The notes under the pieces were generated by a model. The model made no database searches and had not been told where the DNA came from. It worked only from the letters and a program-made list of their open reading frames with translations. A DNA stretch of 64,000 nt from Gammaproteobacteria bacterium (GTDB lineage Bacteria; Pseudomonadota; Gammaproteobacteria; JAJDYQ01). This document shows positions 1-64,000 of this stretch, in pieces. Each line of letters opens with the position of its first letter. Position 1 is the stretch's first letter. The stretch is from NCBI GenBank assembly GCA_965214035.1, contig OZ243932.1, positions 1,583,363 through 1,647,362 on the forward strand. The letters are read 5' to 3'. The position numbers and the translations under genes were made by a program.

Positions 1-495
1 TACATCAAATCTCCACAGGAATGGCGTCCTGTCGAGGGCAGTCTGGAGGCCATCGCCCGACTCAATCATGCCGGCTACAGGACCGTGGTGGCGACCAATC
101 AGTCCGGTATCGCACGCCGGCTGTTCACCATGGATACGCTGATTGATATCAATAATAAAATGCTGAGGCTTACCGAAGAGGCCGGTGGTCATATTGAGGC
201 AGTATTCTTCTGCCCGCATTCTCCGGACGATCACTGTAGTTGCCGCAAACCCAGTCCCGGCATGTACAACGACATCAGCAAACGCTTCCGCATCCCTGCG
301 CGGGAATTATCGGTGGTCGGCGACTCCCTGCGCGACCTGCAAGCTGCACAGGCCATCCACGCCAAACCCTGTCTGGTCAGAACTGGCCGGGGAGAAAAGA
401 CCGAAAAGGTTTTACAGGAGTCCGGACTGGGTGATGTTCCCGTATTCGACAACCTGGCCGAAGCGGCCGGGCATATTATTGCCACAACAGATTGA
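1..495 (+). CDS. gmhB: D-glycero-D-manno-heptose 1,7-bisphosphate phosphatase (5' end outside window)
   Basis: Frame 1 is open from base 1 (YIKSPQEWRPVEGSLEAIARLNHAGYRTVVATNQSGI...). It carries the HAD-IIIA/GmhB zinc motif FFCPHSPDDHCSCRKPSPGM and ends at TGA 493-495. Confidence 0.8.
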   Translation, partial: YIKSPQEWRPVEGSLEAIARLNHAGYRTVVATNQSGIARRLFTMDTLIDINNKMLRLTEEAGGHIEAVFFCPHSPDDHCSCRKPSPGMYNDISKRFRIPARELSVVGDSLRDLQAAQAIHAKPCLVRTGRGEKTEKVLQESGLGDVPVFDNLAEAAGHIIATTD

Positions 496-501
496 AGCCT
501 G

Positions 502-1245
502 ATGCTTTTTTTACGGTCTCTGCTGTTCTGGACAGGGCTGGCGACATCCACGGTTATCATCACACCGTTTGTACCCCTGCTGTATCCCCTGCCGTATAAC
601 GTGCGTTATCGCTATGCCTATCAGTGGACCCGTTTTAATCTCTGGTGGCTGCAACTGACCTGTGGCTTGAAATACAGGATTTCCGGTGCCAGCAATATCC
701 CGGACACACCCCACATCGTCATGGCCAAGCATCAGTCGGCCTGGGAAACCATGGCCCTGCAGAGGCTGTTTCCACCGCAGGTCTGGGTTATGAAACGGGA
801 ACTACTCCGAATTCCTTTTTTCGGCTGGGCCATCGCCAGTATGGAGCCGATTGCGATTGATCGCACATCCGGGCACAAGGCGATGAGACAGATTATCGAA
901 CAGGGCAGAAAGAAGCTCGAGGAAGGTCGCTGGATCGTCATTTTTCCTGAAGGCACACGGGTACCACCCGGCAAGCGGGGACGTTACGGAATCAGCGGTT
1001 CAATACTCGCCATCGAAGCCGGTTATCCAATTATTCCCATTGCCCACAACGCCGGTGAATTCTGGGGGCGCAACCGTTTTGTAAAGCGACCCGGCACAGT
1101 TGATGTCGTCATCGGTGAACCCGTGCATACCGACAATCTGACAGCACTGGAACTCAATCAAAAAATTGAAAACTGGATAGAAGGTGAAATGAAAAAAATA
1201 AGCCACACGCCTTATACCGGTGAGCAGTATCAAAGACAGACATGA
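502..1245 (+). CDS. plsC: 1-acyl-sn-glycerol-3-phosphate acyltransferase
   Basis: 247 aa with an N-terminal TM segment. It has the acyltransferase blocks AKHQSAWET (HX4D/E-like) and FPEGTR. The position after gmhB is common in gammaproteobacteria. Confidence 0.8.
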   Translation: MLFLRSLLFWTGLATSTVIITPFVPLLYPLPYNVRYRYAYQWTRFNLWWLQLTCGLKYRISGASNIPDTPHIVMAKHQSAWETMALQRLFPPQVWVMKRELLRIPFFGWAIASMEPIAIDRTSGHKAMRQIIEQGRKKLEEGRWIVIFPEGTRVPPGKRGRYGISGSILAIEAGYPIIPIAHNAGEFWGRNRFVKRPGTVDVVIGEPVHTDNLTALELNQKIENWIEGEMKKISHTPYTGEQYQRQT

Positions 1246-1351
1246 TCAGACAATCTGACCGGCTTTAATCATGCCGGTGATTGGGTATATTCACATCCCC
1301 GCAGGCCATGTGCAGGCCGGCATCAGTACGACCATTAAACGGAGAGATTTT

Positions 1352-1576
1352 ATGAGTGACAACGCAGCCATGGAAGCCGAACGCGACAGACTCGTTCAGG
1401 AAATGATCGATATGCAGAAGCAGTTCATCGCACAGGAACACTGAGAGGGAATCTCGCCCAAAGAGTACTTCACGGCCACAGACGGGATACTGAAAGACTA
1501 TCGCAGTCATTATATGGACAAAGCGATGCGGGTCGCAGACATATCCCGTCGCCTGATTACCGATACCAAGGGGTAA
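1352..1576 (+). pseudogene. Small hypothetical ORF (74 codons) interrupted by an in-frame TGA at 1442-1444
   Basis: GGAGAG at 1341-1346 lies 5 nt before ATG 1352. The translation is MSDNAAMEAERDRLVQEMIDMQKQFIAQEH-TGA-EGISPKEYFTATDGILKDYRSHYMDKAMRVADISRRLITDTKG-TAA, and both halves look protein-like. The 112-aa ORF on the opposite strand looks like noise. Confidence 0.3.
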
Positions 1577-1654
1577 CCAGCCGACCCGGCACAAGGCAAA
1601 CAATGACCGGGAAGAAAATATGCCGGACGATACTGCCGAAGTCAGGGAACCCCG

Positions 1655-2215
1655 CTACAAACGATGGCGCTGAACGTGAAACTGCACGGGTTCGGAACGG
1701 ATCAGGGTTTTGCCACCGTCATCCTCAACAGTGGCATACACCGTATGTGTCCCCCTGTAAAGATCGGACAGGGTAAAACCGGTTGAAGAGCCTCTGGAAA
1801 CGCTGTTTCCGTCGAAATACAGGACGATAACATGCCCGGCTTGCAGTGCTGGCTGTAATTCGACACCGACAGCGACACTTTGTATTTCCGGCGTAAAGAC
1901 CTGATCGCTGGCAGGGGATGTAACCGACAGCGATTCGTACCGGATTACTTTTTGACGGGGCGTCGGGTGCCGTGGTGCGGTCGGGCCGGCCGGCACAACC
2001 AGGATCGGTGCCGGGGTATAGGTTTCTGCGCTGTCATCAAGCGGTCTGTCCGAAAAATGGACGCGGCCCTCTTCATCAACCCATCGATAAAGCTCGGCAC
2101 CGGCAGCGGTACAGAAAAACAACAGCATGAACAGTGTGACCAGCCTCATGGGACAAACATAGCCACTTTGCCGGTATGGTGCAATCTGCCGGGCCTGCTT
2201 CATTATCACCCTCAC
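1655..2215 (-). CDS. DUF4124 domain-containing secreted protein
   Basis: A signal-like segment LVTLFMLLFFCTAAGA is followed by ELYRWVDEEGRVHFSDRP, the signature I associate with DUF4124. The start may be internal (MRLVTLF...). There is a 4-nt overlap with the upstream gene. Confidence 0.65.
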   Translation of the reverse strand: MRVIMKQARQIAPYRQSGYVCPMRLVTLFMLLFFCTAAGAELYRWVDEEGRVHFSDRPLDDSAETYTPAPILVVPAGPTAPRHPTPRQKVIRYESLSVTSPASDQVFTPEIQSVAVGVELQPALQAGHVIVLYFDGNSVSRGSSTGFTLSDLYRGTHTVYATVEDDGGKTLIRSEPVQFHVQRHRL

Positions 2216-3015
2216 CGTATCGGCAGTCCGAGTATCAGTGCCAGAGATGACTGTAACCGATCCAGCCAGTTACCCTGCTGCACATGCCCTTCAATCCGTG
2301 TTTCTCCATCCGAGGTGGCATAGTACAGAGCGGCCCCGGTTTTGCCGGATTTTTTAACGGCAGACAACCCGCAATCGGCCCGAACCAGCAGAGCCTCTAT
2401 TGCGTGTAACCGGTTCTTGTTAATACCGGCCTCTGCAAGTACATGATCTTCAGCATCGTATGCTGTCAGGGTCAGCCCATCCACCTGCTCACTCGGCTGC
2501 CATAAAACATATCTGACCAGCGGCTCCGATTGAATCTGCAAAGACAACAAGATGAACCGGGAATCCGCAGTACCACCAACAACCAGCGAATGGCTTGCCT
2601 GCTGGTCGATGGTACGGCTCTCAAGATCGCGATCTCTCAACCACTGTCTGGCCTGCAGGGTATAAAACTGCTCCTTGAAGGCATACCAGTCGTCTTCAAA
2701 ATGCGGATATTCCGCCAACGCCTGTTTGAAATGCCAGTCTGCCTGCTTTTGCTGCAACGCTGCCTGTAATTTATACCGGCAAGCCTGCTCATCGACAGTG
2801 GCGATAAAGCTCTCCATCAATGACGGCAGCACATTGGCAGGTATCGGTTTGACACTGATATACCGCGACAGCGGTATCGCAGGACCGGGATGAATCTCCT
2901 CAATCGGCCCTGGTGTCACCCCACCATTGGTCGTATCCAGCCACCAGGTCACATCATCATCTGACTGCAATGCCATGACCAACATATCGAGATCAACGGG
3001 TGGCGGCCTGCTCAT
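2212..3015 (-). CDS. Hypothetical protein (N-terminus resembles UPF0158)
   Basis: 267-aa ORF packed tightly between xthA (2-nt gap) and the DUF4124 gene (4-nt overlap). The N-terminus VDLDMLVMALQSDDDVTWWLDTTNGGV resembles UPF0158 proteins from memory. Confidence 0.55.
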   Translation of the reverse strand: MSRPPPVDLDMLVMALQSDDDVTWWLDTTNGGVTPGPIEEIHPGPAIPLSRYISVKPIPANVLPSLMESFIATVDEQACRYKLQAALQQKQADWHFKQALAEYPHFEDDWYAFKEQFYTLQARQWLRDRDLESRTIDQQASHSLVVGGTADSRFILLSLQIQSEPLVRYVLWQPSEQVDGLTLTAYDAEDHVLAEAGINKNRLHAIEALLVRADCGLSAVKKSGKTGAALYYATSDGETRIEGHVQQGNWLDRLQSSLALILGLPIR

Positions 3016-3017
3016 GG

Positions 3018-3794
3018 TTAGGTAAATTCGCCATCAAATCGGGCCACTACCGGGGCATGGTCCGAAGGCCGCTCAAGTTTTCGCGGTTCCCTGTCGATAA
3101 AGCCCTCGACGCAGCATTTTGTCATGGCTCCACCGGACAGTATCAGGTCAATCCGCAAACCGAGATTTCTACGGAATCCGGCTGCCCGATAATCCCACCA
3201 GCTAAACGACTTTTCCGGCTGTTCAAACAGGCGAAAGGTATCGCTCAAACCCATATCAAAAAGACGCTGCAATGCCTGCCGCTCAGGCATACTGCACAAA
3301 ATCCTGTCCTGCCATACCGCCGGATCATGCACATCCTCATCGGCAGGGGCGATATTAAAATCACCCATCACGACAAACCGGTCATACCGATCAAGCTGAG
3401 ATTCAATATAATCACTCACCCTGCTCAACCAGTGCAGCTTCCAGTGATATTTTTCATCCCCGACCTCTTTGCCATTAACGACGTATAGATTCAACACACG
3501 AACACCATTGACTGTCGCACCCAGAATCCTGCGCTGCGGGTCCTCCAGATTCGGCACATCAACCACCAGCTCCTCAGCCGGACTGCGTGTAATCAGGGCC
3601 ACACCGTTATAGGTCTTTTGCCCGGAATACACCACCTCATAGCCCAGTTCACGTATTTCTGCAGCAGGAAAGGCATCGTCATTGATCTTGGTTTCCTGCA
3701 AACCGAGCACATCGGGCTGTTGTGTCCGCAGCCAATCCAGCACATGAGGCAGACGCACCCGCAGGGAGTTGACATTCCAGCTTGCTATTTTCAT
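3018..3794 (-). CDS. xthA: Exodeoxyribonuclease III
   Basis: MKIASWNVNSLRVRLPHVLDWL...QPDVLGLQETK...SDHAPV aligns along its length with E. coli XthA (MKFVSFNINGLRAR...). ATG 3794 is chosen by homology. The ORF track extends to a GTG at 3818. Confidence 0.9.
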   Translation of the reverse strand: MKIASWNVNSLRVRLPHVLDWLRTQQPDVLGLQETKINDDAFPAAEIRELGYEVVYSGQKTYNGVALITRSPAEELVVDVPNLEDPQRRILGATVNGVRVLNLYVVNGKEVGDEKYHWKLHWLSRVSDYIESQLDRYDRFVVMGDFNIAPADEDVHDPAVWQDRILCSMPERQALQRLFDMGLSDTFRLFEQPEKSFSWWDYRAAGFRRNLGLRIDLILSGGAMTKCCVEGFIDREPRKLERPSDHAPVVARFDGEFT

Positions 3795-4013
3795 GGATTT
3801 ATCCGGTAACGTAGTCACTTCATGTAACAGAGCAGTGATTTTACCAATTGATGGAGCGACCAGAGCTGCCAGTCAGTTTATAGCAACACAGTAAAAGCCA
3901 TTACCAACCATAGCCAGCCGGAGGCCTTGTGTAAAGCAGGACGGGATTCAACAGCCTCAATCTCTGTTAAACAGATCTCCTGAATCTGTTGAGCAGGAAG
4001 GCAACAGAGTGTC

Positions 4014-4064
4014 AAAAAAGCGGGGCCGGAGGTACAGCGTTCTACAAGGAGGGTTTCCGGCCCC
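4014..4064 (-). terminator. Rho-independent terminator of autotransporter copy 1
   Basis: On the minus strand the sequence reads GGGGCCGGA...TCCGGCCCC, a 9-bp GC stem, followed by GCTTTTTT. It is duplicated in copy 2. Confidence 0.7.
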
Positions 4065-4105
4065 GTAATAGCCGGCCAACAGAGGAACCGGCTGACCAAT
4101 GGAGG

Positions 4106-6305
4106 CTACCAGTATAGCCTTAATTCCGCGCCAATGCCATGATTTTGATCATTATTATTCTGCTGGCGGCGGATGGCCTTGATATCGAGTTCCGATTTCC
4201 GGCTGGACGGGTTTGACAGCAGGCGCCAGCCGAGGGTCAGGTCACGTTTGGCATCGGACGCCGACAGGCTGGCATAGGGGATGCCGGTGGCGTTGTGCAG
4301 GGCAAAGCCCCACTCGCCTTTCAGGGTCCATTGACTCGATACTTCGGCGGTTTGAGAGTTGTCTTCCTTCAACGCATCCGTCAGGGAGTCCGACAACAGC
4401 CGCTCCAGACCGCTGGCAGCCGGTGCATTGCCGTATTCCTGACGTAGACTGAACGACGGACCATGCGCCGAGTCCGGCCGCGCCTTGTAACGCAGTGAAC
4501 CGGACAGACCCCACTCCTGCCGCTCGGAAGCCTCCTGCTCCAGCAGATAGCGACCGCGCAGCTCGACGGTCAAGCCTTTGTCCGGCATCTGCCAGGACCA
4601 GGCCAGACCCATGCGCAAACGCTGTGTGTCCGCCTCGGTACCGGCCATCACCTCGGAGTCATCCGACTCAATACGGGCCAGCGTCATGTCCGAGGTCAGG
4701 CGCACAGTCAATCCGCCCTCTTCTACCGGACGCTCCAGCAGCGTGCCACGCAGACCGGCCGTGGCAGACCACTGCTCCAGATCGTGTTCCGATTCCATAC
4801 CGGTCTGTGAAGTCTGCTGCAAGTCACCCTGACCATAACTGACCGCACCCCACCGTTGCAGACGCTCGGTCAGGTCATGGCACACATACGGCAGGATAGA
4901 GGCCAGCGTGCCGGACAGCTCACCCTCATCCGATTCACCCTGCCATTCGCCATCACTGTCGCTGTAGGTCAGCGCCAGACCCAGCAGCGTCTGACCGCTG
5001 TTGTGGTCAATACCCAGCAGGGCCGTGGTCACTTCACCGTCCGTGCTGAGGCCGTCTGCACCGTCTTCATAGTCCGAATACGCCGCCCGACCCCAGAGCG
5101 AGACACCGTGCTCATCACTGAGTGTAAAGTGACTGCCACGCAGCAGAGACGGCAGCAGCTTCGGCAAGGACAGCGTGCGCGAGAGTGAATGCGGACGATC
5201 CACTGAACCGGCTCCCAACGGCTCAAGGCCCGTTGAAACAGAGTCCGCAGCCTGACCAGAGCGGGTCGCATGCAGCGCCTGACCCCGTGGCAGGCCGTGC
5301 AGGTGCCCCGACAAACCGGGCTGACTCGATGCGGTAAAACGCTCATCCAGCCCGTCCAGCATGTGCTCAATCACCGTCAGACCAAAGCGCGGCAGCCAGA
5401 GCGCCTGCGCCGCCTGCATCTCGGCCATATCGCCGCCCGTGATACGTACCTCCATGACCGCCGTAACGCCGTCATAACCACCGGTCGCCGTATGAGTCAA
5501 CTCCACTCGATCCTCGCGCAGCGCTTCGGAGGCCATCACCGTCACCGTCTGTGCCCGCTGCCAGTCCATCGAGGTGAAGGTCAGGGTGTTGTCGCCGGAG
5601 CCGTTGTCGAGGGTGATGCCGCTGGCCATGGCCGTGACGGTGACATTGGCGGCCGGTTGTGAGGTGAGTGCCACGGTGTAGCTGTCGGTGCCGCTGTTTT
5701 CCGACAGGGTCAGTGCGGTTTTGCTGAGTGTGACGCCGGTGCGGTCGTCATTGCGGATGGTGTAGGTGACACTGCCGTCAGTGGCGGAGATGATGACATC
5801 GGCGGGGGGTATCGGAGTTGCCGCCCAAACCACTGCCCACACCACTGACTGGTCGCAGGCTGACCATGACGGTTTCGTCATCCTCGAACAGGCTGTCTCC
5901 GTTGACCCGGATTTTGCGGCTGAAGGATGGGTTGTCAGGGAGTATAAGCAGATCTCTACAACCACTACTAAGACGAGGCTCTGTGTTATCCAGGAATGTG
6001 TACTGATAGTCCGCATGGCTGCCGCGCTCGGCGGTGCCACCGAGGCAAAGCTCGATATTAAAACGCTGCAGTCTGGGCGGATTCATGGTGAAGGTCACGG
6101 TGGCGGCGGTGATGTTCACCATCGGTATGTCGTCGTTGAGGATGGTGAAGGTGGTCATAGCAGTGCCAAGAGTGACACTGCCGTGTGCCTGGGTTATTTC
6201 CAGGGTGGCGTTAATGGTTTCGTTGGGTTCGGGAGTGGTGTCGCCGAATATGCCAACGCCGACGAAAGTATTGGAGAGTAAGGTGGCAGGCTGCACCGCA
6301 GCCAT
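4106..6305 (-). pseudogene. Calx-beta domain autotransporter adhesin, copy 1 (frameshifted, signal peptide deleted)
   Basis: The Calx-beta-like part is in ORF 5778-6305 (GDTTPEPNETI..TILNDD; RKIRVNGDSLFEDDETVMVSL). ORF 4106-6040 holds a further repeat (YTIRNDDRTGVTL...) and a C-terminal autotransporter beta-barrel ending in ...GIGAELRLYW. The two ORFs overlap in different frames, and the frame changes at the G6 run 5804-5809. No signal peptide follows the ATG. Confidence 0.8.
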
Positions 6306-6823
6306 TGAGCTACAGAGTGAAAAACCGGTAATTTGTTACTGGGAGGGGGGCAATGCAGCAGCGCCTGCGCTGGCACGCCGGTTGGTGCTGTTTGTTGCCG
6401 CGAGGACACGGTTTGTCGCGGCGATGATGCTGTTGCTGATCGTCGTCAGCCATTGTTCGGTTTTCATGTCGGTTGCTCCTGTCATATGTATTACCTGAAT
6501 TGCCGGTTACGGAGTCCCGCCTGCCCTGGCCGGCCAACACCTTTGTCGGGTTGAGCGGCTGATTTTGAACCTGCCTGTGCCGGATTGCAAATGGCAGCGG
6601 GGGTATTTCCGTGCGCCTTACCCGTTTTTGCATATCAAAAATACGATTGCAACCGTTTTTTTTCATCATTTTATGCCCTGGCCGGTATGATGGGCAGGAT
6701 GCGGCGGCTGTCCGGCTTCGTTCGGCATGTACGGCAGTCGCTGAAAACGGGGGATTTCCGTTCAGATTAACGCTTTTCGAGGCTGTTCGGATTGATGCAG
6801 GGCAAACCGGCCACAATTTTGTT

Positions 6824-6852
6824 TTGACGCCGGCGTATCGTGTTCGTATGAT
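6824..6852 (+). promoter_or_regulatory. Putative sigma-70 promoter of the tRNA cluster
   Basis: TTGACG (6824-6829), a 17-nt spacer, then TATGAT (6847-6852). An A/T-rich stretch lies upstream and tRNA-Pro starts at 6872. Confidence 0.55.
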
Positions 6853-6871
6853 GCTGTGCTTCGGGAAAAAT

Positions 6872-6948
6872 CGGGGTATGGCGCAGTCTGGTAGCGCATC
6901 TGCTTTGGGAGCAGAGGGTCGGGGGTTCAAATCCCTCTGCCCCGACCA
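6872..6948 (+). tRNA. tRNA-Pro (anticodon TGG)
   Basis: Hand-folded cloverleaf. Acceptor CGGGGTA/TGCCCCG, anticodon arm TCTGC-TTTGGGA-GCAGA, T-loop TTCAAAT, encoded CCA. Confidence 0.9.
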
Positions 6949-7006
6949 TTGCTGGCAGGACGGGTCGGTTGCAAACACCGGCTTTGTGCCTCATGGGTCA
7001 GTATTT

Positions 7007-7083
<77 letters not shown>

Positions 7084-7107
7084 GAGACGGGCCGGGTGGA
7101 AAGTTAT

Positions 7108-7184
7108 GGTGGGTGTAGCTCAGTTGGTAGAGCACTGGATTGTGGCTCCGGATGTCGAGGGTTCGAGTCCCTTCACTCACCCCA
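7108..7184 (+). tRNA. tRNA-His (anticodon GTG)
   Basis: The extra 5' G(-1) typical of tRNA-His is present. Anticodon arm CTGGA-TTGTGGC-TCCGG, T-loop TTCGAGT, CCA. Confidence 0.9.
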
Positions 7185-7352
7185 TATCCATGCCGGACAT
7201 GGATGAAACTTGACGGGCCGACAGGATTCCGTCAACAATCAGGCACAAGTTACAAGCCGTCAGGGCCGTTATCTGTGGTCTGTATGGTGTCAACGGCTGT
7301 TTTCTGGTGTCCTTGTAGATATATGAGCGTTATGAGCAGTCAGGGAGAAACG

Positions 7353-7437
7353 GCGAAAGTGGCGGAATTGGCAGACGCGCCGGATTTAGGTTCCGGTGCC
7401 GCAAGGCGTGAGAGTTCGAGTCTCTCCTTTCGCACCA
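7353..7437 (+). tRNA. tRNA-Leu (anticodon TAG)
   Basis: Acceptor GCGAAAG/CTTTCGC, anticodon arm CCGGA-TTTAGGT-TCCGG, long variable arm GCC-GCAA-GGC, T arm GAGAG-TTCGAGT-CTCTC, CCA. Confidence 0.9.
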
Positions 7438-7500
7438 TGTTTTGAATCGGGTATCGTTATGGCAACACAGGCTGGTATGGCAGTACAAACAGAGAACCAG

Positions 7501-8805
7501 ATGGATGTGGCGGTTGAGGTGGTGCAGGGGCTGGAGCGTCGTATGACGGTTACGGTGCCTGATCATGATATCGAGTCGAATATCAATAAAAAACTGCGTT
7601 CGATCGCTAAAACCGCCCATATGCAGGGCTTTCGCCCCGGCAGAGTGCCGTTTGGCATGGTGAAAAGACAGTATCTTGAGCAGGTGCGGGATGATGTGAT
7701 GACGGATGTTATCGCTGCTACCTGCGAGCAGGCGCTGTTGAGGGAGAATATCCGGCCGGTTGACAGGCCCGCTTTGCAGTCACGGGACTTGAGGGATGAC
7801 AGTGTGTTGCAGTATGTTGTCACTTTTGAGGTTTTTCCGGAAGTTGAGGTGCAGGGGCTGGATCGGCTGCGGGTGGAAAAGCCGGTGGTGTCCATTGACG
7901 GGGGGGATGTGGACCGTATGCTGGACAGATTGCGGCGACAGCGCACCGAGTGGCATGAGGTTGAGCGGGCAGGCCGGTCCGGTGATCGTCTTGTTGTTAC
8001 GTTTGATGGCAGGATTGACGGTGAACCGTTTGAGGGCAGTCAGGCTGAGCACATGCCTGTGGTGCTGGGTGCCAGTCTCATGCCGAATGGATTTGAGGAG
8101 AATCTTGTTGGTCTGAAAGCCGGTGATGACAAGGTGTTCGAGATCACTTTTCTTCAGGATTATCGCGGTCAGGCCGTTGCTGGCCGGACTGCCCGGTTCA
8201 GTGTCCATGCTGACTCTGTCAGTGAGCCGGAGTTGCCGGAGGTGGATGATGAGTTTGCCCGCTCCTATGGGGTTGATGAGGGAGGAGTGGAGCAACTGCG
8301 TCAGGCTGTCGAGGAGAATATGCGGCGCGAGCTGGATCAGAAGGTGCGTTCCCTGATTAAGGAGCAGATCATGGACGGGTTGCTGGAAAATAATTCGATT
8401 GAGGTTCCGAATGTGCTGGTCGAGCGGGAGATTGATCGGCTGCATGAGGTGGTCACAAACGGTGCGCCGCAGCCCGGCAGCAGTGCCCGGACGGATCTGC
8501 CCCGCGCTCCGTTTGAAGAGCGGGCGCGCCGCCGTATCCGGCTTGGCTTGTTGGTGGGCAGGCTTATACAGGCCAACGGGATCGAGTTGGATCGGGATCG
8601 GTTTGATGAGCGGGTCAGGAGCATTGCTTCGACTTATGAGGAGTCTGAGGTGGTGGAGCGCGCCTATCGTGAGAGGGAAGACTTGAGGCGGGATCTGGAG
8701 GCTGTGGTTATGGAGGATCGGCTTGTCGATGTGCTGCTTGAGCAGATTGAGGTCGCGGAGGTGACAAAGGATTTTTTCGATGTCATTGAACCGCCTGCGG
8801 CTTGA
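7501..8805 (+). CDS. tig: Trigger factor
   Basis: MDVAVEVVQGLERRMTVTVPDHDIE aligns with the E. coli Tig N-terminus (MQVSVETTQGLGRRVTITI). The position before clpP-clpX-lon is conserved. ATGs at 7459 and 7477 are alternative starts. The ORF-track start at 7396 lies inside tRNA-Leu and is rejected. Confidence 0.9.
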   Translation: MDVAVEVVQGLERRMTVTVPDHDIESNINKKLRSIAKTAHMQGFRPGRVPFGMVKRQYLEQVRDDVMTDVIAATCEQALLRENIRPVDRPALQSRDLRDDSVLQYVVTFEVFPEVEVQGLDRLRVEKPVVSIDGGDVDRMLDRLRRQRTEWHEVERAGRSGDRLVVTFDGRIDGEPFEGSQAEHMPVVLGASLMPNGFEENLVGLKAGDDKVFEITFLQDYRGQAVAGRTARFSVHADSVSEPELPEVDDEFARSYGVDEGGVEQLRQAVEENMRRELDQKVRSLIKEQIMDGLLENNSIEVPNVLVEREIDRLHEVVTNGAPQPGSSARTDLPRAPFEERARRRIRLGLLVGRLIQANGIELDRDRFDERVRSIASTYEESEVVERAYREREDLRRDLEAVVMEDRLVDVLLEQIEVAEVTKDFFDVIEPPAA

Positions 8806-8863
8806 GTGGATTTTTTCGGGGTCAGTCCGGTTATTTTGAGTGATATGGTCAGAGGTGGCTGTT

Positions 8864-9529
8864 ATGAGTGATGGCAGAGGAGAAGGTTTGAGTCACGCGC
8901 CGGGGGCGTCGCAGATCAGAAATCTGAATCTGGTTCCTGTCGTGGTTGAGCAGACTTCCAGAGGTGAGCGTTCATATGATATCTATTCCCGCCTGCTCAA
9001 GGAGCGCGTGGTTTTTATGGTCGGACCGGTTGAGGATTATTCGGCCAATCTGATCGTGGCTCAGTTGTTGTTTCTGGAAGCAGACAATCCGGATAAGGAT
9101 ATTCATTTTTACATTAATTCTCCCGGCGGTTCGATTTCATCAGGGCTGGCAATTTATGATACCATGCAGTTTATCAAGCCTGATGTCAGCACCATGTGTA
9201 TCGGTCAGGCAGCCAGCATGGGGGCGGTTCTGTTGGCCGGTGGTGCGGCCGGCAAGCGCTATTCTCTACCGCATTCGCGGGTGATGCTGCATCAGCCTCT
9301 GGGAGGATTTCAGGGGCAGGCTTCCGATTTTGACATTCACGCCAGAGAAATTCTGCTGGCACGTGAGCGATTGAACAGGATTCTGGCCGATCATACCGGC
9401 CAGAAGCTGGATAAAATTCAACATGATACCGACCGCGATAATTTTATGAGCGCTGAAGAGGCGAAGGATTATGGCCTGATCGATCAGGTGATGCTGGATC
9501 GTCAGGGCAAGGCCGGCGGGAAGAGTTGA
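8864..9529 (+). CDS. clpP: ATP-dependent Clp protease proteolytic subunit
   Basis: [25 protein letters not shown]...[18 protein letters not shown]...GQAASMGA...MLHQP. AGAGGTGG precedes ATG 8864. Confidence 0.95.
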
Positions 9530-9684
9530 TTGTCGTTTCCTGCCCCGTTTGTGGTAGGATGACCGTTATCGCTACAGTAACGGCGCATTGAGCCCGGCCC
9601 GGATGATGCTGGTTGTACGGTGTTCCGGGTTGTTGAGCTTTTAGTGTTCGGTGGTCCCTGGTTTAAGGTTTATGGCAGGTTCGC

Positions 9685-10974
9685 ATGAGTAAAAAATCAA
9701 AAGACGGCAGTCAGCTGATGTATTGTTCGTTTTGCGGCAAGAGTCAGCATGAGGTGCGCAAGCTGGTGGCCGGTCCGTCTGTGTTCATTTGTGATGAGTG
9801 CGTGGGGCTTTGCAATGACATTATCCGCGAAGAGATGGGGGAAGAGGCCGCCAGTGTTGGTCGGCTGCCCAGTCCCCATGAAATCAAGGCCGGTCTTGAT
9901 GATTATGTGATCGGTCAGGAGCGTGCCAAGAAGGTGCTTTCCGTTGCTGTTTACAATCATTATAAGCGGCTCGAATCCAAAGATAGCGGCAGTGAGGGTG
10001 ATGAGGATATTGAGTTGAGCAAAAGCAATATCCTGCTTATCGGGCCGACCGGCTCCGGTAAAACCCTGCTCGCCGAAAGTCTGGCCAGGATGCTGGATGT
10101 GCCCTTTACCATGGCCGATGCTACCACTTTGACCGAGGCCGGTTATGTGGGTGAGGATGTCGAAAATATTATCCATAAGTTGCTGCAGAAGTGTGATTAT
10201 GATGTCAGCAAGGCCGAGACGGGCATTGTCTATATCGATGAGATCGACAAAATATCCCGCAAATCCGAGAATCCTTCGATTACCCGCGATGTATCGGGCG
10301 AAGGCGTTCAGCAGGCGCTGTTGAAGCTGGTCGAGGGTACTGTTGCGTCCATACCACCGCAGGGTGGGCGAAAGCATCCGCAGCAGGAATTCCTGCATGT
10401 CAATACGGCCAATATCCTGTTTATCTGCGGCGGGGCATTCGCTGGCCTCGACAAGATGATCCGTCATCGTTCTGAAAAAACCGGCATAGGCTTTTCAGCC
10501 GAGGTCAAGACCAAAGATGAAAGGCATGATTTTGCTGAAATAGTCGCGGCGGTTGAGCCGGAGGATCTGATCGGCTATGGATTGATACCTGAATTTATAG
10601 GGCGCCTGCCGATGGTGGCGATCTTGCAGGAGCTTGATGAGGATGCACTGGTTGCTATCCTCACCGAACCGAAAAATGCGATTATCCGCCAGTATGGCAA
10701 GTTGTTCGAGATGGAGGGTGTGGAAATTGATTTCAGGGAAGATTCATTGCGTACCGTTGCCAGAAAGGCGATGGAACGCAAGACCGGCGCACGTGGTTTG
10801 AGAACGATCCTTGAGAATGTTTTGCTGGACACCATGTATGACCTGCCGACATTGGAAAATGTCCGCAAAGTGGTGGTGGATGAGGCTGTGATTGAAGGCG
10901 ACTCCCCTCCCTATATCATGTATGAAAGTGTGAAGAAGTCTGGAAAGCGTGTTTCTTCCGGTGCCAAAAGCTAG
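9685..10974 (+). CDS. clpX: ATP-dependent Clp protease ATP-binding subunit ClpX
   Basis: N-terminal zinc finger [11 protein letters not shown]...FICDEC, Walker A GPTGSGKT, Walker B YIDEIDK. Confidence 0.95.
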
Positions 10975-11043
10975 GCGGGCTGTGAATCGGTTCGATATGG
11001 TGCGCACGGGTTTGTTCGAAGTTGTCTGTACAGGTAAGGCTTT

Positions 11044-13500
11044 ATGAAGAAAAAACGTATATCGGAAAAAGAAGATGTGTTGATCGAGCCGGAAGCCGAT
11101 GAAAATGTTGTACCCGGTGTTCCGGTGCTACCGCTTCGTGATGTGGTTGTCTATCCGCACATGGTGATTCCGCTGTTTGTCGGGCGGGATAAATCTATCC
11201 GGGCACTTGAGGTTGCGATGACCAGTAACAAGCAGATTTTACTGGTGGCACAAAAAAACGCGGATGTTGATGAGCCGGATGTTGATGATATTTACAGTAT
11301 CGGCACGCTGGCTACGATATTGCAGTTGCTGAAGCTGCCTGATGGCACGGTTAAGGTGCTGGTGGAGGGCCGCCAGCGTGCCGGTGCCCTTGAATATCTG
11401 ACAACAGACAGTTTCTTTTCGGTGCGAGTGCAATTTGAGGATGAGATTGACACGGAAGACGAGCGTGAAGGAGAGATTCTGATTCGTTCGATTACGAATC
11501 TGTTTGATCAATATGTCAAGCTCAACAAGAAAGTTCCGCCGGAGGTGCTGACTTCGTTGTCCGGCATTGAGGAGCCGGGACGGCTCGCTGATACCATCGC
11601 CGCTCATATGTCACTCAAACTGGAGGAAAAGCAGCAGGTCCTGGAAGCCCTCGATGTCTATGCGCGCCTGGAGTACCTGATGTCAATGATTGAGGGTGAA
11701 ATTGATATGCTTCAGGTGGAAAAGCGCATACGGGGGCGCGTTAAGCAGCAGATGGAGAAAAGCCAGCGTGATTATTATCTGAATGAGCAAATGAAGGCGA
11801 TCCAGAAGGAGCTGGGTGACGCGGAGGATTCCCTTGGTGAGGTCGAGGGGCTGGAACAGAAAATTAAAAAGGCCCGTATGAGCAAGGAGGCCGAGGAAAA
11901 GGCAACCTCTGAACTGAAGAAGTTGAAGATGATGCCGCCAATGTCGGCAGAAGCAACCGTCGTCCGCAATTATATTGATCATCTGGTCGGTTTTCCGTGG
12001 CGCAAGAAAACCAAGGTTAATGAAAATATCGGCAAGGCGATGGAGGTGCTTGACACCGATCACTATGGACTGGAAAAGGTTAAAGAGCGCATCCTTGAAT
12101 ATCTGGCTGTGCAGCAGCGTGTCAAGAAGCTGAAGGGGCCGATACTTTGCCTGGTCGGCCCGCCGGGAGTTGGTAAAACCTCTCTGGGCAAGTCTATTGC
12201 CAAGGCCACAAACCGGAAATTTATTCGTATGTCTCTTGGTGGTATGCGTGATGAAGCCGAAATTCGCGGTCATCGAAGAACGTATATTGGTTCCATGCCC
12301 GGCAAGATTGTCCAGAATCTGTCCAAGGTTAAAACGAGAAACCCGCTTTTCATGCTCGATGAAATAGACAAGATGTCCATGGATTTTCGTGGTGACCCTT
12401 CTTCCGCCCTGCTCGAAGTGCTGGATCCTGAGCAGAATAATGCCTTCAATGATCACTATCTGGAAGTAGATATTGATTTGTCGGACACGATGTTTATCGC
12501 CACTTCCAATACGTTGAAGTTCCCCCCCCCATTGCTGGATCGCATGGAGGTCATCCGTCTGGCCGGCTATACCGAGGATGAAAAGCAAAGCATTGCCGAG
12601 CGCTACCTTATACCGAAACAAATCAAGGCAAATGGCCTTGAAAAGGATGAGATAGAGATAGCCGGAGAGTCTGTGCTGGATACTATTCGCTATTACACGC
12701 GGGAAGCCGGTGTGCGCAATCTGGAACGTGAATTCAGCAAGATCTGCCGTAAGGTCGTTAAGGAATTAATTACAGAACCGCGTAGTGAAAAGCTTGTCGT
12801 AACAGCGGATATGCTGGAAAAGTATCTGGGAGTCAGAAAGTTTCGCTATGGCGAAGCGGAAGACTCCAACCGGGTCGGGCAGGTTACGGGTCTGGCATGG
12901 ACAGAGGTCGGCGGTGAGCTGTTGCATATAGAGTCTGCTGTTTTGCCGGGAAAGGGGAAGTTTGTTAATACCGGTCAGCTTGGTGATGTCATGCAGGAAT
13001 CCATACAGGCCGCCATGACAGTTGTCAGGGCGCGCTCCGACAGTCTGGGCATAAAAAATGATTTTTACCAGGAACATGATGTTCATATCCATGTGCCGGA
13101 AGGGGCTACACCGAAAGACGGGCCGAGCGCCGGAATCGGAATGTGTATCGCCATAGTCTCCGCTTTGACCGGCATACCCGCCAGAGCCGATGTTGCCATG
13201 ACCGGCGAGATTACCCTGCGGGGCGAGGTGTTGCCTATCGGCGGCCTGAAGGAGAAACTGCTGGCAGCATCCCGTGGGGGCATTAAAACTGTCCTGATCC
13301 CTGATGAAAACCGGAAAGACCTGAAGGAGATCGCGGATAACATTAAGGGACATCTTAATATCAGACCCGTCAAATGGATAGATCAGGTGCTTGAGACGGC
13401 ACTTGAACATTTGCCCCTGCCTATCGATAAGGCAGAGGCACCAGTTGGTAAATCAAAAGGCAAAAAAACGTCAAAAAGCAGTCAGGTTACTGCACATTAA
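11044..13500 (+). CDS. lon: Lon protease
   Basis: 818 aa. [20 protein letters not shown] (LON N-domain), GPPGVGKTS, and the protease site PKDGPSAG. Confidence 0.95.
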
Positions 13501-13546
13501 TCGTTTCCTTGGTGCCTGAATTTCTGTACAATACGGGCGCGTGCTT

Positions 13547-13580
13547 GCTTCATGCAGAATAATGCTTCATGCAGAATAAT
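13547..13580. repeat. Perfect 17-bp tandem duplication (GCTTCATGCAGAATAAT x2)
   Basis: Read directly in the lon-hupB intergenic region. Confidence 0.9.
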
Positions 13581-13653
13581 GGTTTCAGGCAAGGGTAGTA
13601 CGAATGCCTTGAGGCTCACTTTTTAATATCCACTGAATAATTGGGGAATTTTT

Positions 13654-13926
13654 ATGAACAAAACAGAAGTCATTGATACAGTCGCAGAAGCCGCTGGTTT
13701 ATCCAAAACTGATGCCGGCCATGCGGTCGAAGCCTTTTTGGATGCGGTAACGAATGCTTTGAAACAGGGTGACTCGGTTACGCTGGTAGGCTTTGGTACT
13801 TTTCTGGTCAGAGAGCGTGCCGCACGTATGGGGCGTAATCCTCAGACAGGAGCCAAGATACAAATCAAGGCTTCAAAAGCTCCTGCGTTCAAGGTTGGTA
13901 AGGCCCTGAAAGATGCCGTAAACTAG
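13654..13926 (+). CDS. hupB: DNA-binding protein HU-beta
   Basis: [30 protein letters not shown]...GFGTF.VRERAAR.GRNPQTG. 90 aa, located after lon. Confidence 0.95.
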
Positions 13927-13977
13927 CGCATTATGGGAGCCATATCGTTTACAAGTGCCGGTATTGGCTTCCAAAAT

Positions 13978-14053
13978 GGGCGCTTAGCTCAGTTGGGAGA
14001 GCATCGCCCTTACAAGGCGAGGGTCGCAGGTTCGAGCCCTGCAGCGCCCACCA
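13978..14053 (+). tRNA. tRNA-Val (anticodon TAC)
   Basis: Acceptor GGGCGCT/AGCGCCC, anticodon arm TCGCC-CTTACAA-GGCGA, T arm GCAGG-TTCGAGC-CCTGC, CCA. Confidence 0.9.
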
Positions 14054-14069
14054 TTTTTACGGAATATCC

Positions 14070-14146
14070 GGAGCGGTAGTTCAGTTGGTTAGAATACCGG
14101 CCTGTCACGCCGGGGGTCGCGGGTTCGAGTCCCGTCCGCTCCGCCA
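14070..14146 (+). tRNA. tRNA-Asp (anticodon GTC)
   Basis: Acceptor GGAGCGG/CCGCTCC, anticodon arm CCGGC-CTGTCAC-GCCGG, T-loop TTCGAGT, CCA. Confidence 0.9.
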
Positions 14147-14221
14147 TATACAGGGTATCGGTACTTTTATATCCATCAATTACTGACTTCAGATATTTGT
14201 CATCCTAAATAGAGAGTTTTT

Positions 14222-16138
14222 ATGCTGCAATCCATACGGGACAGGCTGGTTGGCTGGGTTGCTTGGGGCATTGTAATTTTAATAGGTGTCCCATTTGCGA
14301 TAATAGGGATCACTGACTTCGGGACACCGGCGCGAGTAATACCGGTCGCGGAAATCGGTGACATATCTATTGATCAGGAGGAGTACCAAAGGCGTTATCA
14401 GTTACGCCGGCAGAATGTCCAGCAGCAGTTGGAGGGGCGCTATAATCCTGATCTGTTTGATCCCCAGCTACGAAAGCAGGTTGTCAATATGCTGGTGGAA
14501 GAGGCACTGCTGCGGGTCTTCGCTGAAGATAACAATATCCATATCGGCGATAATGAGCTGGCGCTGATCATTCAATCTGATTCGAGTTTTCAGAAAGACG
14601 GGCGGTTTGATTTCAATGAATATCGTGCCCGAATCGGGCAAGAGGGTTTTACACCGGACCGATACGAGCAGTTTTTACGTCGCGAACGTGTCCTGACAAC
14701 CCTCCCGAGAATGGTTAGGGCGAGCAGCTTTGCTACACATGGAGAGGCAAAGCGCCTTAATGATCTGGCGGCTCACAAACGTGTTATTCGCTATGCTGTG
14801 GTTGGCCGTGATTTTTCCCCTGATGATGTGAATATCAGCGAAGACGATGCCCGCTCCTATTATGACTCTCACCAGAACCAGTTTGAAAGGCCAGAGCAGA
14901 TTAAACTTGAGTATCTTCGGGTGTCTGCTTCCAGACTCGCTGACAGAGTGGAGATTACAGAGGATGCCCTTCGCCGGTACTACGAGGAGCATTCCGAACG
15001 TTATATTGTCGATGAGCAGCGTAAAAGCAGCCATATACTGATCGCACTGCCGGAAGGTGAATCGCTTGAAAATTCCGCTGAGGCACTTGAAAAATTTAAT
15101 GCCGTGAAGGATAAGCTGGCTGCCGGCGAGGATTTTGCGGAGCTCGCGCGTCAGTATTCAGATGATCCGGGTTCTGCGTCGGCAGGTGGCGACCTCGGTC
15201 AGGTCAGTCGCGGGATGATGGTGAAGCCATTTGAGACAGCCCTGTTTGCCATGGGTGAGGCGGGTGAAGTCAGTGACCCGGTGCTTACCAGTTTTGGCCA
15301 TCACTTTATCCGCCTTGATGAAATCATTGAAAGAGAAGAGCAGTCTTTTGATGAAGTTCGGCAGGAGCTTGAAGAAGGTTATGCGGAGCAGGAGTCGGTC
15401 AATCTCTTTTATGATGTGTCAGAGCACATGGCCGAGCTCAGTTATGAAAACCAGGGTTCACTGGTCCCGGTATCTGAGGCACTGGGCATCCCGTTGCAAA
15501 CAACAGACTGGCTCGGGCGTGAGAATGATATGCCGGTTATTGATGCGGATGGTGAGGCCAATGTCGAGGCTAACCCGGATGTGTTGCGCGAAGCATTTAG
15601 CGAGCGGCTGCGTGCCGGAGACAATAGCGACCCTGTCGAAATTGATAAAAATGATGTCGTTATTATCCGTGTAGTGGATTATCGGGAAGCGGTGATACTG
15701 CCCTTCGATGACGTAACAGAGCAGGCACTATCCAGTGCAAGGAATGCCGCGATCAATGCAAAGATCCGTGATTTTGCTCTCGAACTGGCTGAAAATGTGC
15801 GTGGTGGCGGTTCTTTTGAAGAACTGGTCGAGCAGCATGGTTTGATGTTGGAAACTCCAGAACCGATTGGGCGTGACAACTTGTCTTTACCAGCGGGAAT
15901 GTTGCCGCAGGTGTTTAAAATGCCTGTTCCTGCCGGGGACGATATTGCAGTGACCGTTATATCTTTGTCGGACGGGAGCTATGGGGTGATTGCATTGGAT
16001 AAAATCATATTGCCGGAGGCAGCCAATGAGCTTTTGGTCCGGGAATTGAGTCAGCGTTATGCGGCAAGGGCGGCACAAAGTGTTGTAACCGCCATGCGTG
16101 AAGCGGCGGACGTTGTCATACATGAGGATAGACTGTAG
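14222..16138 (+). CDS. ppiD: Periplasmic chaperone / peptidyl-prolyl isomerase PpiD
   Basis: 638 aa. MLQSIRDRLVGWVAWGIVILI is an N-terminal anchor. A parvulin segment is present (SSHILI...DLG...FGHHFIRLD). The position after hupB is conserved. Confidence 0.85.
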   Translation: MLQSIRDRLVGWVAWGIVILIGVPFAIIGITDFGTPARVIPVAEIGDISIDQEEYQRRYQLRRQNVQQQLEGRYNPDLFDPQLRKQVVNMLVEEALLRVFAEDNNIHIGDNELALIIQSDSSFQKDGRFDFNEYRARIGQEGFTPDRYEQFLRRERVLTTLPRMVRASSFATHGEAKRLNDLAAHKRVIRYAVVGRDFSPDDVNISEDDARSYYDSHQNQFERPEQIKLEYLRVSASRLADRVEITEDALRRYYEEHSERYIVDEQRKSSHILIALPEGESLENSAEALEKFNAVKDKLAAGEDFAELARQYSDDPGSASAGGDLGQVSRGMMVKPFETALFAMGEAGEVSDPVLTSFGHHFIRLDEIIEREEQSFDEVRQELEEGYAEQESVNLFYDVSEHMAELSYENQGSLVPVSEALGIPLQTTDWLGRENDMPVIDADGEANVEANPDVLREAFSERLRAGDNSDPVEIDKNDVVIIRVVDYREAVILPFDDVTEQALSSARNAAINAKIRDFALELAENVRGGGSFEELVEQHGLMLETPEPIGRDNLSLPAGMLPQVFKMPVPAGDDIAVTVISLSDGSYGVIALDKIILPEAANELLVRELSQRYAARAAQSVVTAMREAADVVIHEDRL

Positions 16139-16164
16139 CCCGGTGATATTTCTGACCTGACAAT

Positions 16165-17958
16165 ATGCCAATACGTCGGTTATCTCCTGATCTTGTAAAC
16201 CAGATCGCTGCAGGCGAGGTGGTGGAGCGGCCGGCTTCTGTTGTCAAGGAGTTGATAGAAAACAGTCTGGATGCAGGTGCCGGTCAGGTCGATGTCAGTA
16301 TATCAGAGGGAGGGATTCGCCTTATACAGGTGCGTGATAACGGTCATGGCATTCCCCATTCGGAGCTGAACCTGGCTGTTGCCAGTCATGCAACCAGTAA
16401 AATATCAGATGCGGATGATCTTGGTGCAATTCACTCTCTGGGGTTCAGGGGGGAGGCGCTCGCCAGTATCGCCGCAGTTTCCCGTTTTGAATTAACTTCA
16501 AAACATAATGATGGTGAGCATGCCTGGAAAATGCTGGATTGTCAGGCCGATACTCCCGAATTTGTTCCGTCAAACTTGTCATCCGGGACACGAGTGGATG
16601 TGCATGACCTATTCTATAATGTGCCGGCCAGACGCCGGTTTCTGCGCACCGATAAAACCGAATTTTCGCACATTGAGCAGGTATTCCGCCGCCTCGCATT
16701 AAGCCATCTGACGTCAGCGTTCTCATTAACGCATAATGGTAAAACCATATTTGATCTCAAGGTTACGGATGGTTCCGACGGATTAAAATCCAGAATCAGT
16801 CGGGTTCTGGGGGGGGATTTTTCGGCCAATGCGATTTATCTGGAACATGCCGGTGCCGGCCTTGCGCTGAGAGGCTGGGTCGCTCAGCCAACTTATTCCA
16901 GATCGCAGGCCGACCAGCAGTATTTTTATGTCAATGGGCGCGTAATCCGAGATAAGCTTGTTGCACATGCGGTACGTCAGGCGTTTTCGGATGTATTGTT
17001 TCATGGTCGATTTCCGGCTTATGTTTTATATCTCACGCTTGACCCGTCACGGGTTGATGTTAATGCACATCCGGCCAAACATGAAGTGCGTTTCAGGGAC
17101 GGGCGCACCGTGCATGATTTCATTTTTCATAGTTTGCATAAATCCTTGTCCGAGACATGTGCCGGGAAACAAGTTTCCGTAAAACCGGATGCTCTGCTGA
17201 ATGCAGCCAAAGCCCCCGGCAGGGATGGTACATATTCATCACCGCAGACGAGTCTGAATATGCGAGAGGCAGTAAATGCTTACAATAATCTGTACGGTCA
17301 ACCGCTCTCGGCAAACCAACCGGCGACCGTTCAGGAAGCGACCGCTTTGCCTGATTCGGCTGATGAAGAGGATATCCCCCCGCTGGGATACGCACTGGCC
17401 CAGTTGCTCGGTGTCTATATTCTGGCCCAGAATCGGGATGGTTTGATTATTGTGGACATGCATGCGGCACATGAACGGATTACTTATGAACGCCTTAAAC
17501 GGCAATTTGATCAGGAGAGTATTCGTGTGCAGCCGTTGCTGGTACCAGAGCGCATTTCTGTTTCACAAAAAGATGTGGCACTGGTCGAGGAACATCAGGA
17601 TATTATCCAGTCATTGGGTATGTTGCTGGATGTCAGTGGCCCGGAGAGTCTTTTATTGCGTGAAATTCCGGCCTTGCTGCACTCGCAGAATCTGAACCGG
17701 CTGGTGCATGACGTTATAGAAGATTTACATGCGGCAGGATCATCGAATCGGCTCAGTGAGCTTGCGAATGAATTGCTTTCGAGCATGGCTTGCCATGGTT
17801 CTATCAGGGCCAACCGGCAACTGGCTGTTGCGGAGATGAATGCGTTGTTGAGGGATATGGAGGGGACCGAGCGGTCCGGGCAGTGCAATCATGGTCGTCC
17901 GACCTGGGTACAGATTGGACTTGCTGATCTGGATAAATTGTTTGACCGTGGAAACTAG
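16165..17958 (+). CDS. mutL: DNA mismatch repair endonuclease MutL
   Basis: MPIRRLSPDLVNQIAAGEVVERPASVVKELIENSLDAG...GFRGEAL. It precedes miaA-hfq. Confidence 0.95.
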   Translation: MPIRRLSPDLVNQIAAGEVVERPASVVKELIENSLDAGAGQVDVSISEGGIRLIQVRDNGHGIPHSELNLAVASHATSKISDADDLGAIHSLGFRGEALASIAAVSRFELTSKHNDGEHAWKMLDCQADTPEFVPSNLSSGTRVDVHDLFYNVPARRRFLRTDKTEFSHIEQVFRRLALSHLTSAFSLTHNGKTIFDLKVTDGSDGLKSRISRVLGGDFSANAIYLEHAGAGLALRGWVAQPTYSRSQADQQYFYVNGRVIRDKLVAHAVRQAFSDVLFHGRFPAYVLYLTLDPSRVDVNAHPAKHEVRFRDGRTVHDFIFHSLHKSLSETCAGKQVSVKPDALLNAAKAPGRDGTYSSPQTSLNMREAVNAYNNLYGQPLSANQPATVQEATALPDSADEEDIPPLGYALAQLLGVYILAQNRDGLIIVDMHAAHERITYERLKRQFDQESIRVQPLLVPERISVSQKDVALVEEHQDIIQSLGMLLDVSGPESLLLREIPALLHSQNLNRLVHDVIEDLHAAGSSNRLSELANELLSSMACHGSIRANRQLAVAEMNALLRDMEGTERSGQCNHGRPTWVQIGLADLDKLFDRGN

Positions 17959-18886
17959 GCCGAAAGTTGTGCTGCTGATGGGGCCGACGGCTGCCGGCAA
18001 AACGGAGCTGGCCATTGAGCTGGTCGAGAGCTTCAATATGGAAATTATCAGCGTGGATTCTGCGCTTGTTTACCGTGGGATGGATATTGGTACGGCCAAG
18101 CCAAAGGCCGAAGTCTTGAACCGTATTGTCCATCACCTTGTGGACATACGCGATCCGGCTGAACCTTATTCGGTCGCTGAGTTTTCTTCCAACGCCGCCA
18201 TATTGATCAAGGATATACTGGCCCGCGGTAAAGTGCCTTTGCTGGTCGGTGGCACCATGTTGTATTACCGGGCCATCATGGAAGGGCTATCCAGGCTGCC
18301 AAAGGCTGATGAAGCTGTCCGTCAGAGGATACTCTGCGAGGCCGGCGAGAAAGGTTGGACGGCAATGCACGAACAGCTCAGACGCATTGACCCGGTATCT
18401 GCGTCCCGTATTCATCCACATGATCCGCAACGCATACAGCGTGCGCTGGAGGTTTACTATATCACCGGAGATACCATGTCCGACCGGATGAAATCTGATC
18501 GAGGCGAAGGATTGCCGTATGATTTTATTAAAATGGCAGCATCGCCAGAAGACCGATCAGCATTGCATCGTCGTATTCAAATGCGCTTTGATAATATGTT
18601 GGCGCAGGGTTTCATTGATGAAGTGGTGAGGCTGAAAGAACGGAGAGATCTCGGCCCGGACAAACCGTCTATGCGGTGTGTGGGCTATCGGCAGATCTGG
18701 CGATACCTGGATGGCGAATATGGCAAAGAGGAAGCCCGTCTCAAGGGTATCTGTGCCTCCAGACAGTTGGCTAAACGGCAGCTTACCTGGTTACGTTCAA
18801 TTTCAGGTGTCAACTGGTTTGATTTGAGCAGGAATGCACAAAAAATGTCCGATCCAGTATCCTTTGTACATGAAAGTTTTGCATAA
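17948..18886 (+). CDS. miaA: tRNA dimethylallyltransferase
   Basis: VVLLMGPTAAGKTELAIEL...ISVDSALVYRGMDIGTAKP. The start is ambiguous (TTG 17942 or GTG 17948), was chosen by N-terminal length homology, and overlaps the mutL stop. Confidence 0.9.
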   Translation: METRPKVVLLMGPTAAGKTELAIELVESFNMEIISVDSALVYRGMDIGTAKPKAEVLNRIVHHLVDIRDPAEPYSVAEFSSNAAILIKDILARGKVPLLVGGTMLYYRAIMEGLSRLPKADEAVRQRILCEAGEKGWTAMHEQLRRIDPVSASRIHPHDPQRIQRALEVYYITGDTMSDRMKSDRGEGLPYDFIKMAASPEDRSALHRRIQMRFDNMLAQGFIDEVVRLKERRDLGPDKPSMRCVGYRQIWRYLDGEYGKEEARLKGICASRQLAKRQLTWLRSISGVNWFDLSRNAQKMSDPVSFVHESFA

Positions 18887-18965
18887 ATGGTCCGAGTATG
18901 GGATACTCGGCAGCGTATCGGAGATGTTGCTCCGAGATAACGATAATTAAGTCGGAGATTGTCAA

Positions 18966-19214
18966 ATGTCTAAAAGCCATTCATTACAAGAACCTTTCCT
19001 GAACACCCTTCGGAAGGAAAAAATACCCGTATCAATTTTTTTAGTGAACGGGATTAAACTTCAGGGCCAGATTGACTCTTTTGATCAGTTTGTTCTTTTG
19101 CTGAAGAACAATGTAAACCAGATGATTTACAAGCATGCCATTTCAACCGTTGTGCCGGCGCGAAGTGTCCGTATTCAGCTCGAGCCCGACGGAGGAGAGC
19201 CTGGTAATTTCTAG
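18966..19214 (+). CDS. hfq: RNA chaperone Hfq
   Basis: [47 protein letters not shown]...[10 protein letters not shown]. Confidence 0.97.
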
Positions 19215-19237
19215 TGTTGTAACTTGCGGGGACGGCT

Positions 19238-20548
19238 TTGTTTGAGCGTCCGGGAGATGGTGAGCTCGCCCTGCTGGTGCATGTCCGCTTTCGCAAGGCC
19301 GGATTTTGCTCAGGTCATGGCAGTGCCGGGTTTGGAGATGTCCAGCAGGAATTTCGGGAATTATGTGAATCGGCCGGTACCCGAATCGTTGGTATGGTGG
19401 CATCCTCCCGGTATGCACCCGACCCAAGATATTTTACAGGCAAGGGTAAGGCTGGAGAAATCGCTCTCAAGGTACAATCTTCGAGAGCCGAGATCGTTAT
19501 CTTCAATCATGTGCTTTCGCCGGTACAGGAAAGAAATCTGGAAAAGCTGTTCAGGTGCCGTGTACTGGGCCGCACCGGCTTGATTCTTGATATTTTTGCC
19601 CGGCGTGCACGAAGTTTTGAGGGTAAGTTGCAGGTGGAACTGGCCCAACTACGCCACCTGTCCACCCGCCTGGTGAGAGGTTGGACCCACCTGGAAAGAC
19701 AGAAAGGCGGTATCGGACTTAGAGGCCCCGGCGAGTCCCAGCTAGAGACCGATCGTCGGTTGATTGGCGGACGCATTAAAAAACTGGTATCCCGTCTGGA
19801 AAAAGTCAGAACTCAACGGGAACAGGGCCGCCGTTCCCGGCAGAAGACAGAGGCCCCGGTCGTAGCTCTGGTAGGCTACACGAATACCGGCAAATCAACC
19901 CTGTTTAACCAGATGACATCAAGCGGAGTGTATGCCGCCGATCAACTATTTGCCACGCTTGATCCAATGCTGCGGCGCGTTGATTTACAGGGAGGATCGC
20001 ATATTATTCTGGCTGATACCGTCGGTTTTATTCGGGATTTGCCTCATGAGCTTGTGAGTGCATTTCGCTCAACGCTGGCGGAAACCCGTGATGCTGACCT
20101 TTTGCTGCATGTGGTCGATGCGTCCAGAGAAGATCGCGATGATTGTATTGAGCAGGTAGAGGCTGTTCTTGCCGAGATTGGCGCAGGTAAGACTGCCGGT
20201 CAGCCTGTTTTAATGGTTTATAATAAAGCCGATTTAACTCATCATGGTTCCGGTGTTGATCGTGACGAGCAGGGTCGGCCAGTGCGGATCTGGTTATCGG
20301 CGTATCATTCGGATGGTCTTGAACACCTGTGCGCGGTGCTGATCGGAATTTTCCGTCGTCAGAAACATCACGGATGGATAAAGCTGGCACCTGATGAATC
20401 GGCACTTCGTGCCGAACTGTATCAACGTAATGTTGTGCAAAATGAAACATATGATGAACAGGGATGCACGATTCTGGAAATCAGCATCCATGACCGCGAT
20501 CTTGACTCGACCGGCCTGATGGAGAGACTACAAACAGCCATGGCTTGA
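19238..20548 (+). CDS. hflX: GTPase HflX
   Basis: TTG start. LFATLDP, and G1 motif GYTNTGKST. Located between hfq and hflK. Confidence 0.9.
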   Translation: MFERPGDGELALLVHVRFRKAGFCSGHGSAGFGDVQQEFRELCESAGTRIVGMVASSRYAPDPRYFTGKGKAGEIALKVQSSRAEIVIFNHVLSPVQERNLEKLFRCRVLGRTGLILDIFARRARSFEGKLQVELAQLRHLSTRLVRGWTHLERQKGGIGLRGPGESQLETDRRLIGGRIKKLVSRLEKVRTQREQGRRSRQKTEAPVVALVGYTNTGKSTLFNQMTSSGVYAADQLFATLDPMLRRVDLQGGSHIILADTVGFIRDLPHELVSAFRSTLAETRDADLLLHVVDASREDRDDCIEQVEAVLAEIGAGKTAGQPVLMVYNKADLTHHGSGVDRDEQGRPVRIWLSAYHSDGLEHLCAVLIGIFRRQKHHGWIKLAPDESALRAELYQRNVVQNETYDEQGCTILEISIHDRDLDSTGLMERLQTAMA

Positions 20549-20740
20549 AAGGACACTGAGCATCTCGATGAAAAATTTTAACGGCACCATAAGTTCGATA
20601 AAGTTGCGACCGGTGACGGTACTGCCTACAATGGAGATTCTTTTACTCAATCAGGTATTTTCTTGATGAACAGCACCAGCAGTATGCGCCCTTCCGGGAA
20701 TGGTTTTCTGGCCCGCCTGATCCGCTTTGCAGGGCTGAAG

Positions 20741-21916
20741 ATGGCGTGGAATGAGTCCGGAAACGGTAAAGACAAAGATAATAAGAATGATCCCTGGGGG
20801 AATGGCAATCAGGGCGGGCCTCCTGATCTGGATGAAGTTGCCAGAAAAATGCGGGAAAAATTTGGCGGATTGCTCGGCGGCAACAAGGGTGGTCGCGGAG
20901 GAGGTTCTGCCGGCCCGTCATCCGGCCCGTTCGGGATTGGTATTTATGCAATAGTACTGGCTGCATTTGCTGTTATCTGGCTGGTCTATGATATGACTCA
21001 CACCATCCAACAGGCAGAGCGCGGCGTTGTACTTCGCTTTGGCAAATATGTGGACACGATTCAGCCGGGCCTGAACTTCCGCCTTCCGCGCCCCATTGAG
21101 AGGGTCTATAAAATTGACGTGAAAAAAATATACAACTTCACCGACAAGGCCAGCATGCTGACAAAGGACGAAAATCTGGTTGAGGTGATGTTTTTTATCC
21201 AGTATCAAATCCAGAAACCGGAAAAGTTTTTATTTGAAGTCCGTTGGCCGAACAAAAACCCGCAGAGCGTCCTGCGTTCCATTATAGAAAGCTCTGTCAG
21301 GGATGTGGTGGGCAAGTCCATGATGGACTATGTCCTGACTGAAGGGCGCACCTCAATCGCAACCCAGACTCGTGATCTTATGCAGCAGAGTCTGGATCAG
21401 TACGATACAGGTCTTCTGATAAGCGAGCTCAAACTTGAAGATGCGAGGCCACCAGAAGCCGTGAAGGCTGCTTTCGATGATGCTATCAAGGCCCGTGAGG
21501 ATCAGGAGCGAGCCAAGAATGAGGCTGAGGCCTACAGCAATGACATTATTCCAAAGGCGCGTGGTAAATATGCCAGAGACATTGCCGATGCCGAGGCTTA
21601 CAAGGCACAGGTTATCGACGAGGCTGAGGGCGATGCCAGTCGCTTCGGACAATTGCTTGCTGAATATGAGAAGGCACCGGGAGTCACCAGAGATCGCCTG
21701 TATCTTGAGACAGTAGAGAGAGTATTGGCCAATAACCGCAAAATTATGATTGATGTGGAAAGTGGTAACAACCTGATGTATCTGCCGCTGGACAGGATTA
21801 CCACACAGTCGGCGGGTGTGGCAGCATCCCGTTCGTCCACTCGCGAACAGGAACCAGCCATGCGCCGCGAACCAACAACCTTTCGCACTGACTCACGTCC
21901 GGAGATGCGCCGATGA
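20741..21916 (+). CDS. hflK: FtsH protease modulator HflK
   Basis: Typical N-terminus MAWNESGNGKDKD..PWG and an SPFH/band-7 core. ATG 20741 is preferred over the ORF-track start at 20663. Confidence 0.9.
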   Translation: MAWNESGNGKDKDNKNDPWGNGNQGGPPDLDEVARKMREKFGGLLGGNKGGRGGGSAGPSSGPFGIGIYAIVLAAFAVIWLVYDMTHTIQQAERGVVLRFGKYVDTIQPGLNFRLPRPIERVYKIDVKKIYNFTDKASMLTKDENLVEVMFFIQYQIQKPEKFLFEVRWPNKNPQSVLRSIIESSVRDVVGKSMMDYVLTEGRTSIATQTRDLMQQSLDQYDTGLLISELKLEDARPPEAVKAAFDDAIKAREDQERAKNEAEAYSNDIIPKARGKYARDIADAEAYKAQVIDEAEGDASRFGQLLAEYEKAPGVTRDRLYLETVERVLANNRKIMIDVESGNNLMYLPLDRITTQSAGVAASRSSTREQEPAMRREPTTFRTDSRPEMRR

Positions 21917-22830
21917 ACACACTCAGAATTCAACTGCTTATTATCATCCTCGTGTTACTGGCGGCGCTTGCACCACAGGCATTCTATACGGTGAATATGA
22001 TGCAGAAAGCCGTCCTGCTGCAATTCAAGAAGGTGCAGCGTTCAGACTATGAACCCGGATTGTATTTCAAGATACCGTTCATTGAGGAAGTTAAAAAATT
22101 CGATAAGCGGACCCTGACCCTGGATGCAGAACCTGAGCGTTTTCTTACCAAAGAGAAGAAATTTCTGATTGTGGACTCCTTCATCATGTGGCGAATTGAA
22201 GATGAACAAAAATACTTTACCACAACCGGTGGCGATGAATTTGCGGCTCAGCGGCTTTTGGCTCAAAAAGTAAACGCCGGTCTGCGTGATGAATTCGGCC
22301 TGCGCACGATCAAGGAAGTGGTTTCGGGTGAGCGTCGAGAAGTAATGAACATCCTGCGCGATCAAGCCAATCAGGCTGCATCTGAGCTGGGGGCAAAAGT
22401 AATTGATGTCCGCATCAAGAAAATTGACCTGCCGGACGAGGTCAGTGACTCTGTATTTGACCGGATGCGCTCCGAGCGCAAGCGGGTTGCCAATGACCTG
22501 CGTTCACAGGGTGCGGAAGTGGGAGAGCAGATTCGTGCAGATGCGGACCGTCAACGTACCGAGATACTGGCTTCGGCCTATCGCAAAGCACAGGAAATAC
22601 GAGGTGAAGGCGATGCAACGGCGGCGAAAACCTATGCTGGAGCCTATGAAGAGAACGAGGCATTTTTCAAATTTTATCGCAGCCTTGAAGCCTATCGTAA
22701 GACATTCCAGGGATATGGTGATATTATGGTGCTGGAACCGGACAGTGAATTTTTTCGCTACTTTAATGACCCAATGGGTAATGAGCGGATGGACAACAGC
22801 ACCATGGATGAACCGGCTGCTGCCCGGTAA
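21913..22830 (+). CDS. hflC: FtsH protease modulator HflC
   Basis: 4-nt overlap with hflK. N-terminal TM segment and an SPFH domain. Confidence 0.9.
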   Translation: MNTLRIQLLIIILVLLAALAPQAFYTVNMMQKAVLLQFKKVQRSDYEPGLYFKIPFIEEVKKFDKRTLTLDAEPERFLTKEKKFLIVDSFIMWRIEDEQKYFTTTGGDEFAAQRLLAQKVNAGLRDEFGLRTIKEVVSGERREVMNILRDQANQAASELGAKVIDVRIKKIDLPDEVSDSVFDRMRSERKRVANDLRSQGAEVGEQIRADADRQRTEILASAYRKAQEIRGEGDATAAKTYAGAYEENEAFFKFYRSLEAYRKTFQGYGDIMVLEPDSEFFRYFNDPMGNERMDNSTMDEPAAAR

Positions 22831-22845
22831 GTCACTGATGCTGAG

Positions 22846-23043
22846 ATGGATATTATCTGGAATGATCTATGGGCTGCGATTGCGCTCATGCTGATTATTG
22901 AGGGTATTATGCCATTTATTAACCCGGGGGCATTTTGCAGAATGCTGAAAGTGGTTAGTGAAATGGACCTCAAAAAAATACGTATTCTGGGCGCAGTCTG
23001 GATGGGGTGTGGTCTGCTTGTTCTCTACTGGGTCAGGGGCTGA
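22846..23043 (+). CDS. DUF2065 family small membrane protein (YjeT-like)
   Basis: 65 aa with two TM segments. The position between hflC and hisZ/purA is conserved. Confidence 0.7.
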   Translation: MDIIWNDLWAAIALMLIIEGIMPFINPGAFCRMLKVVSEMDLKKIRILGAVWMGCGLLVLYWVRG

Positions 23044-23047
23044 CCGA

Positions 23048-24268
23048 ATGAGCGAAAGTCGCTGGTTGCTACCTGACGGCATGGAAGAGATACTGCCGGA
23101 AGCTGCCAGCCGACTGGAGGAGCTGCGACGGCAACTGCTTGATTTATACCGAAGCTGGGGCTATGAGCTGGTTATCCCGCCTTTTATTGAATATCTGGAA
23201 TCATTACTGACCGGTACAGGTGCGGATCTGGATATTCAGACATTCAAACTGACCGACCAACTGACAGGCCGAACCATGGGAGTTCGCGCCGATATGACTC
23301 CTCAGGTGGCACGGATTGAGTCGGTCGTGCTGAAGCGCAATGAACCGGTTCGGCTGTGCTATCTGGGCACAGTATTACGAACCCGCCCACTTGAATCGGG
23401 TGGCTCCCGCAGTCCCTTGCAGATAGGTGCTGAACTGTATGGTCACCATGGGCCGGAGAGCGATGTTGAAGTGATTTCATTGACAGTAGAGTCTCTAAAA
23501 ACTGCCGGAGTAGATGATGTGCTGCTGGACCTTGGTCATGTTGGGGTATTTCGGGGGCTGGTACAGGAGGCCGGTTTAAGCATATCGCAGGAAGCGATTT
23601 TATTCGATATCCTGCAGCGCAAATCTGCGCCGGAGCTCGAGCAGTTTTTACAAAACAACGGCGTTGTTCAATCGGCCCGGACATGGCTGGCCGTGTTATG
23701 TAGCCTTAATGGTGAAATAGAAAATCTGCCACAGGCTGCTGCGCATTTACAGGGCACGGGTGAACAGGTTCAACAATCATTGCAGGCACTGCAATCCGTG
23801 GCAGATTTACTGCTGGAACGCATTCCGGGACTTAATCTCCATTTTGATTTGGCGGAGCTGCGAGGCTACCACTACCATACCGGAGTTGTTTTCGCTGCCT
23901 ATTCAATCGGCCATGGAAAGGCGATTGCGCAGGGAGGGCGATATGATAATATCGGTCGGGACTTTGGTGTATCACGCCCTGCCACAGGCTTTAGTGCCGA
24001 TCTGAAACAATGGGTCCAACTATCAGATTGGAATACGACACCCTGTCGTCCAGGCATACTGGCACCCTGGGATAACGATCCTCGGCTACAGAAAACAATC
24101 ACCCGCTTGCGCGAGAAAGGCGAGCGAGTGATACAGAATCTTGCCGACCAGAGTGAAGTGGACGGTTGTGACCGCCACTTGGTGAAGCGGGGTGAAGCCT
24201 GGGAAATTGAATCCCTCCAGAGAAGCCACATACATTCGCCCCGGGCCGGCAGAAGCACGGAGCAATGA
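23048..24268 (+). CDS. hisZ: ATP phosphoribosyltransferase regulatory subunit
   Basis: MSESRWLLPDGMEEILPEAA...RADMTPQVARI...GGRYD is HisRS-like without an anticodon domain. It lies upstream of purA, as in many non-enteric gammaproteobacteria. ATG 23048 is preferred to the ORF-track start. Confidence 0.85.
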   Translation: MSESRWLLPDGMEEILPEAASRLEELRRQLLDLYRSWGYELVIPPFIEYLESLLTGTGADLDIQTFKLTDQLTGRTMGVRADMTPQVARIESVVLKRNEPVRLCYLGTVLRTRPLESGGSRSPLQIGAELYGHHGPESDVEVISLTVESLKTAGVDDVLLDLGHVGVFRGLVQEAGLSISQEAILFDILQRKSAPELEQFLQNNGVVQSARTWLAVLCSLNGEIENLPQAAAHLQGTGEQVQQSLQALQSVADLLLERIPGLNLHFDLAELRGYHYHTGVVFAAYSIGHGKAIAQGGRYDNIGRDFGVSRPATGFSADLKQWVQLSDWNTTPCRPGILAPWDNDPRLQKTITRLREKGERVIQNLADQSEVDGCDRHLVKRGEAWEIESLQRSHIHSPRAGRSTEQ

Positions 24269-24323
24269 GCGTTTTTTGCTGACTTTGACGATATATCTCT
24301 GTGTTGCGGCAAGCTTTTTTTAA

Positions 24324-25688
<1,365 letters not shown>

Positions 25689-26016
25689 TGCCTTAATACA
25701 CAAGGCGTCAAAATCAAAAATACGAAAACAAACATTCTGTACGCAATAAGCAGAGAGAATCTGGCAGAGAACTGAAGTGCGTTATCGTATCTCCTGCCCG
25801 GAATCAGTTCCATGCTGGTCTGGGCAATTCGAAATCACAGATTGGAGGAAATATCTTCTGTTTGACAGGTCTGTCGTCAGGCTGCCAGCCGGATACAAAC
25901 AGGGGACACCATTGATTGAAGCCTGAGCGAAAATTTAGCGGCATCAACACCGCATGGATCGGGGCGCACCATTTCCAGGGCAGTACGGGGGAGGCATTGA
26001 TGAACCCCGATCTCCC

Positions 26017-26235
26017 TTAGCGCTCCCTGAAAGTAATCCTGCCCTTGGTCAGATCATAGGGCGTCAGTTCGACGGTGACTGTATCACCGGTCAGGATACG
26101 AATGTAGTGTTTACGTATCTTGCCGGATATATGCGCGGTGACCACATGACCGTTTTCGAGTTCCACTCTGAACATTGTATTAGGCAGCGTCTCGATGACC
26201 GTACCCTGCATTTCAATCTGATCTTCTTTAGCCAT
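26017..26235 (-). CDS. infA: Translation initiation factor IF-1
   Basis: [70 protein letters not shown]. Confidence 0.97.
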
Positions 26236-26401
26236 ACTTTTGAGGCATTTGGGAAAGCGGCGTATTCTGCATGATTTGGAACGGGAAGCAAGAAGATTTT
26301 TGGCAATAAACGGATAGGTACAGCCTGCGAATCCCAGAAAATGGTTGCATTGACAACCTCGTATCGCCGGTTATTCTTTTCAATTTGCCTCCTGGCGGGA
26401 G

Positions 26402-27457
26402 CTATATCGCGACCAATAATTGTGCGCTGAAATAATCATTTTGATCCGTCCAGACTTTTTTGACCTGAAAGCCGGACTGCCCGGCGATCTTTTCAAACTC
26501 CTTTAATGAATACTTGTATGAACTTTCGGTATGGATACTGTCACCGGTTGCCAGAGAAAATTTCTTTTGGCTGATCGAGAATGCTTGATTGGTGATGCTT
26601 ACCAGATGCATCTCAACGCGGCCTTTAGACTCATTATAAAAGGCTTCATGCTGAAATTTTTCCACATCAATATCGGCACCAAGCTCACGGTTAATCCGAT
26701 GCAGGAGATTCAGGTTGAATGCGGCGGTGACTCCTGCCTTATCGTTGTAGGCACTATGCAACACCTGTTCATCTTTTTTCAAATCAACCCCAATCAGCAA
26801 CTGACCACCGATACCGACAAGCCCGTGAATCTGGCGCATAAAGGCGATTGCTTCATCAGTGTGGAAGTTGCCGATGCTGGAACCGGGATAAAATGCGACG
26901 ACAGAATCAGTGCTGCAATGCGGAGGCAGAGTTAATTCGCTGGAAAAGTCCGCACATACAGCATGTACCTCAAGCCATGGATAGTCGTCAGCCAGACTCT
27001 GGGTTGCTTCGAGCAAAAACTCCTTGGAGATATCAACACCAAGGTACTGATTGGGACGAAATGACTCCAACAAAACCCTGATTTTTTCACTGCTGCCGCT
27101 GCCCAGTTCAACGAGAATGCACTCTTCCCCTATATGATGGGCAATATCATCCACATTATCCCTGAAAATACCGATCTCGGTGCGGGCTGGATAATACTCC
27201 GGCAGTTCACAGATTTTATCGAAAAGCACGGAACCCTGCTGATCGTAAAGATATTTGGGAGAAATTGCCTTTGGAGTACAACTCAGGCCAGACAGTACCT
27301 CGCCCAGAAAGTCACTGTCCGTGACGGAATAGTCGTGAAACTCAACGGCATTATTGGATTCAGTCGCAATGCTGTCAGTGTCTGCGGGTGAAAAATTCAT
27401 AAAATTAAAGGGTTTTTTCAGTTTATTTCCGATGATCATGGTCATGGTAACATACAA
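26402..27457 (-). CDS. EgtD-like SAM-dependent (histidine N-alpha-type) methyltransferase family protein
   Basis: PKYLYDQQGSVLFDKICELPEYYPARTE, ELGSGSSEKIRVLLE and YLGVDISKEFL match the EgtD/TIGR03438-type family from memory. The start is uncertain; an internal ATG at 27400 gives MNFSPAD.... Confidence 0.65.
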   Translation of the reverse strand: MYVTMTMIIGNKLKKPFNFMNFSPADTDSIATESNNAVEFHDYSVTDSDFLGEVLSGLSCTPKAISPKYLYDQQGSVLFDKICELPEYYPARTEIGIFRDNVDDIAHHIGEECILVELGSGSSEKIRVLLESFRPNQYLGVDISKEFLLEATQSLADDYPWLEVHAVCADFSSELTLPPHCSTDSVVAFYPGSSIGNFHTDEAIAFMRQIHGLVGIGGQLLIGVDLKKDEQVLHSAYNDKAGVTAAFNLNLLHRINRELGADIDVEKFQHEAFYNESKGRVEMHLVSITNQAFSISQKKFSLATGDSIHTESSYKYSLKEFEKIAGQSGFQVKKVWTDQNDYFSAQLLVAI

Positions 27458-27537
27458 CAGCTTTCGCTGCCACTTGAACCTGATGAGGCGGGCGTTACTC
27501 GTTTGGAAGAAATCATGTCTGGTGCTGCAACTGCCAC

Positions 27538-28275
27538 CTATGCCAAACGCAGAAACTGTCTGACAGATACAGGTTCAGAGCACCATAACCGGGCAGAACT
27601 TTCTGGAGTGCAATATCGACAAAGCCAGGACTGAAAATCCTCAAGGGTGATTTCTCTTGCCCCCAGCGAGAATAAATGTGCCGAGCTGACCTGACAGTCA
27701 ACCAGATGAAAATCATGATTCAGCAGATGACGAACCAGACAGGCGAGAGCCACCTTTGAGCTGTCCCGAACTCTGGAAAACATGGATTCCCCAAAAAATA
27801 TCCGGCCGACGACAATGCCATACAATCCGCCGACCAGTTCCCCATCCTGCCAAATCTCGGCAGAATGGGCATGCTTCAAGTCGTGCAGGTGCTGATATGC
27901 CGCCATCATATCGGCGGTTATCCAAGTATCGGAGTCGCCACTGCGACCTGCCGCACAACTTTCAATGACACTGGCAAAATCACGGTCAAGCGAAAAAACA
28001 AATCCGGCATTCCGGCAGGTTTTTCTCAGGCTGCGGCTCATTTTGAACTCGTCAGGCAACAGAACACAGCGCGGCGATGGAGACCACCACATAATAGACT
28101 GTCCTTCGCAGTACCATGGGAATATGCCTTTTTTATAGGCGGCCAACAGGCGTCCCGGAGCCAGATCGCCACCCAGACACAAAAGGCCATCGGGATATTT
28201 CAGGGCAGCCTCTGCCGGAGGAAAATTATCGGGGGCAGAACCCGGTTCAATCCAGAACAATGAAGGCCGACTCAT
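27538..28275 (-). CDS. aat: Leucyl/phenylalanyl-tRNA--protein transferase
   Basis: GGDLAPGRLLAAYKKGIFPW...WWSP.PR...FFGESMFS. The start overlaps the stop of the upstream gene by 4 nt. Confidence 0.9.
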   Translation of the reverse strand: MSRPSLFWIEPGSAPDNFPPAEAALKYPDGLLCLGGDLAPGRLLAAYKKGIFPWYCEGQSIMWWSPSPRCVLLPDEFKMSRSLRKTCRNAGFVFSLDRDFASVIESCAAGRSGDSDTWITADMMAAYQHLHDLKHAHSAEIWQDGELVGGLYGIVVGRIFFGESMFSRVRDSSKVALACLVRHLLNHDFHLVDCQVSSAHLFSLGAREITLEDFQSWLCRYCTPESSARLWCSEPVSVRQFLRLA

Positions 28276-29438
28276 GATATTTCCTTCTTTTTATAGGCGG
28301 AACTATCGGACAACTGCCGGTGAAAATCCCGCATGGCGCGTATTTCATCCCGCAAAAACTGATCAATGGCCTGACGAAAATCAGCGCGGGCAATCCAGTG
28401 TGCCGAATATGTAAATGACGGGTCAAAGCCTCTGGATATTTTATGCTGTCCCTGTGCGCCGGGTTCAAAGCGTTTAAGCCCATGCTGTATGGCATACTCA
28501 ATGCCGCGATAATAACAAGTCTCAAAATGCAGGCCGGGGATATCCCGGATTGCCTCACGGTGGCACCCCCAGTGGCGGCCATATAACACATCGCGACTAC
28601 GAAAATTGATAGCCATGGCAATGGGCTTTTCATCAAGGCAGGCCATGGCAATAACAATCTGCTCACCCATGGAATCACCGATCTCCTTCCAGAAACCGGC
28701 ATTTAATGTGGCATAACCGCTTTTCTCAGTGAATGTATTGACATAATAACGATGAACCAGCTCCCACTGATCCTCATTCAGGTCGGTGCCCGACAGCATA
28801 TCGACATGGACATTTTTTTCCCTGACCCGGCGCCGTTCCTGTTTGATTTTCTTGCGTTTATCGTGGCGCAGTGATGACAGGAAATCCTGGAAACTGTGAT
28901 AGTCTGCATTATGCCAGTGATACTGCACATCATGGCGTACAGACATGCCCTCCTCCTCCAGCAATTTCAACTGCCGACTTTCCGGAAACAGACAATGCAG
29001 GCCGGAAAAACTATTTTCATGGCAATAGGCCAGAGCGGCCTTTGCCAGCCGTGCTGCCATGACCGCATCGCCATCCGGCACCAGCAGACGCCTGCCGGTT
29101 GCCGGCGTATAAGGAATAGCCGAAACCAGTTTGGGATAATAGCGCACACCATGGCGATGAAAGGCATCGGCCCAGGACCAGTCAAACACCAGCTCACCGT
29201 AGGAATTATTTTTCGCATACAGCGGCATGGCACCGACCAGACTGCCGTGCCGGTCACGAGCCACAAGAAAACGTGGAAACCAGCCAAAACGCTCACCAAC
29301 GGCACCATGCCGTTCCAATGCCACCAGAAACTCATGGCGCAGAAAGGGAGAATGATCGATATTCAGCGCATTCCACTGAGCGGACTCGACGGTCTCCAGA
29401 GAATCAATAACCTCAATATCGCACGGCACTGACGACAT
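28272..29438 (-). CDS. DUF482 / FemAB-like (COG3146) GNAT-superfamily protein
   Basis: 388 aa. SPFLRHEFLVALERHGAVGERFGWFPRFLV...YYPKLVSAIPYTPATGRRLL is typical of the PF04339 family, recalled from memory. Confidence 0.65.
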   Translation of the reverse strand: MSSVPCDIEVIDSLETVESAQWNALNIDHSPFLRHEFLVALERHGAVGERFGWFPRFLVARDRHGSLVGAMPLYAKNNSYGELVFDWSWADAFHRHGVRYYPKLVSAIPYTPATGRRLLVPDGDAVMAARLAKAALAYCHENSFSGLHCLFPESRQLKLLEEEGMSVRHDVQYHWHNADYHSFQDFLSSLRHDKRKKIKQERRRVREKNVHVDMLSGTDLNEDQWELVHRYYVNTFTEKSGYATLNAGFWKEIGDSMGEQIVIAMACLDEKPIAMAINFRSRDVLYGRHWGCHREAIRDIPGLHFETCYYRGIEYAIQHGLKRFEPGAQGQHKISRGFDPSFTYSAHWIARADFRQAIDQFLRDEIRAMRDFHRQLSDSSAYKKKEIS

Positions 29439-29458
29439 GAGTAATCGGCCATTAACCC

Positions 29459-30061
29459 TTACAGTGCCTCATGCTCCTGAAGCAGGGCATGCAGACTCTC
29501 GGCCATTTTACGGTACCCCCTGGCATTCGGATGGATTGTATCCGACTTATTGGATGGGAACTGCAAGATGTCGGCGAGCGCATCGATTTCTATCGGCACG
29601 CCGGTTTCCCCGGCGACCGACGCATAAAAATCTGCCGGACTCAGTATCAATGTCGGGTTAGGGACAGCCATCATCACCACCTCGGCTCCTTTTGCGCGAG
29701 CCAGGGCAATCATCTTCCTGAGATTATCGGCGGCCTGCTCCAGACTCTTTTTACGCAGAATATCATTACCACCATGAATCAGAATCAAAAGGTCGGGCCT
29801 GTGTGCATCCAGCAGACCGGGCAGACGGGCCAGTCCCTGGGCGGACAGCTCGCCCGACACCCCGGCATTGACAACCTTTCTGCCCGACAACTCCTGAAGA
29901 ACGGCCGGATAGCTTTTATCGAGAGTCGTACCGGTACCAAAAGTCAGACTATCGCCGAAAGCCAGTATGACGGCATCACCGGACAATGGAGTGAGAGAAT
30001 CTGACGAACCGCCACAGCCCACCAGCAACGAAGCCAGAAACAACAAAGCGAATTTTTTCAT
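29459..30061 (-). CDS. SGNH/GDSL hydrolase lipoprotein (arylesterase/TesA-like)
   Basis: Lipobox LLVGC, block I FGDSLTFG, GGNDILR, and a C-terminal D..HP. Confidence 0.75.
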   Translation of the reverse strand: MKKFALLFLASLLVGCGGSSDSLTPLSGDAVILAFGDSLTFGTGTTLDKSYPAVLQELSGRKVVNAGVSGELSAQGLARLPGLLDAHRPDLLILIHGGNDILRKKSLEQAADNLRKMIALARAKGAEVVMMAVPNPTLILSPADFYASVAGETGVPIEIDALADILQFPSNKSDTIHPNARGYRKMAESLHALLQEHEAL

Positions 30062-30063
30062 GG

Positions 30064-31194
30064 TTACATTAACAACCGATTGAGGATAGATTCATAAATG
30101 CGGCTCAGGGTATCCAGGTCTTCCACGGCGACACACTCATCAACCTGATGAATGGTAGCGTTCAACGGGCCAAGTTCAAGCACCTGCGCACCGGTTGGTG
30201 CAATGAAGCGCCCGTCCGAAGTGCCACCGGCCGTTGACAGCCGGGTATCATGCCCCGTGATCTGGCGGATAGCCTGTTGGCTGGCCGTCACCAGCTCGCC
30301 AGCGGCCGTCAGAAACGGCATACCGGACAATGTCCAGCGGGTTTCATAAACCATGTCATGGCGATCAAAAATTTCGTGGACACGTGCTTTCAGAATATCC
30401 GGCGACTGCGCAGTTGAAAAACGGAAATTAAAGGCAACCCTGCACTGACCGGGGATTACATTACCGGCACCCGTGCCGCTACTGATGTTTGAAACCTGCA
30501 ATGTTGTGGGCGGAAAATCATCATTACCCTGGTCCCATTCCGTTATCGTCAACTCGGCAAGCGCCGGGGCGAGACAATGTATGGGATTGCGTGCCAGATG
30601 CGGATAAGCAACATGCCCCTGCACACCGTTCACGGCCAGTTCACAACTGAGCGACCCGCGCCGACCATTTTTCACAACATCACCCACCCTGTCCGAGCTG
30701 CTTGGTTCACCCACCAGGCACCAGGTAATTTTTTCATTTCGAGCTTCCAGTGCCTCGACCACTCGGGTCGTACCATTCACTGCGGTCCCCTCCTCATCGC
30801 TGGTCATTAAAAACGCCAGAGAACCCTGGAAAGTACCGCCGTTTCCCAGCAAAAACCGTTCGCAGGCCGTAGTGAACGCGGCCACACTGCCCTTCATATC
30901 CGCGCTGCCACGCCCATACAGCAAACCATTACGGACCTCCGGCTTGAAAGGATCACTCTGCCAGCCATCGACCGGGCCGGCCGGCACAACATCCGTATGA
31001 CCAGCGAAGCACAAAACAGGATCGTCACTGCCCAGCCGTGCCCAGAGATTATCGACCTCACCAAACCGCAGATGCTCGCAGACAAAACCAAACCCCTCCA
31101 GCCTGTCTGCCAACAGCCCCTGACAACCCTGGTCATCGGGTGTTACCGAAGGGCGCGACACCAGCTCCATGGCCAGCTCAAGCGTTGCCGACAT
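30064..31194 (-). CDS. dapE: Succinyl-diaminopimelate desuccinylase
   Basis: [24 protein letters not shown]...GHTDVVP...SDEEG. GGAGAG precedes ATG 31194. Confidence 0.9.
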
Positions 31195-31232
31195 GAACCT
31201 CTCCTGCCCGACAAATGCCGTCATAAAGCCTG

Positions 31233-32057
31233 TTAAATATCCCGCAGCAGCTCATTAATACCGACTCTGCCACGGGTTTTCTCATCCACCTGCTTGACGA
31301 TGACTGCGCAATACAACGAATAACGGCCGTCATCGGAAGGCAGATTGCCGGACACAACAACCGAACCGGGCGGCACATGACCATAACTGATACTGCCAGT
31401 CTCACGGTTATAGATTTTGGTGCTCTGCCCGATATAAACCCCCATGGAAATAACCGAACCCTCGCCGACGACAACACCCTCAACGATTTCCGAGCGTGCA
31501 CCGATAAAGCAATCATCCTCGATCACAGTCGGTGCCGCCTGCACAGGTTCGAGCACCCCGCCGATACCAACGCCACCGGACAAATGGACATTCCTGCCGA
31601 TTTGCGCACAGGAACCGACCGTTGCCCAGGTATCGACCATGGTGCCGCAATCGACGTAGGCACCGATATTGACATAAGAAGGCATCAGCACCGTACCGGA
31701 ACCGATATGGCAACCCTTGCGGGCCATTGCCGGAGGCACTACGCGCACACCGCCATCGCGGAAATCACGCGAATGATGGCCGGCAAACCGGGAAGGCACC
31801 TTATCCCAGTAATTGGTAAAGCCGCCATTGATAAACTCATTATCCTCCAGACGGAAATACAACAGCACAGCCTTTTTCAGCCACTCATTGACAACCCACT
31901 CACCATCCTTCTTTTCGGCAACACGGGCCTGACCGGAGTCCAGCAACTCAATAGCCGTCATCACGGCATCGCGGGTCAACGTATCGGCAGAACGTGGAGT
32001 AATATCGGCGCGGTTTTCAAAGGCCGCGGTAATAACAGGGGCAATATCATCAGACAT
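31233..32057 (-). CDS. dapD: 2,3,4,5-tetrahydropyridine-2,6-dicarboxylate N-succinyltransferase
   Basis: Hexapeptide-repeat C-terminus ([38 protein letters not shown]) and dapD-dapE adjacency. ATG 32057 was chosen. Confidence 0.9.
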
Positions 32058-32148
32058 GGCTTTCTCTTGATGGACACCGGACAAATTCAGAACACGGCAC
32101 AGTATAACGCCTTTCGCGTTCGGATGTTCACAACAGGCAGCGACTCTA

Positions 32149-32157
32149 TGCTACAAT
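32149..32157 (+). promoter_or_regulatory. Possible extended -10 promoter element (TGcTACAAT)
   Basis: ATGCTACAAT lies about 150 nt upstream of the 32307 ORF. A near-identical ATGCTATAGT is at 36855-36864. Confidence 0.3.
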
Positions 32158-32306
32158 GCCGGCCGCGTTGCCGGCGATACGCAGGATGGGCAGCAGACTG
32201 TCACTCCCGTCGCTCGCCGTCCCCCCGCGCCGCTGGTGGCACCTGACCACGACCGACAGATTGCGCAAGCAACAATGGAGACACAACAATACCAGCCGAC
32301 CAACCC

Positions 32307-34046
32307 ATGAAGGCAACCACACACAAGCCCCCCCAGCCATCCCCCGAACCGACGCCTGTCCGCCCCCCTGCAGCATTCACACGCCGCGACATGGCCGCCG
32401 CTATCGGCCTCGCGCTGCTCATTGCAGTCAGCTATTTCCCGGCCCTGACAGCCGGCTTCATCTGGGACGACATCATCTTCACCGAAGAGCCGGTGATACA
32501 CCGCTGGTCAGGGCTGTGGAACATCTGGTTCTCACCGTCCGACATCCGCAAGGAAGGCCACTACTGGCCGATTGTCTATACCACCTTCTGGCTTGAACAC
32601 AAACTGTGGGGACACGCACCGCTTGGCTACCACCTTGTGAACATACTGCTGCACATCATCAACACCCTGCTGATATGGCGACTGATGAAGCGGCTCAACG
32701 TACCCGCTGCCCTGGCCATTGCCGCCCTGTTTGCCGTTCACCCCCTGCATGTAGAATCGGTAGCATGGATCATCGAACGCAAGGACCTGCTCTCGGCACT
32801 GTTTTATCTGGCGGCGATACACACCTGGCTGCGCCACAACGAAGCACCACACCCGCTGCGCTATGGTGCGGCGCTGCTCTTGTTCATCGCCGGCCTGCTG
32901 TCAAAATCAATCGTCATTACCCTGCCGGCCGCGCTGCTGATATGGCACTGGTGGGCACAGGGGCGCATCCACCGCATCGACATACTGCGGCTGCTACCAT
33001 TTTTTATTATCGGGCTGGCCATCACAGCCGCCGACCTGACCTACTACAACTGGCGCGAACCACTCGACCTCGACTACTCGATCATCGAACGAATCCTGAT
33101 AGCGGCGCGCGTACTATGGTTCTATGCCGGCAAACTGCTGTGGCCGGATGACCTGATCATCATCTACCCGCTATGGGAAATACAGGCCGGCGACCTGACC
33201 GGCTGGCTGTATGTTGCGGCGGCGGCCGTGCTGCTGGCAGTGCTGCTATACCGCCCATGGGGCCGCGCCCCGCTGGCCGGCATCCTGTTCTACACCATCA
33301 CCCTGTCACCGGTACTGGGATTCATAGACTACGGCTTCATGCAATTCTCACTGGTGGCCGACCGCTTTCAATATCTGGCCGGTATCGGCCTGATAGCAAT
33401 ACTGACCGGCACCGCCGCCCGCGGCATCAGCCGCCTGAACGAGACAGGACAGCGCACAGCGACCGGCGCATTCATGGTGATACTGGCAATACTCGGCACA
33501 CTCACCTGGCAGCAATCGAAGCTGTACCGTGACGACCTCACCTTCTTCAGCTACATTCTCACCCACAACCCGCAGGCACGCGATGCCAGTCTCAATCTCG
33601 GTGCCGCACTGCTGCGTGCAGGCCGCCTGCAAGAAGGCCTCGCCGCCAGCCAGACCGCACTCCGGCAGCGCCCCGACTCGGCCACCGCCAACGCCCACCT
33701 CGGTTATGCACTGCTGCTCATGCAGCGCCTGGACGAAGCCGCCGTCAGACTTACCCGTGCGCTGGAACTCGACCCCCTCAATGAACAGGCACTCGACTAC
33801 CTCGCCAACATACGCTTCAACCAGCAGCGATACGAAGAAGCGCACACCCTGTACCGCACCCTGCTGCAAGTGCGCCCCGCAAGCGCCCAGACCCACCTGA
33901 ACCTGGGTGCCGCGCTGTACTACCTCGGCCGCCGCGAGCAGGCCCTGGCCAGCTTTGAACAGGCACTGTCCCTCGATCCGCACCTGCCGGCCGCCCAGGA
34001 AAGCACCGCCCGACTGCGCCGCAGCCTCAACAAAAAAAGCCGCTGA
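32307..34046 (+). CDS. TMTC-like GT-C family membrane protein with C-terminal TPR repeats (paralog 1)
   Basis: 579 aa. It has a polytopic N-terminal domain with GFIWDD in the first loop and FAVHPLHVESVAWIIERKDLLSALFYL, followed by TPR repeats. It is strongly similar to the 38159-40699 protein over the membrane domain. Visibly GC-rich. Confidence 0.75.
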   Translation: MKATTHKPPQPSPEPTPVRPPAAFTRRDMAAAIGLALLIAVSYFPALTAGFIWDDIIFTEEPVIHRWSGLWNIWFSPSDIRKEGHYWPIVYTTFWLEHKLWGHAPLGYHLVNILLHIINTLLIWRLMKRLNVPAALAIAALFAVHPLHVESVAWIIERKDLLSALFYLAAIHTWLRHNEAPHPLRYGAALLLFIAGLLSKSIVITLPAALLIWHWWAQGRIHRIDILRLLPFFIIGLAITAADLTYYNWREPLDLDYSIIERILIAARVLWFYAGKLLWPDDLIIIYPLWEIQAGDLTGWLYVAAAAVLLAVLLYRPWGRAPLAGILFYTITLSPVLGFIDYGFMQFSLVADRFQYLAGIGLIAILTGTAARGISRLNETGQRTATGAFMVILAILGTLTWQQSKLYRDDLTFFSYILTHNPQARDASLNLGAALLRAGRLQEGLAASQTALRQRPDSATANAHLGYALLLMQRLDEAAVRLTRALELDPLNEQALDYLANIRFNQQRYEEAHTLYRTLLQVRPASAQTHLNLGAALYYLGRREQALASFEQALSLDPHLPAAQESTARLRRSLNKKSR

Positions 34047-34122
34047 CCCGCTAAAAATGCACAATGGACAGCAAAATTTGCGCAAATCCGGCCTGAAGTC
34101 CGGTTTTTCACTCTGTAGCTCA

Positions 34123-36638
34123 ATGGCTGCGGTGCAGCCTGCCTACCCTGCTGCTCTGTCTGCCGCTGCTGCTCGGATTTTCCGGCGCGGTACAGGCGCA
34201 GGCTATCCTGTCCATCGAGGGGCCCGACGATACCAGTGAGGGAAACTCCGGCTCGCAGGACCTCACCTACACGGTCAGCCTGTCGCAGCAGATAACGGGC
34301 AGAGTGTTATGGCGAGTCTGTTTCAGTGGTACGGCAACACGAGATACTACAGGGCGTATCACGCCTCCGCTGGGCTCTGATTATGTGGCCCGATTCGCTG
34401 GAAATCCATTCGGACTAAATTGTACAGACAATGCAGGATTAGGCTCCGCTATTTCTTCCACCTTACTCTCCAATACTTTCGTCGGCGTTGGCATATTCGG
34501 CGACACCACTCCCGAACCCAACGAAACCATTACCGCCACCCTGGAAATAACCCAGGCACACGGCAGTGTCACTCTTGGCACTGCTATGACCACCTTCACC
34601 ATCCTCAACGACGACATACCGATGGTGAACATCACCGCCGCCACCGTGACCTTCACCATGAATCCGCCCAGACTGCAGCGTTTTAATATCGAGCTTTGCC
34701 TCGGTGGCACCGCCGAGCGCGGCAGCCATGCGGACTATCAGTACACATTCCTGGATAACACAGAGCCTCGTCTTAGTAGTGGTTGTAGAGATCTGCTTAT
34801 ACTCCCTGACAATCCATCCTTCAGCCGCAAAATCCGGGTCAACGGAGACAGCCTGTTCGAGGATGACGAAACCGTCATGGTCAGCCTGCGACCAGTCAGT
34901 GGTGTGGGCAGTGGTTTGGGCGGCAACTCCGATACCCCCCGCCGATGTCATCATCTCCGCCACTGACGGCAGTGTCACCTACACCATCCGCAATGACGAC
35001 CGCACCGGCGTCACACTCAGCAAAACCGCACTGACCCTGTCGGAAAACAGCGGCACCGACAGCTACACCGTGGCACTCACCTCACAACCGGCCGCCAATG
35101 TCACCGTCACGGCCATGGCCAGCGGCATCACCCTCGACAACGGCTCCGGCGGCAACACCCTGACCTTCACCTCGATGGACTGGCAGCGGGCACAGACGGT
35201 GACGGTGATGGACTCCGAAGCGCTGCGCGAGGACCGAGTGGAGTTGACTCATATGGCGACCGGTGGTTATGACGGCGTTACGGCGGTCATGGAGGTACGT
35301 ATCACGGGCGGCGATATGGCCGAGATGCAGGCGGCGCAGGCGCTCTGGCTGCCGCGCTTTGGTCTGACGGTGATTGAGCACATGCTGGACGGGCTGGATG
35401 AGCGTTTTACCGCATCGAGTCAGCCCGGTTTGTCGGGGCACCTGCACGGCCTGCCACGGGGTCAGGCGCTGCATGCGACCCGCTCTGGTCAGGCTGCGGA
35501 CTCTGTTTCAACGGGCCTTGAGCCGTTGGGAGCCGGTTCAGTGGATCGTCCGCATTCACTCTCGCGCACGCTGTCCTTGCCGAAGCTGCTGCCGTCTCTG
35601 CTGCGTGGCAGTCACTTTACACTCAGTGATGAGCACGGTGTCTCGCTCTGGGGTCGGGCGGCGTATTCGGGCTATGAAGACGGTGCAGACGGCCTCAGCA
35701 CGGACGGTGAAGTGACCACGGCCCTGCTGGGTATTGACCACAACAGCGGTCAGACGCTGCTGGGTCTGGCGCTGACCTACAGCGACAGTGATGGCGAATG
35801 GCAGGGTGAATCGGATGAGGGTGAGCTGTCCGGCACGCTGGCCTCTATCCTGCCGTATGTGCGCCATGACCTGACCGAGCGTCTGCAACGGTGGGGTGCG
35901 GTCAGTTATGGTCAGGGTGACTTGCAGCAGACTTCACAGACCGGTATGGAATCGGAACACGATCTGGAGCAGTGGTCTGCCACGGCCGGTCTGCGTGGCA
36001 CGCTGCTGGAGCGTCCGGTAGAAGAGGGCGGCTTGACTGTGCGCCTGACCTCGGACATGACGCTGGCCCGTATTGAGTCGGATGACTCCGAGGTGATGGC
36101 CGGTACCGAGGCGGACACACAGCGTTTGCGCATGGGTCTGGCCTGGTCCTGGCAGATGCTGGACAAAGGCTTGACCGTCGAGCTGCGCGGTCGCTATCTG
36201 CTGGAGCAGGAGGCTTCCGAGCGGCAGGAGTGGGGTCTGTCCGGTTCACTGCGTTACAAGGCGCGGCCGGACTCGGCGCATGGTCCGTCGTTCAGTCTGC
36301 GTCAGGAATACGGCAATGCACCGGCTGCCAGCGGTCTGGAGCGGCTGTTGTCGGACTCCCTGACGGATGCGTTGAAGGAAGACAACTCTCAAACCGCCGA
36401 AGTATCGAGTCAATGGACCCTGAAAGGCGAGTGGGGCTTTGCCCTGCACAACGCCACCGGCATCCCCTATGCCAGCCTGTCGGCGTCCGATGCCAAACGT
36501 GACCTGACCCTCGGCTGACGCCTGCTGTCAAACCCGTCCGGCCGGAAATCGGAACTCGATATCAAGGCCATCCGCCGCCAGCAGAATAATAATGATCAAA
36601 ATCATGGCATTGGCGCGGAATTAAGGCTATACTGGTAG
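34123..36638 (+). pseudogene. Calx-beta domain autotransporter adhesin, copy 2 (frame problems plus premature stop)
   Basis: A good signal peptide (LPTLLLCLPLLLGFSGAVQA/QA) is in a different frame from the only ATG (34123). The frameshift at C6 34935-34940 is the same as in copy 1. TGA at 36516-36518 replaces the TGG of copy 1 and removes the last 40 aa of the beta-barrel. Confidence 0.8.
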
Positions 36639-36679
36639 CCTCCATTGGTCAGCCGGTTCCTCTGTTGGCCGGCTATTAC

Positions 36680-36730
36680 GGGGCCGGAAACCCTCCTTGT
36701 ATAACGCTGTACCTCCGGCCCCGCTTTTTT
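36680..36730 (+). terminator. Rho-independent terminator of autotransporter copy 2
   Basis: GGGGCCGGA (36680-88) ... TCCGGCCCC (36714-22) followed by GCTTTTTT. Confidence 0.7.
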
Positions 36731-36855
36731 GACACTTAAACGCTTTTCCACGGTAAAGCCCGCACTCCTGCACCCCAATGATAAACCGAGTGCCTCATCC
36801 CGACTGCATGACATGAGTTAGCTTGTGCAGGGTATGGCAACACAGCATCAGGTTA

Positions 36856-36864
36856 TGCTATAGT
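36856..36864 (+). promoter_or_regulatory. Possible extended -10 promoter element (TGcTATAGT)
   Basis: Lies about 150 nt upstream of the GT2-GtrA gene, just outside the repeat boundary. Confidence 0.3.
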
Positions 36865-37010
36865 CTCCAGCCGGATACCGATTCTGATGGGTGTGCCGGC
36901 AGCGGTTCGGGTTTGCCGCTTGCCCGCTGTAACCGGTTCCTTATGTCATCCCGGACAGCACCGGGATATCAATTCCCCCGACACAAATTGTTCGCACAGG
37001 AAAATATGTC

Positions 37011-38159
37011 ATGGATGATTGTGCCGCACGATCTACGGCCCCTGATTCGTCAGTCTCCATCGTGGTGCCGACATACCGGGAAGCGTCCAATATCACGATG
37101 CTTGCCGAGCGCATAGGCAGCGTATTAGATGGTTCGGGCATTAAGTGGGAGCTGGTGCTCGCTGATGATAATTCGGATGATGGCACCGATATGCTCGTTA
37201 CCGACCTTGCACATCGATTACCCATTCGCGTGGAGATGCGGTGTGAATCGCCCCGTGATCTTTCGCATTCGGTGTTGTTCGGAATCGAACGTGCCCGATT
37301 TGACCGGGTGGTGGTCATGGATGCCGATCTGTCACATCCACCTGAACGCATTGTCGATCTGCTGCATGCCCTTGATGAAGGATATGACATGGTGCTCGGC
37401 AGCCGCTATGTACCGGGCGGATTCTTTGACCGTGGATGGAGCTTGTGGCGATTCACGAATTCGCATGTGGCGAGATCACTGGCACGCCCGCTCACGGATT
37501 GTGCCGACCCCATGTCGGGTTTTTTTGCAATGAATCGCCGTATGCTGCCCGATCCACATAAATTGCAGCCTGTCGGTTACAAAATTGCTCTGGAACTGAT
37601 GGTACGTGGACGACTGCAAATCACCGAGGTGCCTATCGGCTTTCGTGACCGCCATCAGGGCACAAGCAAGATGGGCTTGCGTCAGCAGATTGAATACCTG
37701 CGCCACTTGTATCGCTTGTATGTGTTCCGGTATGACGGCCCGGTGCGACTTGCATGTTTTGCCCTGGTCGGAGCAAGCGGCCTTTTAATTGATGTCGCTT
37801 TTTATCTGGCTCTGCAGTGGGCCGGGATCGAGCATCGTATGGCGCGATTTTGTGCATTCTGGCCGGCTGTCATCTGGAACTGGTTGATGAATCGGCGGGG
37901 GGCATTCCGAGATCGTTGTCCGGAAACTCATCTGCACCGGTGGACAAGGTTCGTTATCGGTAGTCTCACAGGTCTTGTGATCAATGTCGGCAGCTATACA
38001 GCACTGACAAGCTTTGTCGATGTGTTTGATCGTCACCGGCTGCTCGCCTTCGGATTGGGTGTCGGATTAGGGGGGCTGGTCAACTTCCTGCTTGCCACAT
38101 TTTATGTTTACCACCGTCATGCGGCACCGACACAGACATCAGGCGGGGCCGGCAACTGA
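37011..38159 (+). CDS. GT2 polyprenyl-phosphate sugar synthase (DPM1/Ppm-like) fused to a GtrA-like 4-TM domain
   Basis: VSIVVPTYREASNI, DDNSDDGT and VVVMDADLSHPP are DPM1/Ppm-type GT2 motifs. The C-terminal ~130 aa have four hydrophobic helices of GtrA type (FALVGASGLLIDVAFYL...NWLMNRRGAF...). AGGAAA precedes the ATG. Confidence 0.8.
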   Translation: MDDCAARSTAPDSSVSIVVPTYREASNITMLAERIGSVLDGSGIKWELVLADDNSDDGTDMLVTDLAHRLPIRVEMRCESPRDLSHSVLFGIERARFDRVVVMDADLSHPPERIVDLLHALDEGYDMVLGSRYVPGGFFDRGWSLWRFTNSHVARSLARPLTDCADPMSGFFAMNRRMLPDPHKLQPVGYKIALELMVRGRLQITEVPIGFRDRHQGTSKMGLRQQIEYLRHLYRLYVFRYDGPVRLACFALVGASGLLIDVAFYLALQWAGIEHRMARFCAFWPAVIWNWLMNRRGAFRDRCPETHLHRWTRFVIGSLTGLVINVGSYTALTSFVDVFDRHRLLAFGLGVGLGGLVNFLLATFYVYHRHAAPTQTSGGAGN

Positions 38160-40699
38160 TGGGCAGGGTGAAACGGCGGCCACAGACTGCTGCACAAGAG
38201 ACGCTAAAAACGGCTCAAAACCAACTGGCAGGCAGTCCCGCCGAATCTGACTGCTCCAGACATCTGTCGGCAGCAGGACCCGGCGCATTCACTCGCCGCG
38301 ATATAATGGTCGTCCTCGGCCTCGCACTGCTCATTTTGATCAGCTATTGGCCGGCGCTTGCTGGCGGCTTTGTCTGGGATGATGTCGCCTTTTCCAAAGA
38401 GAAGACCATCCATCAATGGTCGGGCCTGTGGAAGATCTGGTTTTCGCCGTCTGCCATCGGCAATGAGGGCCACTATTGGCCCATTACCTATACTACTTTC
38501 TGGCTCGAACACAAGCTATGGGGTCTGGAGCCATTCGGCTACCATCTGGTCAATGTATTGCTGCATGTGACCAACACCGTGCTGCTGTGGCGGCTGATGC
38601 TGCGGTTTTTGGTGCCCGGTGCCCTTGCCATCGCGGCACTGTTCGCTGTCCACCCCCTGCATGTGGAATCAGTCGCATGGATAATCGAGCGCAAGGATCT
38701 GCTCTCCGCATTATTTTATCTGGGCGCGGTATTTATGTGGGTTCGTTTCATCGAGGCACCGCATCCGGGGCGTTACTGCGCGGCACTGGTGCTGTTTGTG
38801 GCCGGTATGCTTTCGAAATCGATCACCGTCACTCTGCCGGCCGCTCTTCTCATCTGGCACTGGTGGTCATATGGTCGCATAAGCAGATATGATGTACTTC
38901 GATTGGCACCTTTTTTTCTGGTTGGGCTTGCTGTCACGGCTGCCGATCTCATGTACTACACCTCACGCGAGTCGCTTGCGCTGGGCTATTCGTTCGTTGA
39001 GCGGATATTAATCGCGGCACGTGCATTATGGTTTTATGTGGGCAAGCTGCTATGGCCGGTCGATCTGATGGTGATTTATCCATTGTGGAAAATACAGGCC
39101 GGCAACCTGTTCGACTGGTTATATGTGGCTGCCGCTGTGGGACTGACAGCCACATTGTGGTTCCTGCGCCAATACCTGGGCCGCGGACCACTGGCCGGCG
39201 TCCTGTTCTTTGTGATCACTCTCTCACCGGTGCTGGGTTTCGTTGATTATGGCTATATGAAGTTTTCGTTTGTGGCCGATCGCTTTCAATATCTGGCCGG
39301 CATTGGCCTCATGGCGCTGCTGGTCGGCAGTGCGACTCTCGGCGCAAGCCGCCTGCCTGACAGGCTGCGGCATATAGTCACCGGCATGTTTGTGTCTGTG
39401 CTGGTCGTGCTGGCCGCTCTGAGCTGGCAGCAGTCAAAAATTTATCGTGACGAAGTGACATTTTTCAGCCATATCGCAGAACATAATCCGGCAGCCCATC
39501 ATGTGTATATCAACCTCGGCAACTCGCTGTTCAGAGCAGGCCGGACCGAGGAAGCCTATGCAGCAAGCCTCGCTGCCGTGGAATATCGGCCGGGTTCGGC
39601 CAAGGCACATACCAATCTTGGTTACGCACTTCTGTCTATGGAGCGCCTCGATAAGGCGCAGGTGCATCTGTCGCGGGCACTTGAGCTGAATCCCCGCAAC
39701 ATATTCGCCCGGCAGAATATGGCCCAACTGAAACGCCAACAGGGACGCCATGAGGAAGCTGTTGAACAATTCAGCGAAATACTGGAAAAAAACCCGTCAA
39801 ATGCGCGTGTCCATGCAGGTCTTGGATTGTCACTCTACGATCTGGGGCGCCACGAAGAGGCTATCGCGTCCATGCAAAGGGCGCTTGAGCTTGAACCGCA
39901 GTCAGATAACGCTCCTGTTCTACATGCATTTATCGGTCGCGCATTACAGGCGCTTGGTCAGCTTGAGGAAGCAGAGCAACGGCTTCTGCATGCTATGCAA
40001 CTGTTGCCGGACGATGCGAAATTACTGATTGATCTATCAAGTCTTCGCACCGAGCAGCAGCGCTTTGACGAAGCCGATGAGTACCTGCAGCAGGCACTCG
40101 TGATAGCACCGGCAGATACTAACGTTCTTCAGTACATGGCCGGCAGGCTCAATAATCAGGGGCAACACGAACAGGCCATTGAGTCGTATCGTGCGGTACT
40201 TGCCATTGACCCCGAATTTGCCATGGCCTATGCCGGCATGGGCCATGCCCTGTATAAGCTGGAGCGTTACGAGGAGGCTATCGAGTCGTTTGATCGTTCG
40301 CTACAACTACACTCTCACCCTCCTACCGCGACGGCCCGCCTTATATTGATGGGCAAGGCGTCGGAAAAGCTCGGTCGGGCCGGAATGGCAGTAGAGTATT
40401 ATGAACGTGCGGTTGAAATTGATCCGAAAAGTGCCGAGGCACTCGACCATCTTGCCATGACGCGCTTTACGGGGAAACGTTACGACGAGGCTCTTACCCT
40501 GTATCAGGCCATGCTTGAAGTCCGACCTGAGAGTCCTCAGATTCACTCAAATCTGGGGGCGACGCTGGTCTATCTCGACCGACCGGAGGAAGCATTGGCA
40601 AGCTTCGAGAGAGCATTGGCCCTTGACCCGGAGTTTGAAATCGCACGTAAAAGCATCAAACGGTTACGCCAGAGCCTGGAACGGAAGTCTGCCGAGTAA
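38159..40699 (+). CDS. TMTC-like GT-C family membrane protein with long C-terminal TPR array (paralog 2)
   Basis: 846 aa. The ATG overlaps the TGA of the GT2 gene (TGATG). It has GFVWDD and FAVHPLHVESVAWIIERKDLLSALFYL, and then many TPR units through to the C-terminus. Confidence 0.8.
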   Translation: MGRVKRRPQTAAQETLKTAQNQLAGSPAESDCSRHLSAAGPGAFTRRDIMVVLGLALLILISYWPALAGGFVWDDVAFSKEKTIHQWSGLWKIWFSPSAIGNEGHYWPITYTTFWLEHKLWGLEPFGYHLVNVLLHVTNTVLLWRLMLRFLVPGALAIAALFAVHPLHVESVAWIIERKDLLSALFYLGAVFMWVRFIEAPHPGRYCAALVLFVAGMLSKSITVTLPAALLIWHWWSYGRISRYDVLRLAPFFLVGLAVTAADLMYYTSRESLALGYSFVERILIAARALWFYVGKLLWPVDLMVIYPLWKIQAGNLFDWLYVAAAVGLTATLWFLRQYLGRGPLAGVLFFVITLSPVLGFVDYGYMKFSFVADRFQYLAGIGLMALLVGSATLGASRLPDRLRHIVTGMFVSVLVVLAALSWQQSKIYRDEVTFFSHIAEHNPAAHHVYINLGNSLFRAGRTEEAYAASLAAVEYRPGSAKAHTNLGYALLSMERLDKAQVHLSRALELNPRNIFARQNMAQLKRQQGRHEEAVEQFSEILEKNPSNARVHAGLGLSLYDLGRHEEAIASMQRALELEPQSDNAPVLHAFIGRALQALGQLEEAEQRLLHAMQLLPDDAKLLIDLSSLRTEQQRFDEADEYLQQALVIAPADTNVLQYMAGRLNNQGQHEQAIESYRAVLAIDPEFAMAYAGMGHALYKLERYEEAIESFDRSLQLHSHPPTATARLILMGKASEKLGRAGMAVEYYERAVEIDPKSAEALDHLAMTRFTGKRYDEALTLYQAMLEVRPESPQIHSNLGATLVYLDRPEEALASFERALALDPEFEIARKSIKRLRQSLERKSAE

Positions 40700-40848
40700 C
40701 CGTGCGCATCACCCTGATGGCTTGTACAGAATAGCGCACCGCTGTAAAAAATGGTAAAACGATAAAGAGTGAATATTTATTTTATTGTAATTGCAGAAAA
40801 TCAGTTCACAATAGTCAGGTCAATCGCAACAGCAGATTCAGGTACCGA

Positions 40849-43704
40849 GTGGATACTCTCTCTCATTATAAGCAGTTTTCCGGCAATACTCCCTTGTATG
40901 GTGCCAATGGTGAATACATTGAGGCACTTTATGAGGATTATCTTCGTAATCCCGATTCCGTGCCCGATATCTGGCACGAGTATTTTTCCGGATTACCTCG
41001 CAGCCACGATGCCGAAGTGCCGCATTCCCCAATACGCGAAAACTTCAGGGGTCTTTCTTCAATGGTCAGGCCGCGTGGGCTGGCCGACAGCTATTGCTCC
41101 TTTCAAGCGGAGAAGCAGGCTTCGGTATTGCGCTATATCAATGCGCATCGAGTCAGGGGGCATCAACATGCCAATATTGATCCGTTAAGACTGCGTGACC
41201 GGGAAGATGTCCCCGACCTGGACCCTGCTTTCCATGGATTAACTCCGGCGGATTATTCACAGAAGTTTAATACCGGTTCACTGGTCGCCCCCAGTGAGCT
41301 GACGTTAAACGAAATACACAGCATTGTGCGCAAGGCTTATACGGACACCATCGGGTCCGAATATATGCACATCACCAGTACGAATGAGAAAAGATGGATA
41401 CAACAACGGCTTGAAGGAGGCATGGCGACGCTGGATGCCAGCAACGAGGATAAATACTGGTTACTGCGCATGCTGACCGCGGCTGAGGGTATTGAGCAGT
41501 ACCTGCATCGTAAATACGTAGGGCAGAAAAGATTTTCCCTTGAAGGCGGAGAGGGCCTTATCCCGTTGCTGGATGATCTGATTCAGAAGAGCGGCCAGTA
41601 TGGCGTTAAAGAGGTTGTTATCGGTATGGCACATCGTGGCCGCCTGAATGTGCTGATTAATATCCTGGGCAAGAATCCGGGCCGGCTGTTTTCGGAGTTT
41701 GAGGGTAAGCATGTCAATCAGCGTACCGGTTCCGGTGACGTTAAATATCATCAGGGATTTTCGTCAGATATTGATACGCCGGGCGGTGCTCTCCATCTGT
41801 CACTGGGTTTTAATCCCTCGCATCTGGAGATTGTTAATCCCGTCATTGAAGGTTCTGTACGAGCCCGGCAAGTGCGCCGGCATGATACCGAAGGCAATCA
41901 GGTGTTACCGGTATTAATACATGGCGATTCGGCATTTTCCGGGCAGGGCGTTATCATGGAGACATTGAATATGTCACAGGCGCGCGGCTACCATACCGGG
42001 GGTACAGTGCATATTGTCATTAATAATCAGATAGGCTTTACCACCAGCAATCCACTGGATACACGCTCCACGCTGTATTGTACCGATGTCGCCAAAATGA
42101 TTCAGGCACCCATTTTTCATGTCAATGGCGATGACCCTGAAGCCATTATATTTGTTACCCGTCTGGCACTGGATTTCCGCATGGCCTTTAATAAAGATGT
42201 GGTCATTGATATGGTCTGCTACCGGCGTCATGGACATAATGAGGCAGATGAACCGGCGGTGACCCAACCCATGATGTATAGAAATATCCGCAATCATCCC
42301 ACAACGCGCAAAATTTACGCTGATCAGCTGATTGCAGAAGGTGTCCTGGCCGAAGATGAGCCGCAAAAGATGGTTGATCTTTATCGGCAGGAACTAGAGG
42401 ATGGTAACATCGTGTCCCGGCCGATTATCGATGGCCTGACTAATCAGCATGCTGCTAACTGGCAGCGTTATTTCGGCAATAACTGGGATGTGCCCTATGA
42501 TCCGTCATTGACGCTCAATAAACTCAAGCAACTGCAATCCGCATTGCTGAGCTTCCCTGATGACCTGCAACTGCATCCAAGGGTCAAGCGCATCATGGAT
42601 GACCGCCGTAAAATGGTGGATGGTGAGCTGCCGGTTGATTGGGGGTGCGCAGAGAATCTGGCTTATGCGTCCCTGCTTGATGACGGTTTTCTGGTCAGAT
42701 TGTCCGGCCAGGACTGTGGTCGAGGTACGTTTTTTCATCGTCATGCAGTCATCCATAATCAGGCTGATCATTCAAGTTGGGTTCCATTACAGCATATACA
42801 TGAACACAGCGGACAGGAGCAGGGACAGTTCATTACTATTGACTCACTGCTGTCGGAAGAAGCCGTACTGGGATTCGAATACGGTTACGCAGCCACAGAA
42901 CCGCAGGGTTTGACTGTCTGGGAAGCCCAGTTTGGTGACTTCGCCAATGGTGCCCAAGTAGTCATTGATCAGTTTATCAGTGCGGCAGAAGTGAAGTGGA
43001 ACTTATTGTGCGGCCTGGTTTTGTTGCTGCCCCATGGCTATGAAGGACAGGGACCTGAGCATTCATCAGCACGGTTGGAGCGGTATCTGCATCTTTGCGC
43101 CGAGCATAATATGCAGGTCTGCATGCCTACCACCCCGGCACAGATTTATCATTTGTTGCGGCGCCAGATATTGCGGGATTACCGTAAACCACTGATTGTG
43201 ATGACACCAAAGTCCCTGCTGAGGCATAAAAGTGCCGTCTCGACACTTGCAGAGTTGGGTGCTGGCAAATTTCAAAATGTCATCGACGATAATGATGTGC
43301 AGAATGCTGACAAGATAACGCGCCTGATTCTGTGCGCGGGAAAAATCTACTATGATGTGCTGGACGCAAGGAAAGAAGATAAAATGGAGCATGTCGCTAT
43401 TGTGCGTCTGGAGCAGTTATATCCGTTTCCCCATGCTGACTTTATCCGTATGTTCGACCGCTACAAGAACGTTACCGAGGTAGTCTGGTGCCAGGAAGAG
43501 CCACAGAATCAGGGTGCCTGGTATCAGGTACAACATCGATTCAGAAAATATCTGGGCGATAATCAGCGACTACATTATGTCGGCAGGGAAGCATCCGCCT
43601 CGCCGGCAGTTGGCTATTATTCACTGCATGTTGAACAACAACAGACCGTTGTTCGTCAGGCATTGCATGGTAATCCTGTAAAACACACAAGGAAAAGCAT
43701 ATGA
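40849..43704 (+). CDS. sucA: 2-oxoglutarate dehydrogenase E1 component
   Basis: 951 aa with a GTG start. [23 protein letters not shown] resembles the E. coli SucA N-terminus. It is followed by sucB and lpdA. Confidence 0.93.
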
Positions 43705-44897
43705 CTATTGAAGTAAAAACCCCCGAATTACCAGAGTCGGTTGCGGATGGCGTTCTGATTGAATGGCGTGTTTCCGTCGGACAGAGTGTTCAACGCGACG
43801 ATAATCTTGTTGAGCTTGAGACTGACAAGGTCGTGCTGGAAATTCCCGCACCGGATAGCGGTACAGTTAAGGAAATACTAAAACCAAATGGTGAAGTTGT
43901 GACCAGCGGCGATGTACTGGCCATACTGGAGCAGGGTGAAGTCATTGCTCCCGCCACCGAATTGCAAACAGCGCAGCAACCCGATATGACTAAAGCCACC
44001 GATGTGCCCATGAGCCCGGCAGTGAAAAAATTGATCGCTGATAATAAGCTGGAACCATCCCGAATCCACGGTTCCGGAAAATCAGGAAGAATTAACAAAC
44101 AGGATGTGTTGGAATACCTTGATAATGTATCTAAACCAGAAAATAATCCTGCACCCCCACAGGCTCGAACCATGACCGAAGAAGATATTATCAATGACCG
44201 TATGGAAGAGCGCGTTCCCATGACACGTTTGCGGGCGCGGGTTGCCGAGAGGCTTGTACAGTCTCAGCAAACGACTGCCACATTGACAACATTTAACGAG
44301 GTCAATATGGAACCGATCATTTCGCTGAGGTCAAAGTATCAGGATCAGTTTACCGATAAGCATGATGTTAAACTGGGATTTATGTCCTTTTTTGTAAAGG
44401 CATGTACAGAGGCATTAAAGCACTATCCGGTAGTTAACGCCTCGGTTGATGGTAGCGATATTATCTATCATGGTTTCTATGATATCGGCATTGCGGTCGG
44501 TTCGCCCCGTGGACTGGTGGTACCCATTCTTCGCAATACTGATGTGCTGTCTTTTGGTGACATAGAAAAGGCCATAAGGGATTTCGGGGTGCGCGCCCAG
44601 GATGGGAAGCTGGGACTGGATGAGCTCAGCGGTGGCACTTTCAGTATAACGAATGGAGGCATATATGGTTCCATGTTATCAACCCCGGTTATCAATCCGC
44701 CGCAAAGCGCCATTCTCGGAATGCACAACATTCAACAACGCGCCGTGGTAGAAAATGGTGAGATCGTCGTCAGGCCGATGATGTATCTCGCTCTCTCATA
44801 TGACCATCGGATTATTGATGGTCGCGAAGCAGTGCAGTTTCTTGTCAAGGTGAAGCAGTCTCTGGAAAATCCGGCAATTATGCTGCTGGCCTTGTAA
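43701..44897 (+). CDS. sucB: Dihydrolipoyllysine-residue succinyltransferase (E2o)
   Basis: Lipoyl domain ([14 protein letters not shown]), E3-binding [12 protein letters not shown], and catalytic DHRIIDG. ATGA overlap with sucA. Confidence 0.95.
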
Positions 44898-44985
44898 CAA
44901 CTGCTGCAGGTATCGATTGATGATGCCGAAAATTCAGCCACCCCGGAATCATTGAAATTTACATTTTTATTATTGGATTAAATCA

Positions 44986-46431
44986 ATGTCATCTGACAGC
45001 GAACAATACGATGTGCTTGTCATCGGCGCCGGCCCTGCCGGTTACGTAGCAGCCATACGATGTGCCCAGCTTGGGTTGTCGGTTGCCGTTGTCGAAAAAT
45101 GGATCGGCCGGCAAGGTAATCCTGTGCTTGGCGGGACATGCCTTAATGTCGGATGTATTCCATCCAAGGCATTACTGGATTCTTCTGAACGCTACCATGA
45201 AATCAATCATGCGGTGTCAGCACATGGCATCAAGACAGGCAGGGTTTCCATGGATGTGCCGGCAATGCTGGCCAGGAAAGACAAAATTGTCCAACAGCTT
45301 ACCGGCGGCATAGAAGGCCTGTTCAAAGCAAATGGCATCCAATGGATCCAGGGCTATGGCAGACTGCTGGCCAATAAAAAAATAGCCGTAGTTAATCATG
45401 CCGGCGAAAGAACCGAATACCATGGGCACTCAATTATCCTCGCAAGCGGTTCTGTTCCCGTTGATATACCCGTGGTTCCAATTGATGGTCAACGAATTGT
45501 TGACTCATCGGGGGCGCTGGAATTTGAAGATGTTCCCAAACGACTTGCTGTTATCGGCGCAGGTGTTATCGGTCTTGAGTTGGGTAGTGTATGGAATCGT
45601 CTGGGTTCCGAGGTTATTATTCTTGAGGCGCTGGACAGCTTTTTACCGACGACTGACCAGCAGGTTAGTCGCGAAGCCATGAAACAATTCAAGTCTCAGG
45701 GGCTGGATATTCGACTGTCAGCCAAAGTAACAAGCAGCAAGGCAACCCAAAAAGAGATAACGCTGACTTATGAAAGTGCCCAAGGAAAACAGAAGCTGCC
45801 GGTTGATCGTGTGCTTGTAGCAGTCGGGCGCCGCCCGAATACTCATGATCTGATCGATGAGTCTATTGAGCTAAAGCGGGATGAAAGGGGGTTTATTGAT
45901 ATTGACTGTAACCTTATGACCTCTGTCACAGATGTCTATGCCATTGGTGATTGTGTGCAGGGGCCCATGCTGGCACACAAAGGTTCGGAAGAAGGTATTG
46001 CTGTTGCCGAAGTGATTGCCGGGCAAAGTGCCTCGATTGACCACAATCTAATACCATGGGTGATATATACAGAACCTGAGATTGCCTGGGTTGGAATGTC
46101 CGAGCAACAGGCGAAAAAGTCCGGTGTTAATTATAAAAAGGGAATGTTTCCCTATGCAGCAACGGGACGCGCTCTGGCGGTCAATGCTCCGGCAGGATTT
46201 GTTAAAGTTATCGCCGAGGCCGATACAGACCGTGTTATCGGCGCTCATATTATCGGTCGCAGTGCTTCCGAGCTAATTGCAGAGGCCGTCACTGTAATGG
46301 CATTTGCAGGCAGTGCTGAGGACATCGCCAGAACCGTACATGCACATCCGACACTTTCTGAGGCACTGCATGAAGCCGCACTGGATGCAGATAATCTGGC
46401 AATCCACAAAGCAGCTCCGAAAAAGCGCTAA
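44986..46431 (+). CDS. lpdA: Dihydrolipoyl dehydrogenase (E3)
   Basis: GAGPAGY, the redox-active GGTCLNVGCIPSK, and a C-terminal HAHPTLSE. Confidence 0.95.
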   Translation: MSSDSEQYDVLVIGAGPAGYVAAIRCAQLGLSVAVVEKWIGRQGNPVLGGTCLNVGCIPSKALLDSSERYHEINHAVSAHGIKTGRVSMDVPAMLARKDKIVQQLTGGIEGLFKANGIQWIQGYGRLLANKKIAVVNHAGERTEYHGHSIILASGSVPVDIPVVPIDGQRIVDSSGALEFEDVPKRLAVIGAGVIGLELGSVWNRLGSEVIILEALDSFLPTTDQQVSREAMKQFKSQGLDIRLSAKVTSSKATQKEITLTYESAQGKQKLPVDRVLVAVGRRPNTHDLIDESIELKRDERGFIDIDCNLMTSVTDVYAIGDCVQGPMLAHKGSEEGIAVAEVIAGQSASIDHNLIPWVIYTEPEIAWVGMSEQQAKKSGVNYKKGMFPYAATGRALAVNAPAGFVKVIAEADTDRVIGAHIIGRSASELIAEAVTVMAFAGSAEDIARTVHAHPTLSEALHEAALDADNLAIHKAAPKKR

Positions 46432-46514
46432 CCACTGATAATTGATGTGTCCGATTAGCTCTCTGAACCAGGGTATGCTAACCTTCGGCCGATACATATA
46501 AGATAGATGCCATT

Positions 46515-47243
46515 GTGAAATTACAATATTTTTCAGACATTCACCTTGAGTTCGGCAATCTGCCTCTGGCTCCAACAGATGCTGATGTCATCGTTGCGGC
46601 GGGAGATATCGGCGTAGGGCTTGATGGTATCCGCTGGCTGACCGGCTTTAACAGGCCGGTGATTTATGTACTGGGAAACCATGAGTACTGGGGGCAGGAC
46701 TATGCTGCCTTTATTGATCAGGTCTGCCAGGAGAGCAGCGGCACCAATGTTTATTTTCTGGAAAACGAAAGTGTCACTATCGACGGTGTAAGATTCCTTG
46801 GTTGCAGCTTATGGACAGATTATGGTCGCGAGAATGCGCACATTATGAATGCCGCACGGAAAAGCATGAATGATTTTCGTTACATATTGGATAATGGTCA
46901 GCCTCTTGAACCGCCCCGATTGCTGGAAGCACACAAACAGTCGGTAAGCTGGCTGACCCAATCATTAAAACAGCCGTTCACAGGCCAAAGTGTCGTGGTT
47001 ACCCATCATGCGCCATCAATGAGAAGCTGGCATCGAGATGCTGCCGATAACTACCGTTTTTGTTATTGTTCAAACTTGGAAAATCTGTTGCGAGATACCC
47101 AGCCCGATCTTTGGATACATGGCCATACTCATCATGCGCAGGACTATACAGTCAATGGTGTACGTATTTTATGTAACCCGCGGGGTTACTTTAATCATGA
47201 AGAAGTCGATGGCTTTGTTCCGGCAAAGTCTATCGAGATTTAG
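46515..47243 (+). CDS. Metallophosphoesterase family protein
   Basis: SDIHLE, GDIG, GNHEYW, VVTHHAP and GHTHH are the calcineurin-like phosphoesterase motifs. GTG start. Confidence 0.7.
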   Translation: MKLQYFSDIHLEFGNLPLAPTDADVIVAAGDIGVGLDGIRWLTGFNRPVIYVLGNHEYWGQDYAAFIDQVCQESSGTNVYFLENESVTIDGVRFLGCSLWTDYGRENAHIMNAARKSMNDFRYILDNGQPLEPPRLLEAHKQSVSWLTQSLKQPFTGQSVVVTHHAPSMRSWHRDAADNYRFCYCSNLENLLRDTQPDLWIHGHTHHAQDYTVNGVRILCNPRGYFNHEEVDGFVPAKSIEI

Positions 47244-47274
47244 GACATCCCCGCCTTAACCGGTGTTTCCCAGA

Positions 47275-47784
47275 CTAACGATAAGGGCGCCTGAACAGCA
47301 CATAAAGCGCACCATTTCCACCATGCTTCGGTAATGCCGGGCAGTAGGCCAGAACTTCCGGCATTTCCTTCAGCCAGACCGGCACGCTATACCTCAGTAC
47401 CGCCTGACCTCCAGACTGCAATCCTTTCCCATGAATAATCAAGGCACACCGGATGCCCTGACACTGTGCAGAATCAATGAATCGCTCCAGCCTGTCAAGG
47501 GCAACCTCCCTGTTCATGCTATGCAGGTCAAGGGTTTCCTGGGTCGGTATCCGACCACGCCTTAACTCTCGAAAACGTTTATCCTGCAGGCCACCTCTCC
47601 GCCATTCGTTTTCGGCACATGGCGATGGATATGAAGAAACCGGTGCTTTTATATCCCGTCTTTCCAACGGCTTGGGGACAGGGGGCGGCCTAGGCGCAAG
47701 ATGCCCAACGCGGTCATTATGGATGGGCTTAATATCACTCACATACTTCCTGAACAATGTGTTATCGTCATTTGTGTCACTCAT
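47275..47784 (-). CDS. Smr domain protein (SmrA/YdaL-like endonuclease)
   Basis: LDLHSMNREVALDRLERFI...ALIIHGKG...GGNGALYVLF resembles E. coli SmrA. ATG 47784. Confidence 0.75.
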   Translation of the reverse strand: MSDTNDDNTLFRKYVSDIKPIHNDRVGHLAPRPPPVPKPLERRDIKAPVSSYPSPCAENEWRRGGLQDKRFRELRRGRIPTQETLDLHSMNREVALDRLERFIDSAQCQGIRCALIIHGKGLQSGGQAVLRYSVPVWLKEMPEVLAYCPALPKHGGNGALYVLFRRPYR

Positions 47785-47847
47785 TGGGTTATCGCCAGTT
47801 CCGCACACATGCGGTATAGTATCATGCTTTTCCAGAACGGTAAAAAA

Positions 47848-48603
47848 GTGCGCATCCTTTTAAGCAATGATGACGGCTATCAGGCACCGGGTATCCGTGT
47901 TTTATTTGAAAGGCTTGTGGTTAAGCATCATGTCACTATGGTGGCACCTGATCGGGATCGCAGTGGTGCCAGTAACTCGCTTACACTGGATCGACCGTTG
48001 ATGGCCGTGCAGACAGAACCTGGCATTTACCGGGTCAATGGCACACCAACAGACTGCGTACATCTGGCCATCACCGGTTTATTTGAGCAGGAACCGGATA
48101 TAGTGATTTCCGGTATTAACGCGGGACCTAATCTTGGGGATGATGTTTTATATTCGGGCACTGTTGCTGCAGCAATGGAAGGAAGGTTTCTCGGCTATCC
48201 CGCCATAGCCGCATCATCCGGGTCATTCGCACCCAATCATCTGGATTCTGCCGCAGAGCTTGTTGTTGACATGATTGACAGATTGTTATGCGAACCATTA
48301 CCTGGAAACATGATATTAAATATCAATATCCCGGATTTACCACGAGAAAGGATGGGAGACTTTGCTGTAACCCGCCTAGGCAGCCGACATAAGGCCGAAC
48401 CGGCTGTCAAGGCACAGAATCCACGCGGTGAGTCGATATACTGGGTTGGTTCTCCCGGCCCGGAGCAGGACGCCGGAGAGGGTACTGACTTTTACGCCAT
48501 GCAGAATAATTGTCCCACAATAACACCGTTACATGCGGATTTAACATATCATCGATCCATGGATCGGCTCTGGGTCTGGATGCAGAATCGTGGTTCTCGA
48601 TAA
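47848..48603 (+). CDS. surE: 5'/3'-nucleotidase SurE
   Basis: (M)RILLSNDDGYQAPGIRVL matches the E. coli SurE N-terminus. GTG 47848 was chosen by homology, with ATG 47824 as an alternative. surE-pcm-nlpD-rpoS synteny. Confidence 0.9.
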   Translation: MRILLSNDDGYQAPGIRVLFERLVVKHHVTMVAPDRDRSGASNSLTLDRPLMAVQTEPGIYRVNGTPTDCVHLAITGLFEQEPDIVISGINAGPNLGDDVLYSGTVAAAMEGRFLGYPAIAASSGSFAPNHLDSAAELVVDMIDRLLCEPLPGNMILNINIPDLPRERMGDFAVTRLGSRHKAEPAVKAQNPRGESIYWVGSPGPEQDAGEGTDFYAMQNNCPTITPLHADLTYHRSMDRLWVWMQNRGSR

Positions 48604-48625
48604 TATACTGCACCGGGGCGTGGGC

Positions 48626-49261
48626 ATGACTTCCCAGCGCGCACGGGATCGTCTAGTTGTACGACTGCGCGAAAAGGGAATTCGGCACCCCGCTGTTTTG
48701 AAAGCGATAGCCCGCACTCCACGTCACCTGTTCGTTGATGAAGCACTGTCTCATCGCGCCTATGAAGATAATGCGTTACCAATCGGAAACGGTCAGACCA
48801 TTTCCCAACCCTATATCGTAGCACGAATGACGGAAGCAATCCTGGAGGATGGCATACCTGGTCGGGTACTGGAAGTTGGCACCGGGTCAGGCTATCAGGC
48901 GACGATTCTCTCCCACATTGTACCGGCAGTCTTCAGTGTAGAACGGATAAGGGAACTGCTGGTACAGGCCAAAAAACGATTCAGGGAGCTGAAGATCAGT
49001 AATATAATGGCCAAGCACAGCGATGGAACCATAGGCTGGCCACAAACCGAACCCTATAATGCTATTATCATTACCGCAGCACCTGAAATGATACCGGATT
49101 CTTTATTAGAGCAGCTTTCAATCGGCGGGCGGATGATCGTACCCGTAGGCCAGGATCGTTCGATGCAGAAACTGCAAAGCATTTTACGCACGGAGGACAG
49201 CTACGAAAGCCAGGTACTTGAGACCGTATCCTTTGTCCCCTTCCGCAGCGGAAAAGCCTGA
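48626..49261 (+). CDS. pcm: Protein-L-isoaspartate O-methyltransferase
   Basis: QTISQPYIVARMTE...VLEVGTGSGYQA. Confidence 0.93.
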   Translation: MTSQRARDRLVVRLREKGIRHPAVLKAIARTPRHLFVDEALSHRAYEDNALPIGNGQTISQPYIVARMTEAILEDGIPGRVLEVGTGSGYQATILSHIVPAVFSVERIRELLVQAKKRFRELKISNIMAKHSDGTIGWPQTEPYNAIIITAAPEMIPDSLLEQLSIGGRMIVPVGQDRSMQKLQSILRTEDSYESQVLETVSFVPFRSGKA

Positions 49262-49836
49262 TGAAGTTATTTACCCGTTTATATGATTTAAGCCTGAAAT
49301 GGGCGGCACACCGGCATGCAAGCTATTATCTCGGCGGATTAAGTTTTGCCGAGTCGTCATTTTTTCCTGTCCCTCCGGATGTCATGCTGGCCCCCATGAC
49401 ACTGGCAAAACCACATAAAGGAATTGGCTATGCGCTGCTGACAACGATTGCCTCAGTCCTGGGGGGATTATTCGGATATCTGGTCGGCTACTTCGCCTAT
49501 GAGCTGGTAGAGCCTGTGATCGTCCGATTCGGCTATCTTGAACGCTTTCAAATGGCTCAACAATGGTTTAAGGAGTGGGGTTTCTGGATCGTGCTGATCG
49601 CCGGTTTCTCACCAATCCCATATAAAGTTTTCACGATTGCTGCCGGCACTCTCTCATTGTTTCTGCCGGTTTTTCTGTTAGCGTCATTAATAGGTCGAGG
49701 CTCCCGGTTTTTCCTGGTTGCGGGGTTAATTATATGGGGGGGCGAGCGTTTTGAACACAAATTGAGGCAATATATCGAATGGCTGGGCTGGTTCATGGTG
49801 GCGCTCATAATTGCGGCAATAGCTTACTGGCAATAG
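49261..49836 (+). CDS. YqaA/DedA-type (SNARE-associated) inner membrane protein
   Basis: 191 aa, multi-TM, with ESSFFPVPPDVML. TGATG overlap with pcm. Confidence 0.7.
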   Translation: MKLFTRLYDLSLKWAAHRHASYYLGGLSFAESSFFPVPPDVMLAPMTLAKPHKGIGYALLTTIASVLGGLFGYLVGYFAYELVEPVIVRFGYLERFQMAQQWFKEWGFWIVLIAGFSPIPYKVFTIAAGTLSLFLPVFLLASLIGRGSRFFLVAGLIIWGGERFEHKLRQYIEWLGWFMVALIIAAIAYWQ

Positions 49837-49875
49837 GAGAATAAAGCTATACATGCATTAATATACATTTTATTA

Positions 49876-50607
49876 TTGGTGCTGGTTGTCGCCTGCAGCG
49901 ACAAAAACCGGATAGCGCCTGTCTCTGAACGAAAAGTAGGCATACCACAGGTATCGAAACCTGTCAGCCGAACCACACCCGGCTGGGTAACAGTAAAAAA
50001 GGGAGATACCTTATATTCGATATCATTTGCCTATGGCGAGGACTTTAAGTCCATTGCCAGAATAAATAACATACGCCCTCCCTATACGATATACCCAGAA
50101 CAGCGACTGCGGCTTAAACCGGAGCCAACTATCGGCATCAAGCCCCCCCCTCCCATCAACACAATGATAAAGAAGCAAAAGCCATCAAACACATCGCCCA
50201 CAAAGAAAAGCAGTAAGGCAATCAGGACAGACCATCGCATTCAGTGGCACTGGCCTATTTCGGGCAGGATACTGCGCGGCTATTCTTCCAAGGCACCCCG
50301 AAAAAAAGGAATTGGTATCACAGGTGCAAAAAATCAAATAGTCCAATCGGCAGCGAATGGCAAAGTGGTCTATTCTGGTGACAGTCTGCCTGGCTATGGT
50401 AATCTTATTATTGTAAAACATAACGAAATCTACTTGAGTGCCTATGCCCATAACAGTAAGGTATATGTCAGGGAAGGACAGGAAGTAAAAGCCGGGCAGA
50501 AAATCGCTCTGATGGGAGTTAATGAAAGAGATACACCAATGCTGCATTTTGAAATCCGAAAAAACGGCAAACCGACGAATCCACTGAGGTATCTGCCTAA
50601 ACGTTAG
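49876..50607 (+). CDS. nlpD: Murein hydrolase activator NlpD (LysM + M23 peptidase lipoprotein); start codon unresolved
   Basis: LysM domain (VTVKKGDTLYSISFAYGEDFKSIARINNI), M23 domain (GIGITG...GYGNLIIVKHN..YLSAYAHN), and a position before rpoS. The in-frame sequence upstream of TTG 49876 encodes the rest of a lipoprotein signal but has no ATG/GTG/TTG. Confidence 0.85.
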   Translation: MVLVVACSDKNRIAPVSERKVGIPQVSKPVSRTTPGWVTVKKGDTLYSISFAYGEDFKSIARINNIRPPYTIYPEQRLRLKPEPTIGIKPPPPINTMIKKQKPSNTSPTKKSSKAIRTDHRIQWHWPISGRILRGYSSKAPRKKGIGITGAKNQIVQSAANGKVVYSGDSLPGYGNLIIVKHNEIYLSAYAHNSKVYVREGQEVKAGQKIALMGVNERDTPMLHFEIRKNGKPTNPLRYLPKR

Positions 50608-50688
50608 TCATGCAACAACTTTGACTTTATTACAGCAGAATAAACCAGACTTACTAATACAAACCCATACAAACAGTATGACGCTACC

Positions 50689-51624
50689 ATGAGAAATGAA
50701 GAAGAAAGCAAGCAGGTTTTTTTTGATCCATCCTCTGAGGTTGCCTCTGGAGTTAAAAAAAATAATGGTACCGTGAATAAACTCACAGACAGTGAGCCTA
50801 ACGTTACACGACTGTATCTGCATGAAATCGGATATCCCTCTCTACTCACAGCTGAGGAAGAAGTCCATTATGCACGCCTCACCCAAAAGGGCGATCAATC
50901 TGCCAGAGCCAGAATGATTGAGGGCAACCTCAGGCTGGTTGTCAGGATAGCGCGACGTTACATGAACCGGGGATTGTCCCTGCTGGATTTAATCGAAGAA
51001 GGAAATCTGGGGCTTATTCGTGGCGTGGAGAAGTTCGACCCTGAAAGAGGTTTTCGCTTTTCAACTTATGCGACCTGGTGGATACGGCAAACCATAGAGC
51101 GCGCGATCATGAACCAAACTCGCACGGTTCGCCTGCCTGTTCATGTCATTAAGGAAGCCAACATGTATGCCAAAGTGGTTCGCGGTTTATCCAGAAATCT
51201 GAACAGGGAACCGAACCTCCAGGAAATTGCGCAGTATATGGGTAAGCCCGTTAAGGATGTGAAGAAAATACTCAACCTTAACGAACGGATAAGCTCGATG
51301 GACATACCAATAAGCTCGGAAAACAGCAAGCCGATTGTCGATATGATCGAAGATCACAACATCAAGGATCCCTCAAAAGCTCTGCAGAATGAAGATATTA
51401 ATAACCACCTTGAACAATGGGTGTTACTCCTGGGTGAAAAACAGCGCGAAGTGCTCAGGCGCCGATTTGGTCTGCATGGCTATGAAAAATCGACTCTGGA
51501 AGAAGTCGGTCAGAGTATTGGCGTAACCCGTGAACGAGTACGCCAAATTCAAATAGATGCCCTGCAGCAGTTGCGCCATATATTGGAAAAAGAAGGCCTG
51601 AATCTGGAAGCCTTGATGGAATGA
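50689..51624 (+). CDS. rpoS: RNA polymerase sigma factor RpoS
   Basis: Region 2 ([34 protein letters not shown]) and region 4 ([19 protein letters not shown]). Located downstream of nlpD. Confidence 0.93.
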
Positions 51625-51659
51625 AGTCAGACTCATTCCACTGGCAGGCTGTGCAAAAA

Positions 51660-52739
51660 TCAGTTCTGTTCGGCTGCTGACTCAAGCTCCATCAAAAGCC
51701 GACCGACAGGGCCGGGCATCCCTATCTTCGATAATTCCTGAAAGCGATACCACTGTTGTCCAGGTTCCTGAACTCTGCTCTGTATGGTCAGTGTGTCGAT
51801 GAGCCACGGCTCAACCTGAAGTCGAAAATGCGAAAAGGTATGATTAAAGCTGCGGACTTTTTCAATTGTTTTAACAGTCACACCATACCGGCTAGCCAAT
51901 AACTCTTCCACCTCCTTGCTGGACAACATGACATCAACTTCCGGGAGACTCCACAGCCCACCCCAAATACCTGCGGGTGGCCGTTTTTCCAAAAGAATTT
52001 TTTTCTTGCTGCGCAGGATCATCATGCGAATCGATTTTAGGGGGGGTCTCTTTTTCGGTTTCCTGCCTGGAATCTTCTCGATCAATCCTTGCCTCCGGGC
52101 CTGACAGGATTCACACAGGGGACAATAGATACATGCAGGCCGCTGACGCAGGCAGATAAGCGCCCCCAGATCCATGATTGCCTGCGCATAATCATCAGAT
52201 CGGTGATTCGGTGTAGATTGTTCGGCCAATTTCCATAGTTGCCTCGCGACAGCAGTCTGGCCCGGCCACCCTTCTATAGCAGCATATCGACTCAAAACAC
52301 GTTTGACATTGCCGTCCAGAATAATGCCCCGCTTACCAAATGCCTGAGCTAATATAGCTCCTGCGGTAGAGCGACCGATGCCTGGCAAGGCTTGCAGGTC
52401 GTCAAGATTATCAGGGAGATTACCCTGGTATTTGTCCACAATATGTATCGCGCAACGATGCAGGTTTCTGGCTCTGGCATAGTATCCTAGTCCGGCCCAG
52501 TACGACATCACCTCGTCATTAGCCGCATCGGCAAGAGAATACACATTCGGAAAGCGTTGTATGAATTTTTCAAAATACGGAATGACCGTGCCCACTTGGG
52601 TCTGCTGTAACATGATCTCCGAAACCCAGACATGATATGGTGTTTTTTGTCGCTGCCAGGGCAGCCCCCGGCGCCCGTGCTTATCAAACCAGGCAAGAAC
52701 TTTCTCGCCAAATTCTTCGTATTCCATTGAGAGACTCAC
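51660..52739 (-). CDS. mutY: A/G-specific adenine DNA glycosylase
   Basis: LPWQ..KTPYHVWVSEIMLQQTQV, HhH-GPD (LPGIGRSTAGAI), the 4Fe-4S cluster motif C..C.LC.SC, and a NUDIX-like C-terminus. Confidence 0.93.
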   Translation of the reverse strand: MSLSMEYEEFGEKVLAWFDKHGRRGLPWQRQKTPYHVWVSEIMLQQTQVGTVIPYFEKFIQRFPNVYSLADAANDEVMSYWAGLGYYARARNLHRCAIHIVDKYQGNLPDNLDDLQALPGIGRSTAGAILAQAFGKRGIILDGNVKRVLSRYAAIEGWPGQTAVARQLWKLAEQSTPNHRSDDYAQAIMDLGALICLRQRPACIYCPLCESCQARRQGLIEKIPGRKPKKRPPLKSIRMMILRSKKKILLEKRPPAGIWGGLWSLPEVDVMLSSKEVEELLASRYGVTVKTIEKVRSFNHTFSHFRLQVEPWLIDTLTIQSRVQEPGQQWYRFQELSKIGMPGPVGRLLMELESAAEQN

Positions 52740-52776
52740 CTCTCGATACCCAATTCACGCCTCGACGGATTCCTGC

Positions 52777-54660
52777 CTAGAAAAGCTTCTTTAGCCTGCC
52801 CTTCAACTTATCCTCAAGATCATCTTTTTTCTGCTGTACTTTTTGTCTGGCACGTTCCGATAAAGCGCCTGACAGTTCAGGCTTATAGGACAAGTCAGAA
52901 AATGGCCCCTTAATACGTAGCGGAATCGTGATGCCCTTTAATTTCGACAAATCTTCGCCTCCCTGACCCTGCAATGATCCGACCAGAGAAGCTTCCAATA
53001 AATAATCCACCTGCTCCCTGTTCAGATCAATGGTACCGCTCCCGACCGCACGCAACAGCGGTGACTTCATGGATAAATCCTTGTTGGAAAGCACACCCCT
53101 TTCAATGGTCGCCTTGGCTGATAATTGTGAAAAATCGGTTTTCTCGGGCAAATCCGTCTTCTGAGCTACCCTGCCCTCCCACATGGCCATACCCTCCCTG
53201 AGAATTCCGGCGACATTAACGCCGATAACGGCACCATCCTTAAAATTCAATGATGCATTACCGTGCAACGTCTTCTTCAGGGCGTTTTGCGAATTACCTT
53301 TACCCCTGACATCTACAAAACCGCTGGCAATACCCGCCAGCCTTGCCTCTTCCGCCAAATCTTTCAGCAAGGATTCGACATGAATATTATTAAAGTCAGA
53401 CCTGATTTCAAAAACCGGCACTTCGGGCAACACATCCACAGCGAAACTGCCTGAATGTTCCCCCTGATAAAGATCGGCCCGGATATCAAGATTGATGCGG
53501 CCATCGGTTGATTTCAATTCAAGCTCGACATCATCAGCTTTTATATTGTTTACCCGCAAATGAGCAATATGTGCCGTACCATCGGCATTCAGTTTTCTCA
53601 AGGCTTCAACAGGAAGCAATGGTTCATCACCGGTTACACCCGCATCATTCGATTGAGGCCGAGGACCGGACCCTGCCGCACTTGTCAACAAATAGCGCCC
53701 AAGATCAATCTGGTCAATGTCCAGTTCGAAAGTCACTGCCTGCTGGCTGACATCAGTAATATCCACCCTACCCCTCAAGGTTGTATCATCCATTACAATA
53801 TTCAGGCGTTCCATGGCAATACGCTGGCCGGACACCATCATGTTAAAACCTGCCTTGATATGAGTGAGCATAGCTGGATCCACTGTCTCGGGGACAGCCA
53901 CCCCCAGGACCTCCAATAGATGACGAACACCATCCACCTCAAGCACCACGCTATTCATCGTGATACTTTCATCTGCCCCGGAAAACAATACATCACCTGT
54001 GAGCCTGAACATGCCGCCCGCCTGATGCGATTTACTGGCAAAATGTGCCGAAAAATCAATACTTGTGGACTGGCCCGGCATGATCGCCCCACCAGTTAAA
54101 TTGATCTCAGATATCCGGTAGGCTTCCCCCGTCGTATCATCCTGCCAGTTGATTTGTGCATCACGTATGTTGACACCACCGATATACAGCGAACCCAAAC
54201 CTGCCTCCGCATCATGTTGCGGGGATGACGATTGCTGATCGGCCTGTCCGTCTGCGTCCTTGAAAAAATTATCCCAGTTGGCCTGACCTGCCTTATTGCG
54301 ATGCAGGTTCAAAAACAGCCCCTCCACAACCACTTCGTCGACCTTCACCTGTTTGCTCAGCAGCGGTAGCAGGGCAAGCCGGATATGCACAGCACTCACA
54401 TGGGCGAACGGCCTATCATCAAATCCCATCGCATTACTCAGCTCTGTTTTGCCCATGACAAGGCCGATTTTGGGAAACACATCCAAATCAAGCTCACCCT
54501 CGATACTCAGGTCGCGCCCCGTTTGCTGTTTAACGGCCCGGACAATCTGGGCCTTAAAGGCATCAGATTGAATGATATCAGGCAGCGTAAATACCATGGC
54601 GACGATGAAGACAACCGCAAGGATGCCCAGCCCCACCAAAATACTGAATATTTTTTTCAT
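52777..54660 (-). CDS. asmA: AsmA family protein
   Basis: 627 aa. An N-terminal anchor is followed by the long beta-rich repeat pattern typical of AsmA. Confidence 0.75.
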   Translation of the reverse strand: MKKIFSILVGLGILAVVFIVAMVFTLPDIIQSDAFKAQIVRAVKQQTGRDLSIEGELDLDVFPKIGLVMGKTELSNAMGFDDRPFAHVSAVHIRLALLPLLSKQVKVDEVVVEGLFLNLHRNKAGQANWDNFFKDADGQADQQSSSPQHDAEAGLGSLYIGGVNIRDAQINWQDDTTGEAYRISEINLTGGAIMPGQSTSIDFSAHFASKSHQAGGMFRLTGDVLFSGADESITMNSVVLEVDGVRHLLEVLGVAVPETVDPAMLTHIKAGFNMMVSGQRIAMERLNIVMDDTTLRGRVDITDVSQQAVTFELDIDQIDLGRYLLTSAAGSGPRPQSNDAGVTGDEPLLPVEALRKLNADGTAHIAHLRVNNIKADDVELELKSTDGRINLDIRADLYQGEHSGSFAVDVLPEVPVFEIRSDFNNIHVESLLKDLAEEARLAGIASGFVDVRGKGNSQNALKKTLHGNASLNFKDGAVIGVNVAGILREGMAMWEGRVAQKTDLPEKTDFSQLSAKATIERGVLSNKDLSMKSPLLRAVGSGTIDLNREQVDYLLEASLVGSLQGQGGEDLSKLKGITIPLRIKGPFSDLSYKPELSGALSERARQKVQQKKDDLEDKLKGRLKKLF

Positions 54661-54682
54661 GACATCCCCTGTCTAAAGCTGC

Positions 54683-55153
54683 TCATCTGGGAACAGACAT
54701 TACCTGAAGTACTCTGGCAGGATGATCTTCCGCTTTGGGCACCTTTGCCCAACGCTTAACCACCTTGCCATCGGCACCAACCCAGGCAGTAGAACGTATA
54801 ACGCCTGTTACTTTTTTGCCGTACATCATTTTCTCTCCCCAAGCTCCATATTTCTTCATGATTTTCCTGTCGGGATCGCTCAGTAGAGTCAAAGGCAGAT
54901 CATATTTACTGATAAATTTGAGATGGCTTTCACCATCGTCAGGAGATACTCCCAGAACGACAATACCCCGATCCTGATATTGCTCCCATAAATCCCGGAA
55001 GCCACAGGCTTCTTTTGTACAACCCGGAGTATCATCTTTCGGGTAAAAGTAAATAACCACATCGGAACCGCGAAAGTCCTTCAAGGCAACCTTGTTGCCG
55101 TGCTGGTCCTGAAGTGTAAATAACGGTGCGGCTTTTCCTTCCTCAATCGACAT
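54683..55153 (-). CDS. bcp: Thioredoxin-dependent peroxiredoxin Bcp
   Basis: MSIEEGKAAPLFTLQDQHGNKVALKDFRGSDVVIYFYPKDDTPGCTKEAC. AGGAGA precedes ATG 55153. Confidence 0.9.
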   Translation of the reverse strand: MSIEEGKAAPLFTLQDQHGNKVALKDFRGSDVVIYFYPKDDTPGCTKEACGFRDLWEQYQDRGIVVLGVSPDDGESHLKFISKYDLPLTLLSDPDRKIMKKYGAWGEKMMYGKKVTGVIRSTAWVGADGKVVKRWAKVPKAEDHPARVLQVMSVPR

Positions 55154-55375
55154 TCCATTTCTCCTGTTCAAATTATCGGATGATTCGTGACACATTTTGT
55201 AACGCCATCCTGCCGATAGCAAGCACTTCATCGCACCATTATCAGGCTGACAACCTCGGTACCGCTGTAAAACAGCCGCCATGTGGCGACATTTTCCCGC
55301 TGTCATATTCTTCTTTTGGTAACGGGTTCGCATATAATAACTTCAACTGCCGATACGCCCCGGCGATATAAATCC

Positions 55376-55972
55376 ATGAAATCTTCGTCAATCAGCCAGC
55401 TTCGCCGGGATATTGAGTTCGATGCCGAGCTCTGCGGACATGATCTCCATTTTCATACAACCTGGGGGCTGTTTTCACCACGTGAAATTGATGATGGAAC
55501 CCTGCTGCTGCTTCAGCATCTTGATATAAAGCCGGAACATGACTGCCTTGATCTGGGCTGCGGCTACGGTTCTATCGGTCTGGCGATGGCTCGATCAGCC
55601 AATCGCGGGCAGACACTGCTGATCGACAAGGACTTTGTCGCTGTTGAATATGTTGAAAAAAATATCCGCTACAACCATATCAACAATGCCGAAGTATTGC
55701 TCAGCAACGGGTTCGACCACATTCCCCCGAACCGTCAATTCGATGTGATTGCATCCAATATCCCGGCCAAGGTCGGCAGAGAGTTGCTCACACTGATTCT
55801 GCATGACGCCTATAACAGACTGAATCCGGGTGGTTGCCTGTACATCGTGACGATCAACGGACTGCGACAATTTATGAAACGCCACATGGCTGAAACATTC
55901 AATGACTATAAAAAAATCAAACAGGGTTCACATTACACCGTGGCACGAGCCCGCAAAAACCAGTCCGGTTAA
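55376..55972 (+). CDS. Class I SAM-dependent methyltransferase (RsmC/RsmD-type small domain)
   Basis: LDLGCGYGSIGLAMA (motif I) and FDVIASNIPAKVG (NPP[FY]-like motif IV variant). The target is unknown. Confidence 0.7.
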   Translation: MKSSSISQLRRDIEFDAELCGHDLHFHTTWGLFSPREIDDGTLLLLQHLDIKPEHDCLDLGCGYGSIGLAMARSANRGQTLLIDKDFVAVEYVEKNIRYNHINNAEVLLSNGFDHIPPNRQFDVIASNIPAKVGRELLTLILHDAYNRLNPGGCLYIVTINGLRQFMKRHMAETFNDYKKIKQGSHYTVARARKNQSG

Positions 55973-57750
55973 TCATCATCAATGCTCTCAGGTACAAGCT
56001 CTAAAAGTGCCCGAATAACCTCCCGACCTGTGGCATACCGATCATCCCGATCCTTTGACAGTAATTTACCGATGATTCTATCCAGGGGGTCAGTGACTGA
56101 TGTTAGCCGGGGTACGGGGCCACTCACATGTTGACGCATGATGTCCATCGGCGAATCACCACTGTAGGGATGCTCCCCTTCTATCATCTCGTACAGCATG
56201 ATGCCCAGAGCATACAAATCGCTGCGGCCATCAAGCGGGCTGCCAACCGCCTGTTCAGGACTGATATAGTACGGCGTACCGACCACATGATCGGAAAACG
56301 CCAGACTTGTTCTTGATTCGGTCATTAGCTTGGCAATACCAAAATCCAACAGCACCGGATCTCCGTTGGCACGGAACATCACATTAGAGGGCTTAAGATC
56401 ACGATGCAGAATATTCTGCTGATGGGCCGTATCCAGTGCTGCTGCAATCACTGTGGTGTAATGCACGATATCCTTTCGATTGATCCCTTTGCTGATGCGT
56501 TTCTTTAGATCACCTGCCGGGAAATACTCCATAACCGCATAAGCACTTTCCTCTGAAGCAACCAGATCCTGAATTGCCACGACATGCCGGTGAGACACTT
56601 TTTCAATCAATTGATAACCACGAATAAAGCGCTTCCGACCCAACCTGTCGGAAGTATCCCTGTCAAACAATTTCATTGCGGATATCTGACCCGTATCTTT
56701 ATGCTGCACCTTGAAAACCGACACCATACCACCGATAGCAACAAACTCCAGTATCCGGTAGTTATCGATGATTGCTTCACCTCTTTCTATTTGCTGCGGC
56801 GTGAATGGCCAGTACTGACCCAAGGTAAAACTCTTGGCTTTCGCATCCCGATCTTCCGGCAAGGCAGCCTGTTGCAGATTCGCACGATCCAGAATTGACA
56901 TCAGGCCGGTCGTCACGAAGGAGGCCTCCAGAGAATCATGACTCTCCTGATAGTCTGCCGTCACTTCATCAGTGACCCCGACATGGTCATGATGTTTGCC
57001 AGAGCCTGTGGTTTCCGGCAGTCTGCCATCTTCATCGCCAATGCTGCCAGAATGACCTGTCCGCATAAATCCAGTGCGTCCGGATGCACGACTGTGCGAG
57101 CCATCATCAGTTTGCACATTGAATACCACCGGATCCAGTGTCGAAGGGTTTAGACGAGGCAGTACCTCAGTTGGCTCATCAGTCATATTATCCATACCGG
57201 AAAGCACCTGTCCGCTCTGCCGAACAGATGAGTCATCACCAGTGGGCTTGTTGGTCGACTTGATCGTTGAGACAAGGCTGGCGGTGACACCGGACTCCAG
57301 TGGCAAAAACGTCGAGGCAGATTTTGTTGCAAATCCAGACTTTACCTCGTGCATATTCGCCGCTATCAATAATGCACGTGTCAGGCGTTTGAGAGACAGT
57401 CGGGTAATGTCGATATAATCAGAACCACCGGCCCGGACCATATCAGCGGCATCATCTACGGTCGCCGAACGATCCATGAAAATTATCACAGGCAATGCCG
57501 CCTGCATCACCAGATCAAAATACCAGTTCCGAATAGCTGCCTTATGCTCGGACATGTCAACGATGATCAGATCAACCTGACTCCATGCATAGCCATGCTG
57601 CGGAAGATTCTGCCGCGCAGGGTCGATTGCAGAAAATTCAGGCCTGTCCAACAAGCGCATCAAGGCAACCGCAAGCCGCCACCGATACTTGACTACTGAA
57701 CCGATAATCAGTATGCGTTTAAAACTACAGTCCTTGAGATCCTTAACCAC
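55969..57750 (-). CDS. Hanks-type serine/threonine protein kinase with N-terminal receiver-like domain
   Basis: The C-terminal half has AMKLF, HRDLKPSNVMF, DFGIAKL and GTPYYISPEQ. The N-terminal ~130 aa has a CheY-like alpha/beta pattern (ILIIGS...VDLIIVDMS...PVIIFMD...). A low-complexity linker lies in between. Confidence 0.85.
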   Translation of the reverse strand: MVKDLKDCSFKRILIIGSVVKYRWRLAVALMRLLDRPEFSAIDPARQNLPQHGYAWSQVDLIIVDMSEHKAAIRNWYFDLVMQAALPVIIFMDRSATVDDAADMVRAGGSDYIDITRLSLKRLTRALLIAANMHEVKSGFATKSASTFLPLESGVTASLVSTIKSTNKPTGDDSSVRQSGQVLSGMDNMTDEPTEVLPRLNPSTLDPVVFNVQTDDGSHSRASGRTGFMRTGHSGSIGDEDGRLPETTGSGKHHDHVGVTDEVTADYQESHDSLEASFVTTGLMSILDRANLQQAALPEDRDAKAKSFTLGQYWPFTPQQIERGEAIIDNYRILEFVAIGGMVSVFKVQHKDTGQISAMKLFDRDTSDRLGRKRFIRGYQLIEKVSHRHVVAIQDLVASEESAYAVMEYFPAGDLKKRISKGINRKDIVHYTTVIAAALDTAHQQNILHRDLKPSNVMFRANGDPVLLDFGIAKLMTESRTSLAFSDHVVGTPYYISPEQAVGSPLDGRSDLYALGIMLYEMIEGEHPYSGDSPMDIMRQHVSGPVPRLTSVTDPLDRIIGKLLSKDRDDRYATGREVIRALLELVPESIDDD

Positions 57751-57900
57751 CCCCTAACCTTCCTTATGGTTTTTATTCTTGGTTATTAATTGCAGGCAAT
57801 TGTACAACAAGTAGCCCGGCATAGCAATAGTCGACAAGCAAACATAGACAGACATGTCATCAGACCTGCTATAATAAGGGACTACATTGAAATCACCGCT

Positions 57901-58335
57901 ATGATTAAAGAAACCGAAAAGTATGAAGTCGGGCAAAGCCTGCCATGGGTCAAGGTGCTTGACAGTCTGCTGTTTAACGACGACGGATTGATTCCGGCCA
58001 TTGCACAGCAGTTTGACAGTCGGGAAGTATTGATGATGGCCTGGATGAATCGGCAATCGCTGGAAGAGACCCTGGAAGCCGGGCGGGTATGCTACTTCTC
58101 TCGCTCCCGGCAAAAACTCTGGCGTAAGGGCGAATCATCGGGACAAATTCAACTCCTCAGGGAAATGCGTCTGGATTGCGATGGGGATACGATCCTGCTG
58201 CTGGTCGATCAAACTGGCCCGGCATGCCATACAGGCCGCAAAAGCTGCTTTTATAATCAGGTAAAGGGAGACCGGGTCAGCGTTATCCAGGCTCCACTAA
58301 TCAATCCGGATATCCTGTACCGAAAACACCAGTAA
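57901..58335 (+). CDS. hisI: Phosphoribosyl-AMP cyclohydrolase
   Basis: GLIPAIAQQFDSREVLMMAWMN..SLEETL..G...YFSRSRQKLWRKGESSG...DCDGD.ILL.VDQTGPACHTG..SCF. Monofunctional HisI. Confidence 0.9.
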   Translation: MIKETEKYEVGQSLPWVKVLDSLLFNDDGLIPAIAQQFDSREVLMMAWMNRQSLEETLEAGRVCYFSRSRQKLWRKGESSGQIQLLREMRLDCDGDTILLLVDQTGPACHTGRKSCFYNQVKGDRVSVIQAPLINPDILYRKHQ

Positions 58336-58361
58336 CACCACAAAAGCCCCAGGCACTAAAT

Positions 58362-59759
58362 ATGGCTTTGCACATACACAATACACTCACCAGGGAAAAA
58401 GAAGAATTTATCCCACTCGACTCTGAGCGGATCACAATGTATGTCTGCGGGCCAACAGTCTATAACTATGTTCATATTGGTAACGCCAGACCTGCCGTAG
58501 TGTTTGATGTCATGTTCCGGCTACTACAGCAACTCTACCCGAACGTGATTTATGCCAGAAACATCACGGATGTTGACGATAAAATCATCAATACAGCTAT
58601 TGAGGCAAACACTGACATTGATGAAATCACACAACGCTATACAGCCGCCTACCATGAAGACATGAAAAATCTGGGAGTACTGGAACCCACAATCGAGCCC
58701 TTTGCGACGGCACATATTGAGCCTATGCAGGAGATGATACGACTCCTCATGGACCGGGGACACGCCTATCAGGCAAATGGCAATGTCATGTTCAACATAT
58801 CCACCATGAAAGAATATGGTCGTCTCTCTGGACGGCATCCGGACGACATGCTGGCGGGGGCGCGAATCGAAGTCGCCGACTATAAGCAAAACCCGGGTGA
58901 CTTCATATTATGGAAACCTTCTCTGGATAATCAGCCGGGATGGGATAGTCCATGGGGGCGCGGTCGCCCCGGCTGGCACCTCGAATGCTCCGCCATGATA
59001 AAAACCCATCTGGGCGAGATGATTGATATTCATGGCGGCGGCCAGGACTTGATCTTTCCGCATCACGAAAACGAGATTGCCCAGGGCCGCTGTGCCCATG
59101 GCACCGAAAGCTATGTGAACTACTGGATGCACAACGGCTATCTCACGATCAATGGAGAAAAAATGTCCAAATCGCTGAATAATTTTCTGACCATCCATGA
59201 CGCCCTGAAACACGCACCCGGAGAATCACTGCGCTACGCCCTGCTCAACGCCCAATATCGCCAGCCACTGGACTGGTCAGAAAAAACGCTGAAACAGGCA
59301 AAAGCCGGTATTGACCGCCTGTATAACGCCCTGCGACAGGCTGGTGACATTGAACCGACACCACAGCACACTACCTTGCCAGCCGCAATCCCTGCCGGGG
59401 TCATGGCCGCACTGCAAGACGACCTGAATACACCGATAGCCCTGGCCCAGCTGCACGAAATTGCCACGCAACTTAATAAAACAGATGATATCGATCTGAA
59501 GGCCCGCCATAAGGCCGGGTTGCTGGCTGGTGGTGCCATCCTGGGCCTGCTGACGAATGACCCGGAAGCATGGTTCCGCTGGCAACCCCAGGATTCGGAC
59601 GGACTCAGCGACGATGAAGTTGACAGACTGATCAAAGCACGCTGGAGCGCCAGAACCAGCAAAGATTTTCAGAGGGCTGATGAAATCCGCGCCCTGTTAA
59701 TCGATGCGGGAATTGAGCTGGAAGACAGCCCGGAAAAAACCCGTTGGCGCAGAAAATAA
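58362..59759 (+). CDS. cysS: Cysteine--tRNA ligase
   Basis: MYVCGPTVYNYVHIGNAR (HIGH region), KMSKS, and the CysRS zinc ligands. Confidence 0.95.
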   Translation: MALHIHNTLTREKEEFIPLDSERITMYVCGPTVYNYVHIGNARPAVVFDVMFRLLQQLYPNVIYARNITDVDDKIINTAIEANTDIDEITQRYTAAYHEDMKNLGVLEPTIEPFATAHIEPMQEMIRLLMDRGHAYQANGNVMFNISTMKEYGRLSGRHPDDMLAGARIEVADYKQNPGDFILWKPSLDNQPGWDSPWGRGRPGWHLECSAMIKTHLGEMIDIHGGGQDLIFPHHENEIAQGRCAHGTESYVNYWMHNGYLTINGEKMSKSLNNFLTIHDALKHAPGESLRYALLNAQYRQPLDWSEKTLKQAKAGIDRLYNALRQAGDIEPTPQHTTLPAAIPAGVMAALQDDLNTPIALAQLHEIATQLNKTDDIDLKARHKAGLLAGGAILGLLTNDPEAWFRWQPQDSDGLSDDEVDRLIKARWSARTSKDFQRADEIRALLIDAGIELEDSPEKTRWRRK

Positions 59760-59771
59760 ACCAATTGCAGA

Positions 59772-59845
59772 TGGAGCGGGTGAAGGGAATCGAACCCTCG
59801 TTAAAAGCTTGGGAAGCTTTTGTTCTACCATTGAACTACACCCGC
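59772..59845 (-). tRNA. tRNA-Gly (anticodon CCC)
   Basis: The reverse complement is GCGGGTGTAGTTCAATGGTAGAAC A AAAGC-TTCCCAA-GCTTT TAAC GAGGG-TTCGATT-CCCTT CACCCGC T CCA. Confidence 0.9.
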
Positions 59846-60045
59846 ACCTCCGATATGATACCACAACATGCGCTCACAGAGCATCAGAACCGGGCATCCG
59901 CACTTACTCGGTACCGACATACATTATCACCCTGCCGTGAGGTAGCTGACTGGCCTGAACAGACGAACCACCTTCCCATGGCAAAAAACCCAAAAAGATA
60001 TTATCATGGGAGAGCAATCGGACACGGCGGAGGCGCTCTATTCTG

Positions 60046-60456
60046 ATGTATAAAAAATCTATCTATGGTCTTTTAGTGGCAACCGCTCTGGCTGCGCTGC
60101 TCGGCTGCGGTTCCTGGAAAGATGAGGACAGGATGACGAAATTCAGCGACTCTTTCCGGGTTTATTCGAAACATCTGCGCTGGGGGCACTTTCATGAAGT
60201 TAGCAGCTTTATGACACCGGAACATGTTGAGTCAACCATTGCTGCAATTCCCTCACTGAAAGGTGTGCGGATAACCGCCATCAAACCACTAAAGTGGACT
60301 GTGGATAAATCACAGGACAACATTTCCGGCCGCATTCAAATCGACTATTACATCGAAGACATAGGGGTCGTCAAACAAACCGGCCAGCAGCAAACCTGGC
60401 GGTGGTTCAAAGATCTCAAGACCTGGAAGCTGGATGCTGGTTTGCCGGCATTTTGA
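60046..60456 (+). CDS. Hypothetical lipoprotein
   Basis: Lipobox ALLGC. 136 aa. GGAGG lies 13 nt upstream of the ATG. Confidence 0.55.
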   Translation: MYKKSIYGLLVATALAALLGCGSWKDEDRMTKFSDSFRVYSKHLRWGHFHEVSSFMTPEHVESTIAAIPSLKGVRITAIKPLKWTVDKSQDNISGRIQIDYYIEDIGVVKQTGQQQTWRWFKDLKTWKLDAGLPAF

Positions 60457-60595
60457 GCAAACCGGCAACCATTACACACATTCTGGAAAAGTGGCGGCAT
60501 CCGCACAATACCCGTTTGAATCACCACTGAAGCGCACAGTACTGTCACACGCTGATTTGCCTCAGTGCAAGCGAAAAATTATTTTTACATGTTAT

Positions 60596-61180
60596 TTATA
60601 ATGACAATCTTCTTTTTGAAAAAATTAACGCTGCCATTAAAATCAACATATAACCAGACAACTCAGATATCTCTTCCAGAAATACATGATGTAATATCAC
60701 ATTACGATGTTCAAAAAAATCACCGATAAATAATAAAACAGCCGCCGCTATAATCAGCCTCGCCATCAATGACACCATAAATTCTTTCGCCAGTTTTTTA
60801 TAATATTTATAATTAAACAGAGCATAAACACCCATGGCGACAAATCCGATGATTAACATTATATTGCGTCCGGTGCCGTGCCCCATGAATTTCAGGAAAT
60901 TTATTATATCCAGGTCTTCAACATCTATTTCTCTCAGCACAAAGCTAAAACAAAGAAATGAGAAAAATATCAGCACCAGCTTATCCCCTCTTTTTTGGCT
61001 GAAAACAGGAAGAAGAAATACGGCACATGACAATGTTAAAATTGCTGCCTGTGTATTTTCCAGCCAGCCGTTCTCCGCATAAATTGAGACTTGGTCAAGA
61101 ACATAAACAGCATAAGAAAAGTAGCACAAGGCTCCGATAAACATGATCGTAACCACAAATATTTTTATGTCTGTCTTCAT
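60596..61180 (-). CDS. Hypothetical polytopic membrane protein (AT-rich gene)
   Basis: 194 aa with about 5-6 hydrophobic helices. The gene is visibly AT-rich compared with its neighbours. No family recognised. Confidence 0.5.
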   Translation of the reverse strand: MKTDIKIFVVTIMFIGALCYFSYAVYVLDQVSIYAENGWLENTQAAILTLSCAVFLLPVFSQKRGDKLVLIFFSFLCFSFVLREIDVEDLDIINFLKFMGHGTGRNIMLIIGFVAMGVYALFNYKYYKKLAKEFMVSLMARLIIAAAVLLFIGDFFEHRNVILHHVFLEEISELSGYMLILMAALIFSKRRLSL

Positions 61181-61321
61181 GCCTCCCCTCGAATCTTTCT
61201 AAAAGTTATTTAAGCAGGCTGCCAGCATCAACCAATTGAACAGGAATATGCCTTTACCATTATATCCAAATTAATATCAGCCCTGATGACTTTGCCTCAA
61301 TGTAACGTTTGGCAACTGATA

Positions 61322-61336
61322 TGGCACGATAGTCGC
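61322..61336 (+). promoter_or_regulatory. Sigma-54-like -24/-12 element (TGGCACG-N4-TCGC)
   Basis: TGGCACGATAGTCGC compared with the consensus TGGCACG-N4-TTGC gives one mismatch. It is about 400 nt upstream of the regulator gene, so its target is unclear. Confidence 0.25.
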
Positions 61337-61741
61337 CTGTACCACTGGGTGCCTGTGTTCAGAGCCTTTCTCGTCAAGGCAACCTCGATAAAATGAATAT
61401 AGCGCAAAAACAAAGGAAACCCTGCCCAGCCACTCTCATCAGCCTTACACACCCATGTCTCTTTGTGTACTATAGTGTTATACAAGCAGGTTCACGTGGG
61501 GAAGTTGGCCGGAAGTCTGATAGAGGTAAAGGCCATATTATAAATCGGCCTGTTTGCATGCGGGACCAATATAGCTTGAATCAATTGATCGCAGCAACCA
61601 GAAATCTGATTGCTGTGCAGAACATTACAAATGAACTTGTTGCTGGCATGGATAAATTGGAAACTTTTCCGAAAACGGGATTGCCCGTTCAGGTACACCG
61701 AAAAAACTGATTGACCTGAATTTTTACAGAACCCCTAAAAT

Positions 61742-63118
61742 ATGGCAGATGGCAAGATACTGATTGTTGACGACGAATCCGAAATCAGGGAGCTGGTTGG
61801 AAATATACTCAGGGATGAGGGCTATCAGGTACGGGGGGGCGGAAATGCAGCCGAAGCCCGGCTTGAAGTGGATGAGGCCCTACCGGATATGGTCCTTCTG
61901 GATATCTGGATGCCGGATATGGATGGTATCAGCCTGCTAAAGGAATGGGGTCAGGAAGGGGGACTGCCTTTTCATGTCGTCATGATGTCGGGGCACGGTA
62001 CGATAGAAACTGCGGTTGAAGCCACACGCCTTGGTGCCTATGATTTTTTGGAAAAGCCACTTTCCATGGCAAAACTGCTGTTAATGGTAAGCCGGACCAT
62101 GCAGGCCATTGAGCTTGCCCGTGAGAATGCCCGCCTGCGTAATAACTCTATTGTCATCGAGAAACCTCTGGGGGGAAGCCCGATTATTCGGGATTTACTT
62201 CGGCAAGTAGCCAATGTTGCGCGGCACCATTCGCCAGTGCTTCTCAAGGGCGAGGCGGGCAGCGGCCGGGAGTCCTGTGCGCGCTACATACACCACCTGG
62301 GCAAACGCCGCGAGCGACCTTTTATTACACTGAGAATCGGTGCGATTGCCAGTGAAAATTATCAAGCAGCCATTTTCGGACGGGAACACAATGATGAGAT
62401 CTACAGTGGTCATCTGGAACAGGCCGATGGCGGGACACTTTTTCTTGATGAAGTCGCCGATCTGGATGCCGATACCCAGGTGCGCCTGTTAAATGCCTTG
62501 CAGGAGTCCTCCTTCCTGCGAGTAGATGGCACACAACCAGTATCTGTGGATGTACGTATTATCGCCAGTACCCGCAGTGATCTGGAACTTGAAGTAAGAG
62601 AGGGCCGCTTTCGGGATGATCTGTATTTTTTTCTGAATGTGTTGCCGGTATATTTACCCGCCCTGAAGGAACATGCCGCGGATATTCCTGCTATTGTGCG
62701 TCATTACGTGAATTATTATATTCAGAGAGGTCACTTACCGGACCGCATGTTCTCCGATGATGCCATGATGTATCTGCGCGAATATGGCTGGCCGGGCAAT
62801 ATCCGCGAGCTTAAGAACATCATTCAGCGTCTGTTAATTCTGGGTAATAACCGGACTATCTCTTCTCTGGATGTGCGACGCATCCTGGGAACCTCATTAC
62901 AGACTACGGAGGATACCCATGCCTATGCCGCGTCACTGACACAGGGTATTCTGGAACTGCCGATACGTGAAGCCAGAGCACACTTTGAGCGTGACTATCT
63001 TCTACATCAATGGAAACGCTCCGAAGGCAGCGTCAGCAGGTTAGCGAAAAAAATTGGCATGGAGAGAACTCACCTGTATCGTAAGCTGAAAAATCTTGGC
63101 ATAGACCACAAAAAATAA
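61742..63118 (+). CDS. NtrX-like response regulator (REC + degenerate AAA+ + Fis-type HTH)
   Basis: Canonical REC domain (ILIVDDE...[12 protein letters not shown]...EKP). AAA+ domain with GEAGSGRE, a Walker B motif (LFLDEVADL) and an R-finger ([12 protein letters not shown]). No GAFTGA loop. [24 protein letters not shown]. The ntrX-trkA adjacency is known from other proteobacteria. Confidence 0.75.
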
Positions 63119-63128
63119 TGACCGAACA

Positions 63129-64000
63129 ATGAAAATTATCATCCTTGGTGCAGGTCAGGTCGGTTCTACGCTGGCAGCAAGCCTTTCCAGCGAGGCCAAT
63201 GACATAACAATTGTCGATACCAATACAGAATTTCTGCGCGACCTTCAGGAACACTCGGACCTGCGTGTCATATCGGGCAATGCCTCACACCCTGACATAC
63301 TCACACAGGCAGGTGCAGAAGATGCGGATATGGTCATTGCCGTAACCAACAGCGATGAGATCAATATGATCGCCTGTCAGGTCGCCTATACCCTGTTCCA
63401 CACGCCAACCAAAATTGCCCGTGTGCGCGCACCGGAGTATTTGAAAGAAGGCCGGCTGTTTCATCAGGAAGCCCTGCCTATTGATGTTTTGATCAGCCCG
63501 GAACAGATTGTTACAGACTCAATTCACAGCCTGATTGATCACCCGGGTGCGTTGCAGGTTACTGATTTTGCTGGTGGCAGAGTCAAACTGGTGGCCGTGC
63601 GGGCTTACTATGGTGGGCCGCTGGTGGGACATGAGCTGCACACCATTACCGAGCATATGCCGGGAATAGAGGTCAGGGTTGCCGCCATCTTCCGGCGTAA
63701 CCGGCCTATTATTCCCAAGGGGCGTACCGTAGTTGAAGCCGATGACGAAGTATTTTTTATCGCTGCCGAAGCCCATATCCGTGCAGTCACCTCGGAGCTG
63801 CGCCAACGGGAAAAGCGGGTTCGCCGCATTATGATCGCAGGTGGCGGAAATATTGGTACTCGTCTGGCGCGTTCACTGGAGAAACAATATCAGGTCAAAC
63901 TCATCGAACGAAATCCGGAGCAGGCAGCCTGCATATCCGAGAGCCTGAATAAAACCGTTATCCTGCAGGGCGACTGCGCTGATCAGGATCTGCTCACCGA
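63129..64000 (+). CDS. trkA: Trk system potassium uptake protein TrkA (3' end outside window)
   Basis: [19 protein letters not shown] (Rossmann GxGxxG) ...[14 protein letters not shown]...; a second RCK-N begins at [14 protein letters not shown]. The frame stays open to the window end. It is not in the ORF track because there is no stop in the window. Confidence 0.9.

Follow-up and report, generated by a model that had tools for sequence, protein, structure and literature searches.

In a 64,000-nt stretch of contig OZ243932.1 (hereafter the window), from an uncultured lineage of Gammaproteobacteria, two near-identical copies of one gene lie in inverse orientation on either side of a 27.8-kb block of core genes. 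This raises the question of how the copies have stayed so alike, and of what their presence means for the genes between them. A preliminary description of the window had offered either a very recent duplication or ongoing gene conversion.

The Inverted Repeats and the Genes They Bracket

A repeat search returned one inverted pair, 4008–6289 and 34455–36736 (2282 nt, 99% complementary), which BLAST lengthened by 47–48 nt past a gap, up to 6328 and 34100. The full repeats, on the same replicon, are 4008–6328 on the minus strand (copy 1) and 34100–36736 on the plus strand (copy 2). An exact gapped comparison of these intervals, 2321 and 2637 nt long, found 14 evenly spread substitutions over the 2321 common nucleotides (99.40% identity), with a longest perfect run of 416 nt. 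The sole indel is 316 nt, from 34142/34144 to 34457/34459 of copy 2, its placement being ambiguous by 2 nt. A match of such length and identity is far beyond chance. The coordinates, very high identity, “about a dozen” differences and 316-bp indel of the preliminary description were all borne out. The repeat barely exceeds the gene, extending from 23 nt upstream of the ATG (6305–6303) to just beyond a terminator-like hairpin, as had also been described. This hairpin (36679–36730, plus strand; its mirror in copy 1 at ~4014–4065) lies just inside the outer repeat end and has a 10-bp GC-rich stem, within 36679–36723, followed by six U at 36725–36730. A simple terminator scan did not report the hairpin at 36679–36723.

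The bracketed block spans 27,771 bp (6329–34099) and has genes on both strands. On the plus strand are tRNA-Pro/Arg/His/Leu, tig, clpP, clpX, lon, hupB, tRNA-Val/Asp, ppiD, an intact mutL, miaA, hfq, hflX, hflK, hflC, hisZ and purA. These are followed on the minus strand by infA, egtD, aat, a FemAB-like gene, a GDSL gene, dapE and dapD, and the last gene, on the plus strand, is PMT2-TPR. NCBIfam matches were found for tig, clpP, clpX, lon, ppiD, mutL, miaA, hflX, hflK, hflC, hisZ, purA, aat, dapE, dapD and egtD, and hupB, hfq and infA were identified from their ORF translations. The gene content first proposed for the block was therefore confirmed, apart from its count of four tRNAs; there are six, tRNA-Val and tRNA-Asp being located at 13978–14146.

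Copy 1 is separated from tRNA-Pro by a unique inner-left flank (6329–6871, minus strand) containing an interrupted C-run (6341–6350) and a 43-codon ORF (6467–6336) that is conserved in the closest relative. The inner-right flank is short (34047–34099, plus strand), and the repeat boundary there falls within the terminator hairpin of PMT2-TPR. On the outer left, an exonuclease III-like gene, called xthA here (3018–3818, minus strand), is downstream of and co-directional with copy 1; on the outer right, a GT2/GtrA glycosyltransferase gene and a second PMT2-TPR paralogue (37011–40699, plus strand) are downstream of and co-directional with copy 2. As had been noted for integrases and transposases, no integrase, transposase or invertase was present among the ORFs inside the block or flanking it.

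Decay of the Repeated Gene

The repeated unit is a decayed Calx-beta/autotransporter gene. The window ORF had no match to PF03797 even at E ≤ 10. The assignment of the copies to the autotransporter family rests on their C-terminal 400 residues, which are 69–71% identical to paralogues that do match PF03797 (P0003, at 2.7e-13). The passenger region had weak Calx-beta matches only. At least three further autotransporter paralogue fragments (P0003, P0004 and P0006) were found in the same genome.

Two lesions are common to both copies. A C6 run, at 5804–5809 (minus strand) in copy 1 and 34935–34940 (plus strand) in copy 2, shifts the reading frame, and dropping one C would restore ...NSDTPADVIISATDG...; in principle, this frameshift could reflect the same sequencing error at the homopolymer of each copy. 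The other is a deletion of 39 codons in the beta-barrel, between WSWQM[P/L]D and KGLTVE (~36159–36170, plus strand; mirrored in copy 1 at ~4574–4585), which was absent from six of the six homologues aligned (alignment columns 730–768).

Further lesions are private to one copy. The 316-nt stretch found in copy 2 only (34144–34459, plus strand) encodes the hydrophobic core and AQA cleavage site of the signal peptide, together with the N-terminal part of the first Calx-beta domain, and it is also present in the orthologue of the closest relative (L263). The indel, which has 2–3 nt of microhomology and a length that is not a multiple of three, is a deletion in copy 1, which is without a signal peptide and without the beginning of the first Calx-beta domain. 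The C-terminus of copy 1 is complete (...ELRLYW, stop codon 4106–4108) and ends on an aromatic residue. Copy 2 has kept the signal-peptide region and has lost its leader; it has no in-frame ATG, GTG or TTG, and a TGG>TGA nonsense codon (36516–36518, plus strand) cuts off its last 40 residues and with them the terminal aromatic one. Of the substitutions that separate the copies, 10 are non-synonymous and 4 synonymous, a ratio that fits what neutral drift predicts.

The copies resemble type Va autotransporters (PF03797 beta-domain, Calx-beta passenger) in their C-terminal identity to PF03797-matching paralogues, in the terminal aromatic residue of copy 1 and in their weak Calx-beta matches. They differ from working members in failing PF03797, in the 39 missing barrel residues, in the frameshift that interrupts the ORF and in having no signal peptide in frame with a start codon. 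The two copies are autotransporter remnants and not working members; the “autotransporter gene” of the preliminary description was right as to family and wrong as to an intact gene, both copies being pseudogenes.

Comparison with the Closest Relative

The sole close relative in the collections is the fragmented short-read MAG JAJDYQ01 with its sister assemblies, whose flanks are 94.0%, 94.3%, 95.0% and 95.2% identical to those of the window over 4.4 to 12.5 kb. In this relative, autotransporter 3′ ends lie beside xthA (L002) and beside GT2-GtrA (L082), with an outer repeat boundary that matches that of the window to the base. An autotransporter 5′ end follows PMT2-TPR (L263–265), which corresponds to the inner-right junction; its ORF is open for at least 391 codons, with a C17 run inside them. 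The inner-left junction is visible only up to the C-run, where contigs L103 and L267 end, and we infer that a full autotransporter copy lies on the tRNA side. At the inner-right flank the relative has 336 nt more than the window, comprising the autotransporter leader, start codon and C17 run and bounded by CCGGTTTTTCA / CCGGTTGTTCG, which indicates that copy 2 has undergone a deletion. Because autotransporter sequence is present at the same junctions in the relative, with the same outer boundary, the duplication predates the split of the two genomes.

The copies nevertheless group by genome and not by locus. Over the outermost 421 nt, copies 1 and 2 of the window are 99.3% identical and copies A and B of the relative 94.2%, whereas each window–relative pair is 86.4% identical; grouping by genome is favoured at all 42 informative sites and grouping by locus at 0. 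A REP-like insertion is present at the mirrored site 4429/36315 in both copies of the relative and absent from both copies of the window. As these 421 nt are the outer edge of the repeat, which reciprocal crossovers cannot detach from the flanks, only non-reciprocal transfer explains the pattern. Paralogues within a genome that are closer than orthologues between genomes are the mark of concerted evolution, and the near-identity of the window copies is thus best attributed to gene conversion, and not to a recent duplication or a duplication in assembly. Of the two explanations first offered, conversion is supported by the shared outer junctions and the 42 sites; recent duplication is not.

We consider it likely that this is an old inverted duplication that has been homogenized by gene conversion, in which the gene is dead and the pair neutrally kept. 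The arms would be paralogues derived from a single autotransporter gene, with a Calx-beta passenger, that was duplicated inversely in an ancestor of the window genome and its closest known relative. Since then, the copies would have been homogenized repeatedly by non-reciprocal homologous recombination, presumably through RecA-type double-strand-break repair with the other copy as template. The gene was probably already dead at the last homogenization, after which both copies would have kept decaying independently; accordingly, the pair would represent a neutrally maintained inverted repeat and not a functional device.

Alternative Explanations

A very recent duplication into the xthA/tRNA-Pro gap, confined to this lineage and dating to less than ~1% divergence ago, would need no conversion and could account for copies that are 99.40% identical, with their differences evenly spread, and for a repeat hardly larger than the gene. 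Such an event is highly unlikely, as the relative, with flanks 5–7% diverged, has an autotransporter at both outer junctions that ends at the same base, and its two copies have in common an insertion that the window lacks; the 42 versus 0 sites would then need two independent duplications into identical sites. An assembly artefact, in which one real copy was duplicated inversely or the block was mis-oriented, is slightly less probable still. The source genome is evidently of MAG type, in a single contig of 2,513,604 bp, and assemblers err on the orientation between inverted repeats when reads do not span the repeat. An artefactual duplication would not, however, produce 14 substitutions, a 316-bp indel, a 336-nt leader missing from copy 2 and four distinct unique flanks, and the independent short-read assemblies of the relative show three of the junctions directly and follow the fourth as far as the leader. 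The private lesions, distinct flanks and independent assemblies exclude assembly duplication; they are compatible with a mis-oriented block.

Functional variation, in which a family of adhesin cassettes is switched through slippage at homopolymers and through inter-copy recombination or inversion, with selection keeping the pair alike, would draw on the three or more additional paralogue fragments, on the C17 run within the open ORF of the relative and the C-run location of the window frameshift, and on the concerted evolution of the copies in both genomes. It is improbable, given that both copies have the frameshift and the two-strand barrel deletion, so that no crossover between them rebuilds an intact gene; that copy 1 has no signal peptide, and copy 2 neither a start codon nor the last 40 residues; that the substitutions fit neutrality; and that no invertase gene is nearby. 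A site-specific invertible switch of the invertase or shufflon type was rejected, there being no recombinase gene among the ORFs of the block and flanks, which are housekeeping genes, and the repeats being 2.3 kb of gene sequence instead of short sites. The least probable explanation is a mobile-element footprint, with the repeats bounding an island that resembles a composite transposon or was targeted to a tRNA. Inverted copies around a segment mimic the product of intramolecular replicative transposition, and copy 1 adjoins the tRNA cluster, which had been taken for an insertion hot spot. That suggestion was not supported: integrases target tRNA 3′ ends, whereas copy 1 sits 5′ of tRNA-Pro, and no mobile-element gene accompanies it. 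The bracketed genes moreover belong to the core set, and their internal order is retained in OY759969.1, a complete, more distant genome, and partly in an outgroup, where the convergent purA/infA junction is also found (L203).

Possible Inversion of the Block

That inverted repeats of this size are substrates for RecA-mediated inversion and conversion, as the preliminary description held, is well established for the tufA and tufB genes of Salmonella enterica, which are 1185 nt long, inversely oriented and different at 12 positions (PMC5485169, PMC6735719). Their conversion is RecA-dependent, and inversion accompanies up to half of the recombination events (PMC5485169, PMC6735719). The window pair is similar in that inverse copies of ~1–2 kb share one chromosome, have about a dozen scattered differences (14 in 2321 nt, against 12 in 1185 nt for tuf) and are kept similar by non-reciprocal homologous recombination in events that can also invert the intervening DNA. 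The tuf genes, however, are essential, highly expressed, under purifying selection and 760 kb apart across the origin, whereas the window copies are pseudogenes 27.8 kb apart, so that their homogenization would be neutral. By analogy with the tuf system, RecA dependence is presumed here and inversion would be expected on mechanistic grounds.

Because up to half of such events in Salmonella involve a crossover, the 27.8-kb block has probably undergone inversion before and would be able to do so again. All of the related short-read assemblies are interrupted at the repeats. GC skew, like the skew at four-fold sites, tracks only the gene strand. A bolder possibility is that the autotransporter family is an adhesin system of the contingency type, with homopolymer tracts and recombination between copies, whose pair keeps flipping the block so that both isomers coexist. 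We regard this as rather unlikely; if true, autotransporter recombination would drive chromosome architecture, and the effects would be measurable, for example in whether the block genes (six tRNAs, tig-clpPX-lon, hfq and mutL) are transcribed head-on or co-directionally.

Relation to Other Systems and Origin of the Pair

In host-associated bacteria, gene conversion among outer-membrane adhesin paralogues, such as bab/sab of Helicobacter, generates functional diversity. The locus described here is similar in that a multi-copy surface-protein family recombines between loci and has 5′ homopolymer tracts (C17 in the relative); it is dissimilar in that no combination of the two window copies yields an intact gene. 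Long-lasting concerted evolution of prokaryotic paralogues, in which paralogues within a genome are closer than orthologues between genomes, has been surveyed previously (PMC6053082). The 42 versus 0 informative sites follow the same pattern; that survey concerned conserved functional genes over very long times, whereas we found it in a decaying surface-protein gene across a species-level split with ~5–7% flank divergence.

The pair is an ordinary, fresh instance of a known phenomenon, and current understanding is unchanged. It provides a natural example of gene conversion holding two copies of a dead gene nearly identical across a speciation event, and shows that inverted repeats can be homogenized without selection on the product. 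In practical terms it serves chiefly to urge care in studies of synteny or strand bias in this genome, and it marks a core 28-kb block whose assembly orientation is not to be taken for granted. The locus is also a candidate for measuring inversion frequency in long-read metagenomes.

OY759969.1 has a single Calx-beta autotransporter gene of 3629 aa, downstream of the orthologous PMT2-TPR and two further ORFs and followed by tRNA-Pro and tig. The original locus was probably that of copy 2, downstream of PMT2-TPR. The order in OY759969.1, with the autotransporter 3′ end by tRNA-Pro, is not derivable from the window via recombination between autotransporter copies, which indicates that further, unexplained rearrangements separate the two genomes. 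Inversions flanked by inverted duplications arise from staggered breaks in eukaryotes and from intramolecular replicative transposition in bacteria. The window has the same arrangement of copy, inverted segment and inverted copy, and we speculate that one inversion-with-duplication produced all four junctions from the order GT2(-) / tRNA..purA(+) / infA..dapD(-) / PMT2-TPR(+) / autotransporter(+) / xthA(+). In contrast to those systems, a transposase is absent here and a genome in the ancestral state was not found, and this origin is speculative. The 3629-aa gene, set beside the frameshifted remnants of ~800–900 codons in the window, points to reductive decay of a large adhesin family in this uncultured lineage. 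Database neighbours of the autotransporter family were largely from sponge metagenomes.

An Inverted Pair of Autotransporter Gene Remnants

A repeat search revealed a sole long inverted repeat in the window, 4008–6289 against 34455–36736 (2282 nt, 99% complementary), and BLAST extended the match beyond a gap in copy 1 by another 47–48 nt, to 6328 and 34100. In an exact gapped comparison, copy 1 (4008–6328, minus strand; 2321 nt) and copy 2 (34100–36736, plus strand; 2637 nt) were 99.40% identical, with 14 substitutions, a single 316-nt indel and perfect runs of up to 416 nt. The coordinates of the arms, the dozen or so differences and the 316-bp indel of the preliminary description are therefore all borne out. 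The outer end of the repeat lies just beyond a terminator-like hairpin and a run of six U; this hairpin, 3' of the autotransporter copies, escaped a simple terminator scan because of its long loop and became visible on folding. The inner end is 23 nt upstream of an ATG codon (6305–6303 and 34123–34125).

When translated, the repeated unit has a signal peptide, Calx-beta-like repeats, a linker and a C-terminal beta-barrel that ends in ...ELRLYW. As the window ORFs gave no significant match to Pfam or NCBIfam, the autotransporter family was assigned via paralogues: the ORFs are 69–71% identical to three other fragments of the same 2,513,604-bp genome, and those fragments carry the autotransporter beta-domain PF03797 (E = 2.7e-13 for fragment P0003).

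Both copies have a frameshift in a C6 run (5804–5809 and 34935–34940) and a 39-residue barrel deletion that none of the six aligned homologues shows. Each also has lesions of its own. Copy 1 has a 316-bp loss that includes the signal peptide and whose length is not divisible by three, and copy 2 lost its leader and start codon and acquired a TGG>TGA change at 36516–36518. The 14 coding differences between the copies (ungapped arm, 2282 nt) comprise 10 non-synonymous and 4 synonymous changes, which is the neutral expectation. The two copies are dead genes, a pseudogene pair.

A more distant, complete genome, OY759969.1 (2.57 Mb, ~78% nucleotide identity), has a single 3629-aa Calx-beta autotransporter gene (L266:14689–21779 and L104:1–9105), whereas the window remnants span ~800–900 codons. 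Further truncated paralogues (P0003, P0004 and P0006) occur in the window's own genome, and together these observations suggest a surface-protein family in reductive decay.

The Bracketed Core Genes

The 27,771 bp between the arms carry, on the plus strand, tRNA-Pro/Arg/His/Leu, tig, clpP, clpX, lon, hupB, tRNA-Val/Asp, ppiD, mutL, miaA, hfq, hflX, hflK, hflC, hisZ and purA. On the minus strand are infA, egtD, aat, a FemAB-like gene, a GDSL esterase gene, dapE and dapD, and beyond these the plus strand has a PMT2-TPR glycosyltransferase gene. An Rfam search returned seven tRNAs as its only matches. The block holds six tRNAs and not the four first reported, the additions being tRNA-Val and tRNA-Asp at 13978–14146, between hupB and ppiD.

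The egtD gene (histidine N-alpha-methyltransferase) adjoins aat, with no egtB nearby (26402–28275). The window and its close relative both lack the ate and dapC genes that OY759969.1 has in equivalent positions (L266:1976–4392 and 8364–9569). Between copy 1 and tRNA-Pro there is a 43-codon ORF (MKTEQWLTT...; 6336–6467, minus strand) with an AGGAG ribosome-binding site, ~95% conserved in the relative's tRNA-side contig. It may be a small gene, the autotransporter's old N-terminal extension or a chance ORF.

Junctions in the Closest Relative

A contig search with the 644-aa autotransporter ORF found no relative, and no exact-protein matches for the window's xthA or for paralogue P0003, and no further assembly of the strain, were on record. 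Relatives were found instead through flanking genes, with the regions near dapD reached through the PMT2-TPR protein. The closest relative in the collections was the short-read MAG JAJDYQ01 (isolate jk18x34bins.42), with sister assemblies GCA_022827445.1, two ENA "KELL22" assemblies and one Logan assembly. Compared over 4.4 to 12.5 kb, its flanks share 94.0%, 94.3%, 95.0% and 95.2% identity with those of the window.

Two contigs of the relative carry the outer junctions, the autotransporter 3' end being followed by xthA in L002 and by GT2-GtrA in L082. In each, similarity to the window copies reaches the exact outer end of the repeat and breaks off at the mirrored positions 4429 and 36315. Upstream of this site, a REP-like element with a 20-nt tandem array is common to both relative copies (L002:175–504 and L082:1–205); its translations include VIPAKAGIQ and SFLRKQESK, and it has 11 tandem copies of AGCCAGGGATGACGGGGCGC. 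The element was not found anywhere in the 64-kb window, including both autotransporter copies.

Downstream of its PMT2-TPR orthologue, the relative carries an additional 336 nt that is absent from the window. This stretch is bounded by a short direct repeat (CCGGTTTTTCA / CCGGTTGTTCG) and contains an autotransporter leader (ribosome-binding site, ATG and C17 run). The autotransporter 5' end then follows, the 316-nt stretch included, with 79% identity to copy 2. This ORF (contig L263:12128–13300) is open for at least 391 codons. Its run of 17 C (near 12262–12278) falls in codons (PPPPP) that precede the signal peptide and is where several short-read contigs end; it may be a slipped-strand contingency tract. 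Its counterpart in window copy 1 (6341–6350) is only CCCCCCTCCC. Contigs L103 and L267, which cover the tRNA-Pro side, run colinear with the window as far as the C-run position and end there; no short-read contig of the relative runs from the tRNA side into the autotransporter, all four assemblies ending at or before the C-run. From its coordinates, the relative's 28,089-bp contig would have the size expected of the unique block between two repeats.

Probable Gene Conversion Rather than Recent Duplication

Recent duplication and gene conversion had both been put forward for the near-identity of the arms. The two window and two relative copies were compared over the outermost 421 nt of the repeat, where the window copies are 99.3% identical, the relative's copies 94.2%, and all four window–relative pairs 86.4%; the unique flanks next to these 421 nt are 93% identical between window and relative. 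There were 42 informative sites that group the copies by genome and none that group them by locus. As this stretch is at the outer repeat edge, reciprocal crossovers cannot part it from xthA or GT2-GtrA, and only non-reciprocal copying fits. Grouping by genome through such copying argues that the pair is older than the split and was homogenised independently in both lineages. Gene conversion is thus retained and recent duplication set aside. The pattern is concerted evolution as defined in PMC6053082.

In our reading, a surface-protein gene was duplicated in inverted orientation long ago, and gene conversion has kept its copies, now a pseudogene pair, almost the same. The most recent homogenisation in the window either followed the C6 frameshift and the barrel deletion or spread both lesions, and it preceded the private deletions and the nonsense codon. 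The closest experimental model of this inverted pair is Salmonella tufA/tufB (1185 nt, inversely oriented, 12 differing positions), in which conversion is RecA-dependent and at most half of recombination events come with inversion of the intervening DNA (PMC5485169, PMC6735719).

Origin of the Arrangement

The gene order in OY759969.1 is infA-egtD-ate-aat-FemAB-GDSL-dapE-dapD-dapC (minus), PMT2-TPR (plus), two ORFs, the one autotransporter gene (plus), tRNA-Pro/Arg/His/Leu, tig, clpPX and lon onwards. In that genome xthA and GT2-GtrA are 1.5 Mb apart, with no autotransporter gene beside either. Because the PMT2-TPR-to-autotransporter adjacency is common to copy 2 and OY759969.1, the copy 2 locus is likely the original one. 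The convergent purA / infA...dapE-dapD junction of the window is also present in an outgroup (L203), which indicates that it is probably ancestral and OY759969.1 rearranged. Recombination between the autotransporter copies could not have derived the OY759969.1 order from that of the window, because each flank stays with the same end (5' or 3') of the gene. A single inversion-with-duplication would give the window exactly from a start order of GT2(-) / tRNA..purA(+) / infA..dapD(-) / PMT2-TPR(+) / autotransporter(+) / xthA(+). We offer this origin purely as a parsimony argument; the start order was not found among the genomes compared.

Potential for Inversion and Alternative Readings

The repeats give homologous recombination more than enough to act on, so the 27.8-kb block of core genes would be expected to flip at some rate. 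All short-read assemblies of the relative break at the repeats. Used as a guide to the block's orientation, GC skew tracks gene orientation in the window and in OY759969.1 loci; four-fold-site skew is noisy, tracks the coding strand and is confounded by it, and a pooled hint of opposite replication-type skew (+0.04 inside versus -0.07 outside the block) is gene-dependent and strand-confounded. In the present isomer only, PMT2-TPR, the autotransporter gene, GT2-GtrA and a second PMT2-TPR form one co-directional cluster, a weak argument in favor of that isomer.

The possibility of an assembly duplication, raised in the preliminary description, is excluded on three grounds: lesions private to each copy, flanks that are distinct at all four ends, and independent assemblies. 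The position of copy 1 at a tRNA cluster had suggested a mobile element or an island targeted to a tRNA. This is not supported: the genes of the block are core genes, copy 1 is on the 5' side of tRNA-Pro, and no integrase, transposase or invertase was found among the ORFs of the block and flanks. Nor is a working phase-variation switch likely, since recombining the two copies cannot yield an intact gene. The structure is real and well described and its mechanism ordinary, a fresh instance of a known phenomenon: a pseudogene pair kept alike by gene conversion, with the potential to flip the 27.8 kb of core genes between its members.

The plus-strand cluster around copy 2 (PMT2-TPR, the autotransporter, GT2/GtrA and the second PMT2-TPR; 32307–34046, 37011–38159 and 38159–40699) includes two PMT2-TPR paralogues of 71–74% nucleotide identity (repeat family D1), and its glycosyltransferases might glycosylate the autotransporter passenger. 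In another MAG (RHO3_bin_14, L087:3394–8917), an autotransporter-like gene of 27% identity lies 330 nt upstream of GT2-GtrA-PMT2.

Follow-up and report, generated by a model that had tools for sequence, protein, structure and literature searches.

A candidate polyprenyl-phosphate-hexose-dependent O-glycosylation cluster beside a Calx-beta-type adhesin in a gammaproteobacterium

Four neighbouring genes in the 64,000-nt stretch of gammaproteobacterial DNA analysed here (the window; Table 1) look like a candidate system that transfers sugar from a lipid carrier to an adhesin outside the cytoplasm. The best-supported reading, to which we give a probability of about 0.55, is polyprenyl-phosphate-hexose-dependent O-glycosylation of Calx-beta adhesins in the periplasm. 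What is new here is the linkage, across lineages, of the adhesin family to a GT2/GT-C gene pair. Periplasmic glycosylation of the adhesin had been proposed in a sequence-only reading of this DNA; the enzyme logic and the gene linkage speak for that proposal, while the local adhesin copies appear to be pseudogenes and the sugar and acceptor are ones that we infer.

Table 1. Features of the window discussed in the text.
Feature	Position	Strand	Product	Description	Basis
Adhesin copy 1	4008-6328	-		Read as a pseudogene as assembled; 99.3% identical to copy 2	
GT-C1	32307-34046	+	579 aa	PMT_2-type GT-C domain, then TPR hairpins	
Adhesin copy 2	34100-36736	+		Read as a pseudogene as assembled	Repeat detection, frames, junctions, beta-domain alignment
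Spacer	36737-37010	none		Unique, 274 nt; terminator-like end of adhesin to GT2 start	
GT2-GtrA fusion	37011-38159	+	382 aa	GT-A domain and 4-helix GtrA/DPMS domain	Pfam, profile search against PDB
GT-C2	38159-40699	+	846 aa	GT-C1-type membrane domain, then predicted periplasmic TPRs	

A synthase coupled to a TPR-bearing GT-C enzyme

The GT2-GtrA protein matches Glycos_transf_2 (E 2.5e-23) and GtrA_DPMS_TM (E 1.2e-18) in Pfam and carries the motifs VSIVVPTYRE, DDNSDDGT and MDADLSHPP, confirming its initial description as a DPM1/Ppm-type GT2 domain fused to a four-helix GtrA-like domain. Its architecture is that of a cytoplasmic GT-A domain with a DAD motif joined to a GtrA/DPMS membrane domain. 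In a profile search against the PDB, residues 14-365 aligned on residues 21-367 of the P. furiosus DPMS (5MLZ, E 2.3e-73), an archaeal Dol-P-mannose synthase with which the protein can be aligned end to end, whereas ArnC (~1e-19) and the GtrB-like sll0501 (~1e-13) were far weaker matches. We predict a polyprenyl-phosphate hexose synthase, probably specific for mannose; what suggests mannose is the likeness to a mannose enzyme. Homologs number more than 4500, with 60-70% identity across phyla.

The stop codon of this gene (TGA, 38157-38159) overlaps the start codon of GT-C2 (ATG, 38159-38161) in the sequence TGATG, as had been noticed. A GT-C gene also lies directly 3' of close GT2 orthologs in Nitrospirales, Terriglobia, Spirochaetia, Holophagales, Vicinamibacterales, Dehalococcoidia, Thermoanaerobaculia, Gammaproteobacteria and metagenome contigs, and a GT-C2 ortholog directly follows GT2 in a sister species and in a related (95%) strain. 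A predicted translational coupling of a DPMS-type synthase to a GT-C enzyme whose TPRs are predicted to be periplasmic is supported, and the earlier enzyme logic, a polyprenyl-phosphate-sugar synthase serving a GT-C enzyme, holds with the DPMS-type profile, the GT-C fold and the TGATG overlap.

Both GT-C1 (34.2 bits) and GT-C2 (29.9 bits) exceed the Pfam gathering score for PMT_2 (26.1), and both match many TPR families. The two share 64% identity over 541 aa, and the membrane-domain blocks that had been proposed as shared are all present: AFTRRD, GF(I/V)WDD, HYWPI.YTTFWLEHKLWG and the fully identical FAVHPLHVESVAWIIERKDLLSALFYL. The TPR arrays are indeed of unequal length, with ~5 hairpins in GT-C1 and ~12 in GT-C2. 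The membrane domain of GT-C1 (~aa 20-410) has 11 helices, with an invariant D54 D55 after TM1, and AF2 modelled it well both within the whole protein (pLDDT 88.8) and alone (pLDDT 88.3, pTM 0.90). It is confidently predicted to adopt an 11-helix GT-C fold, an assignment also supported by its Foldseek neighbours, which are GT-C-A enzymes (STT3, ArnT, Pmt4, AglB, PglB, Pmt1/2 and Emb), the nearest solved structures being STT3, ArnT and Pmt4. Across 71-75 homologs, no variation, or almost none, occurs at D54, D55, R158-K159-D160, K200...T205 and D352-R353-x-x-Y356, residues that correspond to the published TMTC motifs M1, M3, M4 and M7 (PMC7801869). The term "TMTC-like" fits the architecture and the motifs but not the domain content, since the TMTC hallmark DUF1736 was absent from both proteins in Pfam. 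With a basic N-terminus and ten helices between the DD loop and the TPRs, the TPR array would share the side of the membrane on which the catalytic loop lies, and this topology parity suggests that the array is periplasmic.

The same chemistry could serve a non-protein acceptor, the hexose being added to LPS core or lipid A, O-antigen, exopolysaccharide or peptidoglycan, as in ArnC/ArnT or GtrA/GtrB/GtrX, with the TPRs docking on an export or assembly machine. PMT_2 includes ArnT-like enzymes, the structure search returned ArnT (5F15) as one of the neighbours, and three-component GT2/GtrA/GT-C systems are reported to modify mostly glycans (PMC11127046). Polysaccharide export proteins also bear TPRs, and NCBIfam gave sub-threshold matches to PgaA and BcsC. 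Housekeeping genes surround the cluster in the window and at locus L087, and many GT2/GT-C loci are free of adhesins within 10 kb; no large repeat protein was found within that distance at L002, L004, L005, L007, L036, L039 or L087. However, the best structural matches (STT3, Pmt4, AglB, PglB) are mostly protein-glycosylating, ArnT lacks a TPR array, and the GT2 partner is much nearer to DPMS than to ArnC. A placement of the membrane domain with ArnT or the O-antigen ligases had been named in advance as an argument against the proposal, but ArnT is not a nearer match to its fold than STT3 or Pmt4, and the structure search returned no O-antigen-ligase match. Near-identical catalytic domains with TPR arrays of varied length suit several protein clients better, and a non-protein acceptor leaves the recurrent, tight, same-order adjacency to one adhesin family across several lineages unexplained. 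We consider such an acceptor unlikely.

The adhesin copies and their setting

The adhesin between GT-C1 and GT2-GtrA (copy 2, ~2.6 kb) comprises a Sec signal, Calx-beta-like repeats of ~110 aa and an autotransporter-type beta-domain, and is an inverted 99.3% copy of 4008-6328 (15 mismatches in 2282 ungapped nt). Disruption had been noted for the adjacent copy, and we read both copies as pseudogenes as assembled. In copy 2 the Sec signal peptide (~34139-34200) is degenerate, and no start codon lies in frame after the TGA at 34094-34096; this copy also has a frameshift in a C6 run (34935-34940), a nonsense change (TGG>TGA, 36516-36518) and a beta-domain short of ~39 aa. Copy 1 shares the frameshift and the beta-domain deletion and lacks ~310 nt (34144-34459 of copy 2), signal peptide included, while retaining the C-terminal ...LRLYW. 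In Pfam the window adhesin itself stayed under the cut-off for Calx-beta (E 0.013, 15.9 bits) and gave no match to Autotransporter. The earlier label "Calx-beta autotransporter" is established through homologs instead, because a 71% identical paralog in the same genome (P0243) matches PF03797 Autotransporter (E 2.7e-13) and the window repeat shares 38-46% identity with repeats of giant Calx-beta-matching proteins. Several paralogs of the family are scattered through the genome.

The adhesin element begins 54 nt past the GT-C1 stop and ends, with a terminator-like T-run, 275 nt upstream of the GT2 start, which bears out the observation that its boundaries are intergenic. The promoter of GT2-GtrA and GT-C2 is presumed to lie in the spacer; a search there found no convincing consensus promoter, and the consensus match closest to it has its end at 36633, inside the element and just upstream of the spacer. 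GT-C1 has a GC of 0.615 and a GC3 of 0.75, against 0.506 for the backbone.

In the 94% strain an adhesin ORF with an intact Sec signal peptide (L169) comes after GT-C1, and both junctions of the window cluster recur in independent assemblies of a 94-95% strain. The adhesin next to GT-C1 there shares just 79% identity with the window copy, which makes the adjacency of GT-C1 and adhesin older than the 99% duplication. In the sister species, a signal-peptide ORF and a giant Calx-beta protein come next after the GT-C1 ortholog, but the GT-C1/adhesin pair lies 440 kb from the GT2 operon, which has no adhesin neighbour; the bracketing of the adhesin by two paralogs is real in the window yet specific to this species. 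Three other adhesin loci of the sister species (L084, L088, L168) have unrelated housekeeping genes around them.

Linkage of the adhesin family to the enzyme pair

A survey of ortholog neighbourhoods for secreted repeat proteins, set as a test in advance, was positive: the window-adhesin family directly adjoins the GT2/GT-C pair in at least 6 more loci from other lineages, two of them in Holophagales and one each in Vicinamibacterales, a Dehalococcoidia MAG, a 7-Mb genome and a metagenome contig. The window beta-domain (aa 313-644) aligns at the extreme C-terminus of giant Calx-beta proteins immediately 5' of GT2 at L011 and L012 (E 1e-12), which link in turn to proteins at L027, L031 and L086. 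Pfam finds six Calx-beta domains in the L012 protein, Cadherin_4/5 and Big_9 in those of L027 and L031, and four Calx-beta domains in the tail of the 14,636-aa L086 protein; at least 8 repeats of the L031 protein share 40-46% identity with the window repeat. Large Ig-like repeat proteins occurred within 10 kb at 9 of 20 loci and 2 of 65 control loci (p 1.7e-5), and the beta-domain family, detected with an HMM whose training set included 5 of its 6 positive loci, at 6 of 17 and 0 of 65 (p 3.5e-5), both p values ignoring kinship and both counts being phylogenetically non-independent (L011 and L012 come from one order; the L027 and L031 beta-domains are 73% identical).

One may ask whether this adjacency has any functional meaning, or reflects shared horizontally transferred islands or variable regions, the window layout having arisen by recombination at a duplicated gene. 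The composition of the whole cluster is foreign (GC 0.55-0.62 versus 0.506), the 60-70% identity of family members across phyla points to transfer, the adhesin is duplicated, the two halves lie far apart in the sister species, and most of the adhesin loci in these genomes (at least 4-5) are elsewhere. Against this, the order adhesin, GT2, GT-C is the same in the window, L011, L012, L027 and L031, with operon-like gaps of 0-60 nt in the latter four. At L108, an independent metagenome contig, GT2 and GT-C are accompanied by a convergent 1614-aa adhesin with a window-type beta-domain and Calx-beta. The absence of the family from the control loci, the junctions conserved in the 94-95% strain and the age of its adjacency also argue against chance, and we regard this as the least probable of the readings weighed here.

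Alternatively, the cluster may belong to a general periplasmic O-glycosylation system with many clients (pilins, lipoproteins, outer-membrane or secreted proteins, PEP-CTERM-type proteins), in which adhesins are one abundant client class or co-transferred cargo. Neighbours of the module elsewhere include an fn3/LRR/SRCR secreted repeat protein (L010), fn3 proteins whose C-terminal sorting signal reads VP(A/M)LP-helix-RRR (L032, L045) and, at L085, a secretin. At L086 and L087 the same GT2-GtrA accompanies at least 5 differing GT-C enzymes, including TMEM260_N-like and GT22-like ones, which suggests many acceptor classes. However, what is conserved best next to the module in the close clade is the Calx-beta-like repeat and beta-domain family, in fixed order, and no second client class recurred among the loci examined. 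A general system seems to us less likely still than a non-protein acceptor.

A model for adhesin glycosylation and its precedents

According to the favoured reading, adhesin glycosylation, GT2-GtrA in the inner membrane would load undecaprenyl phosphate with a hexose at the cytoplasmic face, the sugar most likely being mannose and its donor GDP-mannose. The lipid-linked sugar would then flip to the periplasmic face, possibly helped by the fused GtrA-type helices, where the GT-C/TPR enzymes, through the invariant DD loop after TM1, would pass it to an acceptor held by the periplasmic TPRs. GT-C2 would be co-translated with the synthase, and its paralog GT-C1 has fewer TPRs. The sugar would most likely be attached to Ser/Thr residues within the Calx-beta-like repeats of adhesins that are exported by Sec and carry an autotransporter-type beta-domain, during their passage through the periplasm; the acceptor family would include the scattered genomic paralogs, the in-cluster gene and its duplicate now being apparent pseudogenes. 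Counting against this model, classical autotransporter passengers are largely unfolded in the periplasm, whereas eukaryotic TMTCs modify folded domains. The lack of DUF1736 and the presence of the lipid A-directed ArnT among the structural neighbours of the GT-C domain count against it too.

Parts of this design have been met before. Bacterial full-length TMTC homologs were already noted in 2021 (PMC7801869). A precedent is TfpW of P. aeruginosa, a GT-C enzyme bearing a TPR domain in the periplasm, which draws on a polyprenyl-phosphate sugar and a GtrA-like protein to O-glycosylate pilin; the sequence-only suggestion that no such system had been characterised in gammaproteobacteria does not stand, since TfpW is an already characterised O-glycosyltransferase that combines a GT-C domain with periplasmic TPRs.

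Layout of the cluster and its predicted enzymes

The four genes of the cluster can be read, with a probability of about 0.55, as a candidate system for the O-glycosylation of Calx-beta adhesins in the periplasm from a lipid-linked donor. According to this model, GT2-GtrA would make undecaprenyl-phosphate-hexose in the cytoplasm and, once the lipid-linked sugar has been flipped to the periplasmic side, the two paralogous GT-C/TPR enzymes (GT-C1 and GT-C2) would transfer the sugar to Ser/Thr of Sec-exported, autotransporter-type adhesins with Calx-beta repeats during their periplasmic transit, the differing TPR arrays choosing differing clients. The part of the model that pairs a donor synthase with periplasmic GT-C enzymes is very probable.

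Features of the cluster and of other parts of the window
Feature	Coordinates	Strand	Description
Adhesin copy 1	4008-6328	-	C-terminus ...LRLYW
222-aa ORF	6310-6978	-	Beside copy 1; no family match
tRNA-Pro/Arg/His/Leu cluster	6872-7437		Adjoins copy 1
EgtD-type gene region	26402-29438	-	Methyltransf_33, E 8e-111
GT-C1	32307-34046	+	579 aa; Pfam PMT_2 above gathering score and many TPR families
Adhesin copy 2 (middle element)	34100-36736	+	99.3% inverted copy of 4008-6328
GT2-GtrA	37011-38159	+	Pfam Glycos_transf_2 and GtrA_DPMS_TM
GT-C2	38159-40699	+	846 aa; Pfam PMT_2 above gathering score and many TPR families
Kinase-domain protein	55969-57750	-	593 aa; Pkinase, E 2e-47

The TGA of GT2-GtrA (38157-38159) and the ATG of GT-C2 have one base in common, coupling the two genes in an operon, and a scan of the cluster for consensus promoters and terminators returned counts close to the shuffled-sequence level. 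The GC content of GT-C1 (0.615; GC3 0.75) and of the adhesin copies (0.60) is well above that of the housekeeping backbone (0.506), with GT2-GtrA and GT-C2 intermediate (0.55), which suggests separate or staggered horizontal acquisition of the cluster parts. Outside the cluster, the window consists of core chromosome (tig-clpPX-lon, mutL-miaA-hflXKC, dapD, sucAB-lpd, surE-pcm-nlpD-rpoS), in which the surE-pcm-nlpD-rpoS order is a pointer to Gammaproteobacteria. The window also holds a protein with a eukaryotic-type Ser/Thr kinase domain in its C-terminal half and 330 N-terminal residues without a family, as well as a lone EgtD-type histidine-specific methyltransferase that adjoins a Leu/Phe-tRNA-protein transferase and a FemAB-like protein, with no further ergothioneine genes seen nearby.

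GT2-GtrA combines a GT-A catalytic domain (PF00535) with a 4-helix GtrA/DPMS domain (PF04138). A profile of 43 homologs matched the Pyrococcus furiosus DPMS (5MLZ) over its whole length (E 2.3e-73, residues 14-365), the four C-terminal membrane helices included, far better than it matched ArnC (about 1e-19) or a GtrB-type enzyme (about 1e-13), and the NCBIfam ArnC model gave GT2-GtrA 54 bits against a cut-off of 529. We therefore predict that GT2-GtrA is a DPMS-type polyprenyl-phosphate hexose synthase and, from the same difference in scores, that mannose is most likely its sugar, with GDP-mannose as the putative substrate. The family has more than 4500 matches. In most loci of other genomes and metagenome contigs that were open to inspection, a GT-C gene lies directly 3' of the close GT2 ortholog (L002-L007, L011, L012, L027, L031, L036, L039, L086, L091, L092, L094, L096, L097, L108, L152), and the pairing of GT2 with GT-C is therefore real and old. 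Two of the genomes carry one GT2-GtrA amid four to seven GT-C genes, which belong to several families, namely PMT_2/TPR, TMEM260_N-like and Glyco_transf_22 with or without TPRs (L086 1-20842, in a 7.0-Mb genome; L087 10001-18768, in a 3.56-Mb genome). By analogy, these loci would be bacterial islands of one donor and many GT-C transferases, mirroring the Dol-P-Man-dependent enzymes of eukaryotes.

GT-C1 and GT-C2 are 64% identical over 541 aa, score 34.2-35.7 and 29.9-31.3 bits, respectively, against PMT_2 (PF13231; cut-off 26.1) and match TPR families of Pfam with E down to 1e-62. The GT-C domain family has more than 5300 matches, and both the GT-C and the GT2-GtrA families are unusually well conserved, identities of 60-70% being typical across Gammaproteobacteria, Chloroflexota, Gemmatimonadota, Acidobacteriota, Spirochaetota and Nitrospirota. 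In the sister species (the nearest other species), two tandem GT-C/TPR genes of 845 aa follow GT2-GtrA (L002 11198-16392) where the window has one, and GT-C2 is nearer to the second of them (78% DNA identity from 38316 onward).

An AF2 model of GT-C1 (pLDDT 88.8 for the full protein) consists of 11 long helices and then ten TPR helices. The full-length model retrieved only TPR proteins in Foldseek, so that a model of the membrane domain alone was needed (pLDDT 88.3, pTM 0.90). All matches of this domain were GT-C-A enzymes, with probability 1.00 and a TM-score of about 0.5: STT3 of OST complexes, ArnT, Pmt4, AglB, PglB, AftA, Pmt1/2 and Emb. Neither an O-antigen ligase nor a TMTC structure was among them, and a sequence/profile search of the PDB with the GT-C domain gave nothing informative. 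An acceptor that is a glycan or lipid rather than a protein, as for ArnT-type enzymes, is unlikely: ArnT (5F15) ranked seventh in the Foldseek list (E 2e-3), after five STT3 entries, and is no nearer to the GT-C1 fold than the protein-glycosylating enzymes such as STT3 and Pmt4, and the partner GT2 is at 2e-73 to DPMS as against about 1e-19 to ArnC.

Several polar motifs are invariant or nearly so in 71-75 homologs: D54-D55 just after TM1 (both invariant in the 71 sequences aligned), E83-x-H85-Y-W-P88, R158-K-D160, K200-S...T205 and D352-R-x-Q-Y356. Compared by eye with the motifs M1-M7 published for human TMTC1-4 (PMC7801869), M1 (DD), M3 (RxD, R158-K-D160), M4 (K200....T205) and M7 (D352-R-x-x-Y356) are present and invariant, the M4 glutamate being an invariant serine here; M2 is merely similar (GHYWPL versus SHKSYRPL), and no counterpart of the M5 DW motif was identified. 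DUF1736 (PF08409), the TMTC hallmark, had no match in the window proteins even at E up to 5, nor does it occur in the precomputed Pfam lists of the best 120 homologs of the GT-C proteins. Membership of the clade in the TMTC family is therefore not established, the resemblance being one of architecture and several motifs. The N-terminus of GT-C1 is basic and the catalytic DD loop and the TPRs are ten helices apart; by parity, the TPR arrays should thus be periplasmic.

The sequence-only reading had described two TPR-bearing GT-C paralogs with blocks of shared sequence, a GT2-GtrA fusion and a TGATG overlap. The Pfam matches and the shared base agree with this description, and all of the quoted blocks are present in GT-C1 and GT-C2. 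The GT-C fold that it expected, with the DD loop following TM1, is confirmed by the model as GT-C-A, with none of the leaning towards ArnT or O-antigen ligases that would have spoken against it. Its term TMTC-like stands for the architecture and several motifs and falls short at DUF1736.

The adhesin copies and their damage

The middle element aligns with copy 1 over 2282 gap-free nt with 15 substitutions. The frame that opens after a TGA at 34094-34096 encodes a Sec signal peptide region (...LPTLLLCLPLLLGFSGAVQA, continuing as QAILSIEG...), followed by Calx-beta-like repeats of ~110 aa and then by a C-terminal domain of ~330 aa (the beta-domain) ending in LRLYW. Since the element begins with a signal-peptide region, we read it as a whole gene; the idea of a 5'-truncated gene fragment was ruled out by three-frame translation and by the ortholog in a 94-95% identical strain. 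The 222-aa ORF beside copy 1 overlaps tRNA-Pro on the opposite strand and is therefore probably not a gene.

Both copies are, from their reading frames as assembled, pseudogenes. In copy 2, the hydrophobic core and the AVQA/QA site are recognisable, with no in-frame ATG, GTG or TTG before the signal peptide, and TGG has become TGA at 36516-36518; from copy 1, about 310 nt are missing, signal peptide included. Both copies miss about 39 conserved beta-domain residues and are frameshifted by a C6 run at 34935-34940 (in copy 1, about 5804-5809 on the minus strand), which as C5 would give one continuous ORF (...GGNSDTPADVIISATDG...). Three origins of the C6 frameshift are conceivable, namely a fixed mutation, phase variation by slipped-strand mispairing and a systematic homopolymer error of long reads, but neither homopolymer error nor phase variation accounts for the substitution and the deletions. 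In the strain, the signal peptide of the adhesin copy (L169) is intact. In the sister species (genome ctg21565c), each of the four adhesin loci (L001, L084, L088 and L168) is called as 2-5 consecutive ORFs (for example 1196+730+272+521+224 aa), reflecting either wholesale pseudogenisation or long-read indel errors, a doubt that extends to the window genome.

The window copies match Calx-beta (PF03160) with E 0.013 and 15.9 bits, under the cut-off of 27, and do not match the Autotransporter family (PF03797), nor did the beta-domain match any solved structure in the PDB by sequence or profile. The window genome also encodes a paralog with 71% identity (P0243) that matches PF03797 at E 2.7e-13, and homologous repeats in L001, L012, L086 and L108 pass the Calx-beta cut-off. 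The earlier label of a Calx-beta autotransporter is supported by this paralog and the repeats of larger relatives, the window copies themselves lying below the Pfam threshold; the remark that the adjacent copy is disrupted proved right for both copies, given the C6 frameshift and the loss of 39 residues.

Linkage of adhesins to the glycosyltransferases

The 2.57-Mb genome of the sister species has GT2-GtrA and two GT-C genes ahead of sucAB, and the ortholog of GT-C1 is 440 kb away, after dapD, followed on its 3' side by a signal-peptide ORF and then by a 3629-aa protein with the same repeat and a Calx-beta match. The closest homologs of the window adhesin in that species (P0247, P0251 and P0254) are all in unrelated contexts. 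This arrangement lends some weight to the view that the adjacency in the window is a meaningless product of co-transfer, a reading that we nevertheless consider improbable. For the 94% strain, both GCA_022827445.1 and an independent scaffold show an adhesin ORF after GT-C1; this ORF has an intact signal peptide and shares 79% identity with the window copy. Another scaffold of the sample that yielded the independent one opens within the 3' end of the element and continues into GT2; the strain contigs break inside the adhesin, so the two junctions are seen separately. Because both junctions are present in the strain, where the adhesin next to GT-C1 has no more than this 79% identity, both predate the 99% duplication. 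Moreover, the order adhesin, GT2, GT-C is common to the window and to loci in other phyla. The same sister-species halves, 440 kb apart, had prompted the idea that the layout is an accident of recombination between the inverted 99% copies, which was downgraded on account of the strain junctions, the 79% identical adhesin and the recurrence of the order in other phyla.

In several loci, giant proteins are encoded immediately upstream of GT2 and GT-C, and their tails align with the beta-domain of the window adhesin up to the C-terminal aromatic residue. The giant proteins upstream of GT2 carry six Calx-beta repeats and PKD in two Holophagales MAGs, and Big_9 and Cadherin_4/5 in a Vicinamibacterales genome and a Dehalococcoidia MAG. 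In the L086 island, a 14,636-aa protein with four Calx-beta repeats, whose tail likewise aligns with the beta-domain, lies near the GT2/multi-GT-C cluster. A metagenome contig that was unused in model building (L108) encodes GT2, GT-C and a convergent 1614-aa adhesin that shares the beta-domain and the repeats of the window adhesin and matches Calx-beta. A large Ig-like repeat protein was found within 10 kb at 9 of 20 loci with a close GT2 and/or GT-C of this clade, compared with 2 of 65 control loci, which have only distant GT2-GtrA homologs (Fisher p 1.7e-5). The beta-domain family was present at 6 of 17 such loci and at none of the 65 controls (Fisher p 3.5e-5); both tests ignore phylogenetic dependence, and five of the six positive loci are among the training set of the beta-domain HMM. 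Surveys starting from the beta-domain found no relative in the metagenome collection with a narrow alignment, and a broad alignment had no usable conserved block.

The neighbours at other close loci are large secreted proteins with other repeats (fn3/LRR/SRCR, fn3 plus Calx-beta, or fn3 with a C-terminal sorting signal). They, too, speak for a meaningful adjacency, but would also fit a broad protein glycosylation system without adhesin specificity; with the beta-domain family recurring as described, we hold such a system to be unlikely, somewhat more so than a glycan or lipid acceptor. Beside two GtrA-less versions of GT2, the secreted repeat proteins (L032 11330-15265 and L045 7164-9833) end in ...LWDA(A/S)VP(A/M)LP, a hydrophobic helix and GGYRRYLRRR. 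This tail resembles a C-terminal sorting signal of the exosortase type or a similar one, which would mean an export route unlike that of the beta-domain adhesins. At L010 (1-9951), the protein upstream of GT2 has eukaryote-like domains (fn3 x5, SRCR, LRR and weak cadherin/Calx-beta matches). Several of the closest MAGs (L009, L011, L012 and L014) bear SB06xx_bin or RHO_bin isolate names, which we take to be a sponge-microbiome series, and the clade may be enriched in, and spread by gene transfer among, host-associated bacteria.

The proposal that the cluster is an adhesin glycosylation module thus survives, as a candidate, the computational checks suggested with it, and the survey of neighbourhoods has added linkage across lineages; the window copies, for their part, are non-functional, and the precise layout is a feature of this species alone.

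Comparison with known glycosylation systems

The O-mannosylation of proteins from lipid-linked donors has been studied in depth in eukaryotes and actinobacteria, and to our knowledge hardly at all in Gram-negative and other environmental bacteria. Our literature searches found no characterised bacterial TMTC-like/DPMS-like system and no papers on such an operon or on its link to Calx-beta adhesins. If true, the model would extend protein glycosylation in bacteria by a new class, offer a tractable bacterial setting in which to study the choice of folded beta-sandwich clients by GT-C enzymes with TPRs, TMTC and TMEM260 among them, and bear on the origin of the animal cadherin O-mannosylation pathway. 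It is directly testable, with few genes, a candidate substrate next door and an expected +162 Da hexose on Ser/Thr.

Glycosylated autotransporters are known in AIDA-I, Ag43 and TibA, modified by the heptosyltransferases Aah and TibC, and in HMW1, modified by HMW1C. There too, an adhesin passenger is modified by an enzyme encoded beside the adhesin gene, but those enzymes are soluble, cytoplasmic and nucleotide-sugar-dependent, whereas a membrane GT-C acting in the periplasm on a lipid-linked donor is predicted here. The three-component Gtr-type and ArnC/ArnT systems, in which a GT2 and a small flippase serve a GT-C (PMC11127046), have the same division of labour and the same first two Pfam families (GT2, GtrA). 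However, they target O-antigen, lipid A or wall polysaccharides, their GT-C enzymes are without TPR arrays, and GtrA is fused to GT2 here, as in archaeal DPMS. Such a type III DPMS, that of P. furiosus, aligns with GT2-GtrA in both its catalytic domain and its four membrane helices, the difference being that GT2-GtrA is bacterial. Actinobacterial Ppm1/Pmt (GT39) likewise pairs a polyprenyl-phosphate-mannose synthase with a GT-C enzyme for the extracytoplasmic O-mannosylation of Sec-exported proteins. GT39 enzymes match Pfam PMT (PF02366), have MIR domains in eukaryotic members and lack TPR arrays, whereas the window proteins match PMT_2 only, and in Foldseek Pmt1/2 and Pmt4 were no closer to the window GT-C than STT3 or ArnT.

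The remark in the sequence-only reading that no such system had been characterised in Gammaproteobacteria was too strong in view of TfpW of Pseudomonas aeruginosa (Pa5196/PA7), a characterised pilin O-arabinosyltransferase with a GT-C domain and periplasmic TPRs. TfpW, compared by description, shares the gammaproteobacterial host, the modification of Ser/Thr of a secreted protein from a polyprenyl-phosphate sugar, a GtrA-like partner and a gene beside the substrate gene, the TfpW-type enzymes being encoded directly 3' of pilA. It differs in its sugar, D-Araf made via DprE1/DprE2-type enzymes as opposed to the product of a DPMS-type GT2, in its type IV pilin substrate and in also polymerising glycan; no pilin or DprE-type gene is present in the cluster or in the entire 64-kb window.

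A close parallel in architecture, and possibly in acceptors, is offered by the cadherin-specific, Dol-P-Man-using TMTC1-4 enzymes (CAZy GT105). Both have an N-terminal GT-C domain of ~11 TM helices, whose first extracytoplasmic loop carries DD, and after it a TPR array that is non-cytoplasmic (as predicted here), and the counterparts of M1, M3, M4 (K....T) and M7 ((D/E)RxxY) are invariant in our clade; the donor synthase is a DPMS homolog, as DPM1/DPMS is for TMTC, and the genes are linked to cadherin-like/Calx-beta beta-sandwich repeat proteins. The differences are the undetected DUF1736, the exchange of E for S in M4 and, as predicted, undecaprenyl-phosphate as carrier, the periplasm as compartment and autotransporter-type adhesins as acceptors. 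Full-length prokaryotic homologs of TMTC3 (24% identity, E 3e-47) were noted, uncharacterised, in 2021 (PMC7801869), and distant bacterial homologs of TMEM260 in 2023. With this in mind, a wider reading may be offered tentatively, as a speculation that we find less likely than not: that the clade is the bacterial counterpart, and possibly the evolutionary source, of animal TMTC/cadherin O-mannosylation. On this view, horizontal transfer would have carried a DPMS-type synthase and TMTC-like GT-C/TPR enzymes into bacteria of unrelated lineages, environmental and possibly host-associated, where their periplasmic substrates for O-mannosylation would be the Calx-beta/cadherin-like repeats of giant autotransporter-type adhesins. 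In some genomes, TMEM260-like and GT22-like GT-C enzymes would share the lipid-linked donor with them.
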